A stretch of DNA of 64,000 nucleotides, taken from the IMG/VR virus record IMGVR_UViG_3300029288_006559, positions 70,293 to 134,292 of that record; one strand, given 5' to 3'. Positions 1-64,000 of the stretch are shown here, one piece after another (position 1 is the stretch's first letter; every line of letters starts with the position of its first letter). Under the pieces are notes generated by a model. The model ran no database searches. It was given only the letters and a program-made list of their open reading frames with translations, and was not told the origin of the DNA. The stretch comes from a virus. Taxonomy: Duplodnaviria; Caudoviricetes. The translations under genes and the position numbers were made by a program.

Positions 1-285
1 GGGGTTCGTTCCAGAATAAAGGTTGTTAAGAACAAAGTTGCTCCTCCTTTTAGAGAAACTATCGTTGATATTGTTTTTGGAAAAGGGGTGTCTAAAGAAG
101 TAGATCTTCTTAACACAGCTGTAAATTATGAAATTGTTAGAAAAGACGGGCGAACATTTAGTTTTGAGCAGACAAAACTTGGGGAAGAAGCTAAAGCTTT
201 AGAATTATTAACCAAAGATCCTGTTTTATTTAATGCTGTTAGAGAAGCTATTATTTCTAAAGTTAAAAGTGATTCACGTGTATAG
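1..285 (+). CDS. recA: RecA recombinase, C-terminal part (5' truncated by window edge)
   Basis: Frame 1 reads GVRSRIKVVKNKVAPPFRETIVDIVFGKGVSKEVDLL, containing the diagnostic KNKVAPPF motif. Confidence 0.95.
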   Translation, partial: GVRSRIKVVKNKVAPPFRETIVDIVFGKGVSKEVDLLNTAVNYEIVRKDGRTFSFEQTKLGEEAKALELLTKDPVLFNAVREAIISKVKSDSRV

Positions 286-288
286 TAT
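276..288 (+). promoter_or_regulatory. Phage-specific promoter-like motif RCGTGTATWNTAT
   Basis: ACGTGTATAGTAT; related copies at 6585, 20559, 46015, 46115 and 50387, five of six at gene boundaries. Confidence 0.55.
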
Positions 289-291
289 TAT

Positions 292-380
292 TGTGTGCGG
301 CCACCCCTTACAGGACAAAAGGGAGCGTAAGTGCTTTCTTACCACTTTCCTCTTTAAACTTTTTCCTGTCGCCGCACACA
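292..380 (+). ncRNA. Putative ~90-nt structured small RNA or long hairpin
   Basis: TGTGTGCGGC(292-301)/GCCGCACACA(371-380), ACAGGA/TCCTGT and inner GTAAG/CTTAC pairings; follows the promoter motif and precedes a T-rich tract. Confidence 0.45.
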
Positions 381-419
381 GATTTTGTTTATTATATATT
401 TTTTCAACAGGAGTTGTTT

Positions 420-632
420 ATGCCTGATACAGACCTTACTCAACTTACAAATATAGTAACCTCTGTTATTACTGATTCTAATGTTGCTCAAACAGTAGCA
501 AGTATTCAGTTGGTAAAGCAGCAAATAGCAGAGTTACAGCAGCAGTTACTAGAGTTAGAAGCTTCTCTACCTACTGTCGTCGCAAACGCTATTAATCCCT
601 CTGTAGAGAGTACAGAAGAAACAAACTTATAG
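420..632 (+). CDS. Hypothetical coiled-coil protein
   Basis: ATG at 420 after AGGAG ribosome-binding site. Confidence 0.6.
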   Translation: MPDTDLTQLTNIVTSVITDSNVAQTVASIQLVKQQIAELQQQLLELEASLPTVVANAINPSVESTEETNL

Positions 633-640
633 AATACTAT

Positions 641-1222
641 ATGCAGCTCCCGTTAAATCGAGATGAGGTTTGGCATCCTCTCAACGAGTGTTTGCCTCAA
701 TTATTAGAAATTGTAGATGAAGTTAGGAATAGAAACTATTCTTTTGATAAAGAGCTTAGTGAAGTTTCTAATATAAAAATTTCTCTAGACGAGGCACCCC
801 AAGATGATGTTGTAGGGATGAATAAACTATATGCCGAGATTCAAGCCTATCAGAGTAGAACTTCTGCTATTATAATGGATATTTATAGAGAAAAAGCTTG
901 GTGGCAACAATGTTATTTTCGTGCCAAACGGCTTTATAGGAAAGCACGTGGTGTTTTGTTGAATACAAGAGAAGATGTTAAGAAACTTAAAAATAAAGAG
1001 CTTCAAGAGGCCGCTATCCATGAAGAAATAAGAGAGCTTGTTGATTTAGTAGATATTTTAGACCAAGTTATTGAAGACTTAGATTTATCTATTGCTCTTG
1101 TTAGTGTAAAAAAAGAAGAACTGGACAAAGCTAATACTAATCTTTCACGACAGCAGAAAGCTATCGATACTCTGGTGGGTTTAGGTTATCCTGTAAAACC
1201 CCGACCAGATTATCCTAATTAG
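641..1222 (+). CDS. Coiled-coil protein, possible UvsY-like recombination mediator
   Basis: All-helical 193 aa next to recA; function inferred from context only. Confidence 0.35.
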   Translation: MQLPLNRDEVWHPLNECLPQLLEIVDEVRNRNYSFDKELSEVSNIKISLDEAPQDDVVGMNKLYAEIQAYQSRTSAIIMDIYREKAWWQQCYFRAKRLYRKARGVLLNTREDVKKLKNKELQEAAIHEEIRELVDLVDILDQVIEDLDLSIALVSVKKEELDKANTNLSRQQKAIDTLVGLGYPVKPRPDYPN

Positions 1223-1230
1223 GTAATTGC

Positions 1231-2037
1231 ATGAATATAGATTTTAATAGAGTTAAAACAATTATAATGGATCAATTGCAAGAATATTCTTCTATCTCTT
1301 CTTTGACTGGACATGAAGAGCAAATGGTGCATAAAGTTTCCAAGACATTTCTACCAGTACACCCTCTCCATGAATTCTATTCTGTTACAAAAAAGGGAAA
1401 GCCATATTGTGCTTATATTACTTCTTCCATTACACCTCCAAAATATGTTTTAGTTACTCATTTAGATAGGGTATGCAGTCCTTCGGGGAAACCTTACAAC
1501 ACACTTCCCAAAGATTATAATTCTTTTGTAACAGGTCAATTAGATGATATTATTGGAATTGCCATTGCTTATTATGTGTATATGTTTTCTAAGCAGCCTG
1601 TTTCTGTTTTGTTTACTACGAGAGAAGAGGTTAAACATTCTTGGCATCAAATAAAAATGTTTTTAAAAGCTTATTCTTCTGCACATCATCAAATCGTTCC
1701 CATAGGGATTGACATTGATATTTTTAAAGCTTTTCCTGTAATGACCGGTACTATTAGTCTAAGACGTAGAGACGAAGATGGAGATATGTGTGCCAAGCAG
1801 GTATCTTTATTTCAAAAGCAAGCAGACCATCTTTCTATTCCCTGGACAGCTACTGAGGGAATGGCTATTACAGAGATAGGAGCATTAGCTAGATATACAA
1901 AAAATAAACTACAGGGAATACATATAGGCTTACCTTTACGTAATTATCATACAGATGACGAAGAGGTGCAATGGGCTGCAGTTTTTAATGTTATTAAGTT
2001 AATTATTTCGGTTTTGTCAATTACATCATCATCTTAA
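1231..2037 (+). CDS. Zn-dependent M20/M28/M42-like peptidase
   Basis: THLD, GQLDD, REE, D and HT metal-binding pattern. Confidence 0.65.
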   Translation: MNIDFNRVKTIIMDQLQEYSSISSLTGHEEQMVHKVSKTFLPVHPLHEFYSVTKKGKPYCAYITSSITPPKYVLVTHLDRVCSPSGKPYNTLPKDYNSFVTGQLDDIIGIAIAYYVYMFSKQPVSVLFTTREEVKHSWHQIKMFLKAYSSAHHQIVPIGIDIDIFKAFPVMTGTISLRRRDEDGDMCAKQVSLFQKQADHLSIPWTATEGMAITEIGALARYTKNKLQGIHIGLPLRNYHTDDEEVQWAAVFNVIKLIISVLSITSSS

Positions 2038-2057
2038 ACTTTTTATGGAGATACATT

Positions 2058-2678
2058 ATGCCAATCGGTCAAAAAACAACTTTTGATCCTGTACCCGACG
2101 GTACTTATTTACTACGCGTAACAGATTGTACGGAACGCAGTAGAAAAGACGATTCTTCGCAGGTTTTTCATTCATGGTCATTTGAAGTAATGAATGATTG
2201 TGAAGAAGCCGGAAGAAGGGTTTCTATTGCTATGCCATCTGATATGGCTGTAGGTTCAAAGCTCGAAAAAATGTGGTTAGCAATTGGATTACCTGCTCTT
2301 GCTTTAGGTGAAGGCTTTGATACCGACGATGCTCTAGGAGGAGAATTTTACGCTCGCGTTGTTGTTAAGCAGAGGAAAGGGAACGCAGGTACTAAAAACG
2401 AGTTTGAAAGTATCTGGTCTATAGAAGAGTATGAGAAGGAGATTGCAAAAGCTACTTCTGGAAGACGTTCGTCCTCCCCTTCTACATCATCCCGAACAAC
2501 TAATACAGCTAGAGTTTCTTCTGCAGAACAGGAAGAACCTGAAGATAATGGAGGAGAGGCAGGTTCAGGAGAGGGGGAATCTTCTAATGCTGCACCTCGA
2601 CGGCCTGCTGCACCTCAACGACCTGCCGGAAAATCGCTATTATTTCCTAAAGGCGGCGCAGGGAGTTTAAAGAAATAG
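2058..2678 (+). CDS. DUF669-like single-stranded DNA-binding protein
   Basis: FDPVPDGTYLLRVTD N-terminus, OB-like core, low-complexity tail. Confidence 0.65.
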   Translation: MPIGQKTTFDPVPDGTYLLRVTDCTERSRKDDSSQVFHSWSFEVMNDCEEAGRRVSIAMPSDMAVGSKLEKMWLAIGLPALALGEGFDTDDALGGEFYARVVVKQRKGNAGTKNEFESIWSIEEYEKEIAKATSGRRSSSPSTSSRTTNTARVSSAEQEEPEDNGGEAGSGEGESSNAAPRRPAAPQRPAGKSLLFPKGGAGSLKK

Positions 2679-2724
2679 TATGACCTATAATGGAGAGCCG
2701 TAACTCTCTTTATAGTATATTTTT

Positions 2725-3105
2725 ATGATTAAAGAAAAAAAGTTAACAAAAAAACGTATTAGACAACTTGAAAAAAGAGTTCGTAACAAGAAACTTAAGG
2801 TTTGGGCTAATACTGTAAAAGATAGAGATAATCGCAAGTGTGCATTTTGCGGTGTAGAGAAGCTTTTGAACGCTCATCACATCGTTCCTAGACAGATTAA
2901 GGAATTTATGGATGATGTAAATAATGGTATTTCTTTGTGTCCAAAACATCATAAATTTAGTTCTGAATTTTCTGCACATAAGAATCCCTTTGCTTTTTTT
3001 CTCTGGTTTTGTAAAACACGTCCGCAGCAATTTCAAAAGCTTGCAGAGGACTGGGAAAAGTATCTTGTTAGGGGGCGTTTAGAACTTTTAAGGAAAATAA
3101 AATGA
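2725..3105 (+). CDS. HNH endonuclease
   Basis: RDNRKCAFCG...AHHI...NGISLCPKHH. Confidence 0.85.
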   Translation: MIKEKKLTKKRIRQLEKRVRNKKLKVWANTVKDRDNRKCAFCGVEKLLNAHHIVPRQIKEFMDDVNNGISLCPKHHKFSSEFSAHKNPFAFFLWFCKTRPQQFQKLAEDWEKYLVRGRLELLRKIK

Positions 3106-3392
3106 TTATTACAAAACATTACGAAATAGGGATAACAGGTAAGTTTCAGAGTCGTAGATTTGGAACTACTCTTACAGTTGATGCTGATAAGATATCTTGG
3201 GATCAAGCAGCACCTGTAGCTGAAGATTTACAGAAATTGTGTATAAAGTTAGTTGAAAACGATATTAAAGCTATGCGTAGGGCAGATCCTAATTTTAGTA
3301 TAATAGAAGCCGCTGCTCAAGAGGAACTTGATAAGTTTGTAAAGTATCAAGAAGGAGTAAAAAAATCTGAAGACAAGAGGCGTCCGTTATGA
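3102..3392 (+). CDS. Hypothetical protein
   Basis: ORF translationally coupled to both neighbours. Confidence 0.6.
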   Translation: MIITKHYEIGITGKFQSRRFGTTLTVDADKISWDQAAPVAEDLQKLCIKLVENDIKAMRRADPNFSIIEAAAQEELDKFVKYQEGVKKSEDKRRPL

Positions 3393-3931
3393 TTATTTCG
3401 GTTTGTATAATTGCGTTGTTACTTATTTGGGGATATTTTAGATATTTAGGCCCTGTATTCATTACATATCAAAAAATACATCCTCATGCAATTGCACCTA
3501 CAAGAGCTTATCATAGAGCTGCTTGCTGGGATGTATATTCTAATATTAACTGGACAATACCTGCAGGGTGTTGGCAAGAAATTAATACGGGGTTAAAATT
3601 TGCCCCCGCTTTTCACTTTCATATTCCTTTTTTAAATTGGACTATTACTCCTTTGGGTAATATTGCGGGGCGTATTTTTACACGGTCGGGGCTTGCATCT
3701 CGTAGAGGAATAAGATGTCATTTAGGTATTATAGATAATGATTATCGAGGGGAGTGGACAATTATTATGTATAATCACGGGAAAGATCCTGTAAGAATTC
3801 GTACAGGAGATAAAGTAGCTCAAATTGATTTTTATAGAGTTCCTTCTACTTATATGTTTAAGGTAGGAAAATTATCTAAATCTGTAAGGGGAGAAAAGGG
3901 ATTTGGTAGTTCGGATAAGGTACAAAAATGA
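3389..3931 (+). CDS. dut: Trimeric dUTPase with N-terminal hydrophobic segment
   Basis: RSGLA, GIIDNDYRGE, GDKVAQ and RGEKGFGSS motifs. Confidence 0.92.
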   Translation: MIISVCIIALLLIWGYFRYLGPVFITYQKIHPHAIAPTRAYHRAACWDVYSNINWTIPAGCWQEINTGLKFAPAFHFHIPFLNWTITPLGNIAGRIFTRSGLASRRGIRCHLGIIDNDYRGEWTIIMYNHGKDPVRIRTGDKVAQIDFYRVPSTYMFKVGKLSKSVRGEKGFGSSDKVQK

Positions 3932-4590
3932 AAATAATAAAACAATCTGCGACATTAGAATTTATTACTCCAAATGCATTACAGGTTATAGAGAAAGCTG
4001 GAAGAACATGTTATAAATCCGAAGATCTTATAACTAAGGAATCTGCAGAAGAATTCGTTAAAAAGATACTTGAAAGCGGACACGAATCTGTATTAGAGCA
4101 TGCTTATGCTTCTTTTAGGTTTATTACTGATAGAGGTGTAACTCATGAAATGGTAAGGCATAGGCTTGTTTCTTATTCTCAGGAATCTACTCGTTATTGT
4201 AATTACAGTAAAGACAAATTTGGGAATGAAATTACAATCATTCTTCCTGTTAGGTTCAATCAAGTTAAAATAATATCTTCTGATGAGAGGTGGATTGACG
4301 ATTTACCCGAAGATAAATTTTCAAAATTTCAAAATTGGTTTAAGGGTTGTTATAATGCTCAAGTTGCTTATTTACAGGCTTTACAGTTAGGTGATACTCC
4401 CCAAGAAGCCAGAGATTTATTACCGAATTCATTGAAAACCGAAATTGTAATGACCACTAATTTTAGAGAGTGGAGACACTTTTTTAAGTTAAGAACTTCA
4501 CCAAAAGCACATCCTCAAATGAGAGGTTTAGCAGCGCAGGCATTAGATATAATTAGGAAAGAAGTTGAAGTAGTATTTGACAATTTATGA
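3928..4590 (+). CDS. thyX: Flavin-dependent thymidylate synthase
   Basis: GHESVLEH and RHRLVSYSQESTRY motifs. Confidence 0.96.
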   Translation: MKIIKQSATLEFITPNALQVIEKAGRTCYKSEDLITKESAEEFVKKILESGHESVLEHAYASFRFITDRGVTHEMVRHRLVSYSQESTRYCNYSKDKFGNEITIILPVRFNQVKIISSDERWIDDLPEDKFSKFQNWFKGCYNAQVAYLQALQLGDTPQEARDLLPNSLKTEIVMTTNFREWRHFFKLRTSPKAHPQMRGLAAQALDIIRKEVEVVFDNL

Positions 4591-5804
4591 TAAAATCTTT
4601 ATACATACGAAATTTTCAGTCTCACAAGGACACCGCTCTTGATTTATCTCCTTTAGTTACTGCTATAGTAGGTCTTAACAATCATGGGAAGTCTGCTGTA
4701 TTGAGAGCTTTTCAGAAGGTAATAAGAAATGTTCCTACTGGAAATACTTTTATAACAGATGGAGAAAAACAGTGTGATATTACTCTTTCTACAGATTCGG
4801 GTAAGGTTTGTAGGAGTGTAAAAAATATTGCTGCTTCAGATGCTAATAAATATACTATAAACGATAAAGAAGATTATGTAAAGTTCGATACTGAAATTCC
4901 CGCTGAAGTTTTGCCTTTAATGGAAACTTCCCTTATTCAGAAGTTCGGTGATATAGAGGTGGATTTTAATTTTCAACCTCAATTGGAAGATCTTTTTCTT
5001 ATGCAAGGGGATGGATTACCTTCAAAAAGAGGTAAAATCCTAGGTAGTGTAACGGGAGTTGATATTGTAAATAGAGCTATTCAATTGTGCGCTTCTGCGA
5101 TTAAATCTGCGAAAAGCAGTAATACTCGTAACGAGCAACAGATTATAGATATTGATCAAAAGTTAGAAGCTTACAAAAATCTTTCCGCCCTATCTTCTCA
5201 AGTAACAACTCTTCTGGCTAATAAAGAATATTATCAAGAACTTTCTTCCAAGTTAGTAGAGCATCGTAGTATTTTATCTTCTCTTGAATCTTTAGTTGCT
5301 CAGGCAATTAAAGCTACAAAAGTTGTGGATAGCATAGATGAGAAAAGTTTAGTTAATACCTTACGGGATGTTCAGTCTCTGCATCAAAAGATTCAAGTTA
5401 GTCGTTTACTTTGGTCTTTACAAACAAGAATTCAAAAGCAAGATTATGTTATTCAAATAGCCGTTGTTCCTGATACTTCGTTTATAGAAAATTGCATACG
5501 TAGAGGAAAGTTATTACAAAATCTTTATTTATTAAGCCAGCAAATAACTCAAGCTTATAGCATTATAGATATTGCAAAAACTATCTCTATATCGGCTGAT
5601 AGAGCTGAAAAGGTAAAAGAGATTCAAAAAAAGGAACAACAGTATACTGATATTTATAATACTTTAAAACAGATAAAGAAAAAAAGTGAAGGGCAAGAGC
5701 AGGGTATTTTTATTTTAAATGGTGAACTTGAAAAAGTAGAACAAGAAAAGAAAGCCTTAGAGCAAGAGCTTGGGGTATGCCCGTTGTGTGGGAGAGCGTT
5801 TTGA
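4587..5804 (+). CDS. sbcC: SbcC/Rad50 ATPase, N-terminal half (Walker A, coiled coil, zinc hook)
   Basis: IRNFQSH, GLNNHGKS, ends in CPLCG; no Walker B in this ORF. Confidence 0.85.
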   Translation: MIKSLYIRNFQSHKDTALDLSPLVTAIVGLNNHGKSAVLRAFQKVIRNVPTGNTFITDGEKQCDITLSTDSGKVCRSVKNIAASDANKYTINDKEDYVKFDTEIPAEVLPLMETSLIQKFGDIEVDFNFQPQLEDLFLMQGDGLPSKRGKILGSVTGVDIVNRAIQLCASAIKSAKSSNTRNEQQIIDIDQKLEAYKNLSALSSQVTTLLANKEYYQELSSKLVEHRSILSSLESLVAQAIKATKVVDSIDEKSLVNTLRDVQSLHQKIQVSRLLWSLQTRIQKQDYVIQIAVVPDTSFIENCIRRGKLLQNLYLLSQQITQAYSIIDIAKTISISADRAEKVKEIQKKEQQYTDIYNTLKQIKKKSEGQEQGIFILNGELEKVEQEKKALEQELGVCPLCGRAF

Positions 5805-5878
5805 GTAAAACGTTAGAAGCACGGGATATAGAAGAAAGATCGAGACTCTATTTAGTTACACGACAGCAGAGAAAATAA

Positions 5879-6856
5879 ATGAAATTAGGATTCTTTACAG
5901 ATACTCACATAAGAGCAGATTCTCCGGAAGGAAGAACTGATAATTTTCGTCAATCTATTTTGACCAAATTAGAAGAAATAGGCCAAATTTGGAAGGACAA
6001 TTCTGTAAGTGTTGTCTTATTTGGCGGGGATTTATTTCATACCCCTGATGTTGCAAAAAGCGTGATTAATGATGTAATTCCTATTTTTAGATCCTGGCAA
6101 TTACCTATTATTGGCGTAGTGGGTAGTCATGATTATTTCGGTTATCAACTAAAGAGTCTTAAACGTACTGCTTTAGGACATTTTGTTAATTTTGGATGTA
6201 TCCAACTTGTTGGGGATGAAGATTTAATACCTGAAATTAATTTAGAGATTCATGTAGGGGATGGTATATTCATTACAGGAACTAGTCATAGCTATTGGTT
6301 TGCAGATACTCCTACTATCTGTAATAAAACTATAGAAGATGGATCTACAGTAAAATATCAAATTCAGTTGGTACATGGGGATTTGTTCAATACCTCCGTT
6401 CCTTGGCCTCATATCTTGACTTCACAAGTAAAAACAGAGTCTGATTTAGTTTTGTCTGGTCACATTCACTCTGGTTGGCCAAATAAAATTATTAAGCATG
6501 GAAACACAAAGTTTGTAAACCCTGGAGGAGTGGCCCGTTTAGAAAATACAGGTGTACAAAGAATTCCAATGGTTTGTACTATCGACGTGTATATTAATAA
6601 TAAAAAAGAAACTAATATGGATTCTAAAATAGATTTTATTCCATTGATGAGTGCACTTCCACACCCCTTTAAAGAAAAAGTAGTTAAAGAAGAAGAAACT
6701 ATTCAAGACGTTTCTAAGCTTATCCAGTTAATTTCTTCTACTAAAATTGAGGCTATTGATATTAAAGCTCAACTTCCAGTAGCTGCTAAGGAACTTAAGA
6801 TGTCTAAACAAGTTTTGGAAAGGGCTTTTGAATTTATTGAAAGTGTTCCCACATGA
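5879..6856 (+). CDS. sbcD: SbcD/Mre11 nuclease
   Basis: DTH, GGDLFH, GSHD, HGD, SGHIH and NPG motifs; follows SbcC-N. Confidence 0.88.
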   Translation: MKLGFFTDTHIRADSPEGRTDNFRQSILTKLEEIGQIWKDNSVSVVLFGGDLFHTPDVAKSVINDVIPIFRSWQLPIIGVVGSHDYFGYQLKSLKRTALGHFVNFGCIQLVGDEDLIPEINLEIHVGDGIFITGTSHSYWFADTPTICNKTIEDGSTVKYQIQLVHGDLFNTSVPWPHILTSQVKTESDLVLSGHIHSGWPNKIIKHGNTKFVNPGGVARLENTGVQRIPMVCTIDVYINNKKETNMDSKIDFIPLMSALPHPFKEKVVKEEETIQDVSKLIQLISSTKIEAIDIKAQLPVAAKELKMSKQVLERAFEFIESVPT

Positions 6857-7185
6857 AAAAGTTACTTACTAAATTTATGCGAGGGAAACAGACCTCGTCT
6901 TCTAATTCCAGTTCTAATACAGGAGATTCTTTTATGTCGTCAGCAAAACCTACTACCGTTACAATTCGTTATCATAATGAAAAAGACGAAAAGTTTGAAT
7001 GTGTCTATGCAAAGCCAGGAGCCGGGGCTTTGATTGTTGCTAATAAGTTATCAGGCTATACCGATCGTTGGCAATTTCGTTATATTCCCTTTTCCAACCC
7101 GGAGATTGTGGATATTGTTGTCGAGAGCGAGTCAAAAGAAGGAAAAGGTCACTATCATAGTCGCAACAGAGATGAAGATATTTAG
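6853..7185 (+). CDS. Hypothetical protein
   Basis: Coupled ORF; true start may be internal. Confidence 0.5.
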   Translation: MKKLLTKFMRGKQTSSSNSSSNTGDSFMSSAKPTTVTIRYHNEKDEKFECVYAKPGAGALIVANKLSGYTDRWQFRYIPFSNPEIVDIVVESESKEGKGHYHSRNRDEDI

Positions 7186-7297
7186 AAAAATCATTTGTTG
7201 GTTGTTTCATCGGAATGAAGGTTTAATTCCTATTCGGCCGGGTTCAAGCGTCTGTAAGTGTGTTAAATGTGGTTGCGAATGGGTTAAGAGTTATTAA
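7172..7297 (+). CDS. Small Cys/His zinc-binding protein
   Basis: IICWLFH...CKCVKCG. Confidence 0.5.
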   Translation: MKIFRKIICWLFHRNEGLIPIRPGSSVCKCVKCGCEWVKSY

Positions 7298-7308
7298 TAG
7301 GAGGAAGT

Positions 7309-7758
7309 ATGTTTGCAATTCATAAGTCTTTTAGTTGGGATATGGGGCATCGTATTAGCCAGCACGGAGGAAAATGTTTTTCTCCGCACGGTCATCGTTA
7401 TAATGCCACCGTTTGGCTTGGGGGGGTGCTTGGCGATAAAGGTATGGTAATGGATTTTTATCGGCTTTCTCAGATAGTTGACCCTATTGTTGAAGAGCTA
7501 GACCATGCCTTTATGGTATATGAAAAAGATGATGTAATGCGGTGGTTTTTCAGTGAGTGTAATAAGGAGGATCGTTGTTCTATATTACAAAAGCCCGAAC
7601 GTCCCTTTAAAGTCAAGGTCGTTCCTTTTGAGTCTACAGCTGAGAACATTGCAAAGTATATTTTTGATAGGGTTTACGAAAAAACTCCTAATGTTGTTAA
7701 AGTAGAAGTTTGGGAGACTCCAAAATGTTGTGCTGTTTATGAGATTAATCTTGCCTGA
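7309..7758 (+). CDS. queD: 6-carboxytetrahydropterin synthase (QueD/PTPS)
   Basis: GHR, CFSPHGHRY, LDHAF, STAENIA and VWETP motifs. Confidence 0.92.
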   Translation: MFAIHKSFSWDMGHRISQHGGKCFSPHGHRYNATVWLGGVLGDKGMVMDFYRLSQIVDPIVEELDHAFMVYEKDDVMRWFFSECNKEDRCSILQKPERPFKVKVVPFESTAENIAKYIFDRVYEKTPNVVKVEVWETPKCCAVYEINLA

Positions 7759-8045
7759 TGCCTGTAGGAAAGAAAATAGAAGGTACTGATTGGATTGAAG
7801 ATCCTAAATTATTACAGGCCTTTATTCAGCGTCTGGATGATGCTATAGATTCAGGAGTTGATTTAGATTTTGCTTGGGCTAGGACGGTAAAAGCTAATGC
7901 TTTAAAGCATAAAAGATATTCTCTAGGTCAAGAATGGGCTTTACAAAAACTAGAAACTAGAATAGATAATTTGTTAAGTGATAGATCCTACGATGATGGT
8001 GATCTCTTTGGCGTTGGCCCTGATTATTCAAGTTATTATGATTGA
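7758..8045 (+). CDS. Hypothetical protein
   Basis: Coupled ORF. Confidence 0.55.
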   Translation: MPVGKKIEGTDWIEDPKLLQAFIQRLDDAIDSGVDLDFAWARTVKANALKHKRYSLGQEWALQKLETRIDNLLSDRSYDDGDLFGVGPDYSSYYD

Positions 8046-8054
8046 GGAAAATTT

Positions 8055-8321
8055 ATGAGTCAAGATAATGCACAAAAGTTACAGCAGCTTCAAAAGCGAA
8101 TTGAAGAGATAAAGCAGAGAAAAACATCTGCGGAAGCTGAAGTAAAATTATTGCATCAACGTTATGAAGAAGAGGTGGTAAAGGCGAAAGAGCTAGGTAT
8201 TGAAAACGTTGATGATCTTCCTACTTTAATTAATCAACAGGAAGAAGAGGAACAAACACAGCTTCAGAATCTTGAAGCAGAAGTCAATTCTGTTGAGCAA
8301 GCTTTACAAGAGAATTCTTAA
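8055..8321 (+). CDS. Small coiled-coil protein, possibly part of the split SbcC complex
   Basis: Heptad-rich; stop overlaps the start of SbcC-C. Confidence 0.55.
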   Translation: MSQDNAQKLQQLQKRIEEIKQRKTSAEAEVKLLHQRYEEEVVKAKELGIENVDDLPTLINQQEEEEQTQLQNLEAEVNSVEQALQENS

Positions 8322-9025
8322 TGCCTTTATCTAAGAATACAGAATCTCGTATTAGAAACGTTGAGCTACTCCTAACTCGTAGGGTAGCTCAAAGAGATAC
8401 TTTTTTGTCTCAGAAAAAAGAGTTGCAAGATCTCTTAAAAAAGACGCAAGAACAGATGAGTGTAGATACTCAAGTTCAAAAGTTATTAGAGGTGTTTGTT
8501 AAATCTACTGAAGGCTACGTAAGGCAATATTTAGAGCCTTTAATAACAGAAGCTTTAGATTTTGTTTTCAATCAAGGCCTTTATTTCCATCTCTTATTTG
8601 TAACTCGTAGAAATCAGGTAGAAATTGATTTCATTCTTCTTAGGGATGATGTATCCGAAGAACAATATCAGAAGTTCTTACTTGAACCTAATAAATATGC
8701 GAAACAATTAGAAGGATTGGTAAAAGAAACAAAACAGATAAATTATATGTATGGGGGAGCTATAAATCAAGTTATTGCTTTAGTGCTTCGTTTGATTTTA
8801 GCTGAGCTTTTACAAATACAAGGACCTATTTTTCTAGATGAACCTTCAAGTGCAGTGGGAGAAGAATACAGTGCAAGACTTGGCCAATTGATTTCATCTC
8901 TTAGTAGTAGATTCAATCGTCAGTATGTGTTAGTTACCCATTCTCATAGTTTAGCTAGTTATGCAGATATTATTTATGAGGTTGAAAAAATTAATAATGT
9001 AAGTCAAATCAGTGTTAAGGAATAG
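8321..9025 (+). CDS. sbcC: SbcC/Rad50 ATPase, C-terminal half (signature-like, Walker B, H-loop)
   Basis: YGGAINQVIALVLRL, IFLDEPSS, LVTHS. Confidence 0.85.
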   Translation: MPLSKNTESRIRNVELLLTRRVAQRDTFLSQKKELQDLLKKTQEQMSVDTQVQKLLEVFVKSTEGYVRQYLEPLITEALDFVFNQGLYFHLLFVTRRNQVEIDFILLRDDVSEEQYQKFLLEPNKYAKQLEGLVKETKQINYMYGGAINQVIALVLRLILAELLQIQGPIFLDEPSSAVGEEYSARLGQLISSLSSRFNRQYVLVTHSHSLASYADIIYEVEKINNVSQISVKE

Positions 9026-9029
9026 AGAT

Positions 9030-9242
9030 ATGTCAAAAATAATTGAAACTATAGCAGAAGCAAGTTGGAAATCCTGTAGGGAAGAAGTTCGCGGTCCAGA
9101 TGGGAGTATTTCAGTTGCTAATGAAGGGCAGGCTTGTATAACCCTTACTCCTCGGTGGGGTAATTGGGGAAGTACTTTAGAAGACGGGACTAAGTTAGAA
9201 GCTGGAAAGTGTTATAAAATTACTATTGAGGTGGAGGAATAA
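9030..9242 (+). CDS. Hypothetical protein
   Basis: ORF with RBS-like AGAG upstream. Confidence 0.5.
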   Translation: MSKIIETIAEASWKSCREEVRGPDGSISVANEGQACITLTPRWGNWGSTLEDGTKLEAGKCYKITIEVEE

Positions 9243-9245
9243 AAT

Positions 9246-9482
9246 ATGTCTTCTAATATAGAGGTTAAGGTAATAGGTCATGTAGGAGAAGGTGTTCCTA
9301 CTATTGCATCTGAAATAGCTCAAGCTCTTAGATTGCTCGGGTTTAAGGTAACGATTGGGGGTAAATTAAAAAAGGAAGTTCCTCAAGGATCGCTTTCGCA
9401 AACAAAAAGAGTGAAGGCAATGGTATCTTCTATAGAAAACCACATAAAGATTATATGCGAGCAGCTTCCAAGGAAAGTGTAA
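9246..9482 (+). CDS. Hypothetical protein
   Basis: GGAGG RBS. Confidence 0.55.
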   Translation: MSSNIEVKVIGHVGEGVPTIASEIAQALRLLGFKVTIGGKLKKEVPQGSLSQTKRVKAMVSSIENHIKIICEQLPRKV

Positions 9483-9483
9483 T

Positions 9484-9864
9484 ATGCTGGAAAAAGTTAA
9501 ATTATTCTTGTCTTTTGTAAGATCTTTATTTCCTCAAAAACAGGTAAAGATTCTTAATTCGTTGTGCTTAAAGTTCTACAAGGGTAACCAAATTACATAT
9601 TTACAGGGTACTAATTTTAGACAATTTCGCTTACCATCTTATGTAAAGATAGGAGTACCGAAGGGTAAGTATTTTATTGCAAATGTTTCAAATACTTCTA
9701 TTACTTTAATAGCCGATGGGTATGGGGCGCTTTTGGATAATGAGTTTTGTTTAAAAGGTATTTATGGAAAAGGACCTTTAATAATTTTAACTAAAAACCT
9801 TCCGGTAGATGTAAAAAGATTTTTTTATTCTCTACAGCATAAGAAATTAAGAGGTAGAGAATAA
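9484..9864 (+). CDS. Hypothetical protein
   Basis: Coupled ORF. Confidence 0.5.
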   Translation: MLEKVKLFLSFVRSLFPQKQVKILNSLCLKFYKGNQITYLQGTNFRQFRLPSYVKIGVPKGKYFIANVSNTSITLIADGYGALLDNEFCLKGIYGKGPLIILTKNLPVDVKRFFYSLQHKKLRGRE

Positions 9865-10391
9865 TGCCGAAAGTTCCTCTGCAAATAGACAACACAGGTA
9901 ATGTTATAGCCCCTGATTTTTGTCCCTACAAAGTACCTCAATATGAATACGGTGTTATAAATGCGCCTTGCCTACAACCTACTGGAAAATTTGTCGTTCG
10001 CCCAGGAGTTTGTTGTGTATGTAAGAAATGTGAGTTTATACCTGATGTTGATGTTGTGGAGGCATCTTTACCTACTCAAGTTGAAAGAGAAAAGTTTCAA
10101 GAATATTTAGCTCATACAAATTTAAAAACCTCCACGAGTCTTTCTGGGCAACATCAGTATTTGATGAAACAAGATAGACTACCTATAGCTATTTTTATTA
10201 GCAGAACACTTTATGATGAAATGGTAAAGAGTGTTATTGAAGATGAAAAGCGAAGACGTTCTTTATTAGGGTATTTTTTAACAGAAGAATCTTACATTTG
10301 CCTTTGCCATGTTTTAGGATGTCCTGTATATTTGTCGAAAAAGTTAACTAAATCGAACATTCAAGTTGTAGGAGAAATAGAATGGAAATGA
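9864..10391 (+). CDS. Hypothetical Cys-rich protein
   Basis: CCVCKKC; coupled ORF. Confidence 0.55.
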   Translation: MPKVPLQIDNTGNVIAPDFCPYKVPQYEYGVINAPCLQPTGKFVVRPGVCCVCKKCEFIPDVDVVEASLPTQVEREKFQEYLAHTNLKTSTSLSGQHQYLMKQDRLPIAIFISRTLYDEMVKSVIEDEKRRRSLLGYFLTEESYICLCHVLGCPVYLSKKLTKSNIQVVGEIEWK

Positions 10392-10849
10392 CAAAAAAAC
10401 AACAAAAAGTTTATGTGGATATTCTTAATAGCTATCCCGAGTTAAAATCGGAGGTAATTGAAACTATTTTTACATTGGGCATAAAAGCTGGTATGGAGGT
10501 AGTTGATTCAAAAGCAACGTCGGGGTTACATCCTACAGAGGAAAAATATCCAGAACAGACAACTGCTTTTAGATATATGTTAGATCAAATGTATGAACTT
10601 CACTTAGTTAAGAATCAAGATTATAGCCCGAGCAATATCAATGGTGTTGGTATGATAGGTCTAGCCACCAGGCTTTGGGACAAGACCGTAAGAGTTATGA
10701 ATTTGTTAGGATTTAACATTGAAGCTAGACTTATTAGTTATGATGTTGCTAAAGAACCAAAGAATGAAAGCCTAGAAGATACTTTTATTGATTTAGCAAA
10801 TTATGGTGTTATTGGTCGTTTGATGATGATTGGAAAGTGGGGAAAATGA
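10382..10849 (+). CDS. DUF1599 / nucleotide-modification-associated domain protein
   Basis: KNQDY...RLWDK...ESLEDTFIDLANYGVI pattern. Confidence 0.75.
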   Translation: MEMTKKQQKVYVDILNSYPELKSEVIETIFTLGIKAGMEVVDSKATSGLHPTEEKYPEQTTAFRYMLDQMYELHLVKNQDYSPSNINGVGMIGLATRLWDKTVRVMNLLGFNIEARLISYDVAKEPKNESLEDTFIDLANYGVIGRLMMIGKWGK

Positions 10850-11106
10850 TGGACGCAAGAGAAACACACAGCTTATGGTTTTGGTTAAAACATCACCGTA
10901 AGGTTCCAATACGAATAATAAGGGGAGAATATTTTTGGCATGATTCTTTTGGTAAGTACTGGAATAGATTTCTTGGGTGTAGGCTGCGTGGGCATAAGTT
11001 AAGGCAATGGATTGATGTAGATAATGGTAAAAAACAGTTATATTGTTTTGCCTGTGGAAAGTACCTTTCAGTAAGAATACCGCATGATAGAGTCTATATC
11101 TTTTAA
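10846..11106 (+). CDS. Small Cys/His zinc-binding protein
   Basis: LGCRLRGHK...CFACG. Confidence 0.5.
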   Translation: MMDARETHSLWFWLKHHRKVPIRIIRGEYFWHDSFGKYWNRFLGCRLRGHKLRQWIDVDNGKKQLYCFACGKYLSVRIPHDRVYIF

Positions 11107-11160
11107 CAATCTTTGAGAACTTGAAATTTCATATCCTTTACTCTATATATTAGATAGAGT

Positions 11161-11340
11161 ATGTTAGTTAAAACAACAACTACGGACATCGATACAGCTA
11201 CTGCTTCTCAGCAGCTTTGTAAGAGTTGTCATTCCTTTGTGGATGCAACTTCTCTTGACCCTATTACCGGGCTTTGTCCAATTTGTTTACAAGCAAAGAA
11301 GGATATTGAAAATGGTGCAAACCCCCAGCCGCAAATTTAA
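11161..11340 (+). CDS. Small zinc-ribbon protein (59 aa, not in the ORF track)
   Basis: MLVKTTTT...CKSCH...GLCPIC...QPQI*. Confidence 0.6.
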   Translation: MLVKTTTTDIDTATASQQLCKSCHSFVDATSLDPITGLCPICLQAKKDIENGANPQPQI

Positions 11341-12850
11341 CGTTGTATCTGACAACACAAAGCGTATTCTTGCTAATCTTTCAAAATCTGTTCTTCCACA
11401 AAAAATAGCTACAGTTTCTTCTTCTAACAAAATTGCTTTAGACGAAGCTTTAGCTTCTGGTAGATTTACTGCGGATAAGTTTGGTTTGTTTAAAGAAGCA
11501 GATAATGGAGCAGACCTTGGAAGAATTTGGGTAAAGAAAAGAATCAAAGAAGCCAACGGAGAAGAGAAAGAGTGGTTAGTTGTTTATACTAATGATGAGG
11601 ATGAAATTATTCGACAATTAGCTAGTAATACTTTAAAAGCAACTTCTCTTCAAAAAACAGCTGCCCCAAAGCAACCTAATCCAAAAGATGTTCCTATAGC
11701 TCCTGGTATCAAATCGAAAAACATTACTATGGATGAATCCGGTGCAACAGGAACAGCAAAGGTTACTGTGGAATTTACCGATACTGATCAGGCTTTAAAT
11801 TTTTATCAAGACCAAGGTCAGCCTCAGCAGAAAGAAGCCCCTGCAGAAGAAAAACCAGCCGAAGGAGGAGAAAAAGGTGAAGGTGAAGGTGAAGGAGAAG
11901 GAAAAGCTCCTGCAAATGTGCAGCCAGGTAATGTACCTCCTGTACCTCCTATTCCACAAACCGCTCCTGCAGGACAAAAGATGACTAATCTTCGTCCTAC
12001 AATTAAACAAATGAGTAGTTTTGGTCAGCAAGTAGCTTATGTAATTGCTACAGAAGAAGATAAACAGGAAGAAACCGAAAAGAAAGAATCTTCTCAAATT
12101 ACTTATTCATTTATTAATGAACAACAGCAAGAGATTACACTCCCCTGGAATTCTCCTCTGCGTATAGGTTCTATATTTGAAAGACCCGATACCGGCCAGG
12201 CTATTAGAGTCGCTGGCTATATTCAGAGGAAACTAACTCCTATTTCCAATCTTATTAATGAATTGGTTGTATTAGCAAAAAAGCCCTATTATTGTGAAAC
12301 TTGTAATACAGGTTTTACAGAGGGGCAGATGAATTTTCATAAAAGCCATACTTATAAAAAGAGCGATGGTGAAGAAGAACCAACAGAGAGTGCTGAGAAA
12401 GAAAAAGATGATAATGAAAAGAAAGCTTCGTTGGAACTTATACAAAAGCAAGGGGCTGATATAAGTGATGAGATTCCTCCTATGGGATGGCAGACGCAGG
12501 AAGGAAAAAATAATCCTGTAGGTGCGGGGGCTGCTTTACCACCTCAGCAGAGTTTACAAAATCAAGAACAACCTCAAAATCAGTCTCAAAACCCCGTTCT
12601 ATACGATAGTAATCAGGATGAAGGACCTCAGTTTCAGACAACTATAAATCCCAAAGATAAGTCTGTGACAGTAAAATTTGTAAACAGTCCAGAACAACAG
12701 GCTTTACAGGAAGCTGTTAATACTTCCAAACCTGTACCTCCATTGGCGCCACCTCAGCAAACCCCTGCACCCCCACAGGCTGCTCCCGGGGCGCAAACCC
12801 CTCCAGCTGGAGGTAATTTTGAACAACAGAATGTTCCCGTGACTTTCTAA
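11312..12850 (+). CDS. Pro/Gln-rich putative head-associated protein
   Basis: Start reassigned to ATG 11312; low-complexity linkers, K-x-A motifs, CxxC...H segment; lies upstream of the terminase. Confidence 0.55.
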   Translation: MVQTPSRKFNVVSDNTKRILANLSKSVLPQKIATVSSSNKIALDEALASGRFTADKFGLFKEADNGADLGRIWVKKRIKEANGEEKEWLVVYTNDEDEIIRQLASNTLKATSLQKTAAPKQPNPKDVPIAPGIKSKNITMDESGATGTAKVTVEFTDTDQALNFYQDQGQPQQKEAPAEEKPAEGGEKGEGEGEGEGKAPANVQPGNVPPVPPIPQTAPAGQKMTNLRPTIKQMSSFGQQVAYVIATEEDKQEETEKKESSQITYSFINEQQQEITLPWNSPLRIGSIFERPDTGQAIRVAGYIQRKLTPISNLINELVVLAKKPYYCETCNTGFTEGQMNFHKSHTYKKSDGEEEPTESAEKEKDDNEKKASLELIQKQGADISDEIPPMGWQTQEGKNNPVGAGAALPPQQSLQNQEQPQNQSQNPVLYDSNQDEGPQFQTTINPKDKSVTVKFVNSPEQQALQEAVNTSKPVPPLAPPQQTPAPPQAAPGAQTPPAGGNFEQQNVPVTF

Positions 12851-12864
12851 CAAGGAGAAGTAAA

Positions 12865-15147
12865 ATGTCGCTTATTATTCCGAAAAACAATGAAGTTAAG
12901 GTAAAAGTTCCTACTTGGATAAAATCTCAGGAGCTTATACAGGCAAGCAAGGAAGAGTTGGAGAGAAACAGGCAGTTTCAAAAAATTGCTTCTCAGAAAG
13001 ATATTCCTACTGTAATTGCTCAATATGTTTGTCCTAACTGTCAAAAGGTTGTTAATGCTTCTTCTCCTGAATTGAAATTACAGGAAGATTTAGCAAAGAG
13101 AGCTTCTAAAGAGTTTAAACCCACTTGTAGCTTTTGCCAAACAGAATTAATTCCTTATCGGAAAGTAATAGCTTCTTCTGTTTCTACCCAACGACAAGGT
13201 AATATGACTCAAAAAGAGGTAGATCTTTCTACTAAGTCAGGTACTTATAATACTTATGTAGATAGGCACCTTGTTTTTAAAGCTGTCAATGCTTTACAAA
13301 ACTATGCATCGCAGCAGGGCATGCAGTTGGCAGAAGTTAGGTATTTGAAATCGGAGCACAGTAAACAAGCTGGACAAGAATACCCAATGTTAAACAATAT
13401 CGAGTGTGAGATACGTTGGAAAACAAATCCTAAGGTAGCTCATACCGTTACTGCTACTATTGGAATAGATCAAGCAGGTATAGCCAAAATGCCAATTATG
13501 ATGACCTTAGCAGATAAACAAACAGTAGTTCCTTTTACAAAAGAGTCTATTAAAGCAATTGAGGAGAAATTTGCATTCGATCATGAAGTCGAGAGGAAGC
13601 AAAAACGTACGGACATGGCTACTTATAAGCGGCCTGATATTTCTCGCTTTAAGGCTATTGCATCGCAAGAACAGACTGACACATCTTTATTAATTGATGA
13701 GCTTGTGGAAAGCTCAAAAAAAAAAGTTGAAAGTCTGATTAAGGAAGCAGATAGTATTCCCGGAGTTCAACCTCCAACGACACCGTCTGCTCCTGTTCAA
13801 TACAGTCCCAATCAGCAAATTGTTAATCCTGTTGATGGTAAGACCTATACTGTAAAGCAGCAAACTCCCACGGGTATTACTGTTACTGATCCTCAAACTC
13901 AGCAAGAGTCTATTATTCCCGTAGATCAGGTTGCTAATATAAGGCCTGCAGTGAAGACATCTTCTTTTTCTGTTCAAGCGTTAGCTGAAGAGGTAGTAAA
14001 AGAAAGTTTACAGAAGAAAGCATCTTTTAAACCTTCAACACGTCCGCTTATGGAGCACGTACCTCATATGTCACAAGATTGGGCAAATATTAGAAAAGGA
14101 TTAAAAACGAAATCTCAATTAGAAAAAGAAGCCGCTGATATTAGTTATGATAGTAGTGGCCCGAAGAAGGACAAGACAGGGCACGATGTTTCAGGTGTTC
14201 CTTTTTCTGAAGAAGGTGAAATCGAAGTAGGCTTAACCGAATTTCCAAAAGGTCAAGATCGTTCGAAGGGAGAAGGAAAGGGCTATGAAGTTCCTTTTAA
14301 AGAGATGGAAGAAAACCATGTAAAAGAACGGGAGCAATTTGATAATAAGCAGCGTTTGCCCATTAATGTTATGCCGTGGAAAGATTTGAGAGAAATGGTC
14401 GGTGGAAAGGAACCAAAAGAAAATCTCGGTCTCAATCACACCGAAGCCTCTGCTTTAGCAAAAGCTGTTGGTATGACGAAGGTAGCTGAAAACGAAGACA
14501 CAGGAGAGAAGAAGCCGCCTGTTGAATTACCTATACAGCAAAAAACGCTTAAGACAGCTCCAAAGATAAAAGAATATCAGGAGCCTGCAGTTATTTCACC
14601 TGCTGAGGGAAAATTAAAAGAAGTTATTACTAAGTGGAGAGGCGTTCAGAGTGAAATAAATACTATTAAAGAGCAAATGCAAAAGAAAGTAGCCCCCTTA
14701 CAGCAAGCTGTTACAGATGCTTCTGCTCCGTTTCAAGAGCAGCAAGGTAAGTTGGTAAAAGAGTTGAATACCTATTTAAACTTGGTTTATTCTAAATTAG
14801 GGGAAACAGAGGATAAAGTTGCAGCCTACGAAGATATTATTTTAGCTCGTTTAGAGAGACAGATAGAAACAGGCGGAAATGTTTCTATGGTTGAATTATT
14901 AAATGAACTGCAAAAGAATCTTCCTGAAATTCATGCAAAGGTTGCTGAGTTAAAAACACAGATGGAGGAGGCAAAATTACAGCCCGCGATTGAGAGATTC
15001 TTATATGAGTATCCTAAATCTAAAGTTCAAGAAAAGAAAGTAACATCTGCAGCTGATTCTTTCTCTTTGGATACCATTATCTCTACATTAGTTGGTTGGG
15101 CAGATATTTTAAATGATATTCTTGAACTCATTCCCGTTTTGGAGTAA
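12865..15147 (+). CDS. Large putative head/scaffold-associated protein
   Basis: CPNC/CSFC zinc ribbon, many K-x-A/S motifs, C-terminal coiled coil; AGGAG RBS. Confidence 0.55.
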   Translation: MSLIIPKNNEVKVKVPTWIKSQELIQASKEELERNRQFQKIASQKDIPTVIAQYVCPNCQKVVNASSPELKLQEDLAKRASKEFKPTCSFCQTELIPYRKVIASSVSTQRQGNMTQKEVDLSTKSGTYNTYVDRHLVFKAVNALQNYASQQGMQLAEVRYLKSEHSKQAGQEYPMLNNIECEIRWKTNPKVAHTVTATIGIDQAGIAKMPIMMTLADKQTVVPFTKESIKAIEEKFAFDHEVERKQKRTDMATYKRPDISRFKAIASQEQTDTSLLIDELVESSKKKVESLIKEADSIPGVQPPTTPSAPVQYSPNQQIVNPVDGKTYTVKQQTPTGITVTDPQTQQESIIPVDQVANIRPAVKTSSFSVQALAEEVVKESLQKKASFKPSTRPLMEHVPHMSQDWANIRKGLKTKSQLEKEAADISYDSSGPKKDKTGHDVSGVPFSEEGEIEVGLTEFPKGQDRSKGEGKGYEVPFKEMEENHVKEREQFDNKQRLPINVMPWKDLREMVGGKEPKENLGLNHTEASALAKAVGMTKVAENEDTGEKKPPVELPIQQKTLKTAPKIKEYQEPAVISPAEGKLKEVITKWRGVQSEINTIKEQMQKKVAPLQQAVTDASAPFQEQQGKLVKELNTYLNLVYSKLGETEDKVAAYEDIILARLERQIETGGNVSMVELLNELQKNLPEIHAKVAELKTQMEEAKLQPAIERFLYEYPKSKVQEKKVTSAADSFSLDTIISTLVGWADILNDILELIPVLE

Positions 15148-15149
15148 CT

Positions 15150-15314
15150 ATGTTAAAATTAAAAAACTTCTTTGTTCAGTGCAGGTGCGGTGAAGATTTG
15201 CGTATGGATGAAATTGATCAACAGCGTACTTGTTCTTGCGGAAGAATAGTTAAAATTGCTGAATCTGTAAAGCAATATCTCCGTAAAGAGTATTCTCACC
15301 CAGTAAAAAATTAA
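15150..15314 (+). CDS. Small zinc-binding protein (54 aa, not in the ORF track)
   Basis: VQCRCG...TCSCG. Confidence 0.5.
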   Translation: MLKLKNFFVQCRCGEDLRMDEIDQQRTCSCGRIVKIAESVKQYLRKEYSHPVKN

Positions 15315-15339
15315 ATAGGATTTTATAAATGAGGATTTT

Positions 15340-16098
15340 ATGTCTATATCAGGACTCCAGAGGAGACACCCCCTCTGTAAAATATGTAACTCTTTTTCCG
15401 ACGACCTTTTAGGTGAAATAACAGCTGATATTTTACTTCGTCGACGAACCTATAAAGAAATTAAAGAATATTATAGTGCGAAGCTTCCCGCTAGCGAAAA
15501 GCCTTTAAATGATGTAAATATTAACAATCATCGCAAGCACAGCGACCCCCAATTTCTCGTAGATGCTGTTTTACAAAAGCAAGGTCTTACTCCCCCTTCA
15601 GAAGCTGATGTTATTGTACGTTTATACGAGGAAAGACGTAAACAAGATCTTGATAAAAGAACTATCTTACAAGAGATTTACAGAGAGCGTTTACGTAATT
15701 TAGAACTATTACAGGAGATGTTAGAAGCTACTAAAAACTCTTACAAGGAAATGTGTAGTAGTACGTCTACGGATTCTGTTTGGGACAAACAGACTGTTGA
15801 GAATAGAATAGTGGGGTTAACACAACGGATCGATAACATTCACGATGCCTTGCAGCAAGTAATTCTTAAGGAAGTTTCTGCTAATAAGGGGGAAGGTAAT
15901 ACGTTTATAAATAATAATATTGTAATACAAGATGGCCTAAAAAAATTTCTTGACGAGTTTGTTCCTTATCTCTTGCATCATAATGTATTTCAAGATCGTC
16001 CTGAAGAAGGAAAAGAAATTATTAAATTTATTTCTGTATTAATGGATAGGCACATTACACCTGTATTAGACCCTCAAAAAGCTTTGCCTGCTAGATAA
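15340..16098 (+). CDS. Probable terminase small subunit
   Basis: Directly upstream of TerL; N-terminal CKIC plus HTH-like segment and helical oligomerisation region. Confidence 0.6.
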   Translation: MSISGLQRRHPLCKICNSFSDDLLGEITADILLRRRTYKEIKEYYSAKLPASEKPLNDVNINNHRKHSDPQFLVDAVLQKQGLTPPSEADVIVRLYEERRKQDLDKRTILQEIYRERLRNLELLQEMLEATKNSYKEMCSSTSTDSVWDKQTVENRIVGLTQRIDNIHDALQQVILKEVSANKGEGNTFINNNIVIQDGLKKFLDEFVPYLLHHNVFQDRPEEGKEIIKFISVLMDRHITPVLDPQKALPAR

Positions 16099-16099
16099 A

Positions 16100-19000
16100 A
16101 TGACAGATCTTTTTCAATCTTACGCTAATACTGTTTTAGATTCTTCTAATGCTACCTTACCTGTTCAAAACAAGGTAGATGCTTTTGAATTTATTACTAG
16201 TCCTAACTATATGGGAGTAGATCCTTTTCCTGTACAAAGAGTAGTAATAAAGGCTTTTTACAATTTGTGGGAGAAATATCCCCCCGACGACGAAGAACAA
16301 ACTATTATTAACGTCTTAAAGAACAATTGGAAAATTGATATAAACTTGTTGAGAATCGACCCCATTAAGGTTCTCCTCCTTTGTCTTGGTAGAAGATCTG
16401 GAAAATGTGTAGGGAAGAATTCTAAAATTTTAAATGCAAAAACAGGAAAATATATAACAATTGAAGAGCTATCTAAGATAGACCTTTCTCAAGTAAGAAT
16501 TCCTACTAGAGATAATAATAATAATATAATAGATACTTCTAATTTTAGAGTGGAATATTCAGGTAAGAAATTATGTTATAAAATGATCACAAGAGTTGGA
16601 AGAGAGATTGTTTGTACTAAAGATCACCAATTTTTAACTTTGGGAGGGTGGAAAACTTTAGAAAATCTAGTTTTAAGAGATAGAATAGCTATTCCCAGCA
16701 AATTACCTTTTTTCGGGGATAATCCACTAACTGTAGGAGAAGCAAAGATTTTAGGTTATATGATAGGAGATGGAGGAACTACTACTAAAGTACCTTCTTT
16801 TGCTAATACGGATGCTTTTGTTATTCAAGAATTGAATATATTAGTAAAGACACTAATCTCTTCCGATTTAGAAGTAAAACATACTGAGGCGCAAAAAGAT
16901 TATTGTTACTCTATTTGCAGAACGCATGCGTTTTGCAAAACTCAGAACCCTATGATTTCCTTCCTTAAGAAATATGGTGTTTGGGGAAAACTATCTATTG
17001 AAAAGGAAATTCCTCCCGAAGTTTTTATGTCTTCAAAAAATACAATTTCTGCTTTTTTAAATGCACTGTATACGTGTGATGGATCTCTTTATATAAAAAA
17101 AGGGAAGAAATCTTATAAAGGGCTCGTTCTTTCTTTTGGGGTAGGTTCTAAACTATTAGCGGAAGGAGTGAGGGATCTATTATTACGTTTTGGTATCAAT
17201 GCTCGTATTAGATATACTCCTGCAAGTTATGTTAATCATCAAGGAGAAAGAAAATTTTTTGATTCTTGGAAAACTGATGTAAGTTCCTTTCGAGATATTT
17301 CTCTGTTTATGAAAGAAATAGGATTTTTTGGAAAAAAACAGTTAGATGCACAGAAACTCTTTAAAAGTATTTTATCTAATTCTCTTAAAGTAAAAGATAG
17401 TAATTATTTATTTAGCATTCCAAAAGAAATTTGGAAGTATTTAGATGAGCAAAGGCAGAAAAAGGGGATTGTATATCAAGATTTATTCAATACCAGAAAT
17501 ATAGGAGGAGGGATTCATAAATCTTGGTCTATTAATAGAAAAAAGTTAAAAAAAGCTGCTTCTGCACTGAACGATTCTTGGTTACACTCACTATGCGATG
17601 GGGATATTCTTTGGGATGAAATAATATCTATAGAAGAAATAGGAGAAGAAGACACATATGATATAGAAGTTCCAGAAACGGAAAATTTTATTACTGATAA
17701 TATAGTTGTACATAATAGTAGATTACTTTCTTTTATTGCTACTTACGCTATGTATGAACTTATTACTCTCGGTAATCCTCAATCCTATTATAATATTATG
17801 GAAAGACATCCTATACATGTTGTACATATTGCTTCCAAGGATAAACAAGCTAGAGAGATGTTTGCTTTTACTTCAGATAATATTCGTAGAACGTCTTTCT
17901 TTAAGCCGTATATGGATTTTGATAAGAATAATATGACAGAATTGAGATTGTTTACTCCATACGATTTAACTCTAAATGAAGAAATAAAAAGAAGAAACAA
18001 GGTAGTAGTTCGTGGAAATAAAAGAGAGCCTTTGTTACCAGGCTCTTTATTAGTAGAATCCATTACGACCTCTGGAGCTACTAGTCGTGGGAAATGTATT
18101 TATCTTCTTATGTTTTCAGAGTTAGCACATTTTCTTCGCACTAGTATAGATATTACTAGCGGAGAAGATGCTTTAGTAGCAGAAAATCCTCAGAGCGATT
18201 ATGCTGTTGTAAAAGCCATGACTCCTTCCGTCTTAGATTTTGGGAGAGATGGGCGTATAATTATGGAATCTAGCCCTCGAGAGAAAGGAGGAGAGTTCTA
18301 TCATCATTACTGTATAGGTGGGGGAATAGAGCAAGAAAATTTCGAAAACCTTACTTTCGAGCCTACTTATCAAGTTATACAATTGTCTACATGGGAAGCA
18401 CGTCCCTCTATTGCAAGAGAGAGCTTAGATCCCGAATTCAGAAAAGATCCTATAGGAGCATTGATGGAGTTTGGGGCTCACTTTGGTAATCCTTCTGGCA
18501 AGTTTATTTCTGAATCTGTTATTAACAGTATCCCGCAAATAGGTAGACCGCTTACTAGACACGCTACTGGTACCTATCATTCTTTTATTGCGTTGGATCC
18601 TGGAGGTAAAGCAAAGAAAAAAGTTGCCGATACTTATGCGCTTGCATGGGGGCATTATGATTTTTCTCCTAAAGCTGAAAATGTGACTTATTGGATAGAT
18701 GGAATGAGGGGGTTTGACGCTACTAATCGCTATCTTGGTTCTGGACAGGTAGAGAGAATCACTGTTGATCCTAATACTGTAATGGGATGGCTGTTAGATC
18801 TAGTGAAAGATTTAGGAGGAAAAGGTTTTGTTGATGAAATTGCTTACGATCAGTTCGATTCTACCCAGCCAGTTTCTACTCTTCAGAGTCTGGGTCTTTA
18901 TGCTATAGAGACAACTTTTACAAATTCTTATAAAGCGGATATGTACGGAAATTTTCTACAATTAGCCGAAAGAGGCCAAGTGAAAATGTATGGTGTTGAT

Positions 19001-20557
19001 ATAGACCCGGAACAGTGGATAGAAAGATGGAAATTAGAGATGAGATATCTGCAACAAGATATTGCCGGTAATATGGTTTATTTTCATCATCCCTCTACAG
19101 GCCCTGTAAGGCACGATGACTTCGCAGATGTTTGTTTTTTATCGGGAACTAAAATTATTACAAGAAAAGGATTAAAAGATATAGATCAAATTCAAACGGG
19201 GGAAGAAGTTCTTACTCATAAGGGAAGATATCGTAAAGTAATCAATACTTCAAAGAGAAAATATACAGGGAAAGTAACTTCTATTAAAATAAATGGGTTT
19301 AACAAACCTGTTATTAGTACTCCAAATCATTTATATTTTGCTCATGCATATCAAGAATGTAATTTAGCTGTTAAGAACAAAGGAATTTGTACACCGTATT
19401 GTCATAAAAACGGGATTAGTAGTTGTAAATTTAATTGGAAAGAATCTCCCTCATGGTTATCTGCAAAAACACTAGTAAGGAATCAACAATTATATTATCC
19501 TATTTATAAAGAAATAAAATATAATGAAAATTACATTTTGGATTTAGTAGATATTCTTCCTTCTGAGACTTTATCAAAATGTTTTGTTGAAAAGGATATT
19601 ATTTGGTATGGTAAATCTTGGTGGGACAAAGATACAAAAAATTCTAAGAGTCGTTCTATTCCGCGTTTTATAACTTTTACACCTGAATTATTTAGATTAT
19701 TTGGGTATTATATTGCTGAAGGGTCTTCTACAACTAATCAAATAATGTTTTCTTTTCATTTTAAAGAAAAAACTTATATAAATGATGTGAAAAGTCTTCT
19801 TTATAAAATATTTGGTATAAAAGCAAAAATTATAGAAAATATTTCTTCTAACAGTTGTCAAGTGTATTTTCATAATCATTTAATGGCGGATTTATTCAAA
19901 TTTTTGTTTGGTAAAGGTGCTGCTAATAAGCAAATTCCTTCTATAGTAGAATTCTCTACGTTAGAATTACAAAAAGAATTTATTGTAGGTTATTGGAGAG
20001 GAGATGGTTGTAAGAATAAAGATAATTCTTTTTCTTGTGGTTCTATATCTGAAAAATTAATATGGCAAATTAGAGAAATGCTTTTACGGTTAGGTATAAA
20101 TTCATGTACTTCGTCTCGTATTAATAATAAAAATTATATTTTTAAAAATAAAGTTCTTAAAGGTAATGGTAGTATCTATTATATGATTAAAGTACAAGGA
20201 GAGTTTGCGCAAAAACTCGCTGACATATTAGATTGTTCTTTAAAGAGCTTTGAACTGCATAGAGAAGTTTGGTTAGATGATGAAGCTTTGCACTCTCGTA
20301 TAACTAAGATAACATCTTTAAATTATTCTGGTTTTGTTTATAATTTACAAGTGGAAGAAGATGAATCTTATGTTACTCAAATAGGAGCTGTACATAATTG
20401 TGCTAATTTAGTCCACCGTATGTGTTTACGTGTTTCTCCTACGAAGGAAAGCGCAGCAGAAGCTAGAAGAGCAGGTATAGGACCGATACGTATGAATAGA
20501 GGCTATAAGCCTGTTATAGGTAAACCTTTGTGGGGAAACCGTCTCCTGCGTAGTTAA
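16100..20557 (+). CDS. terL: Terminase large subunit with two inteins (spliced product about 626 aa)
   Basis: Spliced Walker A GRRSGK|S, IMESSP, nuclease ALDPG, YDQF, HDDFADV|C. Confidence 0.92.
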   Translation: MTDLFQSYANTVLDSSNATLPVQNKVDAFEFITSPNYMGVDPFPVQRVVIKAFYNLWEKYPPDDEEQTIINVLKNNWKIDINLLRIDPIKVLLLCLGRRSGKCVGKNSKILNAKTGKYITIEELSKIDLSQVRIPTRDNNNNIIDTSNFRVEYSGKKLCYKMITRVGREIVCTKDHQFLTLGGWKTLENLVLRDRIAIPSKLPFFGDNPLTVGEAKILGYMIGDGGTTTKVPSFANTDAFVIQELNILVKTLISSDLEVKHTEAQKDYCYSICRTHAFCKTQNPMISFLKKYGVWGKLSIEKEIPPEVFMSSKNTISAFLNALYTCDGSLYIKKGKKSYKGLVLSFGVGSKLLAEGVRDLLLRFGINARIRYTPASYVNHQGERKFFDSWKTDVSSFRDISLFMKEIGFFGKKQLDAQKLFKSILSNSLKVKDSNYLFSIPKEIWKYLDEQRQKKGIVYQDLFNTRNIGGGIHKSWSINRKKLKKAASALNDSWLHSLCDGDILWDEIISIEEIGEEDTYDIEVPETENFITDNIVVHNSRLLSFIATYAMYELITLGNPQSYYNIMERHPIHVVHIASKDKQAREMFAFTSDNIRRTSFFKPYMDFDKNNMTELRLFTPYDLTLNEEIKRRNKVVVRGNKREPLLPGSLLVESITTSGATSRGKCIYLLMFSELAHFLRTSIDITSGEDALVAENPQSDYAVVKAMTPSVLDFGRDGRIIMESSPREKGGEFYHHYCIGGGIEQENFENLTFEPTYQVIQLSTWEARPSIARESLDPEFRKDPIGALMEFGAHFGNPSGKFISESVINSIPQIGRPLTRHATGTYHSFIALDPGGKAKKKVADTYALAWGHYDFSPKAENVTYWIDGMRGFDATNRYLGSGQVERITVDPNTVMGWLLDLVKDLGGKGFVDEIAYDQFDSTQPVSTLQSLGLYAIETTFTNSYKADMYGNFLQLAERGQVKMYGVDIDPEQWIERWKLEMRYLQQDIAGNMVYFHHPSTGPVRHDDFADVCFLSGTKIITRKGLKDIDQIQTGEEVLTHKGRYRKVINTSKRKYTGKVTSIKINGFNKPVISTPNHLYFAHAYQECNLAVKNKGICTPYCHKNGISSCKFNWKESPSWLSAKTLVRNQQLYYPIYKEIKYNENYILDLVDILPSETLSKCFVEKDIIWYGKSWWDKDTKNSKSRSIPRFITFTPELFRLFGYYIAEGSSTTNQIMFSFHFKEKTYINDVKSLLYKIFGIKAKIIENISSNSCQVYFHNHLMADLFKFLFGKGAANKQIPSIVEFSTLELQKEFIVGYWRGDGCKNKDNSFSCGSISEKLIWQIREMLLRLGINSCTSSRINNKNYIFKNKVLKGNGSIYYMIKVQGEFAQKLADILDCSLKSFELHREVWLDDEALHSRITKITSLNYSGFVYNLQVEEDESYVTQIGAVHNCANLVHRMCLRVSPTKESAAEARRAGIGPIRMNRGYKPVIGKPLWGNRLLRS
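16406..17716 (+). mobile_element. Intein with LAGLIDADG homing endonuclease (437 aa) in the TerL Walker A
   Basis: C-VGKNS start, TKDH block B, LGYMIGDG / LNALYTCDG, ends VVHN followed by Ser. Confidence 0.93.
19133..20398 (+). mobile_element. Intein with LAGLIDADG endonuclease (422 aa) in the TerL nuclease domain
   Basis: C-FLSGT start, TPNH, FGYYIAEG / VGYWRGDG, ends AVHN followed by Cys. Confidence 0.93.
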
Positions 20558-20558
20558 C

Positions 20559-20571
20559 GCGTGTATTGTAT
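20559..20571 (+). promoter_or_regulatory. Promoter-like motif copy
   Basis: GCGTGTATTGTAT immediately after the terL stop. Confidence 0.5.
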
Positions 20572-20592
20572 GTATAACAACCTATATATTGT

Positions 20593-20742
20593 ATGAGAAT
20601 AATTTTTAGAGATTATAGTATCAAGGGACTTTTTGGATTAATTTGCATTTTACTACACCGTCCATTTTATTTACAAGATAAAGTAGGTAATTGGTATTGT
20701 GATGTATGTAAGAAAAAACTTTGTAAAAAAATAGAATCTTAA
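20593..20742 (+). CDS. Small Cys/His protein (49 aa, not in the ORF track)
   Basis: LICILLH...YCDVC; fills the gap after the promoter motif. Confidence 0.45.
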   Translation: MRIIFRDYSIKGLFGLICILLHRPFYLQDKVGNWYCDVCKKKLCKKIES

Positions 20743-20769
20743 GGCGAATAAAAACAAAGAGAAAAGGAC

Positions 20770-21177
20770 ATGACAACTGTATTGCAAACTCTTTTATTGA
20801 TTTTACTTGGGGCTGTTTTCGCTAGTGGCATTGCCATCCTTCTTGGTCTTTTTTGGAAAAAGGGTATGGAATATGCAACCCAAATGTATTTCCCTCCTGC
20901 GGAACCTATTCCTCCTACTCCCGAGCAGTTAAGAGCTGAGGTAAGCAAGATACAATGTAATTATGATATTTTGTTTGATTCAAATATTGCAACATACTTT
21001 GCATCGGGAGTTTATGTTTTTAATTGGGGTAAAATTTATGCTGATATTGTGCATCATGTTGGAGAATATGCAAAAGATTTAGATAAAAATGTAAAAACTA
21101 TTGTTGTACGTTCTATTCGAATTAATAAAGAAGGTAAACCTGAGTTTGCCTTTGAACCTATAGTAAAACAATTATAA
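20770..21177 (+). CDS. Membrane-anchored hypothetical protein
   Basis: N-terminal transmembrane helix; AAGGA RBS. Confidence 0.6.
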   Translation: MTTVLQTLLLILLGAVFASGIAILLGLFWKKGMEYATQMYFPPAEPIPPTPEQLRAEVSKIQCNYDILFDSNIATYFASGVYVFNWGKIYADIVHHVGEYAKDLDKNVKTIVVRSIRINKEGKPEFAFEPIVKQL

Positions 21178-21189
21178 GGATTACTTTTA

Positions 21190-21480
21190 ATGGTAGCCGA
21201 TATCCAGCCTCTTGTAGTAGCTTTACAGAACAAGTTGCAGGTAACTTTAACTTATCAGAAAAAGACTACAGGTGAAATTGTTACACACACCGGGGGAATC
21301 TATGAAATAGGTCCTCATAAGAAAACAGGAGTCTCTACTTTGTGGTTGTGGGATACAGCTCTCAACGATCACATTAGAGATTTTATTATTGATAATATTC
21401 AATCTTTTCAGGTGCTTCAAACTCCCTTTCAGCCTAATGGAATATGGCCTTTAAAATTAAATGGAGAGGTTATAGGATGA
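21190..21480 (+). CDS. Stand-alone WYL-like domain protein
   Basis: VTLTYQKKTTGE...YEI...LWLWD...IRDFIIDNI pattern. Confidence 0.6.
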   Translation: MVADIQPLVVALQNKLQVTLTYQKKTTGEIVTHTGGIYEIGPHKKTGVSTLWLWDTALNDHIRDFIIDNIQSFQVLQTPFQPNGIWPLKLNGEVIG

Positions 21481-22019
21481 AAAAGAAAATCTTATTAATT
21501 TTGGATGGGGAAAAGCGTGAAATTGAGGCCGATTATTTTGATTTTAGTATAAGCACTGGCATCGGTCAGGGGTATGATTTTATTCTTTCAATAGCTTCTG
21601 CTGCCGAGGGGGAACAACAAGTTCTTGAGCCTTTGTATGGAGTAGTGCCACATCCCTTAAAAAATGCCGTTTCAACCGATCTCCCATCTACTTTAGATTT
21701 TAAATCTATAGGGTTAACTGAAAATCTCGATGCTATGCGTAGTTTGTTTAAAATAAAGTTTTTAGATACAGAGTTTGAAAAGGAGAAAGCTATTACTTCA
21801 CAATTTACATATACTTCTCCTTCTTATACTATCTCTATTCCAAACGTTTTTGAAACAGTTTTAAGAGATCTTGTTATATGGGAGAAAGATTCTATTAAAG
21901 AGCGCTTTGCAAAAATTACTATCGAACCAAAGGTTGTTTTTAAGAACCTTGATAGGACAGAATTTATAGTTCTAGAAACTATTCTCGTTCAAACAGGTAT
22001 TGTGGAAAATGAAAAATAA
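21477..22019 (+). CDS. Hypothetical protein
   Basis: ATG overlapping the upstream stop, GAGG RBS. Confidence 0.55.
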   Translation: MKKKILLILDGEKREIEADYFDFSISTGIGQGYDFILSIASAAEGEQQVLEPLYGVVPHPLKNAVSTDLPSTLDFKSIGLTENLDAMRSLFKIKFLDTEFEKEKAITSQFTYTSPSYTISIPNVFETVLRDLVIWEKDSIKERFAKITIEPKVVFKNLDRTEFIVLETILVQTGIVENEK

Positions 22020-22434
22020 TTGTATGGATAAAACTTCTCTACATTTAGAAGGGGATATGGAAAAAGATGTTCCTATTCTTTCTCCAGATATTGTTTCTTT
22101 AGAAGAGGCCGATCCGCAGGCTACAGTTGTTAAAATGGCTGATTTAATTCACAACAAACTTTATACTGTTGTTCCTAAACAACACGATCTTGCTACAGGT
22201 ATTCAACCTGAAATTCAACATTTTAATCGTAAGTACGTTTTTTTATGGGATGATTACAGTAGTTTAAATATTTTTTCAGATGCAAGATGGAAAAAGATTA
22301 CTGTACATCTTCCAGAGGGTTTACGTAACTCTCGTTCTTTAACTAAACTCGTTGGCGATGTTTATGCCTTACCTGAAATTCCCTCATCTTGGCATATTGA
22401 GGAACAACCTACTCCTCCCCGCCATGTAGAGTGA
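22009..22434 (+). CDS. Hypothetical protein
   Basis: ORF; start uncertain. Confidence 0.5.
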   Translation: MKNNCMDKTSLHLEGDMEKDVPILSPDIVSLEEADPQATVVKMADLIHNKLYTVVPKQHDLATGIQPEIQHFNRKYVFLWDDYSSLNIFSDARWKKITVHLPEGLRNSRSLTKLVGDVYALPEIPSSWHIEEQPTPPRHVE

Positions 22435-22486
22435 GAATAAATAGATAAATGGATAAGTTTTCTATTCACAATAAAAAGGAATAAAA

Positions 22487-23080
22487 ATGAAGAGTAACAT
22501 AATCAAGGGTATACTGTTGTTTGTAGCTTTATTTGTTGCAGGAATTTTATGTGGTAATTATGTTAGAAGTTCTGCACCAATAGAGAAGAGTGGTATATCT
22601 AAACTAGATTCTAGTAAAATAGGATTAAGCAAAGAGGATGTACTTAGAATGGATGACTCTGATATAGCAACAGTAAGGGAGAAGTATCTCGTTAAAATGT
22701 TATGTGATACTGCTAGAGCTTATAATATTCCAGAGTCTGTTTTTTGTGGTTTAGGTTATCATGAAAGTGCTAGGTTTAGAGTGTTACATTCAAAAGTCAA
22801 AGACAGTAATGCAAAGTTTTCCTATGGTCTATTTCAGATACAATTAGGCACTGCAGTTTTATATGATGGTTCTGCAACAGAAGAGAAGCTATTGGATCCT
22901 ACGTATAATCTACATCTGGCTGCAGTTATATTTAAGAAAAACATGGAAAAACATGGTAGTGTGGAAAAAGCTATAGCTGCACACAATGGTTGCATTAAAG
23001 ACGGTAGAATAACTAATCCAAATTATATGAAGGAAGTTTATTCTTCGATAGGAGTAGTAACGGTTAAGTATAATTTATAA
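22487..23080 (+). CDS. Lytic transglycosylase (SLT family) with N-terminal signal/anchor
   Basis: HES catalytic Glu, SYGLFQI, AIAAHNG. Confidence 0.85.
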   Translation: MKSNIIKGILLFVALFVAGILCGNYVRSSAPIEKSGISKLDSSKIGLSKEDVLRMDDSDIATVREKYLVKMLCDTARAYNIPESVFCGLGYHESARFRVLHSKVKDSNAKFSYGLFQIQLGTAVLYDGSATEEKLLDPTYNLHLAAVIFKKNMEKHGSVEKAIAAHNGCIKDGRITNPNYMKEVYSSIGVVTVKYNL

Positions 23081-23100
23081 ATTGTAACAAAGGAGATAAT

Positions 23101-23439
23101 ATGCCTAGAGATTATAAGCTGTATCCAAGTTCTAAATTAGATTCAAATTTGTTAGATCCTAAAATAAGGCCTATAGTTGAGTTATTAATTAAAAACGGTA
23201 TAGAAACAACATCTTCCTGTCAAGGAGGCAGAGGACATGCCTTTCTATCACCTAGAGTAAGTTTTAAAGGTAGTAAAAAAGATGCATATAGGGCTTTAAG
23301 GCTTGTGGAAAACAATGGATGGGCTTGGTGCTCTTTGTATAAAGGTTACTATCCTGAAGAGGGTACTGTTAAATCAAGTGATTGGTTATTACAGTTTAAT
23401 ACTCTAAATAAACTCAAAAATATAAGGGAAGGGCTTTAG
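23101..23439 (+). CDS. Conserved phage protein with TYW3-like LDxxI...TxxSCxG motif
   Basis: LDPKIRPIVELLIKNGIETTSSCQGGRGH. Confidence 0.45.
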   Translation: MPRDYKLYPSSKLDSNLLDPKIRPIVELLIKNGIETTSSCQGGRGHAFLSPRVSFKGSKKDAYRALRLVENNGWAWCSLYKGYYPEEGTVKSSDWLLQFNTLNKLKNIREGL

Positions 23440-23441
23440 AA

Positions 23442-24233
23442 ATGAATTTTAAAAATATAGGTTTAATTACATTTCTTATAAGTTTTGTAGCAGCTGTAGT
23501 TTTTGGATATCTATATTTTAATGAGAAGTTCAATCATGCTACGGATAATCAGTTGAACTTTCAAAGATACAACGGGCTTCAAGATCAAATGAATCAGAAA
23601 GCTGATAGTGTACAGACATTATCTATTCAGGTGTCAGATCTTAATAGTCAGATCGATAAAGAACGTGCCAAGAAAGGGTACTGGATGGCGGTAGCCTCCG
23701 AGTATAGAGCCTTTATAGATAGTATGAAATTATCAGGAGAAGGCGGCAGCTCTTCCGGAGAGGATTCTTCAGGAATCTACTACCGGGTGAAGTTTGATGG
23801 TAAGAAGTATTTCGTATCTTATGTAGGGGAAACTAAGTATTATCCTCAAAGCAAATCTTCAATATGGAATCTGGTTTTAGCATTTGATACTATAGATATA
23901 GTTAGTGATTTGTACAAAGATACAGATAATCTTTGGAAGATAAGAACTGTCAGCAACACCTCTGGGGTTAAAATAAAAACTTACAGCTCAATAGACAGTA
24001 CACTATTTGCAAGCATTATATCTGAATCAGCTCTTTCTATGGTAGAGCCTTCAACTGATTGGGGTATATTAGGTCAGCTGGCCATATCTAAAATTCTCCC
24101 CAATACAGTAGATGGTGCAGTTGGGGGTTATTATGGAGGAATTACTGGAAAATATTTTATTAAGGAGAAGTCTTTCTGGGTAGATGTAACGGGAAAGTTT
24201 TCTATAAAAAACTTTAAATTTGGGGGTAGGTAA
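23442..24233 (+). CDS. Membrane-anchored coiled-coil protein, possible spanin
   Basis: N-terminal TM helix, coiled coil, beta-rich C-terminus; near the transglycosylase. Confidence 0.4.
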   Translation: MNFKNIGLITFLISFVAAVVFGYLYFNEKFNHATDNQLNFQRYNGLQDQMNQKADSVQTLSIQVSDLNSQIDKERAKKGYWMAVASEYRAFIDSMKLSGEGGSSSGEDSSGIYYRVKFDGKKYFVSYVGETKYYPQSKSSIWNLVLAFDTIDIVSDLYKDTDNLWKIRTVSNTSGVKIKTYSSIDSTLFASIISESALSMVEPSTDWGILGQLAISKILPNTVDGAVGGYYGGITGKYFIKEKSFWVDVTGKFSIKNFKFGGR

Positions 24234-24432
24234 TGAATGTGAGAAATTAATTAGAAGGAGATTTAAAATGTCGCAATCGGCACAAGATGAAGAACGGTTT
24301 CCCGTATCAAGAGACTTTGGTAAATACTCTAATCACGACAAGAACGGGTTACCGTTTTTGGCATTTTTAATACTAGTTTTTATTTTGTTACTCATATTCA
24401 AACAATGTTAAACATTTTTGAGGAGATTTAAA

Positions 24433-24705
24433 ATGAATAAATTAGATAAAAGACTTTTTAGCGGAGTTCTAATTATAGCTGTTGCCGCAATAAGTTTTAC
24501 TATTGGAGTAGAAACACGTCCAATTCCTGAAATTGAACAAAAACCGATAACTGCAGCAGATAGTTTATTTGACGCTCAATGGGCGCAATACGAAGCTGAC
24601 ATAGCTAAAGATACAACCACTTGTGTGATAGGCGGGCAAGTTTGTAAGCAAGTGCCAAACCTTGCTGGTTTTATTGATTGGAAAAACAAACACAACGGGA
24701 AGTAA
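24433..24705 (+). CDS. Membrane/secreted hypothetical protein
   Basis: GAGGAG RBS; N-terminal hydrophobic helix. Confidence 0.55.
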   Translation: MNKLDKRLFSGVLIIAVAAISFTIGVETRPIPEIEQKPITAADSLFDAQWAQYEADIAKDTTTCVIGGQVCKQVPNLAGFIDWKNKHNGK

Positions 24706-24706
24706 T

Positions 24707-25003
24707 ATGAAAATTGTAGGGAAAATTTCTGTATCTCAGGTAGAAGAACCTGTTATTACTGCATTACAGGGGGTTGAGAAAAAATGTGCTGTTTGCAAGA
24801 AACGTTGGGACGATGGAGAAAAGGTAGTTATTTTTATAACTTCTACCATTACTAACGATACTATTCCTTTGCAGGATGACTCTATGCACATTGTTCATTT
24901 AAGCCCTTGTTTGGAGGAATTTGTGGGTACAATTATGGCTTCTTTTCCAAAGCCAGAAGAGGCACTAAAAGACGAGCAGATAACTCCGCCACCGCAACAG
25001 TAA
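24707..25003 (+). CDS. Hypothetical zinc-binding protein
   Basis: CAVC...HLSPC. Confidence 0.5.
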   Translation: MKIVGKISVSQVEEPVITALQGVEKKCAVCKKRWDDGEKVVIFITSTITNDTIPLQDDSMHIVHLSPCLEEFVGTIMASFPKPEEALKDEQITPPPQQ

Positions 25004-25042
25004 TTTCGTGAATTCTTTTGTGTTTATTCACATATATTGTAT

Positions 25043-25816
25043 GTGAAGCAAGCGTCCGACACATACGTAACTAGTGTTCCTGAGCCTGAGATTTCTCCAG
25101 AAGAACAGATAGGACTTGTGATTGTTCCCGATCTAAAACTTCGTAGGACCAATCCTAAAAGGTTTGATATTCATCAGGATTGGTACACATCTAACGGAGA
25201 ACACGAAGATACTTCCGTTTCTAATCGTTACGATAATACTGAACCTTTGTTTGCTAGTTTAGACCAACTAGATTGGGAAATAGAACATTATGTAGAAGGA
25301 AGTTCTTTATTTAAAGCTTCTTCTCTACATTTATTCTCTTTTGAAGATCTACTTCTTAAGCGTAGACAAGCTTATTTACAGTCTGTAGGTAATATAATTA
25401 TCTACAAAGATTTTGCTCAAGAAGTAAAAGATTTTATTGATGAGAAGTTTAAGGATTTATTAGATAGACATCCCAAAGCAAGAGAGCATTTGAATTCTTT
25501 ATCTTTAGAGTTTACTCTACGTCCGGAGGATTATCGTAATAATATTGGGGCAGAATATTATCCAGAGACAAAAACTATAGGTTATTATCTTCCAAAAGAA
25601 ACTTTGAAGAAAAATTGGGCTGGAGTTGTTCACGAAATAGTGCATGCTTTACAAGATTTTTTTCAAGACTCAGAGCCAGCACTTGTTTCTCCACCCAAAG
25701 TAACTGCTTCTTATAAAACAAATAGGTTTGTTTACAGAGCAGATAGGGGGGAAGAACAAGCCTATGCTATTGAGTATGAGTTTAAACAATGGGTGATTAA
25801 ACATGCCTGTAAATAA
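25043..25816 (+). CDS. Protein with C-terminal HExxH zincin metallopeptidase domain
   Basis: VVHEIVHALQ and downstream EEQAY; GTG start inferred. Confidence 0.65.
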   Translation: MKQASDTYVTSVPEPEISPEEQIGLVIVPDLKLRRTNPKRFDIHQDWYTSNGEHEDTSVSNRYDNTEPLFASLDQLDWEIEHYVEGSSLFKASSLHLFSFEDLLLKRRQAYLQSVGNIIIYKDFAQEVKDFIDEKFKDLLDRHPKAREHLNSLSLEFTLRPEDYRNNIGAEYYPETKTIGYYLPKETLKKNWAGVVHEIVHALQDFFQDSEPALVSPPKVTASYKTNRFVYRADRGEEQAYAIEYEFKQWVIKHACK

Positions 25817-28800
25817 TTCTCCTTCGTTACAAATTAATCCTGTTATACAAGATGTATGGAATAAATTAAAAACGGAAAGACGTCCTTTAAGTGTACAAGA
25901 TTTTGTAGGGCTTGATCCAAAGTTAGTTGCAAATGCGTTAGCATCATTGTATAGACAGGGATATGTGTATAATGTCGAAGGTCTTTGGGCTCCTACTCAA
26001 GCTACGGTTACCAATAAAGCTAAAACGTATACTCCTACAGAAGAAATTACTGGAGTTAAGCTTCCTTCAAAAAATTTCTTTGATAATTATTTAGCTCCTG
26101 TGCTATCTCATTTTTTAAAAATTCATCCTGAATATAAAGCAACCTTCGATTTCCTTTTTAAGAATCCCGTATATAGAAAAGGCATAACGGAAGATATTCA
26201 AAAGATCTTGTCTCGAGAGTATGTTAAGTTCGATCCTCGAAAAGCAACTATTCCACGCTACAAATATCCAGAAATATTAAATAGTGTTGAACAGGCTCTT
26301 GTAGAAGAATTAGGAGAAATTAATAAATATCATTCTTCTTTAAAAGGCAAAGTACCTTCTGTTGCAACAAATAAGGCTACAGCTGATTTCTTTAATCAAT
26401 TGATGCAAACTCAAGGTGATCAAATTATTGCAAATGTTTTAAATGAGGCAGGTTTAGGAAGGCCTGGTCATATTTTAACAGAAGCCGAAATTAAGCAAAC
26501 AATTGCAAATGGTAGCGTAAAAGAGGTTATAAAAAACAAAAGAATAGATAAAGTGGTTTTTCAAGATTACTTATACAATGCAATTAGTAATTCATCCTAT
26601 GCAAAAGAACATAATATTTTAGTAGAGGGAATGGGGGATGAAGATATACTTCGTATTTTTGGAATGCAGTTACAAGCTAATCTCAAAAGAGCGGCCGATG
26701 TAATAAATAATTTTCGTAGTAGTGGTTTGGTAAAAAAATATCCTGGAATTCTTTCTGGTCGGGACTTAAAAGAAGCTAACTTTACGTTAGCAGATTTATC
26801 TGATCTTATGATTGCCAATAGTGATTTTACTGATGCTAATTTTTCTAATGCTAAATTTGATGGAGCTAGAATAAAAAATAATAATTTCTACAAAGCTAAA
26901 TTTATAGACGCTTCTTTAGTAAACGTTGCTGCTTTTGAAGATAATATTATTGGTCAAGCCGATTTTCAAGGAGCGGCTATCCCGAAAGGATTTCCCGATG
27001 AATCTAATACAGGTATACCTATTAATTTGAATTTTCATGAAATTGCTCATAGTGAGGAAGGTTTAGATGCGGCGTTAAATTTAAAAAGCCATTCAGTGCA
27101 TTCTCTTCCATTAGAGGAAGAAGAAATTGATGATGCGAAAGCTATAATGAAGGCCTTACATGGAGTTCTTCAGCACAGAAATGTTCTTAGCAGTTTAAAA
27201 CTGTCTTGGGAAGAACCCGATCCTGTGGAGCTTGCTAAAGAAATGTACGATTCGGGAGAGTGGTTGTCTTATGTTCCTTCTAATGGTAAAGCAATGAAGA
27301 AACCGCGGAAGTATCAACCCGGAGAATTAGTTGCAAAATTAGTGGATAGTGAACATCCTGCCTCCGGAAAATATTATTATGTAGCATCTTATAGCACTCC
27401 CGGAACTGGTAATTATATTTTATTAAACGCACAGGGGCAGGTGAGAAAATCTCAAAATATTAGAAAAATTGAGCTACTCTCTCCAGAGCAGAAAGACATT
27501 GTTTTTGGGCAGGAGCTACCAACCCCCTCTCTTTCTTCTCTATCTTTAACTGCTTCTTCATTGACCGAAGCTCAAGTTCAGCAATTACGAACTTGGATAC
27601 AAGACCCTGAAGCCTTACCTGACTTTTTACCTCCTGACTCTATGAATTGGTTAGTGTTAAAGAACAAGTCAGGTGAATTAGCTGCCGCGGGTTTGGTAAA
27701 AGCAGAAATAAATAAACTATTTGGTAGAGCGAGGAATTTAAGTGCTCCAAAAGAACCTGTAATTTCTCCTGAGGAACAGAAAAAACAACTACAAAACCAG
27801 TCTATAGAACAGTTTATAAATAAATACAAAGATGCGGAGGAGTTTCCCGTTGAGGATGTTCTTTCTCTTATGTCAGAAACTCAGGGGGAATTACGTAACC
27901 TTATTTCTGCTTACGGGCCTATGCTTTCTCAAGCAGAAGCACGGGCTATTTTATATGGTCTTGCATCTTCTTTAAATCAATATCATGTACCTAAATCTGT
28001 TACTCCTAAGAAATGGATAAAAGCTTTTCCTTATTCCGTTAGTATGAATAATTTAAGTGATACAGGGACTGCTCATGGAGTTGCAGGAAGAGGAAAGCAA
28101 TTTGGTATTCTCATTCGTCCAAATCTTGCTCAAATGTCTCCTGAATTAGCAAATTCTACTATGATTGCTATTGAAGAAGCAGGAACACATTTAAGAGGTG
28201 CATTAGCTTTTAGTCGTATTATGCCCTATCATTATACTTCTATAGGATATAGAGGAACAGAATCTCCTACTGTTAAGAATGTTTGGTTTATTAGTGAAAT
28301 GCAAAGCGATGCTTATCAAAAAGGCAATGATGAAATAAAAAGTAAGGAAAAAGCTCGGGCTTTTCGAAACTATTTTAGACATTGGCCAGAAGTATTATTA
28401 GGAGCTATAATTACTCAAGCCCAAAAAGCAGGTGTAGATGAAATATGGATGCCTGAAGGTAAGGAAGTTATTGCAAAGACTGATGCGTCTAAGTTAAAAG
28501 AAGATAGTTGGGATTATGCATACGATAGACCTGCAAAAGCTTATGGCGGAAGACTAAAAAGCATTGGAGATAACATTCTTCTTGATCCAGGTAGTAGCTA
28601 CAAACGTACTACCAATATGGCATATGTTATTGATATTTCTGGAATAAAGCAAAAAGCTAGTTTGAAAGTAGCTTGGGAAGAACCTGAAATAGCAAATAAT
28701 ACTGAAGAGTTGATCCAACTGTTAGCTCCTTATCAAGTGTGGGAATTAAGTAATACTACACCAAAATTCTATCTTTATTTAGGAGAAAAACCTTCGTTAT

Positions 28801-30620
28801 TTGAGACTTCTGATTCTCCTTCTAATTACACTGTAAGGGGGGTGTATACAGAACTTCTAACAAACAATCCAGGGGAGTTAATTGTTTATTTACCTCTTGA
28901 AAAGGAGTACCCTCTAACTTTAGTAGCTGAAGATTGGAGGAAACTCGATAAAGAGGCAAATTTAAGAACTTTTGCTAAAGCTATAGATGACTATAAAGAT
29001 AATATTATTCATCATATGAAATTTATTATAGATGAGAATTTACCTAAGTTTCAGGTGATATCAAAATACGTAACTATGGATATGTTAGCCCAATTTGCTT
29101 TTAGAACATTTTTTGATGAGTATGGCGTTCCTGAAGAATTAAAAAATGATTCTGAATTTATCGGGGATGTTAAGAAAGTATTCGAAGATGAATTCGGGGC
29201 TAGAATCTGGGAGCCTCCTTATATTGATTGGCTACATTGGTTGCAAAAAGCTTTGAATGATGTTCTTTATTATGTTCACAATCAAAGACACAATGTACAA
29301 CCGGATATGACTGTAAGCGATCAAGAGCTTGCTCGAGATTGGTTTAATTTTTGGTTACAAGATCAAGTTCCTTCTGATATTAAGGGAGCCCCTTGGTTTG
29401 TATCTAAATTTATACCAGCCGTTCGTCAATTGGTTAAAGAACAAGGCTTAGGAGATGTTTTAAGTAGAGATTTTATTCCTCCTCAAACAATGGAAGAGAG
29501 AACTCAGCAAATTATTCATCCTTCTGATACTGGAGAGGGAGAGAAAATCCTAGAAGGAGAGGGGGAAGGATTATTACCAGAAGAAGAAGTAAAAACGCAA
29601 TTTCCCGGGCAGGAAAAGAATGTTAAGTTTTTATCCCCAACCGAAAGACGGAAAACAATTGATAAGTATTTGGATGAGCTTTCTACCGCTCAAGAATCTG
29701 GAGATAATGCAAAGGTAAATGAAATAAAGCAAAAGTTACAAGAATTATCAGCATCTTCTTCGTTGAAGCTATCTTGGGAAGAACTAACAAAAGAAGAAGA
29801 ATTAAAAATAAATATACTTCATGCTATTTATTGTGCAGAAGCTGTATTACCTATATATGAAAATAAATATCCTAATGACAATAGACCTAGATTAGCTATA
29901 GAAGCAGCGAAGACAGTATTAAAATATCCTACTGAAGAGAATAAAGCTAAAGCCAAGGCTGCTGCTTGGGCTGCTGATGATGCTGCTGATGATGCTGGTT
30001 TTGCTTCTCATGCTGCTGCTTATGCCGCTGCTAGGGCTGCTACTTGGGCTGCTGCTTGGGCTGCTGATGCTGCTGCTAATGCAATTAAGTATGCTAAAAA
30101 AGCAGCTAAAGAGGCTAATATAGATATAGATTTCGATAGTTTATTATCTAGAGCTCAATCAGATATATGGGAATATATTAATATATCAAAATCTAGTAAT
30201 ACTAGTGAAGCTAGTAAAGCTAGTTTGAAAGTAGCTTGGGAAGAACAAACACTTCCTCCTCCAAGAGACGATGTCTATCCCTATTCTGTTAAGACTCCGT
30301 CATCACCTAGAATTTCAGGAACATATTTATGGATTTTGAAAAATCTTTATGATAATGGACCTCAAAGAATTATTCAGTTATGGGAGAAATATGTATCTGA
30401 GAGAAAAGGCAAAGATCCTGATAGGTTGAGAGAAAATTATTACGGTCAATCACCTGAGATTCTGAATAGGGGGGTAAGTGTTAAGTATTATCAAGGTGTT
30501 AGTTCTAGGATAAATGATCTTGTTCATTTTGGTTGGATAGGAAAATCTGCAGAAACTAAATACTATTACGTACTATTACCTAAAGGTCTGAAAGAACTGA
30601 AGAAAGCAGGAATGGTATAA
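25803..30620 (+). CDS. 1605-aa polyvalent modular protein (wHTH, pentapeptide repeats, E-x-Q-S-D domain, Imm5-like domain, wHTH), putative virion cargo
   Basis: Domains separated by four [SA]SLK[LV][SA]WEE motifs; lies upstream of the portal. Confidence 0.7.
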   Translation: MPVNNSPSLQINPVIQDVWNKLKTERRPLSVQDFVGLDPKLVANALASLYRQGYVYNVEGLWAPTQATVTNKAKTYTPTEEITGVKLPSKNFFDNYLAPVLSHFLKIHPEYKATFDFLFKNPVYRKGITEDIQKILSREYVKFDPRKATIPRYKYPEILNSVEQALVEELGEINKYHSSLKGKVPSVATNKATADFFNQLMQTQGDQIIANVLNEAGLGRPGHILTEAEIKQTIANGSVKEVIKNKRIDKVVFQDYLYNAISNSSYAKEHNILVEGMGDEDILRIFGMQLQANLKRAADVINNFRSSGLVKKYPGILSGRDLKEANFTLADLSDLMIANSDFTDANFSNAKFDGARIKNNNFYKAKFIDASLVNVAAFEDNIIGQADFQGAAIPKGFPDESNTGIPINLNFHEIAHSEEGLDAALNLKSHSVHSLPLEEEEIDDAKAIMKALHGVLQHRNVLSSLKLSWEEPDPVELAKEMYDSGEWLSYVPSNGKAMKKPRKYQPGELVAKLVDSEHPASGKYYYVASYSTPGTGNYILLNAQGQVRKSQNIRKIELLSPEQKDIVFGQELPTPSLSSLSLTASSLTEAQVQQLRTWIQDPEALPDFLPPDSMNWLVLKNKSGELAAAGLVKAEINKLFGRARNLSAPKEPVISPEEQKKQLQNQSIEQFINKYKDAEEFPVEDVLSLMSETQGELRNLISAYGPMLSQAEARAILYGLASSLNQYHVPKSVTPKKWIKAFPYSVSMNNLSDTGTAHGVAGRGKQFGILIRPNLAQMSPELANSTMIAIEEAGTHLRGALAFSRIMPYHYTSIGYRGTESPTVKNVWFISEMQSDAYQKGNDEIKSKEKARAFRNYFRHWPEVLLGAIITQAQKAGVDEIWMPEGKEVIAKTDASKLKEDSWDYAYDRPAKAYGGRLKSIGDNILLDPGSSYKRTTNMAYVIDISGIKQKASLKVAWEEPEIANNTEELIQLLAPYQVWELSNTTPKFYLYLGEKPSLFETSDSPSNYTVRGVYTELLTNNPGELIVYLPLEKEYPLTLVAEDWRKLDKEANLRTFAKAIDDYKDNIIHHMKFIIDENLPKFQVISKYVTMDMLAQFAFRTFFDEYGVPEELKNDSEFIGDVKKVFEDEFGARIWEPPYIDWLHWLQKALNDVLYYVHNQRHNVQPDMTVSDQELARDWFNFWLQDQVPSDIKGAPWFVSKFIPAVRQLVKEQGLGDVLSRDFIPPQTMEERTQQIIHPSDTGEGEKILEGEGEGLLPEEEVKTQFPGQEKNVKFLSPTERRKTIDKYLDELSTAQESGDNAKVNEIKQKLQELSASSSLKLSWEELTKEEELKINILHAIYCAEAVLPIYENKYPNDNRPRLAIEAAKTVLKYPTEENKAKAKAAAWAADDAADDAGFASHAAAYAAARAATWAAAWAADAAANAIKYAKKAAKEANIDIDFDSLLSRAQSDIWEYINISKSSNTSEASKASLKVAWEEQTLPPPRDDVYPYSVKTPSSPRISGTYLWILKNLYDNGPQRIIQLWEKYVSERKGKDPDRLRENYYGQSPEILNRGVSVKYYQGVSSRINDLVHFGWIGKSAETKYYYVLLPKGLKELKKAGMV
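28653..28683 (+). repeat. 31-nt exact direct repeat, copy 1 (encodes KASLKVAWEE)
   Basis: AAAGCTAGTTTGAAAGTAGCTTGGGAAGAAC, identical at 30216-30246. Confidence 0.9.
30216..30246 (+). repeat. 31-nt exact direct repeat, copy 2
   Basis: Identical to 28653-28683. Confidence 0.9.
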
Positions 30621-31858
30621 TGTTTTGGGAAGAAGATATTATTGTTAGCAGTGTAGAAGAGTTAATTACGCAAGCAGAGCCTGGGCAAATATGGTTAGTT
30701 CAAGGTAGAAAATGTCCTTATCCTTATTTTCATATCATAGATCGTTTACAGCGTTCTTCTCTTGATCGTAGTTTTTATATTAATGGAGGAGCCTTTGCAA
30801 AAAATCTAAATTTTAGTAGTACTATAAATCCTGAAGGAGAAAACTCTCATATTGATGAAAAAGATTTTCCTTTAAAACTGGTAAAAGATTCTACAACAGC
30901 TTCAGAGAAACCTTTAATGGATTACGATTCTACTAGAGGTCAGTGGTTTGTAAACGAACCTGATGCTCCTGCTTTAGATAATAAAGATCTTACTCAAATA
31001 TTTGATACTGATTTGAATTTAAAAGACAAGCAACGTTCTGAAAAAGAAATAGTAGACTTTAGGGATAGAGAAAATCTCCAGCTTGCTTTTAGTAGTTTAA
31101 AATTATCGTGGGAAGAGGATTTTATTTCTCCCCAAAAGGTGTTAGAGTTATTGGATAAAACTATAGCAGAAGAAAATGAACAAGCTACTCAACGGTATAT
31201 AGAAACTATTGAAATTGGAGAAACAGATGCAAAAAAATATTTTGATCCTCTAACAGCTAGTGTAAAAGATTTTTCCGGGGTTCCAGAGGCATCCCAATTT
31301 TTCTCTGCAGAACGCGAACTATTTCATGTTGGAATAGTGTATGATATCATTGCAATTCCTGTAGGTACAGAAGAAATTATTTATTTAGCTATGGGATTAG
31401 GTTCCCCTCCTGTAGAAGCTTCTCTAAAATTATCTACTCCTGAAACGTACACTGACGGAGATGATTTTAATCAAAAGAAGAACGAATATGATAATAGAGC
31501 TTTGCAGTTTCGTCAAGAAGATAGTTTATCTTTAGTTCTACCAAAGGATACGTTAAAAGGAGAGACAGATATAACGTATTTTCCTTCTCCAAAAGTGTAT
31601 CAAGACATTAACGAAAACCCAGGTTATGCGGATATGGCTATTACTGCAGATTTGAAATTAGCTTGGGAAGAAGAAGAATTTAAACCTGGGGATAAGGTAA
31701 AGCTATTAGAGGATTGGCCTCTTGATCAAAATAGTAGGGATATTATTCCCGCGGGTACTGTAGGTAAAATAAACGAATTACCTGGAGCTCAATTTAGTTG
31801 GAAAAGCTTCCGTATTCAGTTAGGTGTAGAACCTTGGGAAATTGAGCGTGTAATGTAA
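30620..31858 (+). CDS. Modular protein with LKLxWEE motifs and a C-terminal KOW/SH3-like domain
   Basis: Starts MFWEE; internal SSLKLSWEE, ASLKLS and ADLKLAWEEEEFKPGDKV. Confidence 0.65.
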   Translation: MFWEEDIIVSSVEELITQAEPGQIWLVQGRKCPYPYFHIIDRLQRSSLDRSFYINGGAFAKNLNFSSTINPEGENSHIDEKDFPLKLVKDSTTASEKPLMDYDSTRGQWFVNEPDAPALDNKDLTQIFDTDLNLKDKQRSEKEIVDFRDRENLQLAFSSLKLSWEEDFISPQKVLELLDKTIAEENEQATQRYIETIEIGETDAKKYFDPLTASVKDFSGVPEASQFFSAERELFHVGIVYDIIAIPVGTEEIIYLAMGLGSPPVEASLKLSTPETYTDGDDFNQKKNEYDNRALQFRQEDSLSLVLPKDTLKGETDITYFPSPKVYQDINENPGYADMAITADLKLAWEEEEFKPGDKVKLLEDWPLDQNSRDIIPAGTVGKINELPGAQFSWKSFRIQLGVEPWEIERVM

Positions 31859-31977
31859 TAATACCAATCTATCTTTCAATCTCTATATTAAGAAATTACA
31901 TATATACATTGTTATTTATTGTTAAATGGCTATTTACACATTTGTAGTATGAATTCTCCTTGTTTTGAAAGGTAAAT

Positions 31978-34900
31978 ATGGGTAGGTTACTTATAGGCGG
32001 TAAATTTGCATTAGTGAAATCCTCCTCCGAAGACGATTTTAAGCGCGCAAGAGAGGGTAATTCTGGTTTAGCGGGCGCTGGATTTATTGACATTCCTAAC
32101 TATGAAGCAAAACGTGGCGTACGGGGTATAAACAAAGTTCAAGATACATTAGCAAAGCAAGCTACCTTTACGGATGTTACACGTAATGCTCCTTTGTTTA
32201 ATGATCCTAGATATACATCTTCTACCTTATCTATTCCTACAGATGAAAGAACTTTAAACGGTCTTTATAGATTCTTTGCAGAAACAGATCCTATTGTAGG
32301 TTCTGCTATTAAATTGCAAACCGAACTTCCTTTAGCTGATTTAAAACTCGGGCAATGCGAAGATCCTGGAGTGCAACAGCATTATGAAGAAATGTGGGAT
32401 AGAATAAGTGGATATAGGTTATTAACGGATATTGCTTCTGAACGATCAGAGATTGGAAATTGCTACCCTTTTGGAGCTTTTAATGAACATGATTATATGT
32501 GGGATCAATTTGCTATCCTTAATCCTGATTATGTTAAAGTAGAATCTACATGGATAAATCAAAAGCCTCTAATAAAATTAATTCCTGATGAAGCATTAAA
32601 AAAGATTGTACAAACACAAAGTCCTTCTTTTATATTTAAGCAGTTACCTCCTGAAATCATAAAGAATGTCTTATTTAACCAAGAAATTCCTTTAGCGTCA
32701 AATAATACATTTCATATTACCCATGCAAAGAGACCTTACGAATTAAGAGGTAGGTCAATTATTAAGCGTATTTTAAAAACTTTAATGCTCGAGGATAGGT
32801 TTAATCAAGCTAATTTTGCTCTTGCTACCAGACATGCTGTTCCTATCACTGTTGTTAAAGTTGGAGACGCTTCAACAGGTTGGTTACCTTCTAACGAAGA
32901 AATCGACTCTGTTAGAGAGGCTTTTTCTGCTTACGATCTTGACCCTAATTTCTGCTATGATGAGGAAACGGAATGCTTAACAAAAGACGGCTGGAAGAAA
33001 TATACGGAATTAAGTAAGCAATCGGAAATAGCTTGCTTCAACCCCAAGACGAATGGTTTAGAGTATCATAAAGCTTCTTATATTAATATTCAAGATTATG
33101 ATAATGTTATGTATCATTTTAAAACCCGTGGTATGGATATGAAAGTTACTCCCAATCATAGAATGTGGGTATTAAGAGATGGAAAGTGGCAGGTTGTTTT
33201 AGCTGAAGATGTTAAGTGTGAAGACCAATTTAGAACTGTAGTAAGTAATTTTGAGTATGATGAAGAATTTCCTAAAACTATAAATGTTGGAAAATATACT
33301 TTAGATATGGGAGATTTCTTCGAATTTGCCGGATGGTATATATCGGAAGGATCATTAGAAACTAAACACAACTATACAGTACACATTACGCAATGTAAAG
33401 AAGATACAAAGGAACAAATTCGCATTTTACTAGAAAAGTGTTTTGGATATGTCGGATATTATGGTAGTAGTTTTCAAATTTGTGGGAAAGATATAGGAGA
33501 GTTTATTTGTAATACTTTTGGTAAAGGATCTAAAACAAAGTTTCTCCCTCAATGGATGTTAAATGCTCCAAAAGAATATCTCGAACGATTATTTGAAGCT
33601 TACCGTTTAGGAGATGGAACTCAATGGAAGTTAAAAAATAAAGAAAACTTTATTGTATTAGCTTCTCAATCAGAAGCGTTAATTGATGCTTTTCAAATAA
33701 TAGCTTTAAAATTAGGTTATGCTAGTAGAAAAAGATTTTTAAATTTGAATTATAAAAAGATGGTAAAAGGAAAGTATCAAAAGAAAAATACTCCTTATAA
33801 AATGTTTTATTTGAATGTGACTAAGTGTAAGGTCATGTCTTATCCTAAAATACCTCACAGACTTAAAGTAGTTAAAGAATTTCCAAAATTAGTAGTAGGA
33901 GTTATTCCTTACTCAAGTTCAAAACGTATTGCTTGGGATAAAGTTAATATTTCTCAATTAGTAAAGCAAACAGGCGGGGTTCTTCGTCCATTAGTTACAG
34001 CTTTTAGAGTAAATGCGGGTACTATTACTACTCAAGCAAGAAAACAAGGAGTAGTTGCTAAAGTAGGGGGAGAAGGTCATGTAAAGGGAGGAAAAGTTTT
34101 TGAACCTAGATATATTAATAAAGTCCCTTATAAAGGTAAGATTTGGTGCGTAACTGTTCCTACGGGAATTATAGTAACCCGCCGAAATGGGAAGGTGTGT
34201 ATTCAGGGAAATTCCTTGTTTTACCACTACGGTATAAATATTGAGTTCTACGGTTCCAATGGCCGTATGTTACCCGTTGGGCCTGAGTTAGATCGTATTT
34301 ATAGATTAAAGTTTATTGGCCTTAATATGCATGAACAATTAATGACCGGAGCCGGGGGAAGTTATTCCCAAGCTTATATTAATTTAGAAGTTCAGCGTCA
34401 GAGGTATCTAAACCTTCAACTCCAACTTGAAACTTTTTATCATCAGGGTGTTTGCAAGCCAGTGGCAGATTTATGTGGATTTTATAGAATTAAACAGCCT
34501 ATTTCTAGTTATACTGGAGTGTCATCAACAAGATATGGTCAAGAAGATAGACGAGAGATAGAGACTTTAAAACAATCTTCTACTTTAAGAGATTTTCAAG
34601 ATAACAAAGAATACAAGCAGTATCAGGCAGCTAAGTTAGCCGAAATTGAAAGTCAAAAAGCTCATCAAGTAAGAGAGTATATTTATCCGAAACTTGACTG
34701 GGGGGGTATGAATGCTGCTACAGATGAGAATTTAAAGAACTATATTAAGTGGTTACAAAAAGAAAGACCTTGGCTTGTTGATGATGCTACTCTTGCCAGG
34801 CTTGGGCGTTTAGATAGAGATACGCAAGAAAAAGCTTATATAAAGGATTTGGAAAGAACACAAGCTCGCTATAAAGAATTATCTAAGAAAGGGTTATTAC

Positions 34901-35226
34901 CTTTTGCTCTTCAAAAAGGCACTCAAAGCCCTGCAGACATGGGGGGAATAGGAGATATTAATGTAGGTCCAACAGGGGGAGGTGAAATGGCAGGTCCTGG
35001 AATGGAAGGAGGAGAACCAAACGCTCCTATGGGAGTTGGAGGTCCTCCAGAAGCAGCTAATGCTCAAGTACCTCCTGCAGGTGTTCAAAGTTCTTTAAAA
35101 GACATGGAAAAAGATGTAACTGCATTTGTTTTTAAAGATGACATGACTATTGGTGCAGAGAACAAGGCTTTGCAAAAAGCTAAAGAATATGAAAGTAAAG
35201 CACTTTTTAGAGTAGTTAACAGGTAA
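31978..35226 (+). CDS. Portal protein with intein
   Basis: YRFFAETDPIVGSAI, GNCYPF, ILNPDYV, RGRSIIKR portal-like motifs; Gly/Pro-rich tail; precedes the head protease. Confidence 0.8.
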   Translation: MGRLLIGGKFALVKSSSEDDFKRAREGNSGLAGAGFIDIPNYEAKRGVRGINKVQDTLAKQATFTDVTRNAPLFNDPRYTSSTLSIPTDERTLNGLYRFFAETDPIVGSAIKLQTELPLADLKLGQCEDPGVQQHYEEMWDRISGYRLLTDIASERSEIGNCYPFGAFNEHDYMWDQFAILNPDYVKVESTWINQKPLIKLIPDEALKKIVQTQSPSFIFKQLPPEIIKNVLFNQEIPLASNNTFHITHAKRPYELRGRSIIKRILKTLMLEDRFNQANFALATRHAVPITVVKVGDASTGWLPSNEEIDSVREAFSAYDLDPNFCYDEETECLTKDGWKKYTELSKQSEIACFNPKTNGLEYHKASYINIQDYDNVMYHFKTRGMDMKVTPNHRMWVLRDGKWQVVLAEDVKCEDQFRTVVSNFEYDEEFPKTINVGKYTLDMGDFFEFAGWYISEGSLETKHNYTVHITQCKEDTKEQIRILLEKCFGYVGYYGSSFQICGKDIGEFICNTFGKGSKTKFLPQWMLNAPKEYLERLFEAYRLGDGTQWKLKNKENFIVLASQSEALIDAFQIIALKLGYASRKRFLNLNYKKMVKGKYQKKNTPYKMFYLNVTKCKVMSYPKIPHRLKVVKEFPKLVVGVIPYSSSKRIAWDKVNISQLVKQTGGVLRPLVTAFRVNAGTITTQARKQGVVAKVGGEGHVKGGKVFEPRYINKVPYKGKIWCVTVPTGIIVTRRNGKVCIQGNSLFYHYGINIEFYGSNGRMLPVGPELDRIYRLKFIGLNMHEQLMTGAGGSYSQAYINLEVQRQRYLNLQLQLETFYHQGVCKPVADLCGFYRIKQPISSYTGVSSTRYGQEDRREIETLKQSSTLRDFQDNKEYKQYQAAKLAEIESQKAHQVREYIYPKLDWGGMNAATDENLKNYIKWLQKERPWLVDDATLARLGRLDRDTQEKAYIKDLERTQARYKELSKKGLLPFALQKGTQSPADMGGIGDINVGPTGGGEMAGPGMEGGEPNAPMGVGGPPEAANAQVPPAGVQSSLKDMEKDVTAFVFKDDMTIGAENKALQKAKEYESKALFRVVNR
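32953..34212 (+). mobile_element. Intein with LAGLIDADG endonuclease (420 aa) in the portal
   Basis: C-YDEETE start, VTPNH, AGWYISEG / EAYRLGDG, ends IQGN followed by Ser. Confidence 0.9.
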
Positions 35227-35240
35227 GGAGAAAAGACATA

Positions 35241-37460
35241 ATGTTAGTTAAGGTGTGTAATCAAGTAGTTACTCCCATTCCTCTTGCACTGCAAACAACT
35301 GCAACAAAAGAACGAAGGGTTATTCCTATTAATTCGAAAGAATTTAGGTACTTACGTTTTCGTGCAATAGGTTGCTCTGAGGTAGCCGGGCAGAATGGAA
35401 ATCACGATTCTTTTCCTTACGGGGAATTTGAAAATGAAACCCCAGGCTATGGCTATAAATCTTTTATCAATAAAAGAGCTCATTGTTTACCTGAAGGAGC
35501 TCTTATACTATTAAAAGATTTTTGTTATAAACCTATAGATATCATGGAAATTGGAGATGAAGTTCGGACACACGATGGAGGATGGAGTAAAGTTTCTAAA
35601 ATATTTGAACATGATATTGATGATAAAATTGTAAAAATAAAAGCTGAGGGTGTATATAAATCTTATTATACTGCAGAACATCCTTTGTGGGTGGTTAAGC
35701 AAAAAATAAAAGCAGATGCTGTAAAAGTAGTTGCTAATTTAAGAAATAATAGTAAAAAGAATAGGTTAGTATCTCAAGAGGAGCAACAAAGTTCTGTATC
35801 TAGTGAAATTGGGGATCCGGAATGGATAAATGCTGAGAATGTAAGTGAAAGGGATCTTGTTGTATTACCTTATCCTGAAATAGAAAGAAAAGTTAATGTA
35901 GAAATCGCTTCTTTAGATGCAGCTAGATTTTTAGGATTTTATTTAGCAGAAGGTTCTGTAGCTGGTAATAAAGGAGTTTGGGGGGATACTTTAAATCAAT
36001 GTTTACAATTTTCTTTTCATAGAAAAGAAACTTCTTATATTGATTTTATATGTAGGTTTGCAAAAGAGAGGAATATAGAAACAACGCAACATATTGCAGC
36101 AGCTTCTAAGAAATTTGGTACTGATAGTTGTGTTATTGTAAATATGTTTTCTTCTGAATATGCAAATATAGCTTCTATACATTGTGGAAAGCTTGCTAAA
36201 TATAAAAGTTTATCAGAAGATATAATGAAAATGCCAAAAGATTGGCAATTAGCCTTTTTAAAAGCATATTTTGAAGGGGATGCTTGTATAAAAGAAGATT
36301 TAGGTATAAGGGGCTCGACAGCATCTAAAGTATTAGCTTTACAGATACAAGAAATGTGCTTATCTCTTGGTATTTGGTGTAATATAGCGGAATATAAGCA
36401 ACATACTCCAAATAATAGTTGGGTAAAAAACTCTTATGGAAATCCTATTTATGTGTATTCTTTTACTACACACGAAGCTGAATTAGTTTTTCCTAATATA
36501 AATTTTTTACATAAAGCAAAAAATTGTGCTGTGTTGAAAACAAATTTCGGTATACTTACTCCTATAAAATTAAAAGAATATTTACCTTATAAAGGAAAAG
36601 TTTACAATATAGAAGTGGAAGAACAAAATTCTTATGTGGTAAATAATATAGCTGTTCACAATTGTGAGCACAATTCTGGCTTAGGTTATGCTGGAAGTAT
36701 AGGAGATTTACCAGATGCTTTTTTAAACAGATTTAGTTTTGAGGGAATTACTCTTCCTACAGAATTTGCTTCGGCAAGAGCATTATCTTGGGAAAAATTA
36801 GCTGGAAAAAAATATGCTAGCCTTCGAGAACAAGTTCTATCTTTACCTAATCAGAAGGATGGATCTATTGAGGTACTAATGCGTATAGATACTAACCTTG
36901 TAAAGAGCGCCACCATTGAGCCAAAGACAAGAGCTTTGCTAGAGCGTATTGTGCGCATGATTGATACAGGGCAACGCTTGACTTGTAGTATGGGGGCTAA
37001 CGTTAAAGAGTCTAGGTGTTCAGTGTGTGGTAATCTAGCTCAATTTTCTTATCAATATTGTGAACACCTGAAACCTACACGTAAGGGAGGACTTTCGATT
37101 GTATCCGCAAATCAGGTTAGAGATTTACTAGATAAGGACTATTTGCGTCCTGAGTGGTTAAAACATTTAATAGCTAGTAGCTACGATGTTCAAGAGATTT
37201 TAAAAGGGGCTAGCAATAAAGGAGTTGCTGCTAGAAACATAGAAATTAATCACGGGGTTTCTTTCTTTGAATTATCCGTTGTTGCCACACCTGCTTATCC
37301 TGATGCTATTGCGTTGGAGAAATTAGCAAGGCAGCAAAATGAAAGTTCTTCAGAATGGATAAAAAGACTATCTTCAGTGCTTACAAATAATGAAGCTTTA
37401 GATTTGTATGCTGAATTACAGAAAAGAGGATTGATCAGTAACTTGTGTTCTATTTCATAA
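35241..37460 (+). CDS. Prohead/capsid maturation protease with intein (spliced product about 346 aa)
   Basis: NGNHDSFP, YKSF...H|CEH, SMGA...CSVCG...CEH, FFELSVVATPA; directly after the portal. Confidence 0.75.
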   Translation: MLVKVCNQVVTPIPLALQTTATKERRVIPINSKEFRYLRFRAIGCSEVAGQNGNHDSFPYGEFENETPGYGYKSFINKRAHCLPEGALILLKDFCYKPIDIMEIGDEVRTHDGGWSKVSKIFEHDIDDKIVKIKAEGVYKSYYTAEHPLWVVKQKIKADAVKVVANLRNNSKKNRLVSQEEQQSSVSSEIGDPEWINAENVSERDLVVLPYPEIERKVNVEIASLDAARFLGFYLAEGSVAGNKGVWGDTLNQCLQFSFHRKETSYIDFICRFAKERNIETTQHIAAASKKFGTDSCVIVNMFSSEYANIASIHCGKLAKYKSLSEDIMKMPKDWQLAFLKAYFEGDACIKEDLGIRGSTASKVLALQIQEMCLSLGIWCNIAEYKQHTPNNSWVKNSYGNPIYVYSFTTHEAELVFPNINFLHKAKNCAVLKTNFGILTPIKLKEYLPYKGKVYNIEVEEQNSYVVNNIAVHNCEHNSGLGYAGSIGDLPDAFLNRFSFEGITLPTEFASARALSWEKLAGKKYASLREQVLSLPNQKDGSIEVLMRIDTNLVKSATIEPKTRALLERIVRMIDTGQRLTCSMGANVKESRCSVCGNLAQFSYQYCEHLKPTRKGGLSIVSANQVRDLLDKDYLRPEWLKHLIASSYDVQEILKGASNKGVAARNIEINHGVSFFELSVVATPAYPDAIALEKLARQQNESSSEWIKRLSSVLTNNEALDLYAELQKRGLISNLCSIS
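35484..36662 (+). mobile_element. Intein with LAGLIDADG endonuclease (393 aa) in the prohead protease
   Basis: C-LPEG start, TAEHP, LGFYLAEG / KAYFEGD, ends AVHN followed by Cys. Confidence 0.92.
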
Positions 37461-37481
37461 CTAATTAGAAGGATTTATTAT

Positions 37482-39029
37482 ATGCCTCTACAACAATCTC
37501 GTTATACCGAAGAGCAAGTGAAGGAGCTTTTAATTCAAAATGCAAATCTTGGTAGGGACAACTTTCTTAAACAATTTCATATTGGCAGAAAACTTTACGA
37601 TCGAGTAAGAAAAAAGTATTACGCTGAAATAGAGGAAGCTAGAACAGGAAAGGCTATAAACAGAGGACAGCATTGGTTTTCTAATGAAAATTATACATAC
37701 AACGGACAAACAGATACGTATGTAACTTTTTTAAAGTCTGCTCCAAAACCGATCACTGTTCCAGGCGATGTACACCGGGCTATGCAGAAAGCGTATTCAA
37801 ATTGGGACGGAAATCCTTCTACAATAAACGAAATTTGTAGACAATTTGCATTTCCTAGAGCTTGGTTCATAGAATATAAAAGTATTCACGGTTGGACACA
37901 TGATAAAGAGCCATTTACTAACGAAGAAATTATGTCCCGCTCCGTTGATGACCTTGTTGAAGATGCTTTGGAACAAAGACGTGGGGTATTGTTTCAAAAA
38001 TACGAACAAGAGAAATGGAAGCAAACTAAAGAAGATGCTGATAAATATAGAAAGCTTTTACAAGGAGATTTAACTCCATTTAATCTAGCTATGTTAGAGT
38101 GGGAGCCTTTGAAGCCTTTTTCTCAACCTAGATCTAAAGACAATGATGTATTTTCTTTTATTGTCGGTGCGTCTGATTGGCAAATAGGGCTAAAGGCTAT
38201 TGAAGAAAATCTTACCTTAGGGAAAGATTGGGATGTTAATATTGGTAAAAAGGTTTTAGAAGATTATCTCGAGCAAATCTATAGAGATGTAAAGCGTTTG
38301 AATGTAAATTGGGATAAATGTTATTTATTTAATCTCGGAGATTTGCCTCATGGTTTTTATGGCTTTACAGAAACGCGAAGACATCCTCTCACGATGGATG
38401 TAACTAGAAAACAGCAATATGATGCTGTCTTTAGTTTACAAACCTATTTTATCGAAGGTTTATATAGAGTATTTGGTAAATTAGAAGAAGTAGGAGTAGC
38501 CGGAAATCACGAAGGAGCATTTGGATGGTATGTAGTGGCAAGGGCATTACAAGAACGTTATGCTAATACTCCTAATATAACGATTTCCGCTCATACTAAA
38601 CAAATAATTCACAAACGTGTTGGGAATGTTTTATTTATTCTTACGCACGGAGCAGACCCTAATGGGTATGGTTCTAAATATTCAAGAGAAGTAGGTAGTA
38701 AACGTAACGAGCAAGTTCAGCAGGATATTTTATATATAACTCAAGAACTACAGAGGATAGATCCTAAAATATTAGATGGTGTTATACAAACTGTATTTGT
38801 GCAAGGAGATAAGCACTTTTTTAGACAAGTAGAGCACGGTACTCATATGGATATGCAGTTCGGTAGCCCTTCTTTAGGAGATGATTACGCTGATACTTTG
38901 AGATATAAAAGCCGCCCCTCTCAAAGCTGTTTGCTTGTTAGTCACGAATATGGAATAAAACATATTTGTAATTATTATTTTGATGTAAAGGATTACAAAA
39001 ATGATTCACAAAGTAGCTTACATAAGTAA
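37482..39029 (+). CDS. Calcineurin-like metallophosphoesterase with N-terminal extension
   Basis: SDWQIG, LGDL, GNHE, THG and GDKH motifs. Confidence 0.75.
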   Translation: MPLQQSRYTEEQVKELLIQNANLGRDNFLKQFHIGRKLYDRVRKKYYAEIEEARTGKAINRGQHWFSNENYTYNGQTDTYVTFLKSAPKPITVPGDVHRAMQKAYSNWDGNPSTINEICRQFAFPRAWFIEYKSIHGWTHDKEPFTNEEIMSRSVDDLVEDALEQRRGVLFQKYEQEKWKQTKEDADKYRKLLQGDLTPFNLAMLEWEPLKPFSQPRSKDNDVFSFIVGASDWQIGLKAIEENLTLGKDWDVNIGKKVLEDYLEQIYRDVKRLNVNWDKCYLFNLGDLPHGFYGFTETRRHPLTMDVTRKQQYDAVFSLQTYFIEGLYRVFGKLEEVGVAGNHEGAFGWYVVARALQERYANTPNITISAHTKQIIHKRVGNVLFILTHGADPNGYGSKYSREVGSKRNEQVQQDILYITQELQRIDPKILDGVIQTVFVQGDKHFFRQVEHGTHMDMQFGSPSLGDDYADTLRYKSRPSQSCLLVSHEYGIKHICNYYFDVKDYKNDSQSSLHK

Positions 39030-39216
39030 TGGGATATTCCAAGTAGGAGATAATCCTGTACCTTTAGATGAAGAGTCTTTACAGAAGCTTGCTCAATCTT
39101 TAGCTTCTATGGAGGAAGTTCAAGTTAAAAATTGGATTGAGCAAATTAAGCAAACTAAAGAAGGTAGTCTAGAGGAGAAAACTGCAGAAAAAGGGGGTAA
39201 TCGTGGATATGTATGA
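39001..39216 (+). CDS. Hypothetical protein
   Basis: Overlapping ORF with AAGGA RBS. Confidence 0.5.
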   Translation: MIHKVAYISNGIFQVGDNPVPLDEESLQKLAQSLASMEEVQVKNWIEQIKQTKEGSLEEKTAEKGGNRGYV

Positions 39217-39844
39217 GGTAGATTATCCTACTCCTGTAGATCCTATGAAGCAAACAGAAGAGCTTGCTTCTCACTTGGATGAAAAGAGAGACTTTGTTAT
39301 GCAACATGTCTTTCCCGAAACAGAAACTACAGATGTAATTGTAGGGTTAAGGCAAGATATTTTGAAAGAAAAACCCACAGAAGCTCCTGTGCCTAAAGAG
39401 TCTTCAAAAAAGAATTGGAGGAAAGTGTTAAGTTGGCAGGAGGAGTTTTCTTTTCCTGAACAAGAAACAGAAATAACCCTTCAGCAGCTACTTGAACTGC
39501 GTCCTGAATGGGAGAGATGGTTGCCTTCTACAAAAAGACTTTCGTTTTTAAAATTATCTAGTATAAAGGTGAGTACTGTTCCTTCTTCTAAAGAGCGTCA
39601 TTTAAGTTTGTTTTTTCTTTCTCCTGAATTTGAGTACTCTATAGGTTGCACTTTACCAAGTAATAGAGATAAAAAGGGTTATATGGGGTGTATTGTGACA
39701 GAAAGGCAAGGACGGCGTAGAGGGAATGATTTAGAAGATGGGGAATATTCAAATTCTACGTGGAATAGGATTTTACGAGATATAAAAGAATATGAAACAA
39801 GCACAGGAAGATGGAAACAGGAAGAAGGAGGAAGGTTCTGGTGA
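39203..39844 (+). CDS. Modular protein containing KKNWRKVLSWQEE
   Basis: Hybrid of the two linker motifs, followed by a GYMGC...RGNDLEDG domain. Confidence 0.55.
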   Translation: MDMYEVDYPTPVDPMKQTEELASHLDEKRDFVMQHVFPETETTDVIVGLRQDILKEKPTEAPVPKESSKKNWRKVLSWQEEFSFPEQETEITLQQLLELRPEWERWLPSTKRLSFLKLSSIKVSTVPSSKERHLSLFFLSPEFEYSIGCTLPSNRDKKGYMGCIVTERQGRRRGNDLEDGEYSNSTWNRILRDIKEYETSTGRWKQEEGGRFW

Positions 39845-40212
39845 GGGCTTCTCATACATATTCTGACCTCTCTTTAGTACACAACTGGCGTAGGCAATTA
39901 CTTTTAACTCACGAAAGTAGTCATGATCTAGATAATCCTATAGAATATGTTGCTTTAGATGTAAAAAAGTTACCTATGAAAATAGCTAGATTTTGCCGAG
40001 AAAAATGGTATAGTTTTGGCTTCGATTATGATTTATCTACACAGGTTCTTTGGCCTTTGGAGGATGGAGTCTCGGCTCAAGAGTTAGCCGATAGGATTAA
40101 TAAGAAGTTTGTAAAGGCGGCTTCTGTTATTAAAAAGCCCCCTATAGAAGCTCACGATTTGGACAACGATAGTTTAAGGTTAGATATAGAAAATAGTGAG
40201 GCTACCTATTAA
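39811..40212 (+). CDS. Hypothetical protein (contains NWRRQLL)
   Basis: ORF; probable GTG start at 39841 after GGAGG. Confidence 0.5.
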   Translation: METGRRRKVLVRASHTYSDLSLVHNWRRQLLLTHESSHDLDNPIEYVALDVKKLPMKIARFCREKWYSFGFDYDLSTQVLWPLEDGVSAQELADRINKKFVKAASVIKKPPIEAHDLDNDSLRLDIENSEATY

Positions 40213-40241
40213 ATATTGGTTATAGACACAAAAGGAAAATT

Positions 40242-42551
40242 ATGAAAAAACGTTCTCAACAACCCTCGGTTAATTATCCCTTGCAAGGAGAAGCTGTAGA
40301 ATCTAAAGTAACTGCTACTGTAGATGTACCTATAACTCAAGCCACAGGTGCAAATTTAAGAGCTCAAATTGAAAGTTGGCTTTTAAAAGATATTGCAGAT
40401 AGACATGTCCCAGTACAGTTAGCCGGTTTTCAGGTACAGGATATTATGTTTAATAGAGCAACCGTATCGGTTACATATACTGGAAATGAAGCCGAAGTTA
40501 CAGAATATATACAGCAATTAGGAGCCCCTATTACAAACGTAGGGAGTAAAAAAGTAGCTATTAAAGGCCATGTTTGTGATAATTGCAGCCGTTCCCTTTC
40601 AGAGGATGCTTATGTTGGCCCAGGAAGTTGGAGCTACAAATGTCCAAAGTGTGGCTTCAAATATATCCATGGCAGTAATTTAACTGCTGAAGAACAAGTT
40701 AAGAAGTTTAATAATGAAGGACAATTTGAAACAACTTCCTCTCAAAAGAAAAGTTGGAGGCAAACCCTAGGAGCTACCGAAACGCCGAACAAAGGTTTTA
40801 AACCCTATAAAGGGGATACCCAAACATTTCCTGGTAGTGCAGAATTTAAAGGAGATGAATTTCCCTCAAAGGGAGATCCAGCGAAGAAGGAATTAGGAGC
40901 TTGGAAAGAAGGTAATCGTTTAATGCAATCTGATAAGAAATCAGATGATAGTCAAACTGAACACGGTTCTCCTCTTATGTCAGAAAAAATAAAGCGTTAC
41001 GATGTATTAAAACATAATAAAGAAGAGCATGTTTTACCGAAATATGCTGGTAAGAAATCTTTTTGGAGAAAAGTATTATCTTTCGGATTTGGCGGGGATA
41101 CAGGTATAGACGCTGATGTAAGTGCTCCAAAATACGATTATGTAGGCGAACCTGTTAGTTATCACGGAAGAGCAGGTGTAGTAGATCTTCCTGAAGATGA
41201 ATTTGGTATGGTAGAGGTTAGATTTGATGATACAGGTGAAGTTGAGGCTGTTGATGCAAATGAATTAAGAGAACAAGAATTCGGAGAAGCTCCTGAAATT
41301 TTAGGCCCTATTTCTTCACAAAAAGTAGCTGAAGATATTCATATTGTAAAATGTCCTAATTGTGGATATGCTGGAAATGAAGAAGAATTTCTACCTCCTA
41401 ATACTCCTCCAGAAGCTGCGGATTTTTATACTTGCCCTAGTTGTCAACAAGATATGCCTTTAGATGCAGATTCTACATATCCTTTTGAGGAAGATGATGC
41501 TTTGTTTTCTTCTAAAAAGTCTTGGAGAGAAAAGTTAGCTTACATTTCCAAAGAAGATAGCGGATATACGGTGCGTAGCGAAACAGGAAAGAAACTGAGA
41601 AAACACCCTACTACCAAAGAAAAAGCTAAAAAGCAATTGCAAGCAATCGAGATAAATAAGTATAAAAGGGGGTCTAAAGAGGAAGATACTTATCCCTTTT
41701 CAATAACTTCTGGTCCCGGAGAAGAACACCAAATATATAATGAAGAAACTGGGGATATGGAATATGTAGGTAGAGGAAAGGAAGCTGAAAGAAAAGCTAA
41801 AGAAATTATACAGAGAAAATTACACCGTAGGAGAGCTTTTTTACAACAAAAAGCTGATATTTCTTTTCAAAATCGTCCTGATGGTACGGTAAAGATAGAT
41901 GTAACATCTCATCCTAATGAGCCTTTAACTCAGAATCCTAACACTCAACAACCTCCACCAATGAGTCCAGAGCAAGTACAAAATCAGCAGGTGGAAGAAA
42001 CCTCGGAAAAGAAATCTACGTTAAAAAAAAAGATCGCTTCAGAAGATTATGAAGCCTTAGCTAAAGACTATGGTGTAATATTTAAGGGTATTCAAAAAGA
42101 TCTTCGTAATCCTACTGCCCCCGGATTTCCGATGTTTGAAGATCCTGCTACAAAATCTACTTTTTTACTAAGACCCGACGAGACACTACCCCATGCTATT
42201 GTAAGGTCTCAATCTGCTTTTAGTTTACATCCTAAAAATAAATTAACTTCCTCTGCTGCTTTTGAAAAAGCCCTCGCGGATTTACACGTTGTAGGAGAGG
42301 ATTTACAGAGAAAAGAATCTTCTTGTTCTGATAATCCTATAGAATCTTGGGTTATTCGTAAAGATGGTAATTTAGCTTTAATTGGTAAACAATGTAACAC
42401 TCATTGCGGAATCTTTATAGAAAAAGATGGGAAGGTAATTAAAGAAAATAAACTAGAAAAAACAGCTAATAATCTTACCTGGCGAGAGCTTATTAATCAA
42501 GCAGAATGGGAAGTTGAATACGAGAAGTATCTAAACCAAGAAGGAACATAA
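40242..42551 (+). CDS. Modular putative head-cargo protein with zinc ribbons and repeated KKSWR motifs
   Basis: KKSWRQTL, KKSFWRKVL, KKSWREKL, TWRELI; CDNC/CPKC and CPNC/CPSC. Confidence 0.6.
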   Translation: MKKRSQQPSVNYPLQGEAVESKVTATVDVPITQATGANLRAQIESWLLKDIADRHVPVQLAGFQVQDIMFNRATVSVTYTGNEAEVTEYIQQLGAPITNVGSKKVAIKGHVCDNCSRSLSEDAYVGPGSWSYKCPKCGFKYIHGSNLTAEEQVKKFNNEGQFETTSSQKKSWRQTLGATETPNKGFKPYKGDTQTFPGSAEFKGDEFPSKGDPAKKELGAWKEGNRLMQSDKKSDDSQTEHGSPLMSEKIKRYDVLKHNKEEHVLPKYAGKKSFWRKVLSFGFGGDTGIDADVSAPKYDYVGEPVSYHGRAGVVDLPEDEFGMVEVRFDDTGEVEAVDANELREQEFGEAPEILGPISSQKVAEDIHIVKCPNCGYAGNEEEFLPPNTPPEAADFYTCPSCQQDMPLDADSTYPFEEDDALFSSKKSWREKLAYISKEDSGYTVRSETGKKLRKHPTTKEKAKKQLQAIEINKYKRGSKEEDTYPFSITSGPGEEHQIYNEETGDMEYVGRGKEAERKAKEIIQRKLHRRRAFLQQKADISFQNRPDGTVKIDVTSHPNEPLTQNPNTQQPPPMSPEQVQNQQVEETSEKKSTLKKKIASEDYEALAKDYGVIFKGIQKDLRNPTAPGFPMFEDPATKSTFLLRPDETLPHAIVRSQSAFSLHPKNKLTSSAAFEKALADLHVVGEDLQRKESSCSDNPIESWVIRKDGNLALIGKQCNTHCGIFIEKDGKVIKENKLEKTANNLTWRELINQAEWEVEYEKYLNQEGT

Positions 42552-42553
42552 AG

Positions 42554-43051
42554 ATGTACAATTGGCGAAAAGTTTTTACGTCTTCTGACATAATCAAAAC
42601 AGCTACTACTTCTTGCCCCTGGTGTGGATCTAGTAATCCTCCTGTTCCTACAGAAGAACATTTAGATGAGGCTATTTTTGAACACCAGCCAAAAGATCTA
42701 TACCATGCTCTACGTAATCCTTTAATGTGTCCAGATTGTCTACATGTAGGTAGCTATGAAGATTGGCAAGCGGAAGAGAATAGGATGACTTCTCTAGATA
42801 GTTTACATGCTTCTAATTATCGTTTAGGTAATCCAGGCCGTAACTGCGCAGCTTGTCAACTGTTCGCTTCTCAAGAAAATCCTCTTTCTATGACAGGACA
42901 AGTTCCCGAAGAAAACAAGGCAGGAGTTTGCGGCGTACACAACACAAGAGTTGTTGGAAAGATGTTGTGTGACGACTTTAAACCTGAGAAAAGGGATCCT
43001 TACCATTCTTTAGATATGCATGAAGGCGTTGGTGAAGACGATGGATGGTAA
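42554..43051 (+). CDS. Cys-rich protein starting MYNWRKVF
   Basis: CPWC, CPDC, CAAC...C...C. Confidence 0.55.
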   Translation: MYNWRKVFTSSDIIKTATTSCPWCGSSNPPVPTEEHLDEAIFEHQPKDLYHALRNPLMCPDCLHVGSYEDWQAEENRMTSLDSLHASNYRLGNPGRNCAACQLFASQENPLSMTGQVPEENKAGVCGVHNTRVVGKMLCDDFKPEKRDPYHSLDMHEGVGEDDGW

Positions 43052-45047
43052 TTTAAAACTTTCCTGGGAAGAACCGAACATAGCTTCTTTGGTTTTATCT
43101 CGCGCTGCATTGAGTTGTTTGATGGCTCCTGTAACTGTTACGAAAGAAATAAAAGCTTTACAGAAGCTAATTCCTGATGATGTTATTTATTCTCCCGATA
43201 ATCCAGATTACGGAAGAGAAGTATATCCCCATATCACTGTTTTATTTGGACTTGTAACAGAAGATATAGAAGCTGTAAAGAGAGTTGTTCAGGACTCAGA
43301 TCCCATTGATTTAGTTTTTGATAACAAAACGTCAATTTTTGAACCCGATCTTGAATACGATGTTGTAAAAGTTGCGGTTAAATCTCCACAGTTATTTGAA
43401 ATGAATAAAAAATTACAAGATAAATTTGAAGTAAAGACAGATCATAAAGAGTATAAGCCCCACTTAACAATTGCTTATGTTAAGAAAGGAAAGGGAAAGA
43501 AATACGACGGGTTGTCAGTTTCTTTACCTAATATGAAATTAGATACTTTGGATTTTTCTAATCACAATCACGATAAGACATCTTTTTCTATTCAAGGAAA
43601 GAAAGCTTCTTTGGTTTTAGGGTCTGTTCATACTGATTATTTAAAAGAACACGAGATAGAAGAGAGAAGTGTAGGTCTAGGTTTTAGTGAAAAAGAACAA
43701 AAATGGTATGGTTGGTCCCACCGAGCAATTCAAGGATTTGGAGTAGGAGATAAACCAAGCGAACCAAGCCCAACCGGAGATTCTGCTCTAGATAAAAAAA
43801 TTAATACAATGCAAGAAGCTGAAGAGGCAGCACGTAATTTTGCTGAAGCTGTTTCTTCGCAAAAGCCTGTAAATTTATCTTTGAAAGTTTTTTCTGCAAA
43901 GGGGGATATTATTGTTAACCTTCCTGTTCCTGGAGGAGAGGGAACATTACAAGGAAAGGTTATTTATAGAAAAGATAAAAAAGGTGGAACTACGGCATAT
44001 TATTATGATGCAGAAGGTAAATTACATAGAGAAGGAAAGCCCGCAATAATTGGTCCAAAAGAGGAAGCTTATTATAATCATGGATTGCTTCATAACGAGG
44101 AAGGACCGGCTCGTATTTTATCTAACGGAACGAAAGAATACTGGTTAAATGGTAAGCCCTTGACACAGGAAGATTGGACAGAGAGGAGGGGTAAAGAAGA
44201 GCTTTTATTGCCAGATTTATCTTTAGTGGAGAAGAAAGAGAAACCTTCTTTGCCGGAAATAAATCAGATTTCTATAAAGGATTTATCTTTACAAAACGTT
44301 CCTGGGGATATTTGGCAAGCCCACCTTTTATCTGGCAGATCTGTTTATTTTACTTTCGAGACAATTGAACATGTTGGAGAAAAGGAAATTACAGGTTATG
44401 GAAAATATTCTTTATATGAAGATGATATCTCTAAACATGATAATACAAGATTTACTATCCATGATTATGACGGGCCTTTTAAAAAAGTAAAAAAAGCAGA
44501 TATAATGCCTGAATCTTCTTTAGAGTTACCTGGAGGAGAGAGTTACCAAGATTCGGATTTAATGGATATACAGTTCGATGAAAAAGTAAAACATTCCCCG
44601 ACAGTTAGAAAAGAAGATCAAGATATTGTTAAATATAGGTTAGATCTTCAGAATGAAGAAAAGTTTTTTGAAAAGGGGTTACATCAGAAAGTGAATATGC
44701 CTCAGGTAACAAGACCTATTGTACCCTACGGTAGTTTGAAACTTTCTTGGGAAGAAGACGAATTTAAGGTAGGGGATAAAGTAAGAATATTGTCGAAGAG
44801 TATAGGCGCTTCTTTAGTAGATTCCTATACAAAGGTTGGGGATACAGGCAAAATTATTGAGTTAGTTGTTCCAGGCACCAAGATGTGGGAGCATTTGCAT
44901 TTAGCTTATTACTTTAAAGCTATAAAGGGGGAGGGAATAGCCTATCACGTTATCTGTTCTAGTCCTGGGGGCGGAGTATTTTTACAATCTGATCTTGAAT
45001 TAGTGGAAAAAACCTCCATATTATCGAGTTTAAAACTATGCGACTAG
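43041..45047 (+). CDS. Modular protein with N-terminal 2H phosphoesterase (2'-5' RNA ligase / Acb1-like fold) and further cargo domains
   Basis: Starts MDGNLKLSWEE; HITV and HLTI motifs; LHREGKPA/LHNEEGPA repeats; GSLKLSWEEDEFKVGDKV. Confidence 0.7.
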   Translation: MDGNLKLSWEEPNIASLVLSRAALSCLMAPVTVTKEIKALQKLIPDDVIYSPDNPDYGREVYPHITVLFGLVTEDIEAVKRVVQDSDPIDLVFDNKTSIFEPDLEYDVVKVAVKSPQLFEMNKKLQDKFEVKTDHKEYKPHLTIAYVKKGKGKKYDGLSVSLPNMKLDTLDFSNHNHDKTSFSIQGKKASLVLGSVHTDYLKEHEIEERSVGLGFSEKEQKWYGWSHRAIQGFGVGDKPSEPSPTGDSALDKKINTMQEAEEAARNFAEAVSSQKPVNLSLKVFSAKGDIIVNLPVPGGEGTLQGKVIYRKDKKGGTTAYYYDAEGKLHREGKPAIIGPKEEAYYNHGLLHNEEGPARILSNGTKEYWLNGKPLTQEDWTERRGKEELLLPDLSLVEKKEKPSLPEINQISIKDLSLQNVPGDIWQAHLLSGRSVYFTFETIEHVGEKEITGYGKYSLYEDDISKHDNTRFTIHDYDGPFKKVKKADIMPESSLELPGGESYQDSDLMDIQFDEKVKHSPTVRKEDQDIVKYRLDLQNEEKFFEKGLHQKVNMPQVTRPIVPYGSLKLSWEEDEFKVGDKVRILSKSIGASLVDSYTKVGDTGKIIELVVPGTKMWEHLHLAYYFKAIKGEGIAYHVICSSPGGGVFLQSDLELVEKTSILSSLKLCD

Positions 45048-45277
45048 TTTCTAACGATACATACTCTTTTGGCGACGGAACTTTTGCTTGGTTTGGGTTA
45101 ATTGACCCTAAACTTTTTCAAAGATATACCTGGTTATTGTCTATTCCTATTTTTACGCCTGTAACTATAGGTATAAAAGGAGTTGGTTCTTCTACTATTC
45201 CTTCTGGAATTACAGCCCTATCTCAAAAAGTTAGTGTTGGAAGTCCTAAGATAGGGGTTAGTGTAAGAGATTGTTAA
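45038..45277 (+). CDS. Hypothetical protein, possibly structural
   Basis: Coupled ORF. Confidence 0.5.
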   Translation: MRLVSNDTYSFGDGTFAWFGLIDPKLFQRYTWLLSIPIFTPVTIGIKGVGSSTIPSGITALSQKVSVGSPKIGVSVRDC

Positions 45278-45304
45278 AAATACCGTTTATTTGGTGAGGA
45301 ATTT

Positions 45305-45670
45305 ATGTCAATGCGATTTAAGTTAAAAAAAGGAGCAAAGCAAGATTTAACAGTTACTTTTGATGTAACTAATCTTCCTTCAGGCTCCTTGAGTAATTTG
45401 ACAATTGAGTGGTATGTAAAACGTACTATATCTCAATCTGTTATCGATATTTTTAAAACTACTGCCTCTGGCAGTATTTCCGTCGTAAGTGCTACAGCAG
45501 GTACTGCAACTATACATATGGAACAAGCCGATACTCTTGATCTCTATGCAGGTGATTACTTGTGGGCTTTTAAACTTTATGATTCTAGTAAAAACTTAGT
45601 TGCTCTATCCCCCGATGATTCTAATGGGGATTTAGTTCTTTTAGATTCTCCAGCTACAGGATTGGTGTAA
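45305..45670 (+). CDS. Putative virion protein (BppU N-terminal-like)
   Basis: beta-rich; GTATIHMEQADT..L.AGDY pattern. Confidence 0.5.
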   Translation: MSMRFKLKKGAKQDLTVTFDVTNLPSGSLSNLTIEWYVKRTISQSVIDIFKTTASGSISVVSATAGTATIHMEQADTLDLYAGDYLWAFKLYDSSKNLVALSPDDSNGDLVLLDSPATGLV

Positions 45671-45671
45671 T

Positions 45672-46010
45672 ATGTCTACTTATACAAACAAGAAACTAAT
45701 TAACCCTCAACTTCTTTCAACTGCTTCAGGTAGTCTTATTTACACAGTTCCTACTGGTGTTTCGACTATTTTGACTGTGATTTCTGTAGTAAATACTACC
45801 CCTACTACATTGCAATTTGACTTACATTTATGCAATCAAAGTGCAGTCGCTTCTATTGCGAATGCTCTTATTTACAATTCTGAGATAGATGCTCATACTG
45901 TAACTAATTTTAATTTTGGGCATGTATTATCAGCCGGAGATGTCGTAAGAGGTTCCGCTTCTGCAGCAGGTCTTGCCATACATCTTTCCGGTATTGAGAT
46001 TTCTACTTAA
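45672..46010 (+). CDS. Putative virion structural protein
   Basis: IYTVPTG...VVN...VLSAGD...LSGIEI pattern seen in small phage structural proteins. Confidence 0.5.
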   Translation: MSTYTNKKLINPQLLSTASGSLIYTVPTGVSTILTVISVVNTTPTTLQFDLHLCNQSAVASIANALIYNSEIDAHTVTNFNFGHVLSAGDVVRGSASAAGLAIHLSGIEIST

Positions 46011-46014
46011 AACT

Positions 46015-46027
46015 ACGTGTATATTAT
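46015..46027 (+). promoter_or_regulatory. Promoter-like motif copy
   Basis: ACGTGTATATTAT. Confidence 0.55.
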
Positions 46028-46076
46028 ATGTGTAAGTAAGCTTAAATATTACTTACTCTATAACTACTCCTTATAT

Positions 46077-46114
46077 AAACCCCTTTACTTTCCGTGAAGG
46101 GGTTTTTTGTTTTT
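46077..46114 (+). terminator. Rho-independent terminator
   Basis: AAACCCCTTTAC-TTTCC-GTGAAGGGGTTT followed by a T tract. Confidence 0.85.
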
Positions 46115-46127
46115 ACGTGTATTATAT
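46115..46127 (+). promoter_or_regulatory. Promoter-like motif copy
   Basis: ACGTGTATTATAT directly after the terminator, before the accessory block. Confidence 0.6.
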
Positions 46128-46180
46128 ATGTATGTGTAATTAACTATGTAGTGATTATTTCTTTAAGAAAGGATCTATGT

Positions 46181-47260
46181 ATGTTTATTAAAGAAGTTTC
46201 TCTAAAGCGTAATGGATTGAGCTGGAAGCTCTACCATTTTGTTTTTCCCTGGGCTCCGAGATACGACAACTACTGTCCATTTTTTTGGCTCACAATACTC
46301 GCGAGCATTCTTTTTCCTATTATCTTTCCTTTTTGGTTATTTTTAAAGCTTATGAAATTCATTACTCGTCTGGTAATTTGGGGTATGGATTTTGTTGGTA
46401 ATAAGTTTGAAAATTTCGTAACAGGATCGCTTGAAAAATGCCTTTTTTCTTTATCAGGAGAAGATACTTTAAAGTTTTTAAGATACAGGGAAAATTTATA
46501 CGACAACGATATTTATGTGCTTCCTGTTTGTGAAAAGAAAAGGTTTGAAAAAATTCGAAAATTATATTGGAAACTATATAGAAGAGCCTCCTATGATGTT
46601 CTAAGCAAGTTAGAAGATAAGGTTAAAAAAGAAAAGGTTAAATTTGATTGGGATCTATACATAAAGCAATTGCAAGACAAACAAGAAGCTTATGAGAAAA
46701 AGCAACTTTTAGAAGACCGGCGTAGAGAAGAGCGTATTAAGAAAATAGAGCAGAAAGCCAAAAATACGGCTAATCATTTGATTCCATTTGCAAAAGTGAT
46801 TTCTGTGATTATCCTTATACCTGTAGCTGCTTTTGTTTGTTGGAAGCTTATATTACTTCTCGGCTGGATTTGGTACTGGATTGCTTACTTCTTTACTAAT
46901 GTTATTAATTACGATAAGCTTTTAGCAGCAATTGTACTTAGTCTTTTATCTATTTTTGTTTTAGCTATATTATGTTCTATTGTCTGGGCTACCTGGATTG
47001 GAGTTAGAAAATTACTTTCCTCCCTCCCCGGAAAAATTAAAGCCCCGAGCTGGTTATGTATTACTAGTCAATGGGCATTGTTTTATGTTTTAAGGCCTTT
47101 AGGGCATTTTATTAGATTCTGTAGTTTAGCTTTCTGGACCATTATTAAGAATATTGGCGGCGGTTTTGGAAAAGGCATCGTATCTTTCTTTAAGTTCTTT
47201 TGGAACATATTTATTGCTTGGAAAGATAAAAATTGTCCGGCTATTATCTGGAGAGATTGA
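46181..47260 (+). CDS. Multi-pass membrane protein
   Basis: Several TM segments; NYCPFFW and KNCPAIIW; start reassigned to ATG 46181 after AAGGA. Confidence 0.65.
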   Translation: MFIKEVSLKRNGLSWKLYHFVFPWAPRYDNYCPFFWLTILASILFPIIFPFWLFLKLMKFITRLVIWGMDFVGNKFENFVTGSLEKCLFSLSGEDTLKFLRYRENLYDNDIYVLPVCEKKRFEKIRKLYWKLYRRASYDVLSKLEDKVKKEKVKFDWDLYIKQLQDKQEAYEKKQLLEDRRREERIKKIEQKAKNTANHLIPFAKVISVIILIPVAAFVCWKLILLLGWIWYWIAYFFTNVINYDKLLAAIVLSLLSIFVLAILCSIVWATWIGVRKLLSSLPGKIKAPSWLCITSQWALFYVLRPLGHFIRFCSLAFWTIIKNIGGGFGKGIVSFFKFFWNIFIAWKDKNCPAIIWRD

Positions 47261-47425
47261 TCAATGCAAACTCCAGGAGAGTTTTTAGCTTCACGTCCTT
47301 TAGAACAACAGCCCCTTGGTTACAGAAGCTTTGGTAATGACTTCTAATGACCAAGCGGCTGTGTATTATTTTAAGACGCACTTAGAAGATTATAAGAAAA
47401 TGAGAAAAGGAGAAGTAGAGGAGAA

Positions 47426-48679
47426 ATGATTTCGATTATCATACCTACTCGTTTAGGGGTGCAACATTCCGGAACGCTAAAAGAATGTCTTCAGAGTATC
47501 TGCGACTATACTGATCTTTCAGAAGGCGTAGAAATTATCATAGTGGCTAATGGTTGTAACACAGCTACTCACCTTTATTTGCATGCCCTACCCGTTCCTT
47601 TCTTTTATCTCTGGTATCCCGAACCTTTAGGATTTGCTAAAGCAGTAAATATTGGGATACAAAATTGTAAAGGAGATTATATTGTTATTCTTAATGATGA
47701 TATTATCTTGCTTTCACAGACAAGAAATAATTGGATACAAAGATTGTCAGCTCCTTTTAAAGACCCTCAGATAAAAGCATGTGGAGTCGTAGGTATACAT
47801 TCTTTGATTGATCCTATTACAAAGGCTCTCTTTGTTCCTTACTACTGTGTTATGTTTCGCAAGGATGTTTTTGATAAGGTAGGATTACTAGATGAGCAAT
47901 TTAATTTAGGAGGGTGTGAAGATATTGATCATTGTGTAAGAATACAAGAGGCAGGTTATTGTGTAGTAAGCGTTGCGAGACGTTTACACGTAGAAAGAGA
48001 GCAAATGGTCGGGGATTTTCCTATTTATCACTATGCAGAAAAAACCGCTCAAACAATTCCTAATTGGAATGATAATTTTCAAAAGAATCAAGAGCTTTTG
48101 AAAAAGAAATGGGAAAAGTACCTTTTTAAAGTAGTTGTAAAAACAGAAGAAGAGGCCGGCGAAAATACTTGTATCGAAAAGCCCCCTCCGCTCCCCCTTC
48201 CCTTGAAGCTTAACATAGGCTGCGGTGATATGGTTATTCCAGGGTGGATTGGTGTAGATAAATATTACGAAAAAGCTGACCAACAATGGGATGCGATTGA
48301 TTTACCTTTACCAAAAAATAGTGTTGATGAGATATATTCTAGCCACTTAATAGAACATTTTCACTTCCACGATGGGGAAAAGGTTTTAAAAGAGTGGTAT
48401 AGAGTCTTAAAGCCCGGTGGAATTCTTACTATTGAAACCCCCGATCTATTAGCTACGTGTAAAAAGTTTGTAGAGTCTGATGAACAAGGAAGAATTGCTT
48501 TGTATCCCCAACTTTTTGGTTATCCTTGGGATAAAGGTCAAACCCACTTATTTGTATATACTCCAACACAATTACGGTGGTCGCTAGAGCAAATAGGTTT
48601 TAAAGATATACATCAAGAGCCCGCTTTAAGGTGGACAAATATTGTCGATACATGTATGAAATTTGTATGTAAAAAGTGA
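47426..48679 (+). CDS. GT2 glycosyltransferase fused to a class I SAM methyltransferase
   Basis: ISIIIPT, LNDD, EDID; LNIGCG, SHLIEH, RVLKPGG. Confidence 0.88.
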   Translation: MISIIIPTRLGVQHSGTLKECLQSICDYTDLSEGVEIIIVANGCNTATHLYLHALPVPFFYLWYPEPLGFAKAVNIGIQNCKGDYIVILNDDIILLSQTRNNWIQRLSAPFKDPQIKACGVVGIHSLIDPITKALFVPYYCVMFRKDVFDKVGLLDEQFNLGGCEDIDHCVRIQEAGYCVVSVARRLHVEREQMVGDFPIYHYAEKTAQTIPNWNDNFQKNQELLKKKWEKYLFKVVVKTEEEAGENTCIEKPPPLPLPLKLNIGCGDMVIPGWIGVDKYYEKADQQWDAIDLPLPKNSVDEIYSSHLIEHFHFHDGEKVLKEWYRVLKPGGILTIETPDLLATCKKFVESDEQGRIALYPQLFGYPWDKGQTHLFVYTPTQLRWSLEQIGFKDIHQEPALRWTNIVDTCMKFVCKK

Positions 48680-48710
48680 GGTTAGAAAAAATAAATAACA
48701 GGAGGATGTT

Positions 48711-49292
48711 ATGGATTTAAGTGAAGAAAAAAGCAATTTGATATTTTTAATATTGAAATATTATAAATTTAATATTGATAAAATAAAGGAAAAAATATAT
48801 AGCCATTTTTCCAGTTATATACTGGATGCTATTTATATTAATCCTGGAACTAATGCAGTTGATATATTTTTACGACCTACTCAGAAAAAAGATACTAGAA
48901 AAACACCCATAGCTGTTAGGATTGCTTTTAACAAATTTTCTGAAATAGTTCTTTATAAAGAATATAAAAATGGATTCATTTGCAATGACTGGAATAAATA
49001 TTTAAAAGATAGACAATATGATGAATTTGAATTATTTTTGAAACACTTTGGAAAAGGAATAAAAATATTTACTCAATCTTTTCAAAAAGTAAAGCTTGTC
49101 CAATTACCAGAAGATGAACAGTACGTAGAAGCTTCAGATAAAAATTATTTAAAATGCATTGCGAAATGTCTTGGAGCAAATGCTATAATGAATTTTCAAG
49201 GAAAAGACGGTTATGTTATAGAAGAAGACATGGAAGGTACTCCTTTTTCAAGAGACATCTCTCTTTTTAGAGGTGTTCCTATTGTATTGTAA
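48711..49292 (+). CDS. Hypothetical protein
   Basis: GGAGG RBS; very AT-rich. Confidence 0.55.
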   Translation: MDLSEEKSNLIFLILKYYKFNIDKIKEKIYSHFSSYILDAIYINPGTNAVDIFLRPTQKKDTRKTPIAVRIAFNKFSEIVLYKEYKNGFICNDWNKYLKDRQYDEFELFLKHFGKGIKIFTQSFQKVKLVQLPEDEQYVEASDKNYLKCIAKCLGANAIMNFQGKDGYVIEEDMEGTPFSRDISLFRGVPIVL

Positions 49293-49335
49293 TAACAGAA
49301 TATCGGAAATTTGTTTGTAAGAAATAGGAAAGGAT

Positions 49336-49692
49336 ATGAATATAAGAAAATTGGTTATGGATTTAGAAGATGTAAAGGATGATGCCGCATGTAAATGTAA
49401 CGTAGAAGATGTAGTAGAAAAGTTGAGTTACATTATAACTGAACTTAAACTAACAAAGGAATATAAGCAAGAACAACAGCAATTACCTATAGAATTAACT
49501 GAAGAATATACTAATCGTATAAAGAGAGACGAAGACTTGGTTAGGTCTTTTTCTGCGAAACCTACAGCCTGTAAATATATAAACAAGTTTCTTGCTTATA
49601 TAGAAGAAGAATTCAATATGAAAATCACTCAAGCAAATTACATGCTACTCGCATATAAAGGAGGAAAACATGCCAAGCGGAAAAAACATTAG
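49336..49692 (+). CDS. Hypothetical protein
   Basis: AAGGA RBS. Confidence 0.55.
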   Translation: MNIRKLVMDLEDVKDDAACKCNVEDVVEKLSYIITELKLTKEYKQEQQQLPIELTEEYTNRIKRDEDLVRSFSAKPTACKYINKFLAYIEEEFNMKITQANYMLLAYKGGKHAKRKKH

Positions 49693-49834
49693 TTCACAGT
49701 ATCCAAACGGGTTAAGAAGAATTACAGCTGAAGGTAAATTAGCTCCGAAATCTCTCAGGAAAAAGCATCGTTTGGAAAAAGATTGTACTGATGCAGAATT
49801 AGCTAAGATAAAAATCAAGAGAGAGGATACATAA
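49670..49834 (+). CDS. Small basic protein (54 aa, not in the ORF track)
   Basis: AAGGAGG RBS; MPSGKNISSQY... Confidence 0.5.
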   Translation: MPSGKNISSQYPNGLRRITAEGKLAPKSLRKKHRLEKDCTDAELAKIKIKREDT

Positions 49835-50005
49835 AATGAATAGAAACATAACTAAAATAGAATTTATGGTCGAGTATGGGGGCGATAACTCTGTATTACC
49901 TGATTCAGTGTTGACTTTAAAAGTAATAGCGCATGCTACTTTTATAGCAGATTTGGAAAAGGCAATTTCCGTAATTTTGGCTAAACATAATTAATAGGAG
50001 AAAAA

Positions 50006-50362
50006 ATGAAACATTCTGAAATTTTACGTGCTCGAAGGAAGGCGCGGCAAATAGGGAAAAATAGAGCTCCTTTGCTTTGTAAAAAGAAAAGGTTAGCTTG
50101 GTCAAAACCTTCGGAAAAAGAGGTAAAGCTTCGAAGAACAAATCCAGATAAAGATACATTGGATAGATTACATTTTGGTAATTTTTCACCTTATAAAACA
50201 TTACCTAAAACTATCGATTTAGGAATAAACCGTCAAGCTTCTATGGAACATTCGCGATGTAGTGTAATTAGGTTCCCTTGGAGATCCCAAAAGGAGGAAA
50301 AAGAGGAGAGGCGAAAGCAGCGAGAAAAAGAACATCTAGCTTTGGAAAGAAAAAGAGGCTAA
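50006..50362 (+). CDS. Basic hypothetical protein
   Basis: AGGAG RBS. Confidence 0.55.
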   Translation: MKHSEILRARRKARQIGKNRAPLLCKKKRLAWSKPSEKEVKLRRTNPDKDTLDRLHFGNFSPYKTLPKTIDLGINRQASMEHSRCSVIRFPWRSQKEEKEERRKQREKEHLALERKRG

Positions 50363-50386
50363 TATCGTTAGTATTTTTAAAATTTA

Positions 50387-50399
50387 ACGTGTATATTAT
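50387..50399 (+). promoter_or_regulatory. Promoter-like motif copy
   Basis: ACGTGTATATTAT, intergenic. Confidence 0.6.
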
Positions 50400-50434
50400 A
50401 GTAATAAAGTAAGAAAAAAAACTATAGGAGATGT

Positions 50435-50896
50435 ATGATGATAAATGAATATTCCCACCTTTATCTTTACGCCAAAGGTCATTACCTAAAAAGCGATGTG
50501 ATAGAAGATTTGAGGCGCATTTGCGGGCCTATCTGCGGTATTGATCCCTGGGATATGTCAATAGATGACGTTATGCATTGGTGCCTTAAAGTTGCTTGCA
50601 AGCATATGCGGGAAGAGAAAAGGGATCTGTTAGATATTTTTAGAGATTTTTTAGGAGATATCTCCCCGGATAATTGCTGGAGGGTTGGGTACTATACAAA
50701 ACATGCGTCGTGGGCTAAAGAAAGACTAACTGCTCCTTACATTTTTGAGAAGGCTGTTATTTATAAATGCTTAAGTATAATTATGATGGTTTCGGTAAAA
50801 GAACCTAAAACAGGTAAAATTCTTCTTGCTTTAGATGAACCCGATTCTAATATTCTTCCTTTAAACAAAAAAGCAAAGGAGCTACAACGTGTTTGA
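50435..50896 (+). CDS. Hypothetical protein
   Basis: AGGAG RBS. Confidence 0.6.
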   Translation: MMINEYSHLYLYAKGHYLKSDVIEDLRRICGPICGIDPWDMSIDDVMHWCLKVACKHMREEKRDLLDIFRDFLGDISPDNCWRVGYYTKHASWAKERLTAPYIFEKAVIYKCLSIIMMVSVKEPKTGKILLALDEPDSNILPLNKKAKELQRV

Positions 50897-51035
50897 AAGT
50901 GAACGGATTATTACAATTACAATATCTTCTTTTCGTCATAGACTAAAAGCTGCTTGGAGATTACTTGTTTTTGGGCGAATAAAAGTTAAGGCAAAGTAAA
51001 TTTTTTGGTATAGGATAAAAGCGAGTAGAATAGTT

Positions 51036-51644
51036 ATGAAGACTGTAACTAAAAAAGAATTGAAGCTAATTGAACGACTAAATACTCCAGTAAAAGTACA
51101 AGAATATCTAAATCGTTTTATTAAGTACGACGCCGGGGAAACAGTTAAATCTTTTAGAAGAGTTGTAAGGACAAAAAAAGCTCATTGTTTGGAAGGAGCT
51201 TTATTTGCTGCTGCAATTCTTCAGCACCATAATTATCCACCCCTTCTTCTGTGTATGGAAGCTCGAGATATGGATCATATTATTTTTGTGTATAGGGATA
51301 ATAACAATGGGTTGTGGGGGGCTGTAGGGCAGGCTCAACATAAAGAATTAAAAGGCAGAGAACCTGTGTTTGCGAACTTTAGAGAACTTGTGATGGATTA
51401 CTATCCTCATTATTTTAATATGTATTCTAAAAAGCCGGATAAAGAAACTGATATCACATTAAGGGGGTATGCTATTGTTGATCTAGAAATATTTGAATTT
51501 AAGCGTGACTGGATAATACAAGAAGAAGAATTAGAGGCTGTGAATTCTTATTTATATGATGTTCCGTATCGTTGGTTATTTCCAAAAAATAAAGATAGCT
51601 TGTTTTATAGATGTGATGATAAAGGTGTAATTACAAACTTATAA
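51036..51644 (+). CDS. Transglutaminase-like cysteine protease fold protein
   Basis: AHCLEGALFAAA, DHIIFVY, WGAV. Confidence 0.65.
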   Translation: MKTVTKKELKLIERLNTPVKVQEYLNRFIKYDAGETVKSFRRVVRTKKAHCLEGALFAAAILQHHNYPPLLLCMEARDMDHIIFVYRDNNNGLWGAVGQAQHKELKGREPVFANFRELVMDYYPHYFNMYSKKPDKETDITLRGYAIVDLEIFEFKRDWIIQEEELEAVNSYLYDVPYRWLFPKNKDSLFYRCDDKGVITNL

Positions 51645-51668
51645 TAATCATAATAGTGGAGGTCAGAA

Positions 51669-52202
51669 ATGTTTACAATAAATTTTATATTGCTTGCAAT
51701 ATCTATTACAGGAGTTATTTTCTTTAATGGCTCTAAAGAAGGTACAAGAAGGGGGGCGTTATCGGTTTTTTTTGGTGTTTGTACAGCTGTTTTGATTGTA
51801 TTTCTATGTAGTTTAACAGTTATAAATGGAAAACAGTATTGTATAGTTTTAGATACGACATCAAAGCTTTCTGTCATCAAACAAAAAATCGAAATACAAC
51901 AATCTCAAGTAAGAAATGTCTTAACTCAACTCCAATGCGAAGTTGACAAATACCTAAAACACGAAAAATCTACGTTAACTAACCTTACTCCTCAAAATAT
52001 TGACCTACTCTTTGTTCATTATCCTCAATTAGCAAGCGCTCCAACTGTAACTAAACTGATGGATGAAATAAGATCTCTTAATAAAGGATATTATGATTAT
52101 TTAATACAAGAACAAGATTTTATAGCAGAACTTAGGAGTATCAAAAACAATATTTTTTATCGTTTTCCCGTTGAAATGCCAGAATCAAATATACCGAAAT
52201 AA
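51669..52202 (+). CDS. Membrane protein, LemA-like
   Basis: Two TM helices, coiled coil, YPQLAS...LMDEI. Confidence 0.45.
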   Translation: MFTINFILLAISITGVIFFNGSKEGTRRGALSVFFGVCTAVLIVFLCSLTVINGKQYCIVLDTTSKLSVIKQKIEIQQSQVRNVLTQLQCEVDKYLKHEKSTLTNLTPQNIDLLFVHYPQLASAPTVTKLMDEIRSLNKGYYDYLIQEQDFIAELRSIKNNIFYRFPVEMPESNIPK

Positions 52203-52219
52203 TTATTAAGGAACTCTCA

Positions 52220-52573
52220 ATGAAATATATTTTATTGTTAGTGGTTATTTTAGCTTCAAATATTTGTATTGCTCAGTATAATAAACCTTCTATCTATGTG
52301 GATAATAGATATTCTAATATAACAAAAGTAACTTTTTCTCCAAACTGGGGGATAATATCTGTACAAAGACATTCTACAGGGTGGATTGATACGACTATTT
52401 TCCATTACCCTGCCGCTGCTACAGTGACGAGACAAATGAAAAATATACAACAACACGAAGGTCATTGTTATACTGTTACGTTTAAAAGTGAGTCTGATTA
52501 TTATACAACTACTATTTGGTGCTCTAGTGAAAACATAGAATGGTCTTCGAAAAAAGGTCAGAAGTATGAGTAA
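52220..52573 (+). CDS. Secreted hypothetical protein
   Basis: Signal-peptide-like N-terminus. Confidence 0.5.
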   Translation: MKYILLLVVILASNICIAQYNKPSIYVDNRYSNITKVTFSPNWGIISVQRHSTGWIDTTIFHYPAAATVTRQMKNIQQHEGHCYTVTFKSESDYYTTTIWCSSENIEWSSKKGQKYE

Positions 52574-52743
52574 GTTAGTTATAAAATCATACGATGAAGA
52601 ATACGATTTTCCTTCTCGTGCAGGAAACGATCTGGAAAAATTTCTGGAGGGTTTGAAATTAGATACCTTCAATGAAGAGTATGTAGTAACTATAATCGTT
52701 GATAAAGTAGGTATATCAGAGGCATAATAAAAGGAGTTTTAAT

Positions 52744-53403
52744 ATGTTACCAGAAATAAAACCAGGGTATTTAATTGTAGGAAACGGACATGATCTGACG
52801 TCTAAAATACAGCATATTTGCAACGGGAAAGCCTTGGATGGTTATTATGCAACACATGGATGCAATGCAACTTGGTCTCTAGGGTGGTTCTATTTGAAAT
52901 CTATGTTATTATCTGCCGAATATAATGGAGTTGTACATATATATTGGGATAAATTTTACAATGATGATCCAACTTACGATATATGGATTTATGAGATGTT
53001 AGGGGTACCGCAGCATTCCCTTATAAAGTCTTTAGACCATTGTGAGAAAGAGTTTTTAAATGATAAATATGCTTATTTATCATGGCCCTGGTTTGCATAT
53101 GCTGCGATCATCAGAAGGGTTATTAATCCGGTACTGAAGTTCTTTCATATAAAACAAATCAACATTGATAAAGAGCATAATTGGTATTTTAAAGACTGCT
53201 TCTGCACACAACAATGTTGGACTCTTATAGATAAAGCTTCTGAGGATTGTATTGGAGAAGAGTTCAAAGAGATGAGAAAGGAGCTGATGCAGTATTTTCC
53301 AGACACATTTCAACCTGTGCAGTATAAGAATTTGTTACTGAATCATCCTAAGGTCTTTAAATTAAAATTTCAACGAGTAAACGGAATAGAACAAATATTT
53401 TAA
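52744..53403 (+). CDS. Permuted papain-like NlpC/P60 (YiiX-like) enzyme
   Basis: N-terminal THG, central KY, C-terminal FCTQ (His before Cys). Confidence 0.55.
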   Translation: MLPEIKPGYLIVGNGHDLTSKIQHICNGKALDGYYATHGCNATWSLGWFYLKSMLLSAEYNGVVHIYWDKFYNDDPTYDIWIYEMLGVPQHSLIKSLDHCEKEFLNDKYAYLSWPWFAYAAIIRRVINPVLKFFHIKQINIDKEHNWYFKDCFCTQQCWTLIDKASEDCIGEEFKEMRKELMQYFPDTFQPVQYKNLLLNHPKVFKLKFQRVNGIEQIF

Positions 53404-53416
53404 AAGGAGATATATT

Positions 53417-53602
53417 ATGTTATATTTATATATAGGAATAGCTTGGTATATATTTGGTGTATTTGGATTTCTTATTCATTGGGAAAGATCTGATATAAAC
53501 ATTGAAAGTATTTTACTTTGTTTATTTCTTTCTCTTTTGGGTCCTTTTACTTGGTTGTTAGTAAATATAATTTGGGATAAATCTAAATATATGATACCCT
53601 AG
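53417..53602 (+). CDS. Small membrane protein
   Basis: Two hydrophobic helices; AGGAG RBS. Confidence 0.55.
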   Translation: MLYLYIGIAWYIFGVFGFLIHWERSDINIESILLCLFLSLLGPFTWLLVNIIWDKSKYMIP

Positions 53603-53627
53603 GAGGTTATATTGAATGGAGGAGTGA

Positions 53628-54797
53628 ATGAAGTATATAAATGAAGAAAATGCATTAATAATACAGAGCTGGTGTGATAACCCTGAAGAAGGGGCTATCG
53701 AACAAGCTAAAAATTTAGCAAGGCTTCCCTTTGCTTTCAAACAGATCTGTCTTATGCCCGATACGCATCAGGGTTATGGAATGCCTATTGGAGGTGTATT
53801 AGCTACAGAAAATGTTGTGGTGCCGAATGCGGTTGGGGTTGATATAGGTTGCGGCATGTGCTCAGTTATGACTTCTCTAAGACCGGAAGATCTAAGTAAA
53901 GAAACTTTAAAGAAAATAATGGGAGAAATTCGTAAAGCGATTCCGGTAGGGTTTGCTCATCATCAGAAAAAACAAGACTTTGATCTTATGCCAGACGGTG
54001 ATCTTTGTCCGGATTATTTTCCTGTTGTATATAGAGAACGGGAAAATGCTCTAACTCAGATTGGGACTCTTGGTGGGGGAAATCATTTTATTGAAATACA
54101 AAAAGATGAAACTTACGTTTGGGTTATGATACATTCTGGAAGTCGTAATTTAGGAAAACAAGTAGCCGATTATTATAATAAAGCAGCCGTAGAAATTAAT
54201 GAAAAATACTTCAGTAAAGTGCCAAAGGAATGGCAGCTGGCTTTTCTACCCATTCATGATAAGATAGGAGATTGTTATCTATCTGAGATGCAGTATTGTG
54301 TAGACTTTGCCTTTGCTAATAGAAAACTTATGATGGATAGAATATGCGAGATTATAGGTACTGAGACTAATGCTGCATTCTTTCCTATGATTAATATTGC
54401 TCATAACTATGCTAGAATGGAAAATCATTTTGGTAAAAATGTTCTTATTCATAGAAAAGGGGCTACCTCTGCAAAAGAAGGGGAGGTAGGTTTAATTCCT
54501 GGATCCCAAGGAACCTGCAGTTATATTGTAAAAGGTAAAGGAAATCCGAAGAGTTTTATGTCTTGCTCTCACGGGGCTGGGAGGCGTATTGGAAGGAAAG
54601 AGGCTCAAAGGACGTTGAATCTAGAAGAAGAAAAACGTAAATTAGATGAGTTAGGAGTTATACATGCTGTAAGAAACACAGATGATCTAGATGAAGCTCC
54701 TGGGTCATATAAAAATATAGATCTAGTGATGAGAGAACAAGAAGATTTAGTGGAAATTATTACAAAACTAACTCCATTAGCAGTTATAAAAGGATAG
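53628..54797 (+). CDS. rtcB: RtcB RNA ligase
   Basis: MPDTHQG, VGVDIGCG, GTLGGGNHFIE, HSGSR, HNY, HRKGA, HGAGR, DEAPGSYK. Confidence 0.97.
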   Translation: MKYINEENALIIQSWCDNPEEGAIEQAKNLARLPFAFKQICLMPDTHQGYGMPIGGVLATENVVVPNAVGVDIGCGMCSVMTSLRPEDLSKETLKKIMGEIRKAIPVGFAHHQKKQDFDLMPDGDLCPDYFPVVYRERENALTQIGTLGGGNHFIEIQKDETYVWVMIHSGSRNLGKQVADYYNKAAVEINEKYFSKVPKEWQLAFLPIHDKIGDCYLSEMQYCVDFAFANRKLMMDRICEIIGTETNAAFFPMINIAHNYARMENHFGKNVLIHRKGATSAKEGEVGLIPGSQGTCSYIVKGKGNPKSFMSCSHGAGRRIGRKEAQRTLNLEEEKRKLDELGVIHAVRNTDDLDEAPGSYKNIDLVMREQEDLVEIITKLTPLAVIKG

Positions 54798-54800
54798 ATA

Positions 54801-55133
54801 ATGAGAAAGATTATAGGTAACGAACCAAAGGGCATAAAAAATAATAACATTCAATACATTCATGATGTAGCGGAAGATATTATAAAATCTTTTTCTTATA
54901 CAGAAATGAAGAAGGTAAATTTTAAAAAGGTAAATTTGAATTATCTTTTCAAGAAGTTTTATTCTATAATGAGAAAGCATGGTATAAAAAGAGGAATAAA
55001 GGTAGAAGGAGGGACTCAGGGATCGACCCCTGAATGGGTTATGTGTAAAACTCTATTTCTATCTATGCTGGAATCTGAATTGTATTTTCAACTTCTTTTA
55101 GGAGAACCTCCAAAAGATCTAAGGCACTATTAA
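54801..55133 (+). CDS. Hypothetical protein
   Basis: ORF with RBS. Confidence 0.5.
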   Translation: MRKIIGNEPKGIKNNNIQYIHDVAEDIIKSFSYTEMKKVNFKKVNLNYLFKKFYSIMRKHGIKRGIKVEGGTQGSTPEWVMCKTLFLSMLESELYFQLLLGEPPKDLRHY

Positions 55134-55152
55134 TAATATAATGAGGATTAAC

Positions 55153-55374
55153 ATGAGTGACGATCATAAAGGACATATTTGGTATGAAGAAGACGAAAAA
55201 CCGGGGATTTTTGTTTGCAAACAAGATCCATCTACACTTCCCTCTCCTACACAATGTAAAAATTTCTGCCCTAATTGTGGTAGCGGGGATTTGGATCTTA
55301 GGAGAGAAACTGTCTTCGGAACTCCTGCATACATAGTTAGAGCAAGGTGTAGAAATTGTGGACATGTTTTTTAA
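55153..55374 (+). CDS. Zinc-ribbon protein
   Basis: CPNCG...CRNCG. Confidence 0.55.
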   Translation: MSDDHKGHIWYEEDEKPGIFVCKQDPSTLPSPTQCKNFCPNCGSGDLDLRRETVFGTPAYIVRARCRNCGHVF

Positions 55375-55386
55375 GGGGGGGTATAT

Positions 55387-55584
55387 ATGCCAAATGACTC
55401 AAATATGTATGAAGACTCTCGTGAAGGAATGTTAACTGAGTACTCCGAAAAAATTTTAGCCGAGTTTATGTTGGATCCTGAAACTGAGAGGTTAAAGGGA
55501 CATTTGCATCAGCATTTTATTAGAGGATTTATATCAGATGTTATAGATCGTGTAATAGAAAATCCGGAGAAATACAGAATATGA
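55387..55584 (+). CDS. Hypothetical protein
   Basis: Coupled ORF. Confidence 0.5.
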   Translation: MPNDSNMYEDSREGMLTEYSEKILAEFMLDPETERLKGHLHQHFIRGFISDVIDRVIENPEKYRI

Positions 55585-56576
55585 TAGAAGATCTAAAGCA
55601 AATAGGTTTCTACACTCTTTCTAATGAAAGGGCAAAGAATTCTTCTCCTGTATCTCAAATGAAGAGATGTGAGATGATTATTACAGAATACTGTAATTTT
55701 AAATGCCCATATTGTAGGAAATTATCTCCTTGGATATATGGAGATAGACATATTAAAGAATTGGACCTTGAAGAGATAAGAAGGAACATCGATTATTGGT
55801 GCGAATTCGAACCTTTGGAAAATATTCGTTTTTCTGGGGGAGAACCTACTCTTCATAAAAGAATAAGTGATATAATTGCTTATGCAAAATTTAAAGGAAT
55901 AAAACGGATTGCAGTATCGACAAATGGCTCTAATAAGCTTGATTTATATAAAGAGTTGATAGAGTTGGGTTGCAATGATTTTTCTATCTCTTTAGACGCT
56001 TGCTGCGCTTCTGACGGGGATGTGATGGCTGGAGATATAAAAGGGGCTTTTGATAAAGTGGTTGCTAATATAAAAGCTTTGTCAGAGCTTACTTACGTTA
56101 CTGTAGGTGTTGTTCTCACTCCGGAAACAGTAAGTAAAATAGTTGATATTATTAATTATGCAGATTCTTTAGGAGTAGCAGATATAAGAATTATATCAGC
56201 AGCTCAGTGGAATGGCCCTATAAAAGAACTTGAAAAAGTTCCTGAAGAAGTGCTTGAACGACATCCTATCCTTCGTTATAGAGTTATGAATTTTCTTATA
56301 GGTAGGAATGTAAGGGGGATAAAAGAAACAGATACCACACATTGCGGTCTTGTCCTCGACGACTCTATTATTGCAGGAGATTATCATTTTCCTTGTGTGA
56401 TTTATATGAGAGAGAAAGGAGCGGCAATTGGAAAAGTATCCTCTTCTATGCGACAGGAGAGAGTGAAGTGGTTTCAAGAGCATAATTGTTTCGAAGATGA
56501 AATTTGTAGGACCAACTGTCTAGATATCTGCATTGACTACAACAACAAATATGCAGAATACCACAAAGAAGATTGA
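55581..56576 (+). CDS. Radical SAM enzyme with C-terminal Cys cluster
   Basis: CNFKCPYC, FSGGEP, STNG, ISLD, CRTNCLDIC. Confidence 0.9.
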   Translation: MIEDLKQIGFYTLSNERAKNSSPVSQMKRCEMIITEYCNFKCPYCRKLSPWIYGDRHIKELDLEEIRRNIDYWCEFEPLENIRFSGGEPTLHKRISDIIAYAKFKGIKRIAVSTNGSNKLDLYKELIELGCNDFSISLDACCASDGDVMAGDIKGAFDKVVANIKALSELTYVTVGVVLTPETVSKIVDIINYADSLGVADIRIISAAQWNGPIKELEKVPEEVLERHPILRYRVMNFLIGRNVRGIKETDTTHCGLVLDDSIIAGDYHFPCVIYMREKGAAIGKVSSSMRQERVKWFQEHNCFEDEICRTNCLDICIDYNNKYAEYHKED

Positions 56577-57123
56577 ATGTAATCGGTGCGGAATATGCTG
56601 CCTATCCGGCTCGTGCCCAGAAGGAATAGAAGATGCAAGAACGGGCGTTTGCAAGTTTCTAATTGTACATGCTAACAAAAAGACTTCTTGTCAGTTAGTT
56701 CTTGAGAGAAAAAATGTAGCTATAACTATTGGGCAAGGATGTGTTTTAAAGCAACACCCAATAATTTATAGTTATTATTATGAAAATTATAACAAACTTA
56801 AAGAGCAGCTTCTTTCTGGAATGTTAACTTTTATTGAAAGATACTACGAGCAAAGCTTTGATTGGTTAACCTGGCGTAACGGTAGTTTGCTTACAGTTTT
56901 GGGCATAAAGCATAGATTTGAGTCTATTATGTGGAATAAAGAGCAAATAAGAAAGTATGCTATTGGTTATTGCGAAGCAGATAATATTCCTTGTCGCCCA
57001 AAGGTTGGCTATGTAGCTGTAATGTTTGATACGAACGAACGAAATTGTAACTATTGGTGGACACATCTTACTAAGAAAGAATTTCTTACATGTTTTCCAG
57101 AAGTAAAAGATCTCAAAATCTAA
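56551..57123 (+). CDS. CxxCxxCC (YkgJ-like) Cys-cluster protein with C-terminal fused domain
   Basis: ECNRCGICCLSGSC...CKFL...C. Confidence 0.55.
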   Translation: MQNTTKKIECNRCGICCLSGSCPEGIEDARTGVCKFLIVHANKKTSCQLVLERKNVAITIGQGCVLKQHPIIYSYYYENYNKLKEQLLSGMLTFIERYYEQSFDWLTWRNGSLLTVLGIKHRFESIMWNKEQIRKYAIGYCEADNIPCRPKVGYVAVMFDTNERNCNYWWTHLTKKEFLTCFPEVKDLKI

Positions 57124-57509
57124 GATGGTTAGCCTATTACGATGCAAAGACCGGAGTAAGAAATTACAACTGGTTATTTGCTAATATTAAAAAAGTAAAG
57201 TATGGCTATGTTTATTTTTTTGATATAAACAACCTACGTGAAATTAATAGGCAAGGACACAGTGTGGGGGATACCTATATCTGCTCGATTGTACAAAAAG
57301 TTAAACCGTGTGTTGATGGTGAAATTATTCGTTACGGAGGGGATGAATTTATTGTTTTGTCAAACAAACAAAATCTTCTTAAGACAAATAGTTTCTTTAC
57401 TGTTGGTAAGGCTAAAGTAGTTGAAGGTAATATAATGAATGCAATAAGAAAAGCTGATAGAGCAATGCTTATAAAAAAAGAAAAGCTATGCAACTCTCGT
57501 TTGGATTAA
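57090..57509 (+). CDS. Stand-alone GGDEF (diguanylate cyclase) domain protein
   Basis: LAYYDAKTGVRN, FDINNLREIN..GHSVGD, RYGGDEF, ADRAM. Confidence 0.85.
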   Translation: MFSRSKRSQNLRWLAYYDAKTGVRNYNWLFANIKKVKYGYVYFFDINNLREINRQGHSVGDTYICSIVQKVKPCVDGEIIRYGGDEFIVLSNKQNLLKTNSFFTVGKAKVVEGNIMNAIRKADRAMLIKKEKLCNSRLD

Positions 57510-58588
57510 ATACTTTATCTGAAGATTTCTCTTTAAAGAAATCTGCGCAGTATGGTGAGACCTTAGTCCTGGTAACTCCAAATAATATTGCTTGTAAATG
57601 GACAGAGGACAATCTTATATTTCGTTCCTCTATATGGACTGAAGATGGTTTTCTTGTTAGTCCTTCTTTTCCAAAGTTTTTTAATTGGGGAGAAAAGGAC
57701 AATCTTATTCCTCCACCAGAGAGTTTAATCGGAACTACGGCTGTAGAAAAAATTGATGGAAGTGCTTTGATTGTATCTTATTTTCACGGTAAGACCATTA
57801 TTAGAACTCGAGGAACATTTACAGTTAAGGTGTTTGAAAACTCTGTTGAAATAGATTGGTTAAGAGAAAAATATCCAAAAGCTTTTGATTATAATTTAGG
57901 AGGAGATTCTGTTTACGATGATAATTTTACGTATATTTACGAATGGTATAGTCCTAAGAATAAGATTGTTCTTGATTTAGGGGATGTTCCGAGATTATTT
58001 CTGATAGGGGGAATTTTTCATGATGATTATAGTCTGGCTTCCCAAAGCTTTCTTGACGCAGCTGCTAAAGAACTTGGCGTGGAGAGACCTCCAACATATG
58101 TTTTTGATAGTGTTGAAGATCTGTTGAGTAAAGTAAAAGCTTTTGATGGTAAGGAGGGTATCTGCCTTTACTATAATAGGGGGCAACACATTAAGAAAAT
58201 AAAGGGAAGTAAATATTTAGCTATTCACGCATTTAAGCATGATTTAAGTATAAACAATCTTTTAGAGGCTTATGTTTTATGTGGGAGACCGGATTATAAT
58301 ACTTTCTATGCATACATTTCTGATACATATGATTATGAATGTGCAGAAATTGCTAGGGGGAGTATATCTAAATTAGTAGATGCTAATAAAGAAGTAAACA
58401 AAATACTAGATCATATGCAAAAATTTGCTGATGGAGTTCGTCCTTTACCCCGCAAAGAAGCAGCTATAAAAATACTCGGGGCCTACGGTAAGACTTCTCG
58501 CTCTGGTTATGTGTTTACTTTATTAGATAATAAGTCTTTAGATGATGATGCTTACAAAAAATTACTACATCAGGTGATACCAAAATGA
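57488..58588 (+). CDS. ATP-dependent RNA ligase, T4 Rnl1-like
   Basis: FPKFFNWGE, EKIDGS (adenylated Lys), EGI, KIK. Confidence 0.85.
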   Translation: MQLSFGLNTLSEDFSLKKSAQYGETLVLVTPNNIACKWTEDNLIFRSSIWTEDGFLVSPSFPKFFNWGEKDNLIPPPESLIGTTAVEKIDGSALIVSYFHGKTIIRTRGTFTVKVFENSVEIDWLREKYPKAFDYNLGGDSVYDDNFTYIYEWYSPKNKIVLDLGDVPRLFLIGGIFHDDYSLASQSFLDAAAKELGVERPPTYVFDSVEDLLSKVKAFDGKEGICLYYNRGQHIKKIKGSKYLAIHAFKHDLSINNLLEAYVLCGRPDYNTFYAYISDTYDYECAEIARGSISKLVDANKEVNKILDHMQKFADGVRPLPRKEAAIKILGAYGKTSRSGYVFTLLDNKSLDDDAYKKLLHQVIPK

Positions 58589-59172
58589 CAGTCTATACGT
58601 TAGAAGAATCAAAAAATGTGTTTCTTACAGCGGATTTCCACTTCGGACACAATAATATAATTAAATATTGTAATCGTCCCTTTAAAACTACTGAAGAAAT
58701 GAATGAGACTCTTTTAAATAATTACAAAAAGGTAATTACAGACACAAGCCTTGTTTATTTTCTTGGTGATATGTCTTTTGGAAGACAAGTAAGAAAAGAA
58801 CAAACTCCTAAATGGTGGTGTGAGCAATTAACAGGAACTATTGTGTCTTATATAAAAGGCTCCCACGATCATGGTATAAGACCGTCAATGGCAAGTTTTC
58901 CAAAAAATGTGCAGAAAGTTGTTTTAGAGGATGATATCGAGGTGTTGGGGATTAAATTTCATCTTCAGCATGAACCGTATTTTCATAATGGGGAGAGAAG
59001 TTTTGATTGGCTTATTCACGGGCATGTTCATGAAGCAAAACCTATGTGGACCTCTTCCTCTCGTAATATTAATGTTTCTGTTGAGGCAACTAACTATGCT
59101 CCGGTGCTTTTATACGACATAGTAAATACTATTTTAGAAAGAGATAAACTTTTAAAGGAGATTTTTGGATGA
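58585..59172 (+). CDS. Calcineurin-like phosphoesterase
   Basis: DFHFGH.NII...RPF, LGD, GSHD, HGHVH, NVSVE. Confidence 0.88.
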   Translation: MTVYTLEESKNVFLTADFHFGHNNIIKYCNRPFKTTEEMNETLLNNYKKVITDTSLVYFLGDMSFGRQVRKEQTPKWWCEQLTGTIVSYIKGSHDHGIRPSMASFPKNVQKVVLEDDIEVLGIKFHLQHEPYFHNGERSFDWLIHGHVHEAKPMWTSSSRNINVSVEATNYAPVLLYDIVNTILERDKLLKEIFG

Positions 59173-59498
59173 AAGGGCCTCTTCAAATATGCTATCATGC
59201 AACCAATATTACGAATGCTGCGAGTATTCTAGAGAAAGGATTTAATCCAAACACGTGCTTTGCTATAGGTTTAGAAGATGCTGTTGGCTACGGTAGGGGA
59301 AATCATGTTTTTGAAGTTGTCTTTACACAAAAAGGGCTTGAAAAGGTGGATTGGCAATTTTGGACAAGCAAGCGTGTTCTTCCATCTCGCATTGTTGGAC
59401 ACTATACATTCAAGCGAAAGGTATTCTTTAACAACGAACGTTTGCGTGAAAGGATAAGAAAAAGTAATGAAAAAGCTATCTCATCAACAAAGAGCTGA
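59169..59498 (+). CDS. Small ADP-ribosyltransferase/Tpt1-like fold protein
   Basis: YHATNITNAASILEKGF...FA...A.GYG...VFEV. Confidence 0.5.
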   Translation: MKGPLQICYHATNITNAASILEKGFNPNTCFAIGLEDAVGYGRGNHVFEVVFTQKGLEKVDWQFWTSKRVLPSRIVGHYTFKRKVFFNNERLRERIRKSNEKAISSTKS

Positions 59499-60279
59499 AT
59501 TATATACAAAAGCTTTTCCAGACTTTCCTCCTCTACTAAGAAGTAGTACTACAGTTTTTATTTATACGCTTGAAGATCCTCGGACAAAGACTATAAGATA
59601 CGTCGGAAAAACCGTAGATTTAACTAAAAGATATATACAGCATATACATTCTGCGTTCCGTTATGATAGTTACTGTTATCGGTGGATAAAAGCATTATTA
59701 TTACAGAAGCAATTCCCTATTATGAAAGTTGTTGAGATTGTAAAAATAGAAGATTGGCAAGAAAGAGAAAGATTTTGGATTGCAAATTATCCTAACTTAA
59801 CAAATATCACGGAGGGGGGAACAGGTGGGGATACTCTAACGAAGAATTCTAATCGGGATATTATTAGAGCAAAATTACGTATTATACGTAAGGGAAAGCG
59901 TAATCCTATGTACGGAAAGAAACGTCCAGATCTTTCAGCGAGAAACCGGGCTTTAAAGGGCACCAAGCGTCCTGAGGTTGGGTTACATAATATTGGAAGA
60001 AAAAACCCTTATTTGTCTGCGCTTAATAAATCACGAAAAGGATTGCATTTGCCCCTTAAGACAAGAAGAAAGATATCAAAAGCGCTAAAAGGAAGACTGA
60101 AGCCTTATATGACGTTAAGGAATAAGCAAATGTCTGGTGTTAATCACCCTTTTTATGGTAAGAAAAGACCTGAACATTCAATTGCAATGACAGGTAGGCA
60201 CCATACAATAGTAACTAGAGAAAAAATGAAACAATCTGCTCTATTATTGTGGCAGCAAAGAAAGAAAAAATTATGCTAG
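59467..60279 (+). mobile_element. GIY-YIG homing endonuclease with NUMOD3-like repeats
   Basis: FIYTLEDPR...RYVGKT, ERFWI, LTN...GG.GG, NPMYGKK / HPFYGKK. Confidence 0.88.
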
Positions 60280-60854
60280 ATTATCTCGTAAAAGAACGGG
60301 CAAATTTTTATAATGAGCAATTTAAAAAATATTCTGCATCTATGTTAAAATATGATGAGAGATGGGTCTCGGGAGTGTGGGTATTAGGTAATGACTATAG
60401 AAATAGTACTACTTATTATGGAGCTTATCCCCCGCAATATTTGAAGAGAATCCAAACTTTATTTCCAGATGCAAAAAAGATTCTACATCTTTGTTCTGGT
60501 TCTTTGCCGAAAGGAAATTATACTAGATTTGATATTAGAGAAGAACTTAAACCAGATGTTGTCGGAGACGTGCATAAATTATCTTCTTATTTTCCTAAGA
60601 AGAAATTCGATCTTATTTACGCTGATATTCCATATAGTACAGAGGATGCTCTACGCTACGGTACTCCAATGGTAAAAAGAAAGACTACATTACTGGAATG
60701 TGCTAAGGTTTTAGAAAAAGGCGGCAACCTTGTTTGGTTAGATCAAGCTTTACCTCAATTTGCAAAGAGAGACTATCACTGGTGGGGGTTGATAGCTATT
60801 CAAAGAAGCTCAAATCACCGAATTCGAGGATGTTATTTATTTGAGAAAGTGTAA
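60273..60854 (+). CDS. SAM-dependent methyltransferase (amino-MTase-like, DIPY motif)
   Basis: YGAYP, LHLCSG, FDLIYADIPY, KVLEKGG. Confidence 0.7.
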   Translation: MLDYLVKERANFYNEQFKKYSASMLKYDERWVSGVWVLGNDYRNSTTYYGAYPPQYLKRIQTLFPDAKKILHLCSGSLPKGNYTRFDIREELKPDVVGDVHKLSSYFPKKKFDLIYADIPYSTEDALRYGTPMVKRKTTLLECAKVLEKGGNLVWLDQALPQFAKRDYHWWGLIAIQRSSNHRIRGCYLFEKV

Positions 60855-61111
60855 TGCAACCCCCGAGAAAAATAGAGAGAGAAAAAATTGTTACTGTTAA
60901 AAGCTTTCAAAAAAAGAAGCGGCCATTTGTTATTGAGTATAGGGCTAATCCAGAGGAAGTAAATAAAGGACACTTATTTGCTTGGTGTAAGGAATGGAGA
61001 AGATATAGTAGGTATGCAACAGAGAGGGATCGCAAGAAAGCGTTGGAAAGGTTGCAGAAAAGTAATCGTAGTGGGTGGGAGTATAGGGAGAAAATGCCTC
61101 GTGAAACTTAA
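60854..61111 (+). CDS. Basic hypothetical protein
   Basis: Coupled ORF. Confidence 0.55.
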   Translation: MQPPRKIEREKIVTVKSFQKKKRPFVIEYRANPEEVNKGHLFAWCKEWRRYSRYATERDRKKALERLQKSNRSGWEYREKMPRET

Positions 61112-61142
61112 GACATTGCTTTATATATTTTGTTATATGAAA

Positions 61143-61151
61143 TGTTCTTTG
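61143..61151 (+). promoter_or_regulatory. BoxA-like antitermination element
   Basis: TGTTCTTTG directly before the tRNA-like RNA; repeated at 61442. Confidence 0.5.
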
Positions 61152-61153
61152 TA

Positions 61154-61436
61154 ATCTCTATGGCGGAACTGGAAGACGCTAGGTTCTATTTGTAGGTGAT
61201 GAGCAGCAGATGCTCCTGTAGACTGGCTTTTAGATCAAGGTAGGCGAAGTGCGGGAGGTAAATATCTGAATAAGGCTATAAAGAATCGTATGAGAAGTTC
61301 TGAAGAGTTCGAAGCGGCCGAAAACTGAACTGAAATTTAAAGAGAAGAATTACTACTCTCAGATGAAAGGATATTAAACCAACCTGATCTTCGAGTAATT
61401 AAAAAGTAAGTGCAGGTCCGAAGCCTGCTAGAGATT
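61154..61436 (+). ncRNA. 283-nt tRNA-framed structured RNA (Leu-type D arm, T arm and acceptor stem around a ~200-nt insert)
   Basis: ATCTCTA/TAGAGAT acceptor; TGGCGGAACTGGAAGACGC; GCAGG-TCCGAAG-CCTGC. Confidence 0.65.
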
Positions 61437-61441
61437 ATATT

Positions 61442-61451
61442 TGTTCTTTGA
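61442..61451 (+). promoter_or_regulatory. BoxA-like element
   Basis: TGTTCTTTGA directly before the tmRNA. Confidence 0.5.
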
Positions 61452-61456
61452 TAAAT

Positions 61457-61838
61457 GGGCGTGATTTGGATTCGACGGTGTTGGAAAGATTAAGAAGGCA
61501 AGTCGGGGCGATATAACCCGTAAAACTGTCAAAACCAAAAATGCTGAAAAATCCAGCAGCTTTGTTGACGAGAACGGTTTTTTAGTTCTTGCTGGCGAAG
61601 AACTTGTTGAAGCTTAGGCCAAAACAGGCAGCGTTCCTGATGATGTAATGCTGATAACAAATAGTCAGGTGGTGGAGGTTGCGGAAATCAGTTTACCAAT
61701 TCTGATAGTTGTAAAAGATTGGATATGTCGCCCAAATTTGTTCATAGTATAGCGGCGAATGAAGTTGTAAATGAACTAAACTTGTAGGCTTCTTTTTTGA
61801 TCAAATATCGGACCGCAGTTCGATTCTGCGCACGTCCA
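61457..61838 (+). ncRNA. ssrA: tmRNA
   Basis: GGGCGTG/CACGTCC acceptor with G3:U70, GGATTCGAC, T arm CGCAG-TTCGATT-CTGCG, tag ORF 61543-61617. Confidence 0.92.
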
Positions 61839-61870
61839 CAAAATAACATTCAACATAAAGGAAAAATATT

Positions 61871-62041
61871 ATGACACACACTTGCCCACTCTGTAATAAA
61901 TGGGTACCCAAAATGCATATCAAAAATCATATTGCAAAGCATAAGGGTTATATTACAAGGTATCCTTATGCCTTGCAGTTAGCTTTTACAAAATGGCTAG
62001 TTAAACTGAGCAAGCTCGAAAATCAACCTATTGTTTTTTAG
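61871..62041 (+). CDS. Small C2H2 zinc-finger protein (56 aa, not in the ORF track)
   Basis: CPLC...NHIAKH; AAGGA RBS. Confidence 0.55.
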   Translation: MTHTCPLCNKWVPKMHIKNHIAKHKGYITRYPYALQLAFTKWLVKLSKLENQPIVF

Positions 62042-62055
62042 ATTTTACGCTATTT

Positions 62056-62129
62056 AGACTCTTAGCTCAACTGGCTAGAGCAACAGCCCTTGGAGCTGTA
62101 AGTTACAGGTTCGAATCCTGTAGAGTCTG
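62056..62129 (+). tRNA. tRNA-Gln (TTG)
   Basis: Full cloverleaf: AGACTCT/AGAGTCT, GCTC/GAGC, ACAGC-CCTTGGA-GCTGT, ACAGG-TTCGAAT-CCTGT, G discriminator. Confidence 0.85.
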
Positions 62130-62139
62130 CCTCTGAATT

Positions 62140-63195
62140 ATGCTAACATCAAAAGACGTTACTGCTGTTATTAGTACAAAAGGTAGATACGATACTACCC
62201 TTCCTCTTTGTTTAACTTCTCTAGCTTTGCAAACCACTCCTCCGGGTAAGCTTATCATATTTGATGATAATGAACAGCCTTTGAATCTCTTACAAGAAAC
62301 TTCTTATCAAGAAATTTGCCAACTTCTTCGGATTGCAATTCCAAACTGGGAGGTAATTTACGGAGCAAAGAAAGGGCAAGTTTGGAATCATCAAAAAGCT
62401 TTAGAGATTGCTCCTACTGATTATATATGGCGATTAGATGATGATAATGTAGCGGGTGCAACAGTCTTACAACTTTTTATAGATACTTGGAACAATTACG
62501 ATAAGATAGGGGCTATTGGAGGACTGGTTTTGGATCCTAAATCTATTCTTTCTTTAACAAAGCTAGCTTCTAGTAAAATTGACGACATTTATTTAGGAAT
62601 AAATACACAATGGTTTATACCTTTCGATGCCCGTGTCTATCCAGTAGATCATTTATATAGTACTTTTCTTTTTAATAGAAAAGCTGCCTCTAATTACTGT
62701 ACAAATCTTTCTCCTGCCGGACATAGGGAAGAAACTATGTTTACTCATAACATTTTGCGTAATGGCTATCCATTGCTTGTTCAGCCAAAAGCTGTTACTT
62801 GGCACTTACGTCAAGCTCGGGGGGGAATACGTTCCTTTTCTCAACGAGAATTTTGGCAACACGATGAAGAAATTTTTAAAGATTACCTACGTAAGCTAGG
62901 TGTACAAACTAGAGAGCTAAAGTTGATAGTGTTAGATTGCGGGCTTGGGGATCATATTGTTTTTAGAGAAATTTTACCTGAGATAAAAGCAGCTTTTCCT
63001 ACACATAGACTTGTTATTGCAGCATGTTACCCAGAAGTATTTGTAGATGACAATGTTGAATTAATTAGTATTGCTGAAGCAAAATGGTTTCTTGGGAAAA
63101 AGATAGAAGATTACAGTATTTATAAGTTTGGTTATGCTCGAAATTGGAGCCTTCCTTTAGTAGAAGCTTTTAGAAAGTTATACCTTCCGTCGTAG
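62140..63195 (+). CDS. GT2 glycosyltransferase with a C-terminal GT9-like N-domain
   Basis: IFDD, WRLDDD, HREET; C-terminal CGLGDHIV. Confidence 0.8.
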   Translation: MLTSKDVTAVISTKGRYDTTLPLCLTSLALQTTPPGKLIIFDDNEQPLNLLQETSYQEICQLLRIAIPNWEVIYGAKKGQVWNHQKALEIAPTDYIWRLDDDNVAGATVLQLFIDTWNNYDKIGAIGGLVLDPKSILSLTKLASSKIDDIYLGINTQWFIPFDARVYPVDHLYSTFLFNRKAASNYCTNLSPAGHREETMFTHNILRNGYPLLVQPKAVTWHLRQARGGIRSFSQREFWQHDEEIFKDYLRKLGVQTRELKLIVLDCGLGDHIVFREILPEIKAAFPTHRLVIAACYPEVFVDDNVELISIAEAKWFLGKKIEDYSIYKFGYARNWSLPLVEAFRKLYLPS

Positions 63196-63259
63196 TTTTT
63201 TAGACTTTATCTAATATTTGCGCTATATATTGAATAGTAACGTTCTCTTACTGTTCAGT

Positions 63260-63751
63260 ATGGTACAAATGTACTCTCTTATTATTAGTCCATATAGTAA
63301 ACCTCTTAAAAACGGGCGAAAAAATGCAAAAAATTATCCCTTTTGGCCCGAGTTGGTTGCGCAATTGCAGCAAAACAACTGTAAAATTACGCAAGTAGGA
63401 GTTGCTGGGGAAGATGTAATTACCGGGGTAACTTCTACTGTTTTTAATTCCCCTTTGAAAGATCTTATTCCTATTATTCACTCTGCTGATACTTGGATAT
63501 CTGTTGATAATTTTTTTCCGCATTTTTGTGCTCTTGTTGCTCGTAAACCTGGAATTGTGTTGTGGGGAAAATCAGACCCTCGTATTTTTGGCCATATTCT
63601 TAATATAAATTTATTAAAAGGCCGCCACTATTTAAAGCCCGAACAATTTCGTTGGTGGGACGATGAACCTTTTAACCCGGAAGTTTTTGTTGCTCCGGAA
63701 ATTGTCGTAACTACTTTACAAGAAAGTTTTTCTTATGCCAATTCAAAGTAG
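63260..63751 (+). CDS. GT9 (heptosyltransferase-like) C-terminal domain protein
   Basis: AKNYPFWPELV, ISVDNFFPH, PGIVLWG. Confidence 0.7.
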   Translation: MVQMYSLIISPYSKPLKNGRKNAKNYPFWPELVAQLQQNNCKITQVGVAGEDVITGVTSTVFNSPLKDLIPIIHSADTWISVDNFFPHFCALVARKPGIVLWGKSDPRIFGHILNINLLKGRHYLKPEQFRWWDDEPFNPEVFVAPEIVVTTLQESFSYANSK

Positions 63752-64000
63752 TAATTTTGATCAATATCCTCCAAGAACATTAGGTGAGTCTGGATATTCT
63801 GGAGATAGTGGTATCTCAGGTTATTCTGGATATTCGGGCTCTATAGGCTTATCCGGTTACTCTGGTTATTCAGGGTATTCGGGGACTACGGGGCCAAGCG
63901 GAAGCATCGGTATATCTGGAACATCCGGTTATTCGGGGTATTCCGGTTATAATGCTGGAAGTGGTAGTATGGGGCTCTCTGGCTATTCAGGTATAAGCGG
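63735..64000 (+). CDS. Ser-Gly-X collagen-like repeat protein, putative fibre (3' truncated; not in the ORF track)
   Basis: MPIQSSNFDQYPPRTLGESGYSGDSGISGYSGYSGSIGLSGYSGYSG... Confidence 0.75.
   Translation, partial: MPIQSSNFDQYPPRTLGESGYSGDSGISGYSGYSGSIGLSGYSGYSGYSGTTGPSGSIGISGTSGYSGYSGYNAGSGSMGLSGYSGIS

Follow-up and report, generated by a model that had tools for sequence, protein, structure and literature searches.

Results

The window analysed here is a stretch of 64,000 nucleotides (positions 70,293 to 134,292) of the IMG/VR record IMGVR_UViG_3300029288_006559, which comes from an uncultivated large phage, has a length of 134,292 bp, and is 73% complete. As listed in Table 1, the window contains putative cargo ORFs that flank the portal gene and a candidate head maturation protease gene, downstream of the terminase gene and near an ORF for an SLT lytic transglycosylase. 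A peptide of the type LK[LV][SA]WEE occurs eight times, always on the plus strand and confined to the ORFs 25803, 30620, and 43020 (ORFs A, B, and C).

Table 1. Genes, junction motifs, and partial motifs at the locus (positions in the window; a caret marks a splice or cut position).
Feature	Position	Strand	Size or sequence	Remarks
ORF H	25037..25816	+	259 aa	HExxH (VVHEIVHAL), small zincin-like; directly upstream of ORF A, overlapping
ORF A	25803..30620	+	1605 aa	Polyvalent protein; four junction motifs
Motif copy 1	27189..27215	+	SSLKLSWEE	ORF A; LK start 27195
Motif copy 2	28656..28682	+	ASLKVAWEE	ORF A; LK start 28662
Motif copy 3	29757..29783	+	SSLKLSWEE	ORF A; LK start 29763
Motif copy 4	30219..30245	+	ASLKVAWEE	ORF A; LK start 30225
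ORF B	30620..31858	+	412 aa	Starts MFWEE; two full motifs plus upstream half at 31418
Partial copy	Start of ORF 30620		MFWEE	Downstream (W) half
Motif copy 5	31091..31117	+	SSLKLSWEE	ORF B; LK start 31097
Partial copy	31418		ASLKLS-TPE	ORF B; upstream half
Motif copy 6	31646..31672	+	ADLKLAWEE	ORF B; LK start 31652
Portal	31978..35226	+		Intein with LAGLIDADG; phrog_16240 at 1.7e-45; Pfam intein/LAGLIDADG
Candidate head maturation protease	35241..37460	+		Intein-interrupted at KRAH^C..HN^CEHNS
ORFs D, E, F, G	39203..43051	+		Second junction/leader motif (K)K[SN]WR-x-x-[LF]
Partial copy	39428		VLSWQEE	ORF 39203
ORF C	43020..45047	+	675 aa, or 668 aa from ATG 43041	
Motif copy 7	43047..43073	+	GNLKLSWEE	ORF C; LK start 43053; residues 3-11 if start = 43041
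Motif copy 8	44730..44756	+	GSLKLSWEE	ORF C; LK start 44736
Partial copy	45024-45047		SSLKLCD, then stop	ORF C C-terminus; upstream half only

All eight full copies listed in an earlier sequence-only reading of this DNA, which counted positions from the [SA]S prefix 6 nt upstream of LK, were present at their places on the plus strand, and all four partial copies that it had named were found as well. A six-frame scan of the entire 134,292-bp record with LK[LVI][SAT]W[EQ]E gave no further copies, and the composition of the proteome (41,115 residues) predicts 0.0004 copies by chance compared to the 8 seen. In this record, the motif is restricted to multi-domain proteins encoded in the head module, a restriction that the sequence-only reading had proposed for checking, and in relatives the copies likewise lie in giant ORFs around the portal. 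The codons for L, K, L/V, and S/A vary among the copies: six of the eight differ at synonymous sites, and an exact 31-nt stretch is common only to copies 2 and 4, both of which encode ASLKVAWEE. The varied codons indicate that the repeat is maintained as a peptide, and the synonymous variation rules out a single DNA repeat as the origin of the copies.

Pfam searches of ORF A identified pentapeptide repeats at aa 317-395 and an Imm5-like domain at aa 1333-1439, the latter flanked by motifs at aa 1321-1327 and 1475-1481. ORF C begins with a motif leader, followed by a 2H phosphodiesterase domain, Tad6, and MORN-like repeats; then come a further folded domain, a long segment of low model confidence that holds the second motif, and, at the C-terminus, a small domain that also terminates ORF B. 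The ATG of ORF C at position 43041 is preceded by a GGTGA box, and if translation starts there, the motif stands at the very N-terminus (MDGNLKLSWEE), just as the sequence-only reading had described. The 2H domain matched the Pfam family 2_5_RNA_ligase2 with 43.5 bits and Acb1 with 17.9 bits, which is below the cut-off of 27, and in a fold search Usb1, LigT, and phage phosphodiesterases ranked above Acb1 (7t26). Residues 207-279 of ORF C matched Tad6 (PF25188) with 60.1 bits against a cut-off of 27 (E value of 3e-16, profile positions 49-145 of 145), and this family match above the curated cut-off predicts a type I Thoeris inhibitor. The Tad6 part of ORF C alone was matched in 42 IMG/VR loci. 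The pentapeptide, Imm5-like, and 2H phosphoesterase assignments made earlier are therefore backed by Pfam and fold searches, and Tad6 is an additional domain.

The motif had been described as sitting at the boundaries of unrelated domains. It does occur at N-termini and at, or adjacent to, the borders of domains, but it does not separate every domain, as 2H, Tad6, the MORN-like repeats, and a further folded domain are located between the two motifs of ORF C with no motif among them. In an AF2 model of ORF C, an analysis that had been suggested for locating the motif, both copies are found outside the confidently folded domains: the first lies in a coil between two helices, with the 2H domain starting ~12 aa later, and the second is situated inside aa 495-638, where pLDDT is <50.

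The second motif, present in ORFs D to G and also carried by relatives, has K-x-S-W in common with the first one, and in ORF D the two motifs overlap (KKNWRKVLSWQEE). Many ORFs open with the motif (MDGNLKLSWEE, MKIALSWDIPELK, and MINSLNLFKVGWKQ) and others with the W half only (MFWEE, MYNWRKVF at the start of ORF G, and MSWRTVL). ORF ends with half-motifs look like the products of a cut just before W. The HExxH part of ORF H, for which no Pfam or PHROG match was obtained, is embedded within motif-punctuated polyproteins of the relatives L047, L044, and P0004. Atlas neighbours of ORF H are M78, DUF3920, and LPD23, which serve as leads only.

The portal protein is free of the junction motif and has K-Q-A-T at the border between its variable N-extension and its conserved core. 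In an alignment of portals, this border showed K-x-[A/S/G] in all nine proteins compared, which is a low-information pattern; it is compatible with a putative protease rule K-x-small^, which K-L-S^W would satisfy. The protein encoded by ORF 35241 is 55% identical to an ORF of 335-345 aa located after the portal in relatives, where its gene follows the portal directly in most cases and is separated from it by one ORF in L051 and L052. This portal-linked protease was present in 13 of 14 portal-seeded loci. All nine aligned relatives of ORF 35241 matched phrog_18299 'head maturation protease' (best value 1e-10), and a distant match (22% identity) was obtained to gp19 of phage G, which is encoded between the portal and capsid genes. 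The intein insertion points KRAH and CSMG are invariant and are presumed to be the His and Ser motifs of the protease. The family had no Pfam match, searches of PDB by sequence and by profile were empty, and no similarity to gp21 was detected; an AF2 model of the intein-free homologue of L048 (9-sequence alignment) reached a pLDDT of 52, and its Foldseek matches were meaningless. Based on the PHROG family, the gene order, the phage G protein, and the intein positions, we consider ORF 35241 a candidate head maturation protease. Searches of the record for a major capsid protein with phage G gp27 and PF05065 were negative, as was the PF05065 search in five relatives. The record is 73% complete and probably lacks the capsid and scaffold genes.

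In the clade with the same portal and protease, the core of the motif is K-L-S-W, again in giant ORFs around the portal. The pattern K-[LKF]-[SAG]-W was found in large plus-strand ORFs of nine loci (L043, L044, L047, L048, L051, L052, L053, L056, and L062) and in P0002-4, P0006, and P0040; in the opposite-strand ORFs of the loci compared, it occurred once in total. W is followed by EE in this genome and by DI[PK], xxQ, or KQ elsewhere, the first residue after W in relatives being D, Q, N, K, R, or H. These residues are uniform within most genomes and different between genomes, a pattern to be expected from co-evolution between the sites and a single reader encoded in the genome. The WEE-type motif of the sequence-only reading therefore stands as a conserved protein-level junction signal, but the core of the clade is K-L-S-W, and WEE is only the dialect of one genome, so that the fit to the 'x-x-E^' sites of T4 and phiKZ is limited to this genome.

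The complete relative G001 (182 kb) contains 41 copies of [SAG]WD[IL] in ~12 ORFs with a median spacing of 126 aa, and the ten ORFs with the clearest copies total ~8.6 thousand residues. K-x-x-W-D-I occurred 14 times on the coding strand of G001 versus 0 times on the other strand. No copy was found in the portal, protease, and major head protein of this phage, and its scaffold-like protein has one near-copy; its capsid gene is interrupted and was recognised by PHROG only. No motif of this kind lies near the portal of phage G, which is the sole phage in culture with a related protease. A narrow DNA pattern for the motif matched 21 stretches on 19 IMG/VR contigs, with several copies on one contig only, and the remaining single matches look like chance singletons. 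Further giant proteins with a 2H domain, of up to 5614 aa, were retrieved with ORF C; they lack the motif, which rules it out as a generic feature of polyvalent proteins.

Compared with ORF B, its homologue P0003 shows deletions and one insertion exactly at motifs. Homology between genomes tends to end at W: of the BLAST matches between genomes, 28% had their C-terminal end ≤10 aa from a motif W versus 7% for random positions (300 trials, maximum 15.7%), and the end positions peaked at offsets -1 and 0 from W, the matches being mutually dependent and the conserved motif itself drawing alignments towards it. The same domains recur in different ORFs and orders across the phages. In L051 and L052, for example, the 2H domain is encoded upstream of the portal, but in this genome it lies downstream, and Tad6, fused to 2H in ORF C, stands alone as a protein in L085. 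Further domains in relatives are Fic, methyltransferase, and phosphatase and, in G001, LPD28, which Pfam classes as a 'large polyvalent protein' domain and which was not found in this window.

Discussion

Polyvalent proteins, as described by Iyer, Burroughs, Anand, de Souza, and Aravind in 2017, are giant multi-domain conflict proteins encoded next to portal and head genes in phages and conjugative elements, with 2H phosphoesterases among their domains (PMC5512222). The authors predicted that these proteins are packaged, that they are delivered together with the DNA, and that peptidases free their domains, and an explicit analogy to the polyproteins of RNA viruses was drawn (PMC5512222). ORFs A and C fall within the range of two to 15 unrelated domains per polypeptide that characterises this class, and they are encoded among virion and portal-terminase genes, the gene position from which packaging is predicted. 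Of the signature domains of the class (LPD families, 2H, and MPTase-type zincin), 2H is present here and LPD28 in G001 but not in this window, and ORF H has an HExxH motif without a family match. The proteins described here differ from those of the 2017 work in having one conserved peptide at nearly every module border, with genome-specific dialects and within a single clade. In the full text of PMC5512222, no junction or cleavage motif is defined; the word 'linker' occurs 0 times, and embedded peptidases are discussed. The sequence-only reading had proposed strings of interchangeable effectors. Modules are indeed gained, lost, and reordered between relatives and include anti-defence-type Tad6, 2H, Fic, and Imm5-like domains, but the concept of packaged multi-effector polyvalent proteins that peptidases release has already been published (PMC5512222), and the novelty lies in a defined motif at the junctions.

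The internal proteins IPI-III and Alt of phage T4 have a capsid-targeting leader that is removed by the prohead protease gp21, with one leader per single-domain protein and cleavage at L/I-x-E (PMC9026906). ORF C resembles them in its N-terminal leader of ~10 aa (MDGNLKLSWE^E) before an anti-host protein, in its location among head-module genes, and in the proposed order of loading and then cutting. Unlike in T4, the signal is also internal and repeated, in fact mostly internal, its core is K-L-S-W, and the protease is not detectably a homologue of gp21. The leader of ORF C has the right length, but it does not end in L/I-x-E, and ORF 35241 showed no similarity to gp21, a U9-family protease. 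In SPN3US, ejection proteins are cleaved after A-x-E at multiple sites, and ejection and inner-body proteins of phiKZ-like giant phages (gp53/gp54 of SPN3US and others) are cut by gp245/gp175 after A/S/G-x-E with a preference for V at P4 and A at P3 (PMC10052503). Many head-internal proteins, several sites, and one short motif would be features shared with the phages described here, and [LV]-[SA]-W-E of this genome fits the rule. However, the cuts in phiKZ and SPN3US trim propeptides of single proteins and do not part unrelated effector domains, and the present motif has a greater length and hardly varies, and the acidic P1 residue is not kept in relatives (W-D, W-Q, W-N, W-K). An A/S/G-x-E site is formed by [SA]-W-E in this genome only. 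Polyproteins of eukaryotic viruses, such as those with picornavirus 3C sites, pp220 and pp62 of ASFV, or adenovirus protease sites, yield many products from one frame by means of a short joint consensus and a virus protease. Here the realm and the protease are different, accessory cargo takes the place of replication or core proteins, and cleavage is predicted. Encapsulin cargo-loading peptides are short, sometimes repeated sequences that direct cargo inside an HK97-fold shell; they are uncleaved and usually terminal.

In our view, the motif is most likely and best read as a site for targeting and for cleavage by the head maturation protease, and we give an even chance to the assumption that ORFs A, B, and C encode polyvalent precursors of head cargo in which it serves both purposes. 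From the motif, its restriction, its conservation in dialects, its place at borders and N-termini, the mosaic exchange, and the domain identities, we infer recognition, cleavage, the enzyme, packaging, and injection as follows. The junction signal would be recognised by the phage's own head-assembly machinery and would draw the precursor into the procapsid, where the head maturation protease (ORF 35241 after intein splicing) would cut it, most likely at K-x-[SA]^W or right behind W, the bond perhaps being K-x-S^W. The freed domain-sized proteins, among them a 2H phosphodiesterase-Tad6 unit, the Imm5-like module, and the pentapeptide-repeat module, would stay inside the head until they enter the cell together with the DNA. 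Several points speak against this reading, among them the following: the acidic-P1 rule of the T4 and phiKZ proteases fails across the clade, an N-terminal copy with 4 residues ahead of it is superfluous for cleavage alone, and the zincin-like domain of ORF H and a papain-like ORF in L048 are alternative processing enzymes.

It is possible, rather than probable, that this uncultivated clade has evolved a true polyprotein strategy for an injected arsenal of up to ~40 modules per genome, including inhibitors of Thoeris and of cyclic-nucleotide signalling, with K-L-S-W loading, cutting by the head protease, and a dialect of its own in each genome, so that cassettes could swap between phages without new targeting signals. 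If this holds true, inhibitors of signalling defences could be delivered pre-made instead of depending on early expression, and the 'polyvalent protein' idea of 2017 would move from an architecture to a testable processing mechanism. A loading-and-cutting signal would also allow the injected proteins and the ends of the mature products to be read from the genome alone, would explain the exchange of packaged Tad6, 2H phosphodiesterase, Fic, and Imm5-like modules by a natural cassette system, and would provide a portable tag for putting foreign proteins into phage heads.

Alternatively, the motif might serve docking only, fitting into a pocket on the scaffold, on the portal, or on the inside of the capsid, much like an encapsulin cargo-loading peptide; its repeated copies would then tie domains that remain uncut to the lattice of the shell. 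Copies at the extreme N-terminus, where cutting would take off few residues, and the regular, domain-sized spacing (in G001, median 126 aa) agree with such a role, and genome-specific dialects would suit co-evolution with any binding partner. The SLK core may also be loosely similar to the ..GSLK.. peptides of encapsulin cargo. Nevertheless, we consider docking alone unlikely. To load a complete polyprotein, one copy of the tag should suffice, but nearly all module borders have one; natural ORF ends mimic half-sites (MFWEE.. and ..SSLKLCD before the stop codon), as if the modules were separate units; uncut strings of several hundred kDa would need to pass through the tail; and known leader-bearing internal proteins of phages are cleaved (T4, SPN3US; PMC10052503).

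Cleavage of the motif by another enzyme or at another time appears less probable still. The enzyme could be the zincin-like domain of ORF H, a peptidase of the papain type, or a protease of the host, acting either ahead of packaging or once the proteins have been injected. The HExxH domain adjoins ORF A and is part of motif polyproteins in L047, L044, and P0004, a Peptidase_C1 ORF follows the protease gene in L048, and autoprocessing by embedded peptidases is favoured in PMC5512222, with a timing as for the MPTase domains of polyvalent proteins. However, among the fetched loci, L044 and L047 were the only ones with a match to the zincin region (besides the protein P0004), and the papain-like ORF was seen only in L048, whereas 13 of 14 portal-seeded loci have the portal-linked protease; in addition, Pfam and PHROGs assign ORF H to no peptidase family.

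Compared to cleavage by the head maturation protease, a passive joint, i.e., a conserved flexible linker or homology patch for in-frame cassette shuffling that is neither bound nor cut, is improbable: the exact 31-nt repeat at two junctions, the indels between ORF B and P0003 exactly at motifs, and the clustering of homology breakpoints at the motif would fit it, but the synonymous differences in six of the eight copies and the retention of the peptide with other codons in relatives point to a constraint on the protein, an invariant stretch of 7-9 residues with an invariant Trp is unlike flexible linkers, N-terminal copies and half-motifs at ORF ends would be useless for recombination, and the dialects are uniform within a genome.

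Distribution of the junction peptide

In a six-frame regular-expression scan of the IMG/VR virus record (134,292 bp, 73% complete, with the window as its last 64 kb), LK[LV][SA]WEE was found eight times, always on the + strand and in three ORFs (A, B, and C); no frame of the record contains a further copy. The expectation by chance, calculated from the amino acid composition of the record's ORFs, is 0.0004 copies. The eight full copies claimed in the sequence-only reading were thus confirmed, and its partial copies, listed in the table, were all found. Codon choice at the Leu, Lys, Leu/Val, and Ser/Ala positions varies among the eight copies, and an exact 31-nt stretch is common to only the two ASLKVAWEE copies. 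Because the copies differ in codon use, the constraint on the motif acts on the peptide.

Location of motif copies, domains, and neighboring genes
Feature	Position	Evidence	Remark
Terminase-containing ORF	16100-20557		intein-bearing
SLT lytic transglycosylase ORF	22487-23080	domain, 4e-8	between terminase and portal
ORF H	25037-25816	HExxH	directly upstream of ORF A
ORF A	25803-30620	4 motif copies	
Pentapeptide repeats	ORF A, aa 317-395	Pfam	
Imm5-like domain	ORF A, aa 1333-1439	Pfam	
ORF B	30620-31858	2 motif copies	partial copy MFWEE at start
Partial copy ASLKLS	31418		
Portal	31978-35226	phrog_16240, 1.7e-45	
Candidate protease	35241-37460		
Calcineurin/Mre11-like phosphoesterase, 515 aa	37482-39029	phrog_284 'exonuclease', 8e-24	directly after protease
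Partial copy VLSWQEE	ORF 39203		
ORF C	43020-45047, or from ATG 43041	2 motif copies	partial copy SSLKLCD* at C terminus
2H phosphoesterase	ORF C, aa 58-156	Pfam	
Tad6 domain	ORF C, aa 207-279	Pfam, 60 bits (cut-off 27)	
2H domain, model	ORF C, 31-190	pLDDT above 95	
Tad6 region, model	ORF C, 200-280	moderate confidence	
MORN-like repeats, model	ORF C, 314-395	mixed confidence, block means 52-94	
Further folded domain, model	ORF C, 415-494	pLDDT about 90	
Segment with second motif copy (575-581), model	ORF C, 495-638	pLDDT below 50	

The same portal is encoded by 14 IMG/VR loci (61-79% identity), most of which contain very large portal-adjoining ORFs with a recurring motif variant: SSLKLSW plus variable residues (L043), [SK]-x-K-L-S-W-Q (L044), SLK[LF]SW (L047), SQKLSW-x-x-Q (L048; repeated 8-9 times in a Fic-domain ORF of 1602 aa), and K-L-S-W-D-I-[PK] (L051, L052, L062). 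SLKLSWE[IMV] occurs in P0006 and L-K-L-[GA]-W-K-Q in P0040. A sequence logo showed that the core [SA]-S-x-K-L-S-W is kept. The residues after W are uniform inside most genomes and different from genome to genome. Across the opposite-strand ORFs of these loci, such a word was found a single time.

In the complete genome of a relative (G001, 181.7 kb), [SAG]WD[IL] occurs 41 times in about 12 ORFs, the copies being spaced by a median of 126 aa (range 59-670). None of the 41 copies lies in the portal, the protease, or the major head protein; the ORF between portal and protease has one, and a scaffold-like protein rich in Glu and Lys has a near-copy, ASYWDIT. Searched as DNA, K-x-x-W-D-I gave 14 hits on the coding strand and none either on the other strand or in the reversed control. 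The major head protein gene of this phage (L058:10911-12619, -) matches phrog_2522 at 4e-38, covering only profile positions 92-313, and is preceded by a LAGLIDADG-type ORF; an intron or intein therefore seems to split the gene.

The motif is absent near the portal of phage G and from other giant proteins with the same 2H domain, and a scan of IMG/VR for the present genome's dialect returned 21 stretches with only one further multi-copy contig. Judged from these searches, the architecture is clade-specific and rare. The K-L-S-W-D-I-P polyprotein is also found in L062 (JALNZI010000002.1, 164.6 kb). This contig, nearly a copy of the L052 phage, has been deposited as part of a Candidatus Omnitrophota MAG, which is either a weak host hint or a binning artefact.

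Module exchange at the motif

The motif had been described as a separator of unrelated domains. The Imm5-like domain of ORF A is flanked on both sides by motifs (aa 1321-1327 and 1475-1481). Not every domain is set apart in this way: in ORF C, the 2H, Tad6, MORN-like, and next domains form a single motif-free unit. When ORF C was modelled with AlphaFold from a 66-sequence alignment, the first motif (aa 12-18) was placed in a coil between two short helices, ~12 residues ahead of the 2H domain. Foldseek confirmed the 2H fold and ranked Acb1 below Usb1, LigT, and phage phosphodiesterases. Binding to ThsB of type I Thoeris is described for Tad6 proteins (PMC13728456).

Comparison with relatives argues that the modules are exchangeable and that the motif is their joint. 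P0003 differs from its homologue ORF B by two missing modules and an extra one, and each difference begins and ends at a motif. In P0004, a zincin-like region, MORN-like repeats, and a Fic domain occur on the same conserved segments. In L051 and L052 the 2H domain is part of a giant ORF lying upstream of the portal, and in the present genome it is part of ORF C, downstream of the protease; Tad6 is joined to 2H here and is a separate 339-aa protein in L085. Other modules in relatives are Fic, methyltransferase, acid phosphatase/HAD, NUDIX, and papain-like peptidase domains and the 'large polyvalent protein' domain LPD28. Among unsplit proteins compared between genomes, 28% of the C-terminal BLAST match ends lay no more than 10 aa from a motif W, compared to 7% for randomly placed motifs (maximum 15.7% in 300 trials), with offsets peaking at -1 and 0; as the matches are non-independent and the motif itself draws alignments, this clustering supports but does not prove a role as module joint. 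A merely passive recombination joint would share this exchange pattern, but we consider it the least probable rival in view of the constraint on the peptide.

Position of the functional border

The full motif stands a few residues after the initial Met in ORF C and in relatives' ORFs that start with MKIALSWDIPELK and MINSLNLFKVGWKQ. Since the ATG at 43041 has an upstream GGTGA box and is used by a public gene call, ORF C probably begins with MDGNLKLSWEE. Other ORFs open with the W half only, namely MFWEE (ORF B), MYNWRKVF (ORF G), and MSWRTVL (the Tad6 protein of L085), and ORF C closes with the upstream half only. Such ends resemble what a break immediately before W would leave. A second motif, (K)K[SN]WR-x-x-[LF], which has K-x-S-W in common with the first, punctuates ORFs D to G (39203-43051) and their relatives. 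ORF D is conserved in six relatives over its first 77 aa, up to this motif, and differs beyond it; in all relatives, a short conserved protein is made up of two pieces of ORF F, one starting at the motif (aa 168-250) and one spanning aa 685-764. In nine of nine portals compared, K-x-[A/S/G] marks the border between a variable ~60-aa N-extension and the conserved core; this pattern, short and weak as it is, is compatible with a protease rule K-x-small/ that K-L-S/W satisfies.

The candidate protease and its neighbors

The ORF following the portal gene shows 55% identity to a 335-345-aa ORF after the portal in relatives (in L051 and L052 a single ORF intervenes), and all nine aligned relatives matched phrog_18299 'head maturation protease' (best E value 1e-10). 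Its sole cultured relative is gp19 of Bacillus phage G (22% identity), encoded between portal gp14 and capsid gp27. The predicted model (pLDDT 52) gave no meaningful structural match, and the fold was not recovered. Portal and candidate protease each contain one intein with a LAGLIDADG domain. That of the protease lies at KRAH/C..HN/C-EHNS, and a different intein follows CSMG in L051 and L052, indicating independent insertions at both presumed catalytic motifs. Both motifs are invariant and would suit a His/Ser protease. Every homologue has a W-centered stretch (KKW[SA]xL in the relatives L043-L054, ALSWEKL at aa ~505-515 in the present genome) within a variable loop that separates the His motif from the Ser motif; similar to the cargo motifs, it may be an autocleavage or docking site.

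A region homologous to ORF H sits inside motif-bearing polyproteins of relatives, and the SLT ORF is in keeping with a group of ejected or virion-internal proteins encoded here. The calcineurin/Mre11-like protein, oddly placed for a nuclease gene, may be another packaged protein; a counterpart with a DLHFG motif occupies the equivalent region of L051 and L052, and in L054 it is placed upstream of the portal. The 73%-complete record lacks the present phage's capsid and scaffold genes.

Proposed role and known systems

The motif very probably functions at the protein level as a junction signal of cargo-type polyvalent proteins. It would be a short linear signal recognized by the head-assembly machinery that directs the precursor into the procapsid, where the head protease would cleave it, and the freed modules would accompany the DNA. 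For this chain as a whole we see about even chances, and the prohead protease as the cleaving enzyme is likewise a balanced proposition. Docking by the motif without cleavage is the main rival. Alternatively, a zincin-like or another peptidase might cut; counting this rival together with the head-protease explanation, cleavage of the motif is fairly likely.

A precedent for a combined targeting and cleavage signal is provided by the T4 internal proteins, whose 10-residue leader doubles as address and cleavage site. The concept of packaged multi-effector polyvalent proteins freed by peptidases, including the analogy to RNA-virus polyproteins, is already known (Iyer et al. 2017, PMC5512222), but no junction motif was defined there. 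Ejection proteins of SPN3US and phiKZ are cut at multiple sites that share a short consensus (A-x-E, V at P4; PMC10052503). The present genome's [LV]-[SA]-W-E matches the A-x-E rule, whereas the relatives break it, so the likeness is functional and not one of shared specificity. A literature search found no paper on the motif or the clade. New are the defined, nearly invariant junction peptide with genome-specific dialects, the site density of about one every 120 aa in relatives, and the link to named anti-defence domains.

The C-terminal part of ORF C

Just ahead of the last motif, aa 499-574 of ORF C (44500-44730) are predicted to be disordered yet are 35-50% identical in relatives, terminating in P-Y-G-S-x-L-S-W in six genomes; this stretch looks like a propeptide or scaffold-binding region. 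ORF C finishes within a half-motif (AGT TTA AAA CTA TGC GAC TAG, 45015-45047), inside which a 79-aa ORF (45038-45277) begins in the -1 frame. T_TTA_AAA in this end is a formal X_XXY_YYZ slippery heptamer that also occurs in the motif copies at 27195, 31097, and 43053, and a frameshift fusion of the two ORFs is conceivable.

Follow-up and report, generated by a model that had tools for sequence, protein, structure and literature searches.

The window analyzed here, a 64,000-nt stretch of the 134-kb record (G000) of a large uncultured phage, carries the gene for P0001, a long polyvalent protein in which conserved backbone segments alternate with lineage-specific modules and copies of a short peptide motif stand at the junctions (Table 1). 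The portal protein gene immediately follows P0001 and the neighboring motif gene P0043, which places both in the context of a head-assembly block. A third motif gene, P0044, begins at 43020. The window opens with the 3' end of a phage RecA gene, and its Pfam match bears out the claim of an earlier sequence-only reading that the phage encodes its own RecA.

Table 1. Features of the motif genes and their surroundings, given as window positions or as residues of the protein named
Feature	Position	Strand	Description
Phage RecA gene, 3' end	1..285	+	PF00154, E 1e-112; G000:69600-70385
P0001	25803..30620	+	1605-aa polyvalent protein (open reading frame and translation)
P0001 core1	residues 1-467		Conserved backbone; pentapeptide repeats (Pfam)
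P0001 insA	residues 468-579		Lineage-specific module
P0001 core2	residues 580-956		Conserved backbone; predicted GNAT fold in C-terminal half
P0001 insB	residues 957 to about 1052		Lineage-specific module
P0001 core3	residues about 1053-1323		Conserved backbone
P0001 Imm5-like module	residues 1324-1477		Lineage-specific module
P0001 last module	residues 1478-1605		Lineage-specific module
Motif copy 1, SSLKLSWEE	27189..27215	+	Junction J1, core1/insA
Degenerate distal motif, SLSSLSLTA	27534..27560	+	Closes insA
Motif copy 2, KASLKVAWEE + 1 nt	28653..28683	+	Junction J2, core2/insB; first 31-nt repeat arm
Possible relic motif, EANLRTFA	28953..28976	+	Closes insB; aligned with P0002 ASLFLIA by eye; weak
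Motif copy 3, SSLKLSWEE	29757..29783	+	Junction J3, core3/Imm5-like cassette; carries 5' homology breakpoint
Imm5-like cassette	29770..30243	+	DNA homology unit common to 6 G001 copies
Motif copy 4, KASLKVAWEE + 1 nt	30216..30246	+	Cassette/last module; second repeat arm, 3' breakpoint
P0043	30620..31858	+	412 aa, four modules, begins MFWEE
P0043 motif copy, SSLKLSWEE	31091-31117		
P0043 motif copy, ASLKLST	residue 267		
P0043 motif copy, DLKLAWEE	31649-31672		
Portal protein gene	31978..35226	+	Intein-bearing (LAGLIDADG); phrog_16240, E 1.7e-45
Candidate head-maturation protease	35241..37460	+	Intein-bearing; directly after portal gene; weak
P0044	43020..45047	+	675 aa; leader, 2H phosphoesterase, Tad6, MORN-like repeats, motif, SH3-like
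P0044 leader, M..MDGNLKLSWEE	43050-43073		
P0044 internal motif, GSLKLSWEE	44733-44756		Between MORN-like repeats and SH3-like unit
P0044 C-terminus, SSLKLCD-stop	45024-45044		

The modules of P0001 were delimited by alignment with its homologues P0002 and P0003. At E <= 0.01, Pfam matched Imm5_like, Imm5, and pentapeptide families in P0001 but no GNAT family, and a PDB sequence search with core2 gave no match at E <= 1. At the level of predicted structure, all 50 of the 50 matches listed by VIA-align for the AF2 model of core2 were GNAT-type chains (Z 7.4-9.4, 109-147 residues aligned), and the best Foldseek match had an E value of 1e-3; residues about 741-950 are a predicted GNAT acyltransferase fold. 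The module between the last two motif copies, read earlier as Imm5-like, matched Pfam Imm5_like (PF21805) above the gathering cutoff of 25 (E 8.7e-8, 32.6 bits), and its predicted model was all-helical with a pLDDT of 85-93 in most 10-residue blocks. The last module gave a best ESM Atlas score of 0.80, which is the chance level.

The motif has the family consensus [SA]-S-L-K-[LF]-[SAG]-W and the form LK[LV][SA]WEE in the phage studied. All eight copies in G000 fall in three open reading frames (P0001, P0043, and P0044), compared with 0 in 500 residue shuffles, and a second record, G001, contains 14 copies in eight reading frames, six of them as N-terminal leaders. The strict motif occurred 55 times in 16 of the 44 proteins examined; over 200 shuffles, copies averaged 0.7 and never exceeded 3. 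A loose form of the pattern was at background beyond the three motif genes, with six matches genome-wide versus the 5.7 that chance would give over the entire genome. The portal protein and the G001 major head protein region showed no copy. When IMG/VR was scanned with a degenerate motif, 4 of 37 stretches belonged to G001 and held clusters of copies; the 33 with a single in-frame copy were treated as chance. A literature search by motif strings alone returned no phage paper, the matches being to dengue epitope or virus work and materials science.

The peptide is used in two kinds of position. Six G001 genes begin M(N)WRKV[LF][SA]WEE and P0044 begins MDGNLKLSWEE, in each case with unrelated sequence thereafter; these leaders of 8-11 residues are carried by otherwise unrelated proteins. 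By eye, the 70 nt of DNA upstream of the leader genes contained no common or promoter-like sequence. The peptide also separates independently folding modules in P0001, P0043, P0044, and eight G001 proteins; an SH3-like unit is the final module of both P0043 and P0044, and in P0044 Pfam identified Tad6 (E 3e-16) and a 2H phosphoesterase (E 4.5e-11). The pLDDT of the AF2 models fell below 50 exactly over SSSLKLSW, which is flanked by two confident domains, and likewise over KASLK at the C-terminal end of the core2 model; the motif is part of a predicted disordered linker. Across the family, the SSLK[LF] part is conserved and the residues after the tryptophan, Glu included, are variable. Several proteins terminate 1-2 residues past the motif (SSLKLCD-stop, SSLKLY-stop).

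Two of the four copies in P0001 are identical at the DNA level. The 31-mer has two exact sites in the window, 28653-28683 and 30216-30246, both on the + strand, as the sequence-only reading had reported, and no third site was found in the window at <=3 mismatches. None of 100 dinucleotide shuffles gave two matches. Each arm consists of the codons for KASLKVAWEE plus one base, in frame with the reading frame 25803-30620. Given the same peptide and genome codon usage, the probability that all 10 codons agree between the arms is 6e-4. The synonymous differences that had been described for other motif copies are also real: the remaining P0001 copies (27186 and 29754) showed a DNA identity of merely 68%, and synonymous codons varied among all eight genome copies, with Ser encoded by both TCN and AGY. 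The 31-nt identity may have been left by a single recent event, either exchange or gene conversion, involving J2 and the 3' end of the Imm5-like cassette.

Chimeric joins classically arise at exact repeats as long as the k-mer, and the assembler could have used the 31-mer to connect different genomes, in which case the module order would be unreal. Logan contigs (k = 31, four runs) did break at the repeat, stopping at 28682 and starting at 30216/30217. No joint across the repeats, that of the 1563-bp deletion proposed by the sequence-only reading included, was listed in these contigs, which end at a repeat of this length. However, the frame is open across 1605 codons, and P0002, P0003, and many further homologues have core1, core2, and core3 in this order as well. 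All four repeat flanks were recovered in independent runs, with at least half of the sampled words present in 11 runs. If each segment is taken once, the reported order is the sole linear path. We regard an assembly artifact as very improbable.

The Imm5-like cassette differs from the genome in codon usage. Its GC3 was 0.110 versus 0.240 for the genome (binomial p 4e-5), and ATA served for 8 of 11 Ile codons versus a genome fraction of 0.35 (p 0.012). GCT accounted for 35 of 42 Ala codons versus 0.55 (p 1e-4), a count whose codons are not independent because the GCT excess sits in an internal GCT-rich tandem repeat of period 12 (29940-30094). These codon counts agree with the ATA- and GCT-rich composition that had been noted by eye.

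Near-identical DNA was found in G001, where Imm5_like scored above 25 bits in 5 of 24 proteins scanned. The cassette at 29770-30243 and G001 positions 22192-22657 shared 97.3% identity, including about 390 nt at 100%, whereas the flanks were unrelated. Identity begins at TATCTTGGGAAGAAC (29769/29770) and stops at GCTTGGGAAGA, in both cases within the WEE codons of the adjoining motif copy. Among six HSPs between the cassette and G001 copies, homology started at 29754-29770 in four and ended at 30243-30245 in five. The six motif-flanked cassette copies occupy six different two-sided contexts. Contigs of other metagenomes depart from the locus, as loose ends, at 29773 and 30245, and summed contig depth was 19-110 over the cassette versus 0-10 over the flanks in all four runs.

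The end of G000 and the start of G001 both fall within a shared collagen-like GYSGDSGIS repeat, and the two records complement each other in gene content. G001 probably supplies the structural part that G000 lacks, from the same genome or from that of a sister. Its motif genes lie among genes for the major head protein, tail sheath, a tape-measure-like protein, and the baseplate. We weighed cassette transfer from one unrelated phage to another and abandoned this reading, since the shared repeat at both ends and the complementary genes may indicate one genome type. As G001 may belong to the same genome, the near-identical cassettes would reflect copying between paralogous loci, not between different phages.

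P0001 has homologues in at least 41 cluster representatives, itself included, and phmmer alignments showed that the motif is kept in homologues 25-50% identical to it. Their domain content was not invariant: large inserts differ among homologues, and added domains include Fic (3 of 33 homologues), LRV/HEAT, DUF7699, and DUF2188. If the motif marks sites of domain gain and loss, indel breakpoints should map to it, and all nine inserts of more than 60 aa at J1 and J2 lay between motif copies. Insert-free junctions often bear two neighboring motif-like strings, and at the corresponding junctions P0002 retains "empty" pairs of adjacent motifs. SLSSLSLTA at the end of insA matches SSLSLIA, the single J1 string of the insert-free homologue P0002. 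At the level of strains, a search of JGI metagenomes with P0001 as query recovered nothing beyond G001 and its 5.5-kb strain variant L052 (99.45% identical), and no P0001 strain with different cassette content; tblastn of P0001 against a phage GenBank collection gave no match.

Any multidomain protein tolerates insertions in its linkers, and the motif could be a linker or processing signal only. Illegitimate insertion would then occur anywhere, selection would keep the landings in linkers, and the 31-nt identity would be a recent, local gene conversion of no broader significance, with the coding DNA no recombination anchor. The conservation of the peptide with synonymous drift fits such a scheme, as it leaves most copies at about 68% DNA identity, a poor substrate for homologous recombination. 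It accounts less well for breakpoints that lie, at either border of several independent copies, only a few nucleotides from the same WEE codons, or for an identical 31-mer at J2 without adjacent cassette homology. G001 copies also have exact matches of 26-28 nt to the 31-mer, and the "empty" adjacent pairs of P0002 sit at the same junctions. Taken together, we consider an explanation by linker tolerance unlikely.

In the comparisons made, different junctions have no sequence in common other than the 20-31 nt coding for the peptide, and module exchange is placed exactly there. Exchange could proceed through general homologous recombination at this short stretch, given that the phage has RecA, and would move, duplicate, or delete cassettes in frame. 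From the sequence comparison, we infer that exchange is caused by the homology at the motif and not by selection at junctions. It should be noted that selection for intact junctions could sharpen apparent breakpoints.

The sequence-only reading had likened the motif DNA to the anchor of an integron inside a reading frame. The anchoring part of that claim agrees with the position of the breakpoints; the integron part does not hold beyond analogy, because no integrase was found. Phage_integrase (PF00589) had no match at E <= 1 in G000 or G001, both incomplete records, and the control was positive in 14 of 14 genomes. A true integron-like system, with a dedicated site-specific recombinase and the motif DNA as an att-like site, would explain why the cassettes are laid out like an array, each with its conserved 3' junction. 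Against it, the tyrosine-recombinase search in these incomplete records was negative, the junction DNA is by sequence coding and synonymously variable, with no conserved noncoding structure, unlike the structured attC-like sites around promoterless integron cassettes, and the leaders have no common upstream DNA. We give such a system almost no weight.

The main role of the motif is probably at the peptide level. The conservation of the peptide in divergent homologues and its additional use as an N-terminal leader point to a signal read in the protein; recombination would be a secondary use or a side effect. The peptide may act as an address that directs tagged proteins into the assembling virion, in the way of capsid targeting. 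A phage maturation protease would then cleave at the motif, probably just after the hydrophobic residue and before [SA]W; this cut position is a guess because the residues after the tryptophan are variable across the family. Cleavage would free separate modules, namely, the pentapeptide repeat, GNAT, Imm5-like, and 2H phosphoesterase plus Tad6 units, and the freed anti-defense or effector modules would enter the host together with the DNA, in the manner of T4 internal proteins. Judged by domain matches and predicted folds, the motif-tagged cargo appears to be of the anti-defense type (Tad6, 2H phosphoesterase, Imm5_like, Fic, and the GNAT fold). Some motif genes of G001 lie in the tail block, so cargo could sit in the tail, not the head.

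The gene that follows the portal gene is a weak protease candidate. Its C-extein matched phrog_18299, "head maturation protease," over 43 residues (E 8.6e-5) and had no match at E <= 1 in a PDB sequence search. The candidate reached 13 bits against Pfam Peptidase_S78, below the cutoff of 21. A gp21-family protease (Peptidase_S77, PF03420) gave no match at E <= 1 in G000 and G001, which are 73% and 24% complete, respectively. Since no motif copy was seen in the portal protein or the G001 major head protein, a general head protease would need other sites in them or would spare both.

The motif might instead remain uncut, as a docking or structural strand for scaffold, portal, tail lumen, or chaperone, with the polyproteins kept whole and cassette exchange still occurring. 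The C-terminal endings just past the motif are explained by a binding tag no less readily than by a cut site, and the paired motif-like strings at insert-free junctions could pair with each other. The variable residues on the presumed prime side and the lack of a confident protease in the G000 and G001 searches point the same way. However, leaders of 8-11 residues on unrelated proteins follow the classic pattern of a removable targeting peptide (PMC3012670 and PMC12373910, in the parts consulted), and the motif is predicted to be disordered, outside any fold. An uncut multienzyme chain of 1605 aa could be packed, yet its ejection would be hindered. Docking without cleavage seems to us rather improbable.

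The targeted and cleaved cargo that we favor resembles several known systems. The leaders of T4 internal proteins end in (L/I)-x-E and are removed by the prohead protease gp21. According to the portions of the literature consulted, the capsid-targeting sequence is the sole common feature of these proteins (PMC3012670, PMC12373910), their set differs between related phages, and shuffling has been proposed (PMC3012670, PMC12373910, PMC4122927). Similar to IPI-III and Alt there, the motif genes place a short conserved leader on unrelated, fast-evolving anti-defense late proteins; the shared N-terminal leader expected of T4-type cargo is present on six G001 genes and P0044. Unlike the T4 leader, to which its sequence is unrelated, the tag studied here is also internal and multiple, giving predicted polyproteins of up to seven modules.

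Polyvalent proteins, in the sections of Iyer et al. 2017 (PMC5512222) available to us, are long multidomain products encoded beside virion genes that combine effector and anti-defense domains. Delivery with the DNA, sometimes with peptidase processing, was proposed for them, and cassette-like recombinational variability was raised. P0001 and P0044 share both the several unrelated effector or anti-defense domains per chain and the virion-gene neighborhood. The hallmark domains MuF, zincin-type metallopeptidase (MPTase), and ParB-like were absent from the general Pfam scan of P0001 (E <= 0.01). The words "pentapeptide" and "linker" do not occur in the text of PMC5512222, and the sections available describe no conserved junction peptide that doubles as N-terminal leader and DNA breakpoint.

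Two further phage systems bear on the use of short repeats. As far as the cited passages go, short repeated DNA motifs flank variable cassettes in T4-like phages and mediate their shuffling, with exchange, deletion, and mini-circles at PeSL diversifying close relatives (PMC2839356, PMC4122927) and the internal-protein locus remarked on (PMC4122927). PeSL differ from the present repeat in being intergenic promoter/stem-loop DNA, whereas the latter is coding, preserves the frame, and rearranges domains within proteins. In the giant phage SPN3US, many head and ejection proteins carry a repeated short cleavage motif, the A-X-E motif of gp245 (PMC10052503). The [SA]-W-E of the studied phage fits this A/S-X-E shape, but its Glu is not conserved family-wide, and the cleavages in SPN3US mostly remove N-terminal propeptides rather than separate modules (PMC10052503).

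Polymorphic toxin loci, which have orphan cassettes and swap one C-terminal toxin tip, offer a bacterial parallel. In CdiA ("VENN") and Rhs core motifs, a peptide marks the border of the variable module and its coding DNA is the recombination point for new modules. Iyer et al. themselves draw the comparison with polymorphic toxin loci in the portion consulted (PMC5512222). The studied phage differs in using several internal positions in virion-block genes, and its most frequent cassette resembles an immunity protein (Imm5_like) rather than a toxin.

The best explanation of the 31-nt repeat, in which we have moderate confidence, is that it comprises two coding copies of a short junction and leader peptide that tags cargo and marks where it is cut, and at whose DNA recombination takes place. 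In its fullest form, which we put forward as a tentative possibility, one motif of 7-9 residues would do two jobs, serving as virion address and cut site for a dozen cargo proteins and as a portable DNA homology patch for in-frame hopping of anti-defense cassettes among all of their genes. The result would be a recombinase-free array within reading frames that continually reshuffles proteins injected ahead of the genome.

The genes described here represent an undescribed virion-block family that combines pentapeptide repeat, GNAT fold, and conserved core in at least 41 cluster representatives, the literature having been checked by motif strings. The tag SSLK[LF]SW could help to catalog candidate injected effectors of uncultured phages, such as Tad6, 2H-phosphoesterase, Fic, and Imm5-like proteins. 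If tag and cut site are confirmed, foreign proteins could be loaded into capsids, as has been done with the T4 leader. If the proposed double role is true, one short sequence would be under selection in two roles, protein signal and recombination site, a clear natural case of its kind, providing plug-and-play variation of injected counter-defense proteins.

The 31-mer AAAGCTAGTTTGAAAGTAGCTTGGGAAGAAC was found at exactly two sites in a search of the whole window, 28653 and 30216, with no further site at three or fewer mismatches; none of 100 shuffles contained two matches. Both arms lie in frame within one 1605-codon ORF (25803-30620, P0001), and each encodes the peptide KASLKVAWEE, with one base left over that opens the following codon. 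At 27189 and 29757 the same ORF has the peptide again, as SSLKLSWEE, with just 68% DNA identity to the 31-mer. Ten identical codons have a probability of P = 6e-4, given the same peptide and the codon usage of the genome, so the identity of the two arms reflects shared descent or conversion rather than chance. It is unlikely that an assembly artefact created the module arrangement of P0001, because the frame is open throughout, the order of its backbone parts (core1, core2, and core3) is kept in homologues, and 11 runs each contain half or more of the words sampled from this stretch.

Eight copies of LK[LV][SA]WEE were present in the six frames of the 134-kb record (G000, of which the window forms the final 64 kb), compared with none in 500 residue shuffles. 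Four belong to P0001 and two each to P0043 and P0044, and eight of the nine WEE tripeptides in any frame of the window are part of the motif. Synonymous differences separate the codons of the eight copies, and both TCN and AGY are used for serine, so the selected feature is the peptide. The motif is a peptide signal found across the genome rather than a peculiarity of one locus. The sequence-only reading, in which an exact 31-nt repeat marked two module junctions and the other copies differed synonymously, was thus borne out on both points. P0043 (30620-31858) starts with MFWEE and carries an additional ASLKLST string. P0044 (43020-45047) starts with M..MDGNLKLSWEE and ends with SSLKLCD-stop; between these terminal motifs it contains 2H phosphoesterase (E 4.5e-11) and Tad6 Thoeris-inhibitor (E 3e-16) domains. 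The 2H phosphoesterase is Acb1-like only at a score below Pfam's cut-off. P0044 also carries MORN-like repeats and an SH3-like module, and is a candidate injected counter-defence protein with several targets. Among stored proteins, 55 copies of the strict motif occurred in 16 of 44, against a shuffle mean of 0.7.

Homologues of P0001 were collected with a word index and by exhaustive HMMER searching, giving 41 representatives including P0001 itself; the GenBank phage collection contained no match. They share the backbone of core1, core2, and core3, with pentapeptide repeats in core1 of 26 of the 33 scanned homologues. An S-S-L-(K/R/S)-(L/F)-like string occupies the core1/core2 (J1), core2/core3 (J2), and post-core3 (J3) junctions whether an insert is present or absent, and was read in all 26 J3 rows. 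Inserts of more than 60 aa were seen at J1 in 3 of 19 rows and at J2 in 6 of 14; all nine begin right after a motif copy and end at another, the ending copy being degenerate in two. The closest homologue, P0002 (60% identical across the full alignment; the best local alignment, spanning 26% of the query, reaches 65%), lacks all four extra modules of P0001 and has adjacent "empty" motif pairs instead (ASLELCD-ASLFLIA; ASLELVD...SLRIA-stop). Two other homologues, P0003 and P0006, carry different modules, with SLKFSW or SLKLGW at the borders of each. Variable modules in the family include Fic (3 of 33), LRV/HEAT, DUF7699, DUF2188, and a 2H phosphoesterase.

An IMG/VR search with P0001 returned one other contig, G001 (41.5 kb; loci L004-L008), containing 14 motif copies in eight ORFs. 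Six of these serve as N-terminal leaders of the form M(N)WRKV[LF][SA]WEE, placed immediately behind the start codon, and unrelated sequence follows each; comparison by eye revealed no shared DNA upstream of them. A degenerate DNA scan of IMG/VR for the motif gave no clusters outside G001, the other 33 of 37 stretches being single-copy. PHROGs matches identified a collagen-like tail fibre, a major head protein (E 1e-49), a tail sheath, and tape-measure-like and baseplate/lysozyme proteins in G001, and its motif genes are interspersed among these head and tail genes. The end of G000 and the start of G001 fall inside the same GYSGDSGIS collagen-like tail-fibre repeat (window 63735-64000; L006:1-540; 91 to 95% identity, period 27). 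No recognizable head protein or sheath gene was found in G000 (134 kb, 73% complete), and the size estimates add up, with 134 kb at 73% completeness plus 41 kb. For these reasons, G001 is probably not an unrelated phage but the structural portion missing from the same or a sister genome. The two records are likely to be neighbours within one genome type, separated by an assembler break at the collagen-like repeat. At L006:11952-13526 in G001, the ORF immediately upstream of that for the major head protein encodes a LAGLIDADG_2 homing endonuclease. The head protein ORF matches only positions 63 to 314 of the 318 in the PHROG profile, and an intron or mobile element may split the head gene.

The segment between the last two motif copies of P0001 matched Pfam Imm5_like above the cut-off (E 8.7e-8). 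Its composition, noted as distinct by eye, indeed departs from that of the genome: GC3 is 0.110 against 0.240 (binomial p 4e-5), ATA accounts for 8 of 11 Ile codons (p 0.012), and GCT for 35 of 42 Ala codons (p 1e-4), the last being codons that are not independent, since much of the excess sits in an internal period-12 tandem repeat. The insA module departs in the opposite direction (GC3 0.317, p 0.03). The GCT-rich repeat forms the Ala/Trp-rich centre of the cassette (29940-30094). It shows indels of 6, 9, 39, and 60 nt in other metagenome contigs, and its homologue in strain variant L052 causes a frame shift, either genuine or due to an assembly error.

At blastp E <= 1e-4, nothing but this Imm5-like module is common to the two records, all six matches falling within P0001 residues 1325-1486. 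At the DNA level, four of the six HSPs start at 29754-29770 and five end at 30243-30245. The best G001 copy has 97.3% identity, about 390 nt being 100% identical; identity runs from TATCTTGGGAAGAAC in the 5' motif to GCTTGGGAAGA in the 3' motif, and the flanks are unrelated. When sequences were split at the motif, the module was found in seven proteins, and the neighbours on both sides differ among all six motif-flanked copies. The seventh is a 171-aa gene of its own (L007:5525-6040; G001 25525-26040), without leader or flanking motif, adjoining the genes for tail sheath and tube, and is possibly a form of the cassette that lacks the tag. In four other metagenome runs, summed contig depth was 19 to 110 over 29756-30203 and 0 to 10 in the flanks, and contigs diverged at 29773 and 30245; these contigs, built with k=31, break at the 31-nt repeat. 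The proposal that indel breakpoints map to the motif therefore held at both a deep scale (nine of nine homologue inserts) and a recent one (the cassette HSP ends). A contig of run X11 that covers insA and core2 (27155-28460) differs from the window at 135 of 1,306 positions, and the neighbouring contig (25575-27152) is identical to the window; this may be a mosaic strain that switches about 35 nt upstream of the first motif copy.

The final 31 nt of the cassette in the window match J2 (28653) and not the otherwise best G001 copy, and a different G001 copy matches 28653-28680 exactly. Conversion between J2 and the cassette 3' end could have run in either direction. Motif codons are the only sequence common to the junctions, and breakpoints fall within them. 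The phage does encode its own RecA, as previously stated, the 3' end of the gene lying at window 1-285, and no integrase was found in G000 or G001, both incomplete records. Taken together, these observations make general homologous recombination or gene conversion on 20 to 31 nt of near-identity the simplest mechanism that sequence comparison suggests. Such exchange would resemble the PeSL-mediated shuffling described for T4-like phages in PMC4122927, whose authors mention similar earlier observations at the T4 internal-protein locus.

The AlphaFold model of P0001 residues 1290-1605 has confident, all-helical structure for the Imm5-like domain; a single stretch that is low in confidence and non-helical separates this domain from the core3 helices, and SSSLKLSW lies in it. 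The alignment for the model contained no homologues of the last module. The terminal KASLK of core2 likewise had a pLDDT of <50. Conserved core2 itself (27567-28673) was modelled confidently (pLDDT 86.7), and its C-terminal half (core2 residues 153-362) is predicted to adopt a GNAT acyltransferase fold. All 50 of the matches listed by VIA-align were GNAT-type (Z 7.4 to 9.4), tRNA-acetylating toxins were among the structural matches, and the best Foldseek E was 1e-3; no Pfam GNAT family was detected.

Leaders on unrelated proteins, disordered junctions, virion-gene context, and anti-defence-flavoured modules match the pattern of T4 internal proteins, which have only a capsid-targeting sequence in common (PMC3012670, PMC12373910). 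The same four features fit polyvalent proteins (PMC5512222). On these grounds, the motif is read as a probable address and cut site. The cut would most simply fall between the hydrophobic residue and [SA]W, since a single position there suits leaders, internal copies, and C-terminal copies. A weak candidate for the cutting protease is the intein-bearing ORF just after the portal gene, 43 residues of which match a PHROG annotated as head maturation protease (E 8.6e-5), with Peptidase_S78 matched below threshold; no match to a T4-type protease was obtained in G000 and G001, both incomplete. Three observations count against a simple cut site: some proteins end in the motif, no copy was seen in the portal protein or the G001 major head protein, and the residues after W vary across the family. 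Docking by the motif, with no cleavage, is a live rival to the address and cut-site reading. Three virion-assembly genes were interrupted by inteins with LAGLIDADG domains.

Intein-interrupted virion-assembly genes and their window positions
Gene	Window position	Intein content
Large terminase	16100-20557	Inteins; Pfam matches suggest two, one an Intein_splicing/LAGLIDADG element, the other a distinct Hint domain
Portal gene	31978-35226	Intein with LAGLIDADG
ORF after portal gene	35241-37460	Intein with LAGLIDADG

The motif strings were not found in the literature in a phage context. The general idea of leader and junction tags on phage cargo is already known from T4; the present case stands out by its evidence, at the nucleotide level, that exchange takes place in the DNA coding for the tag.
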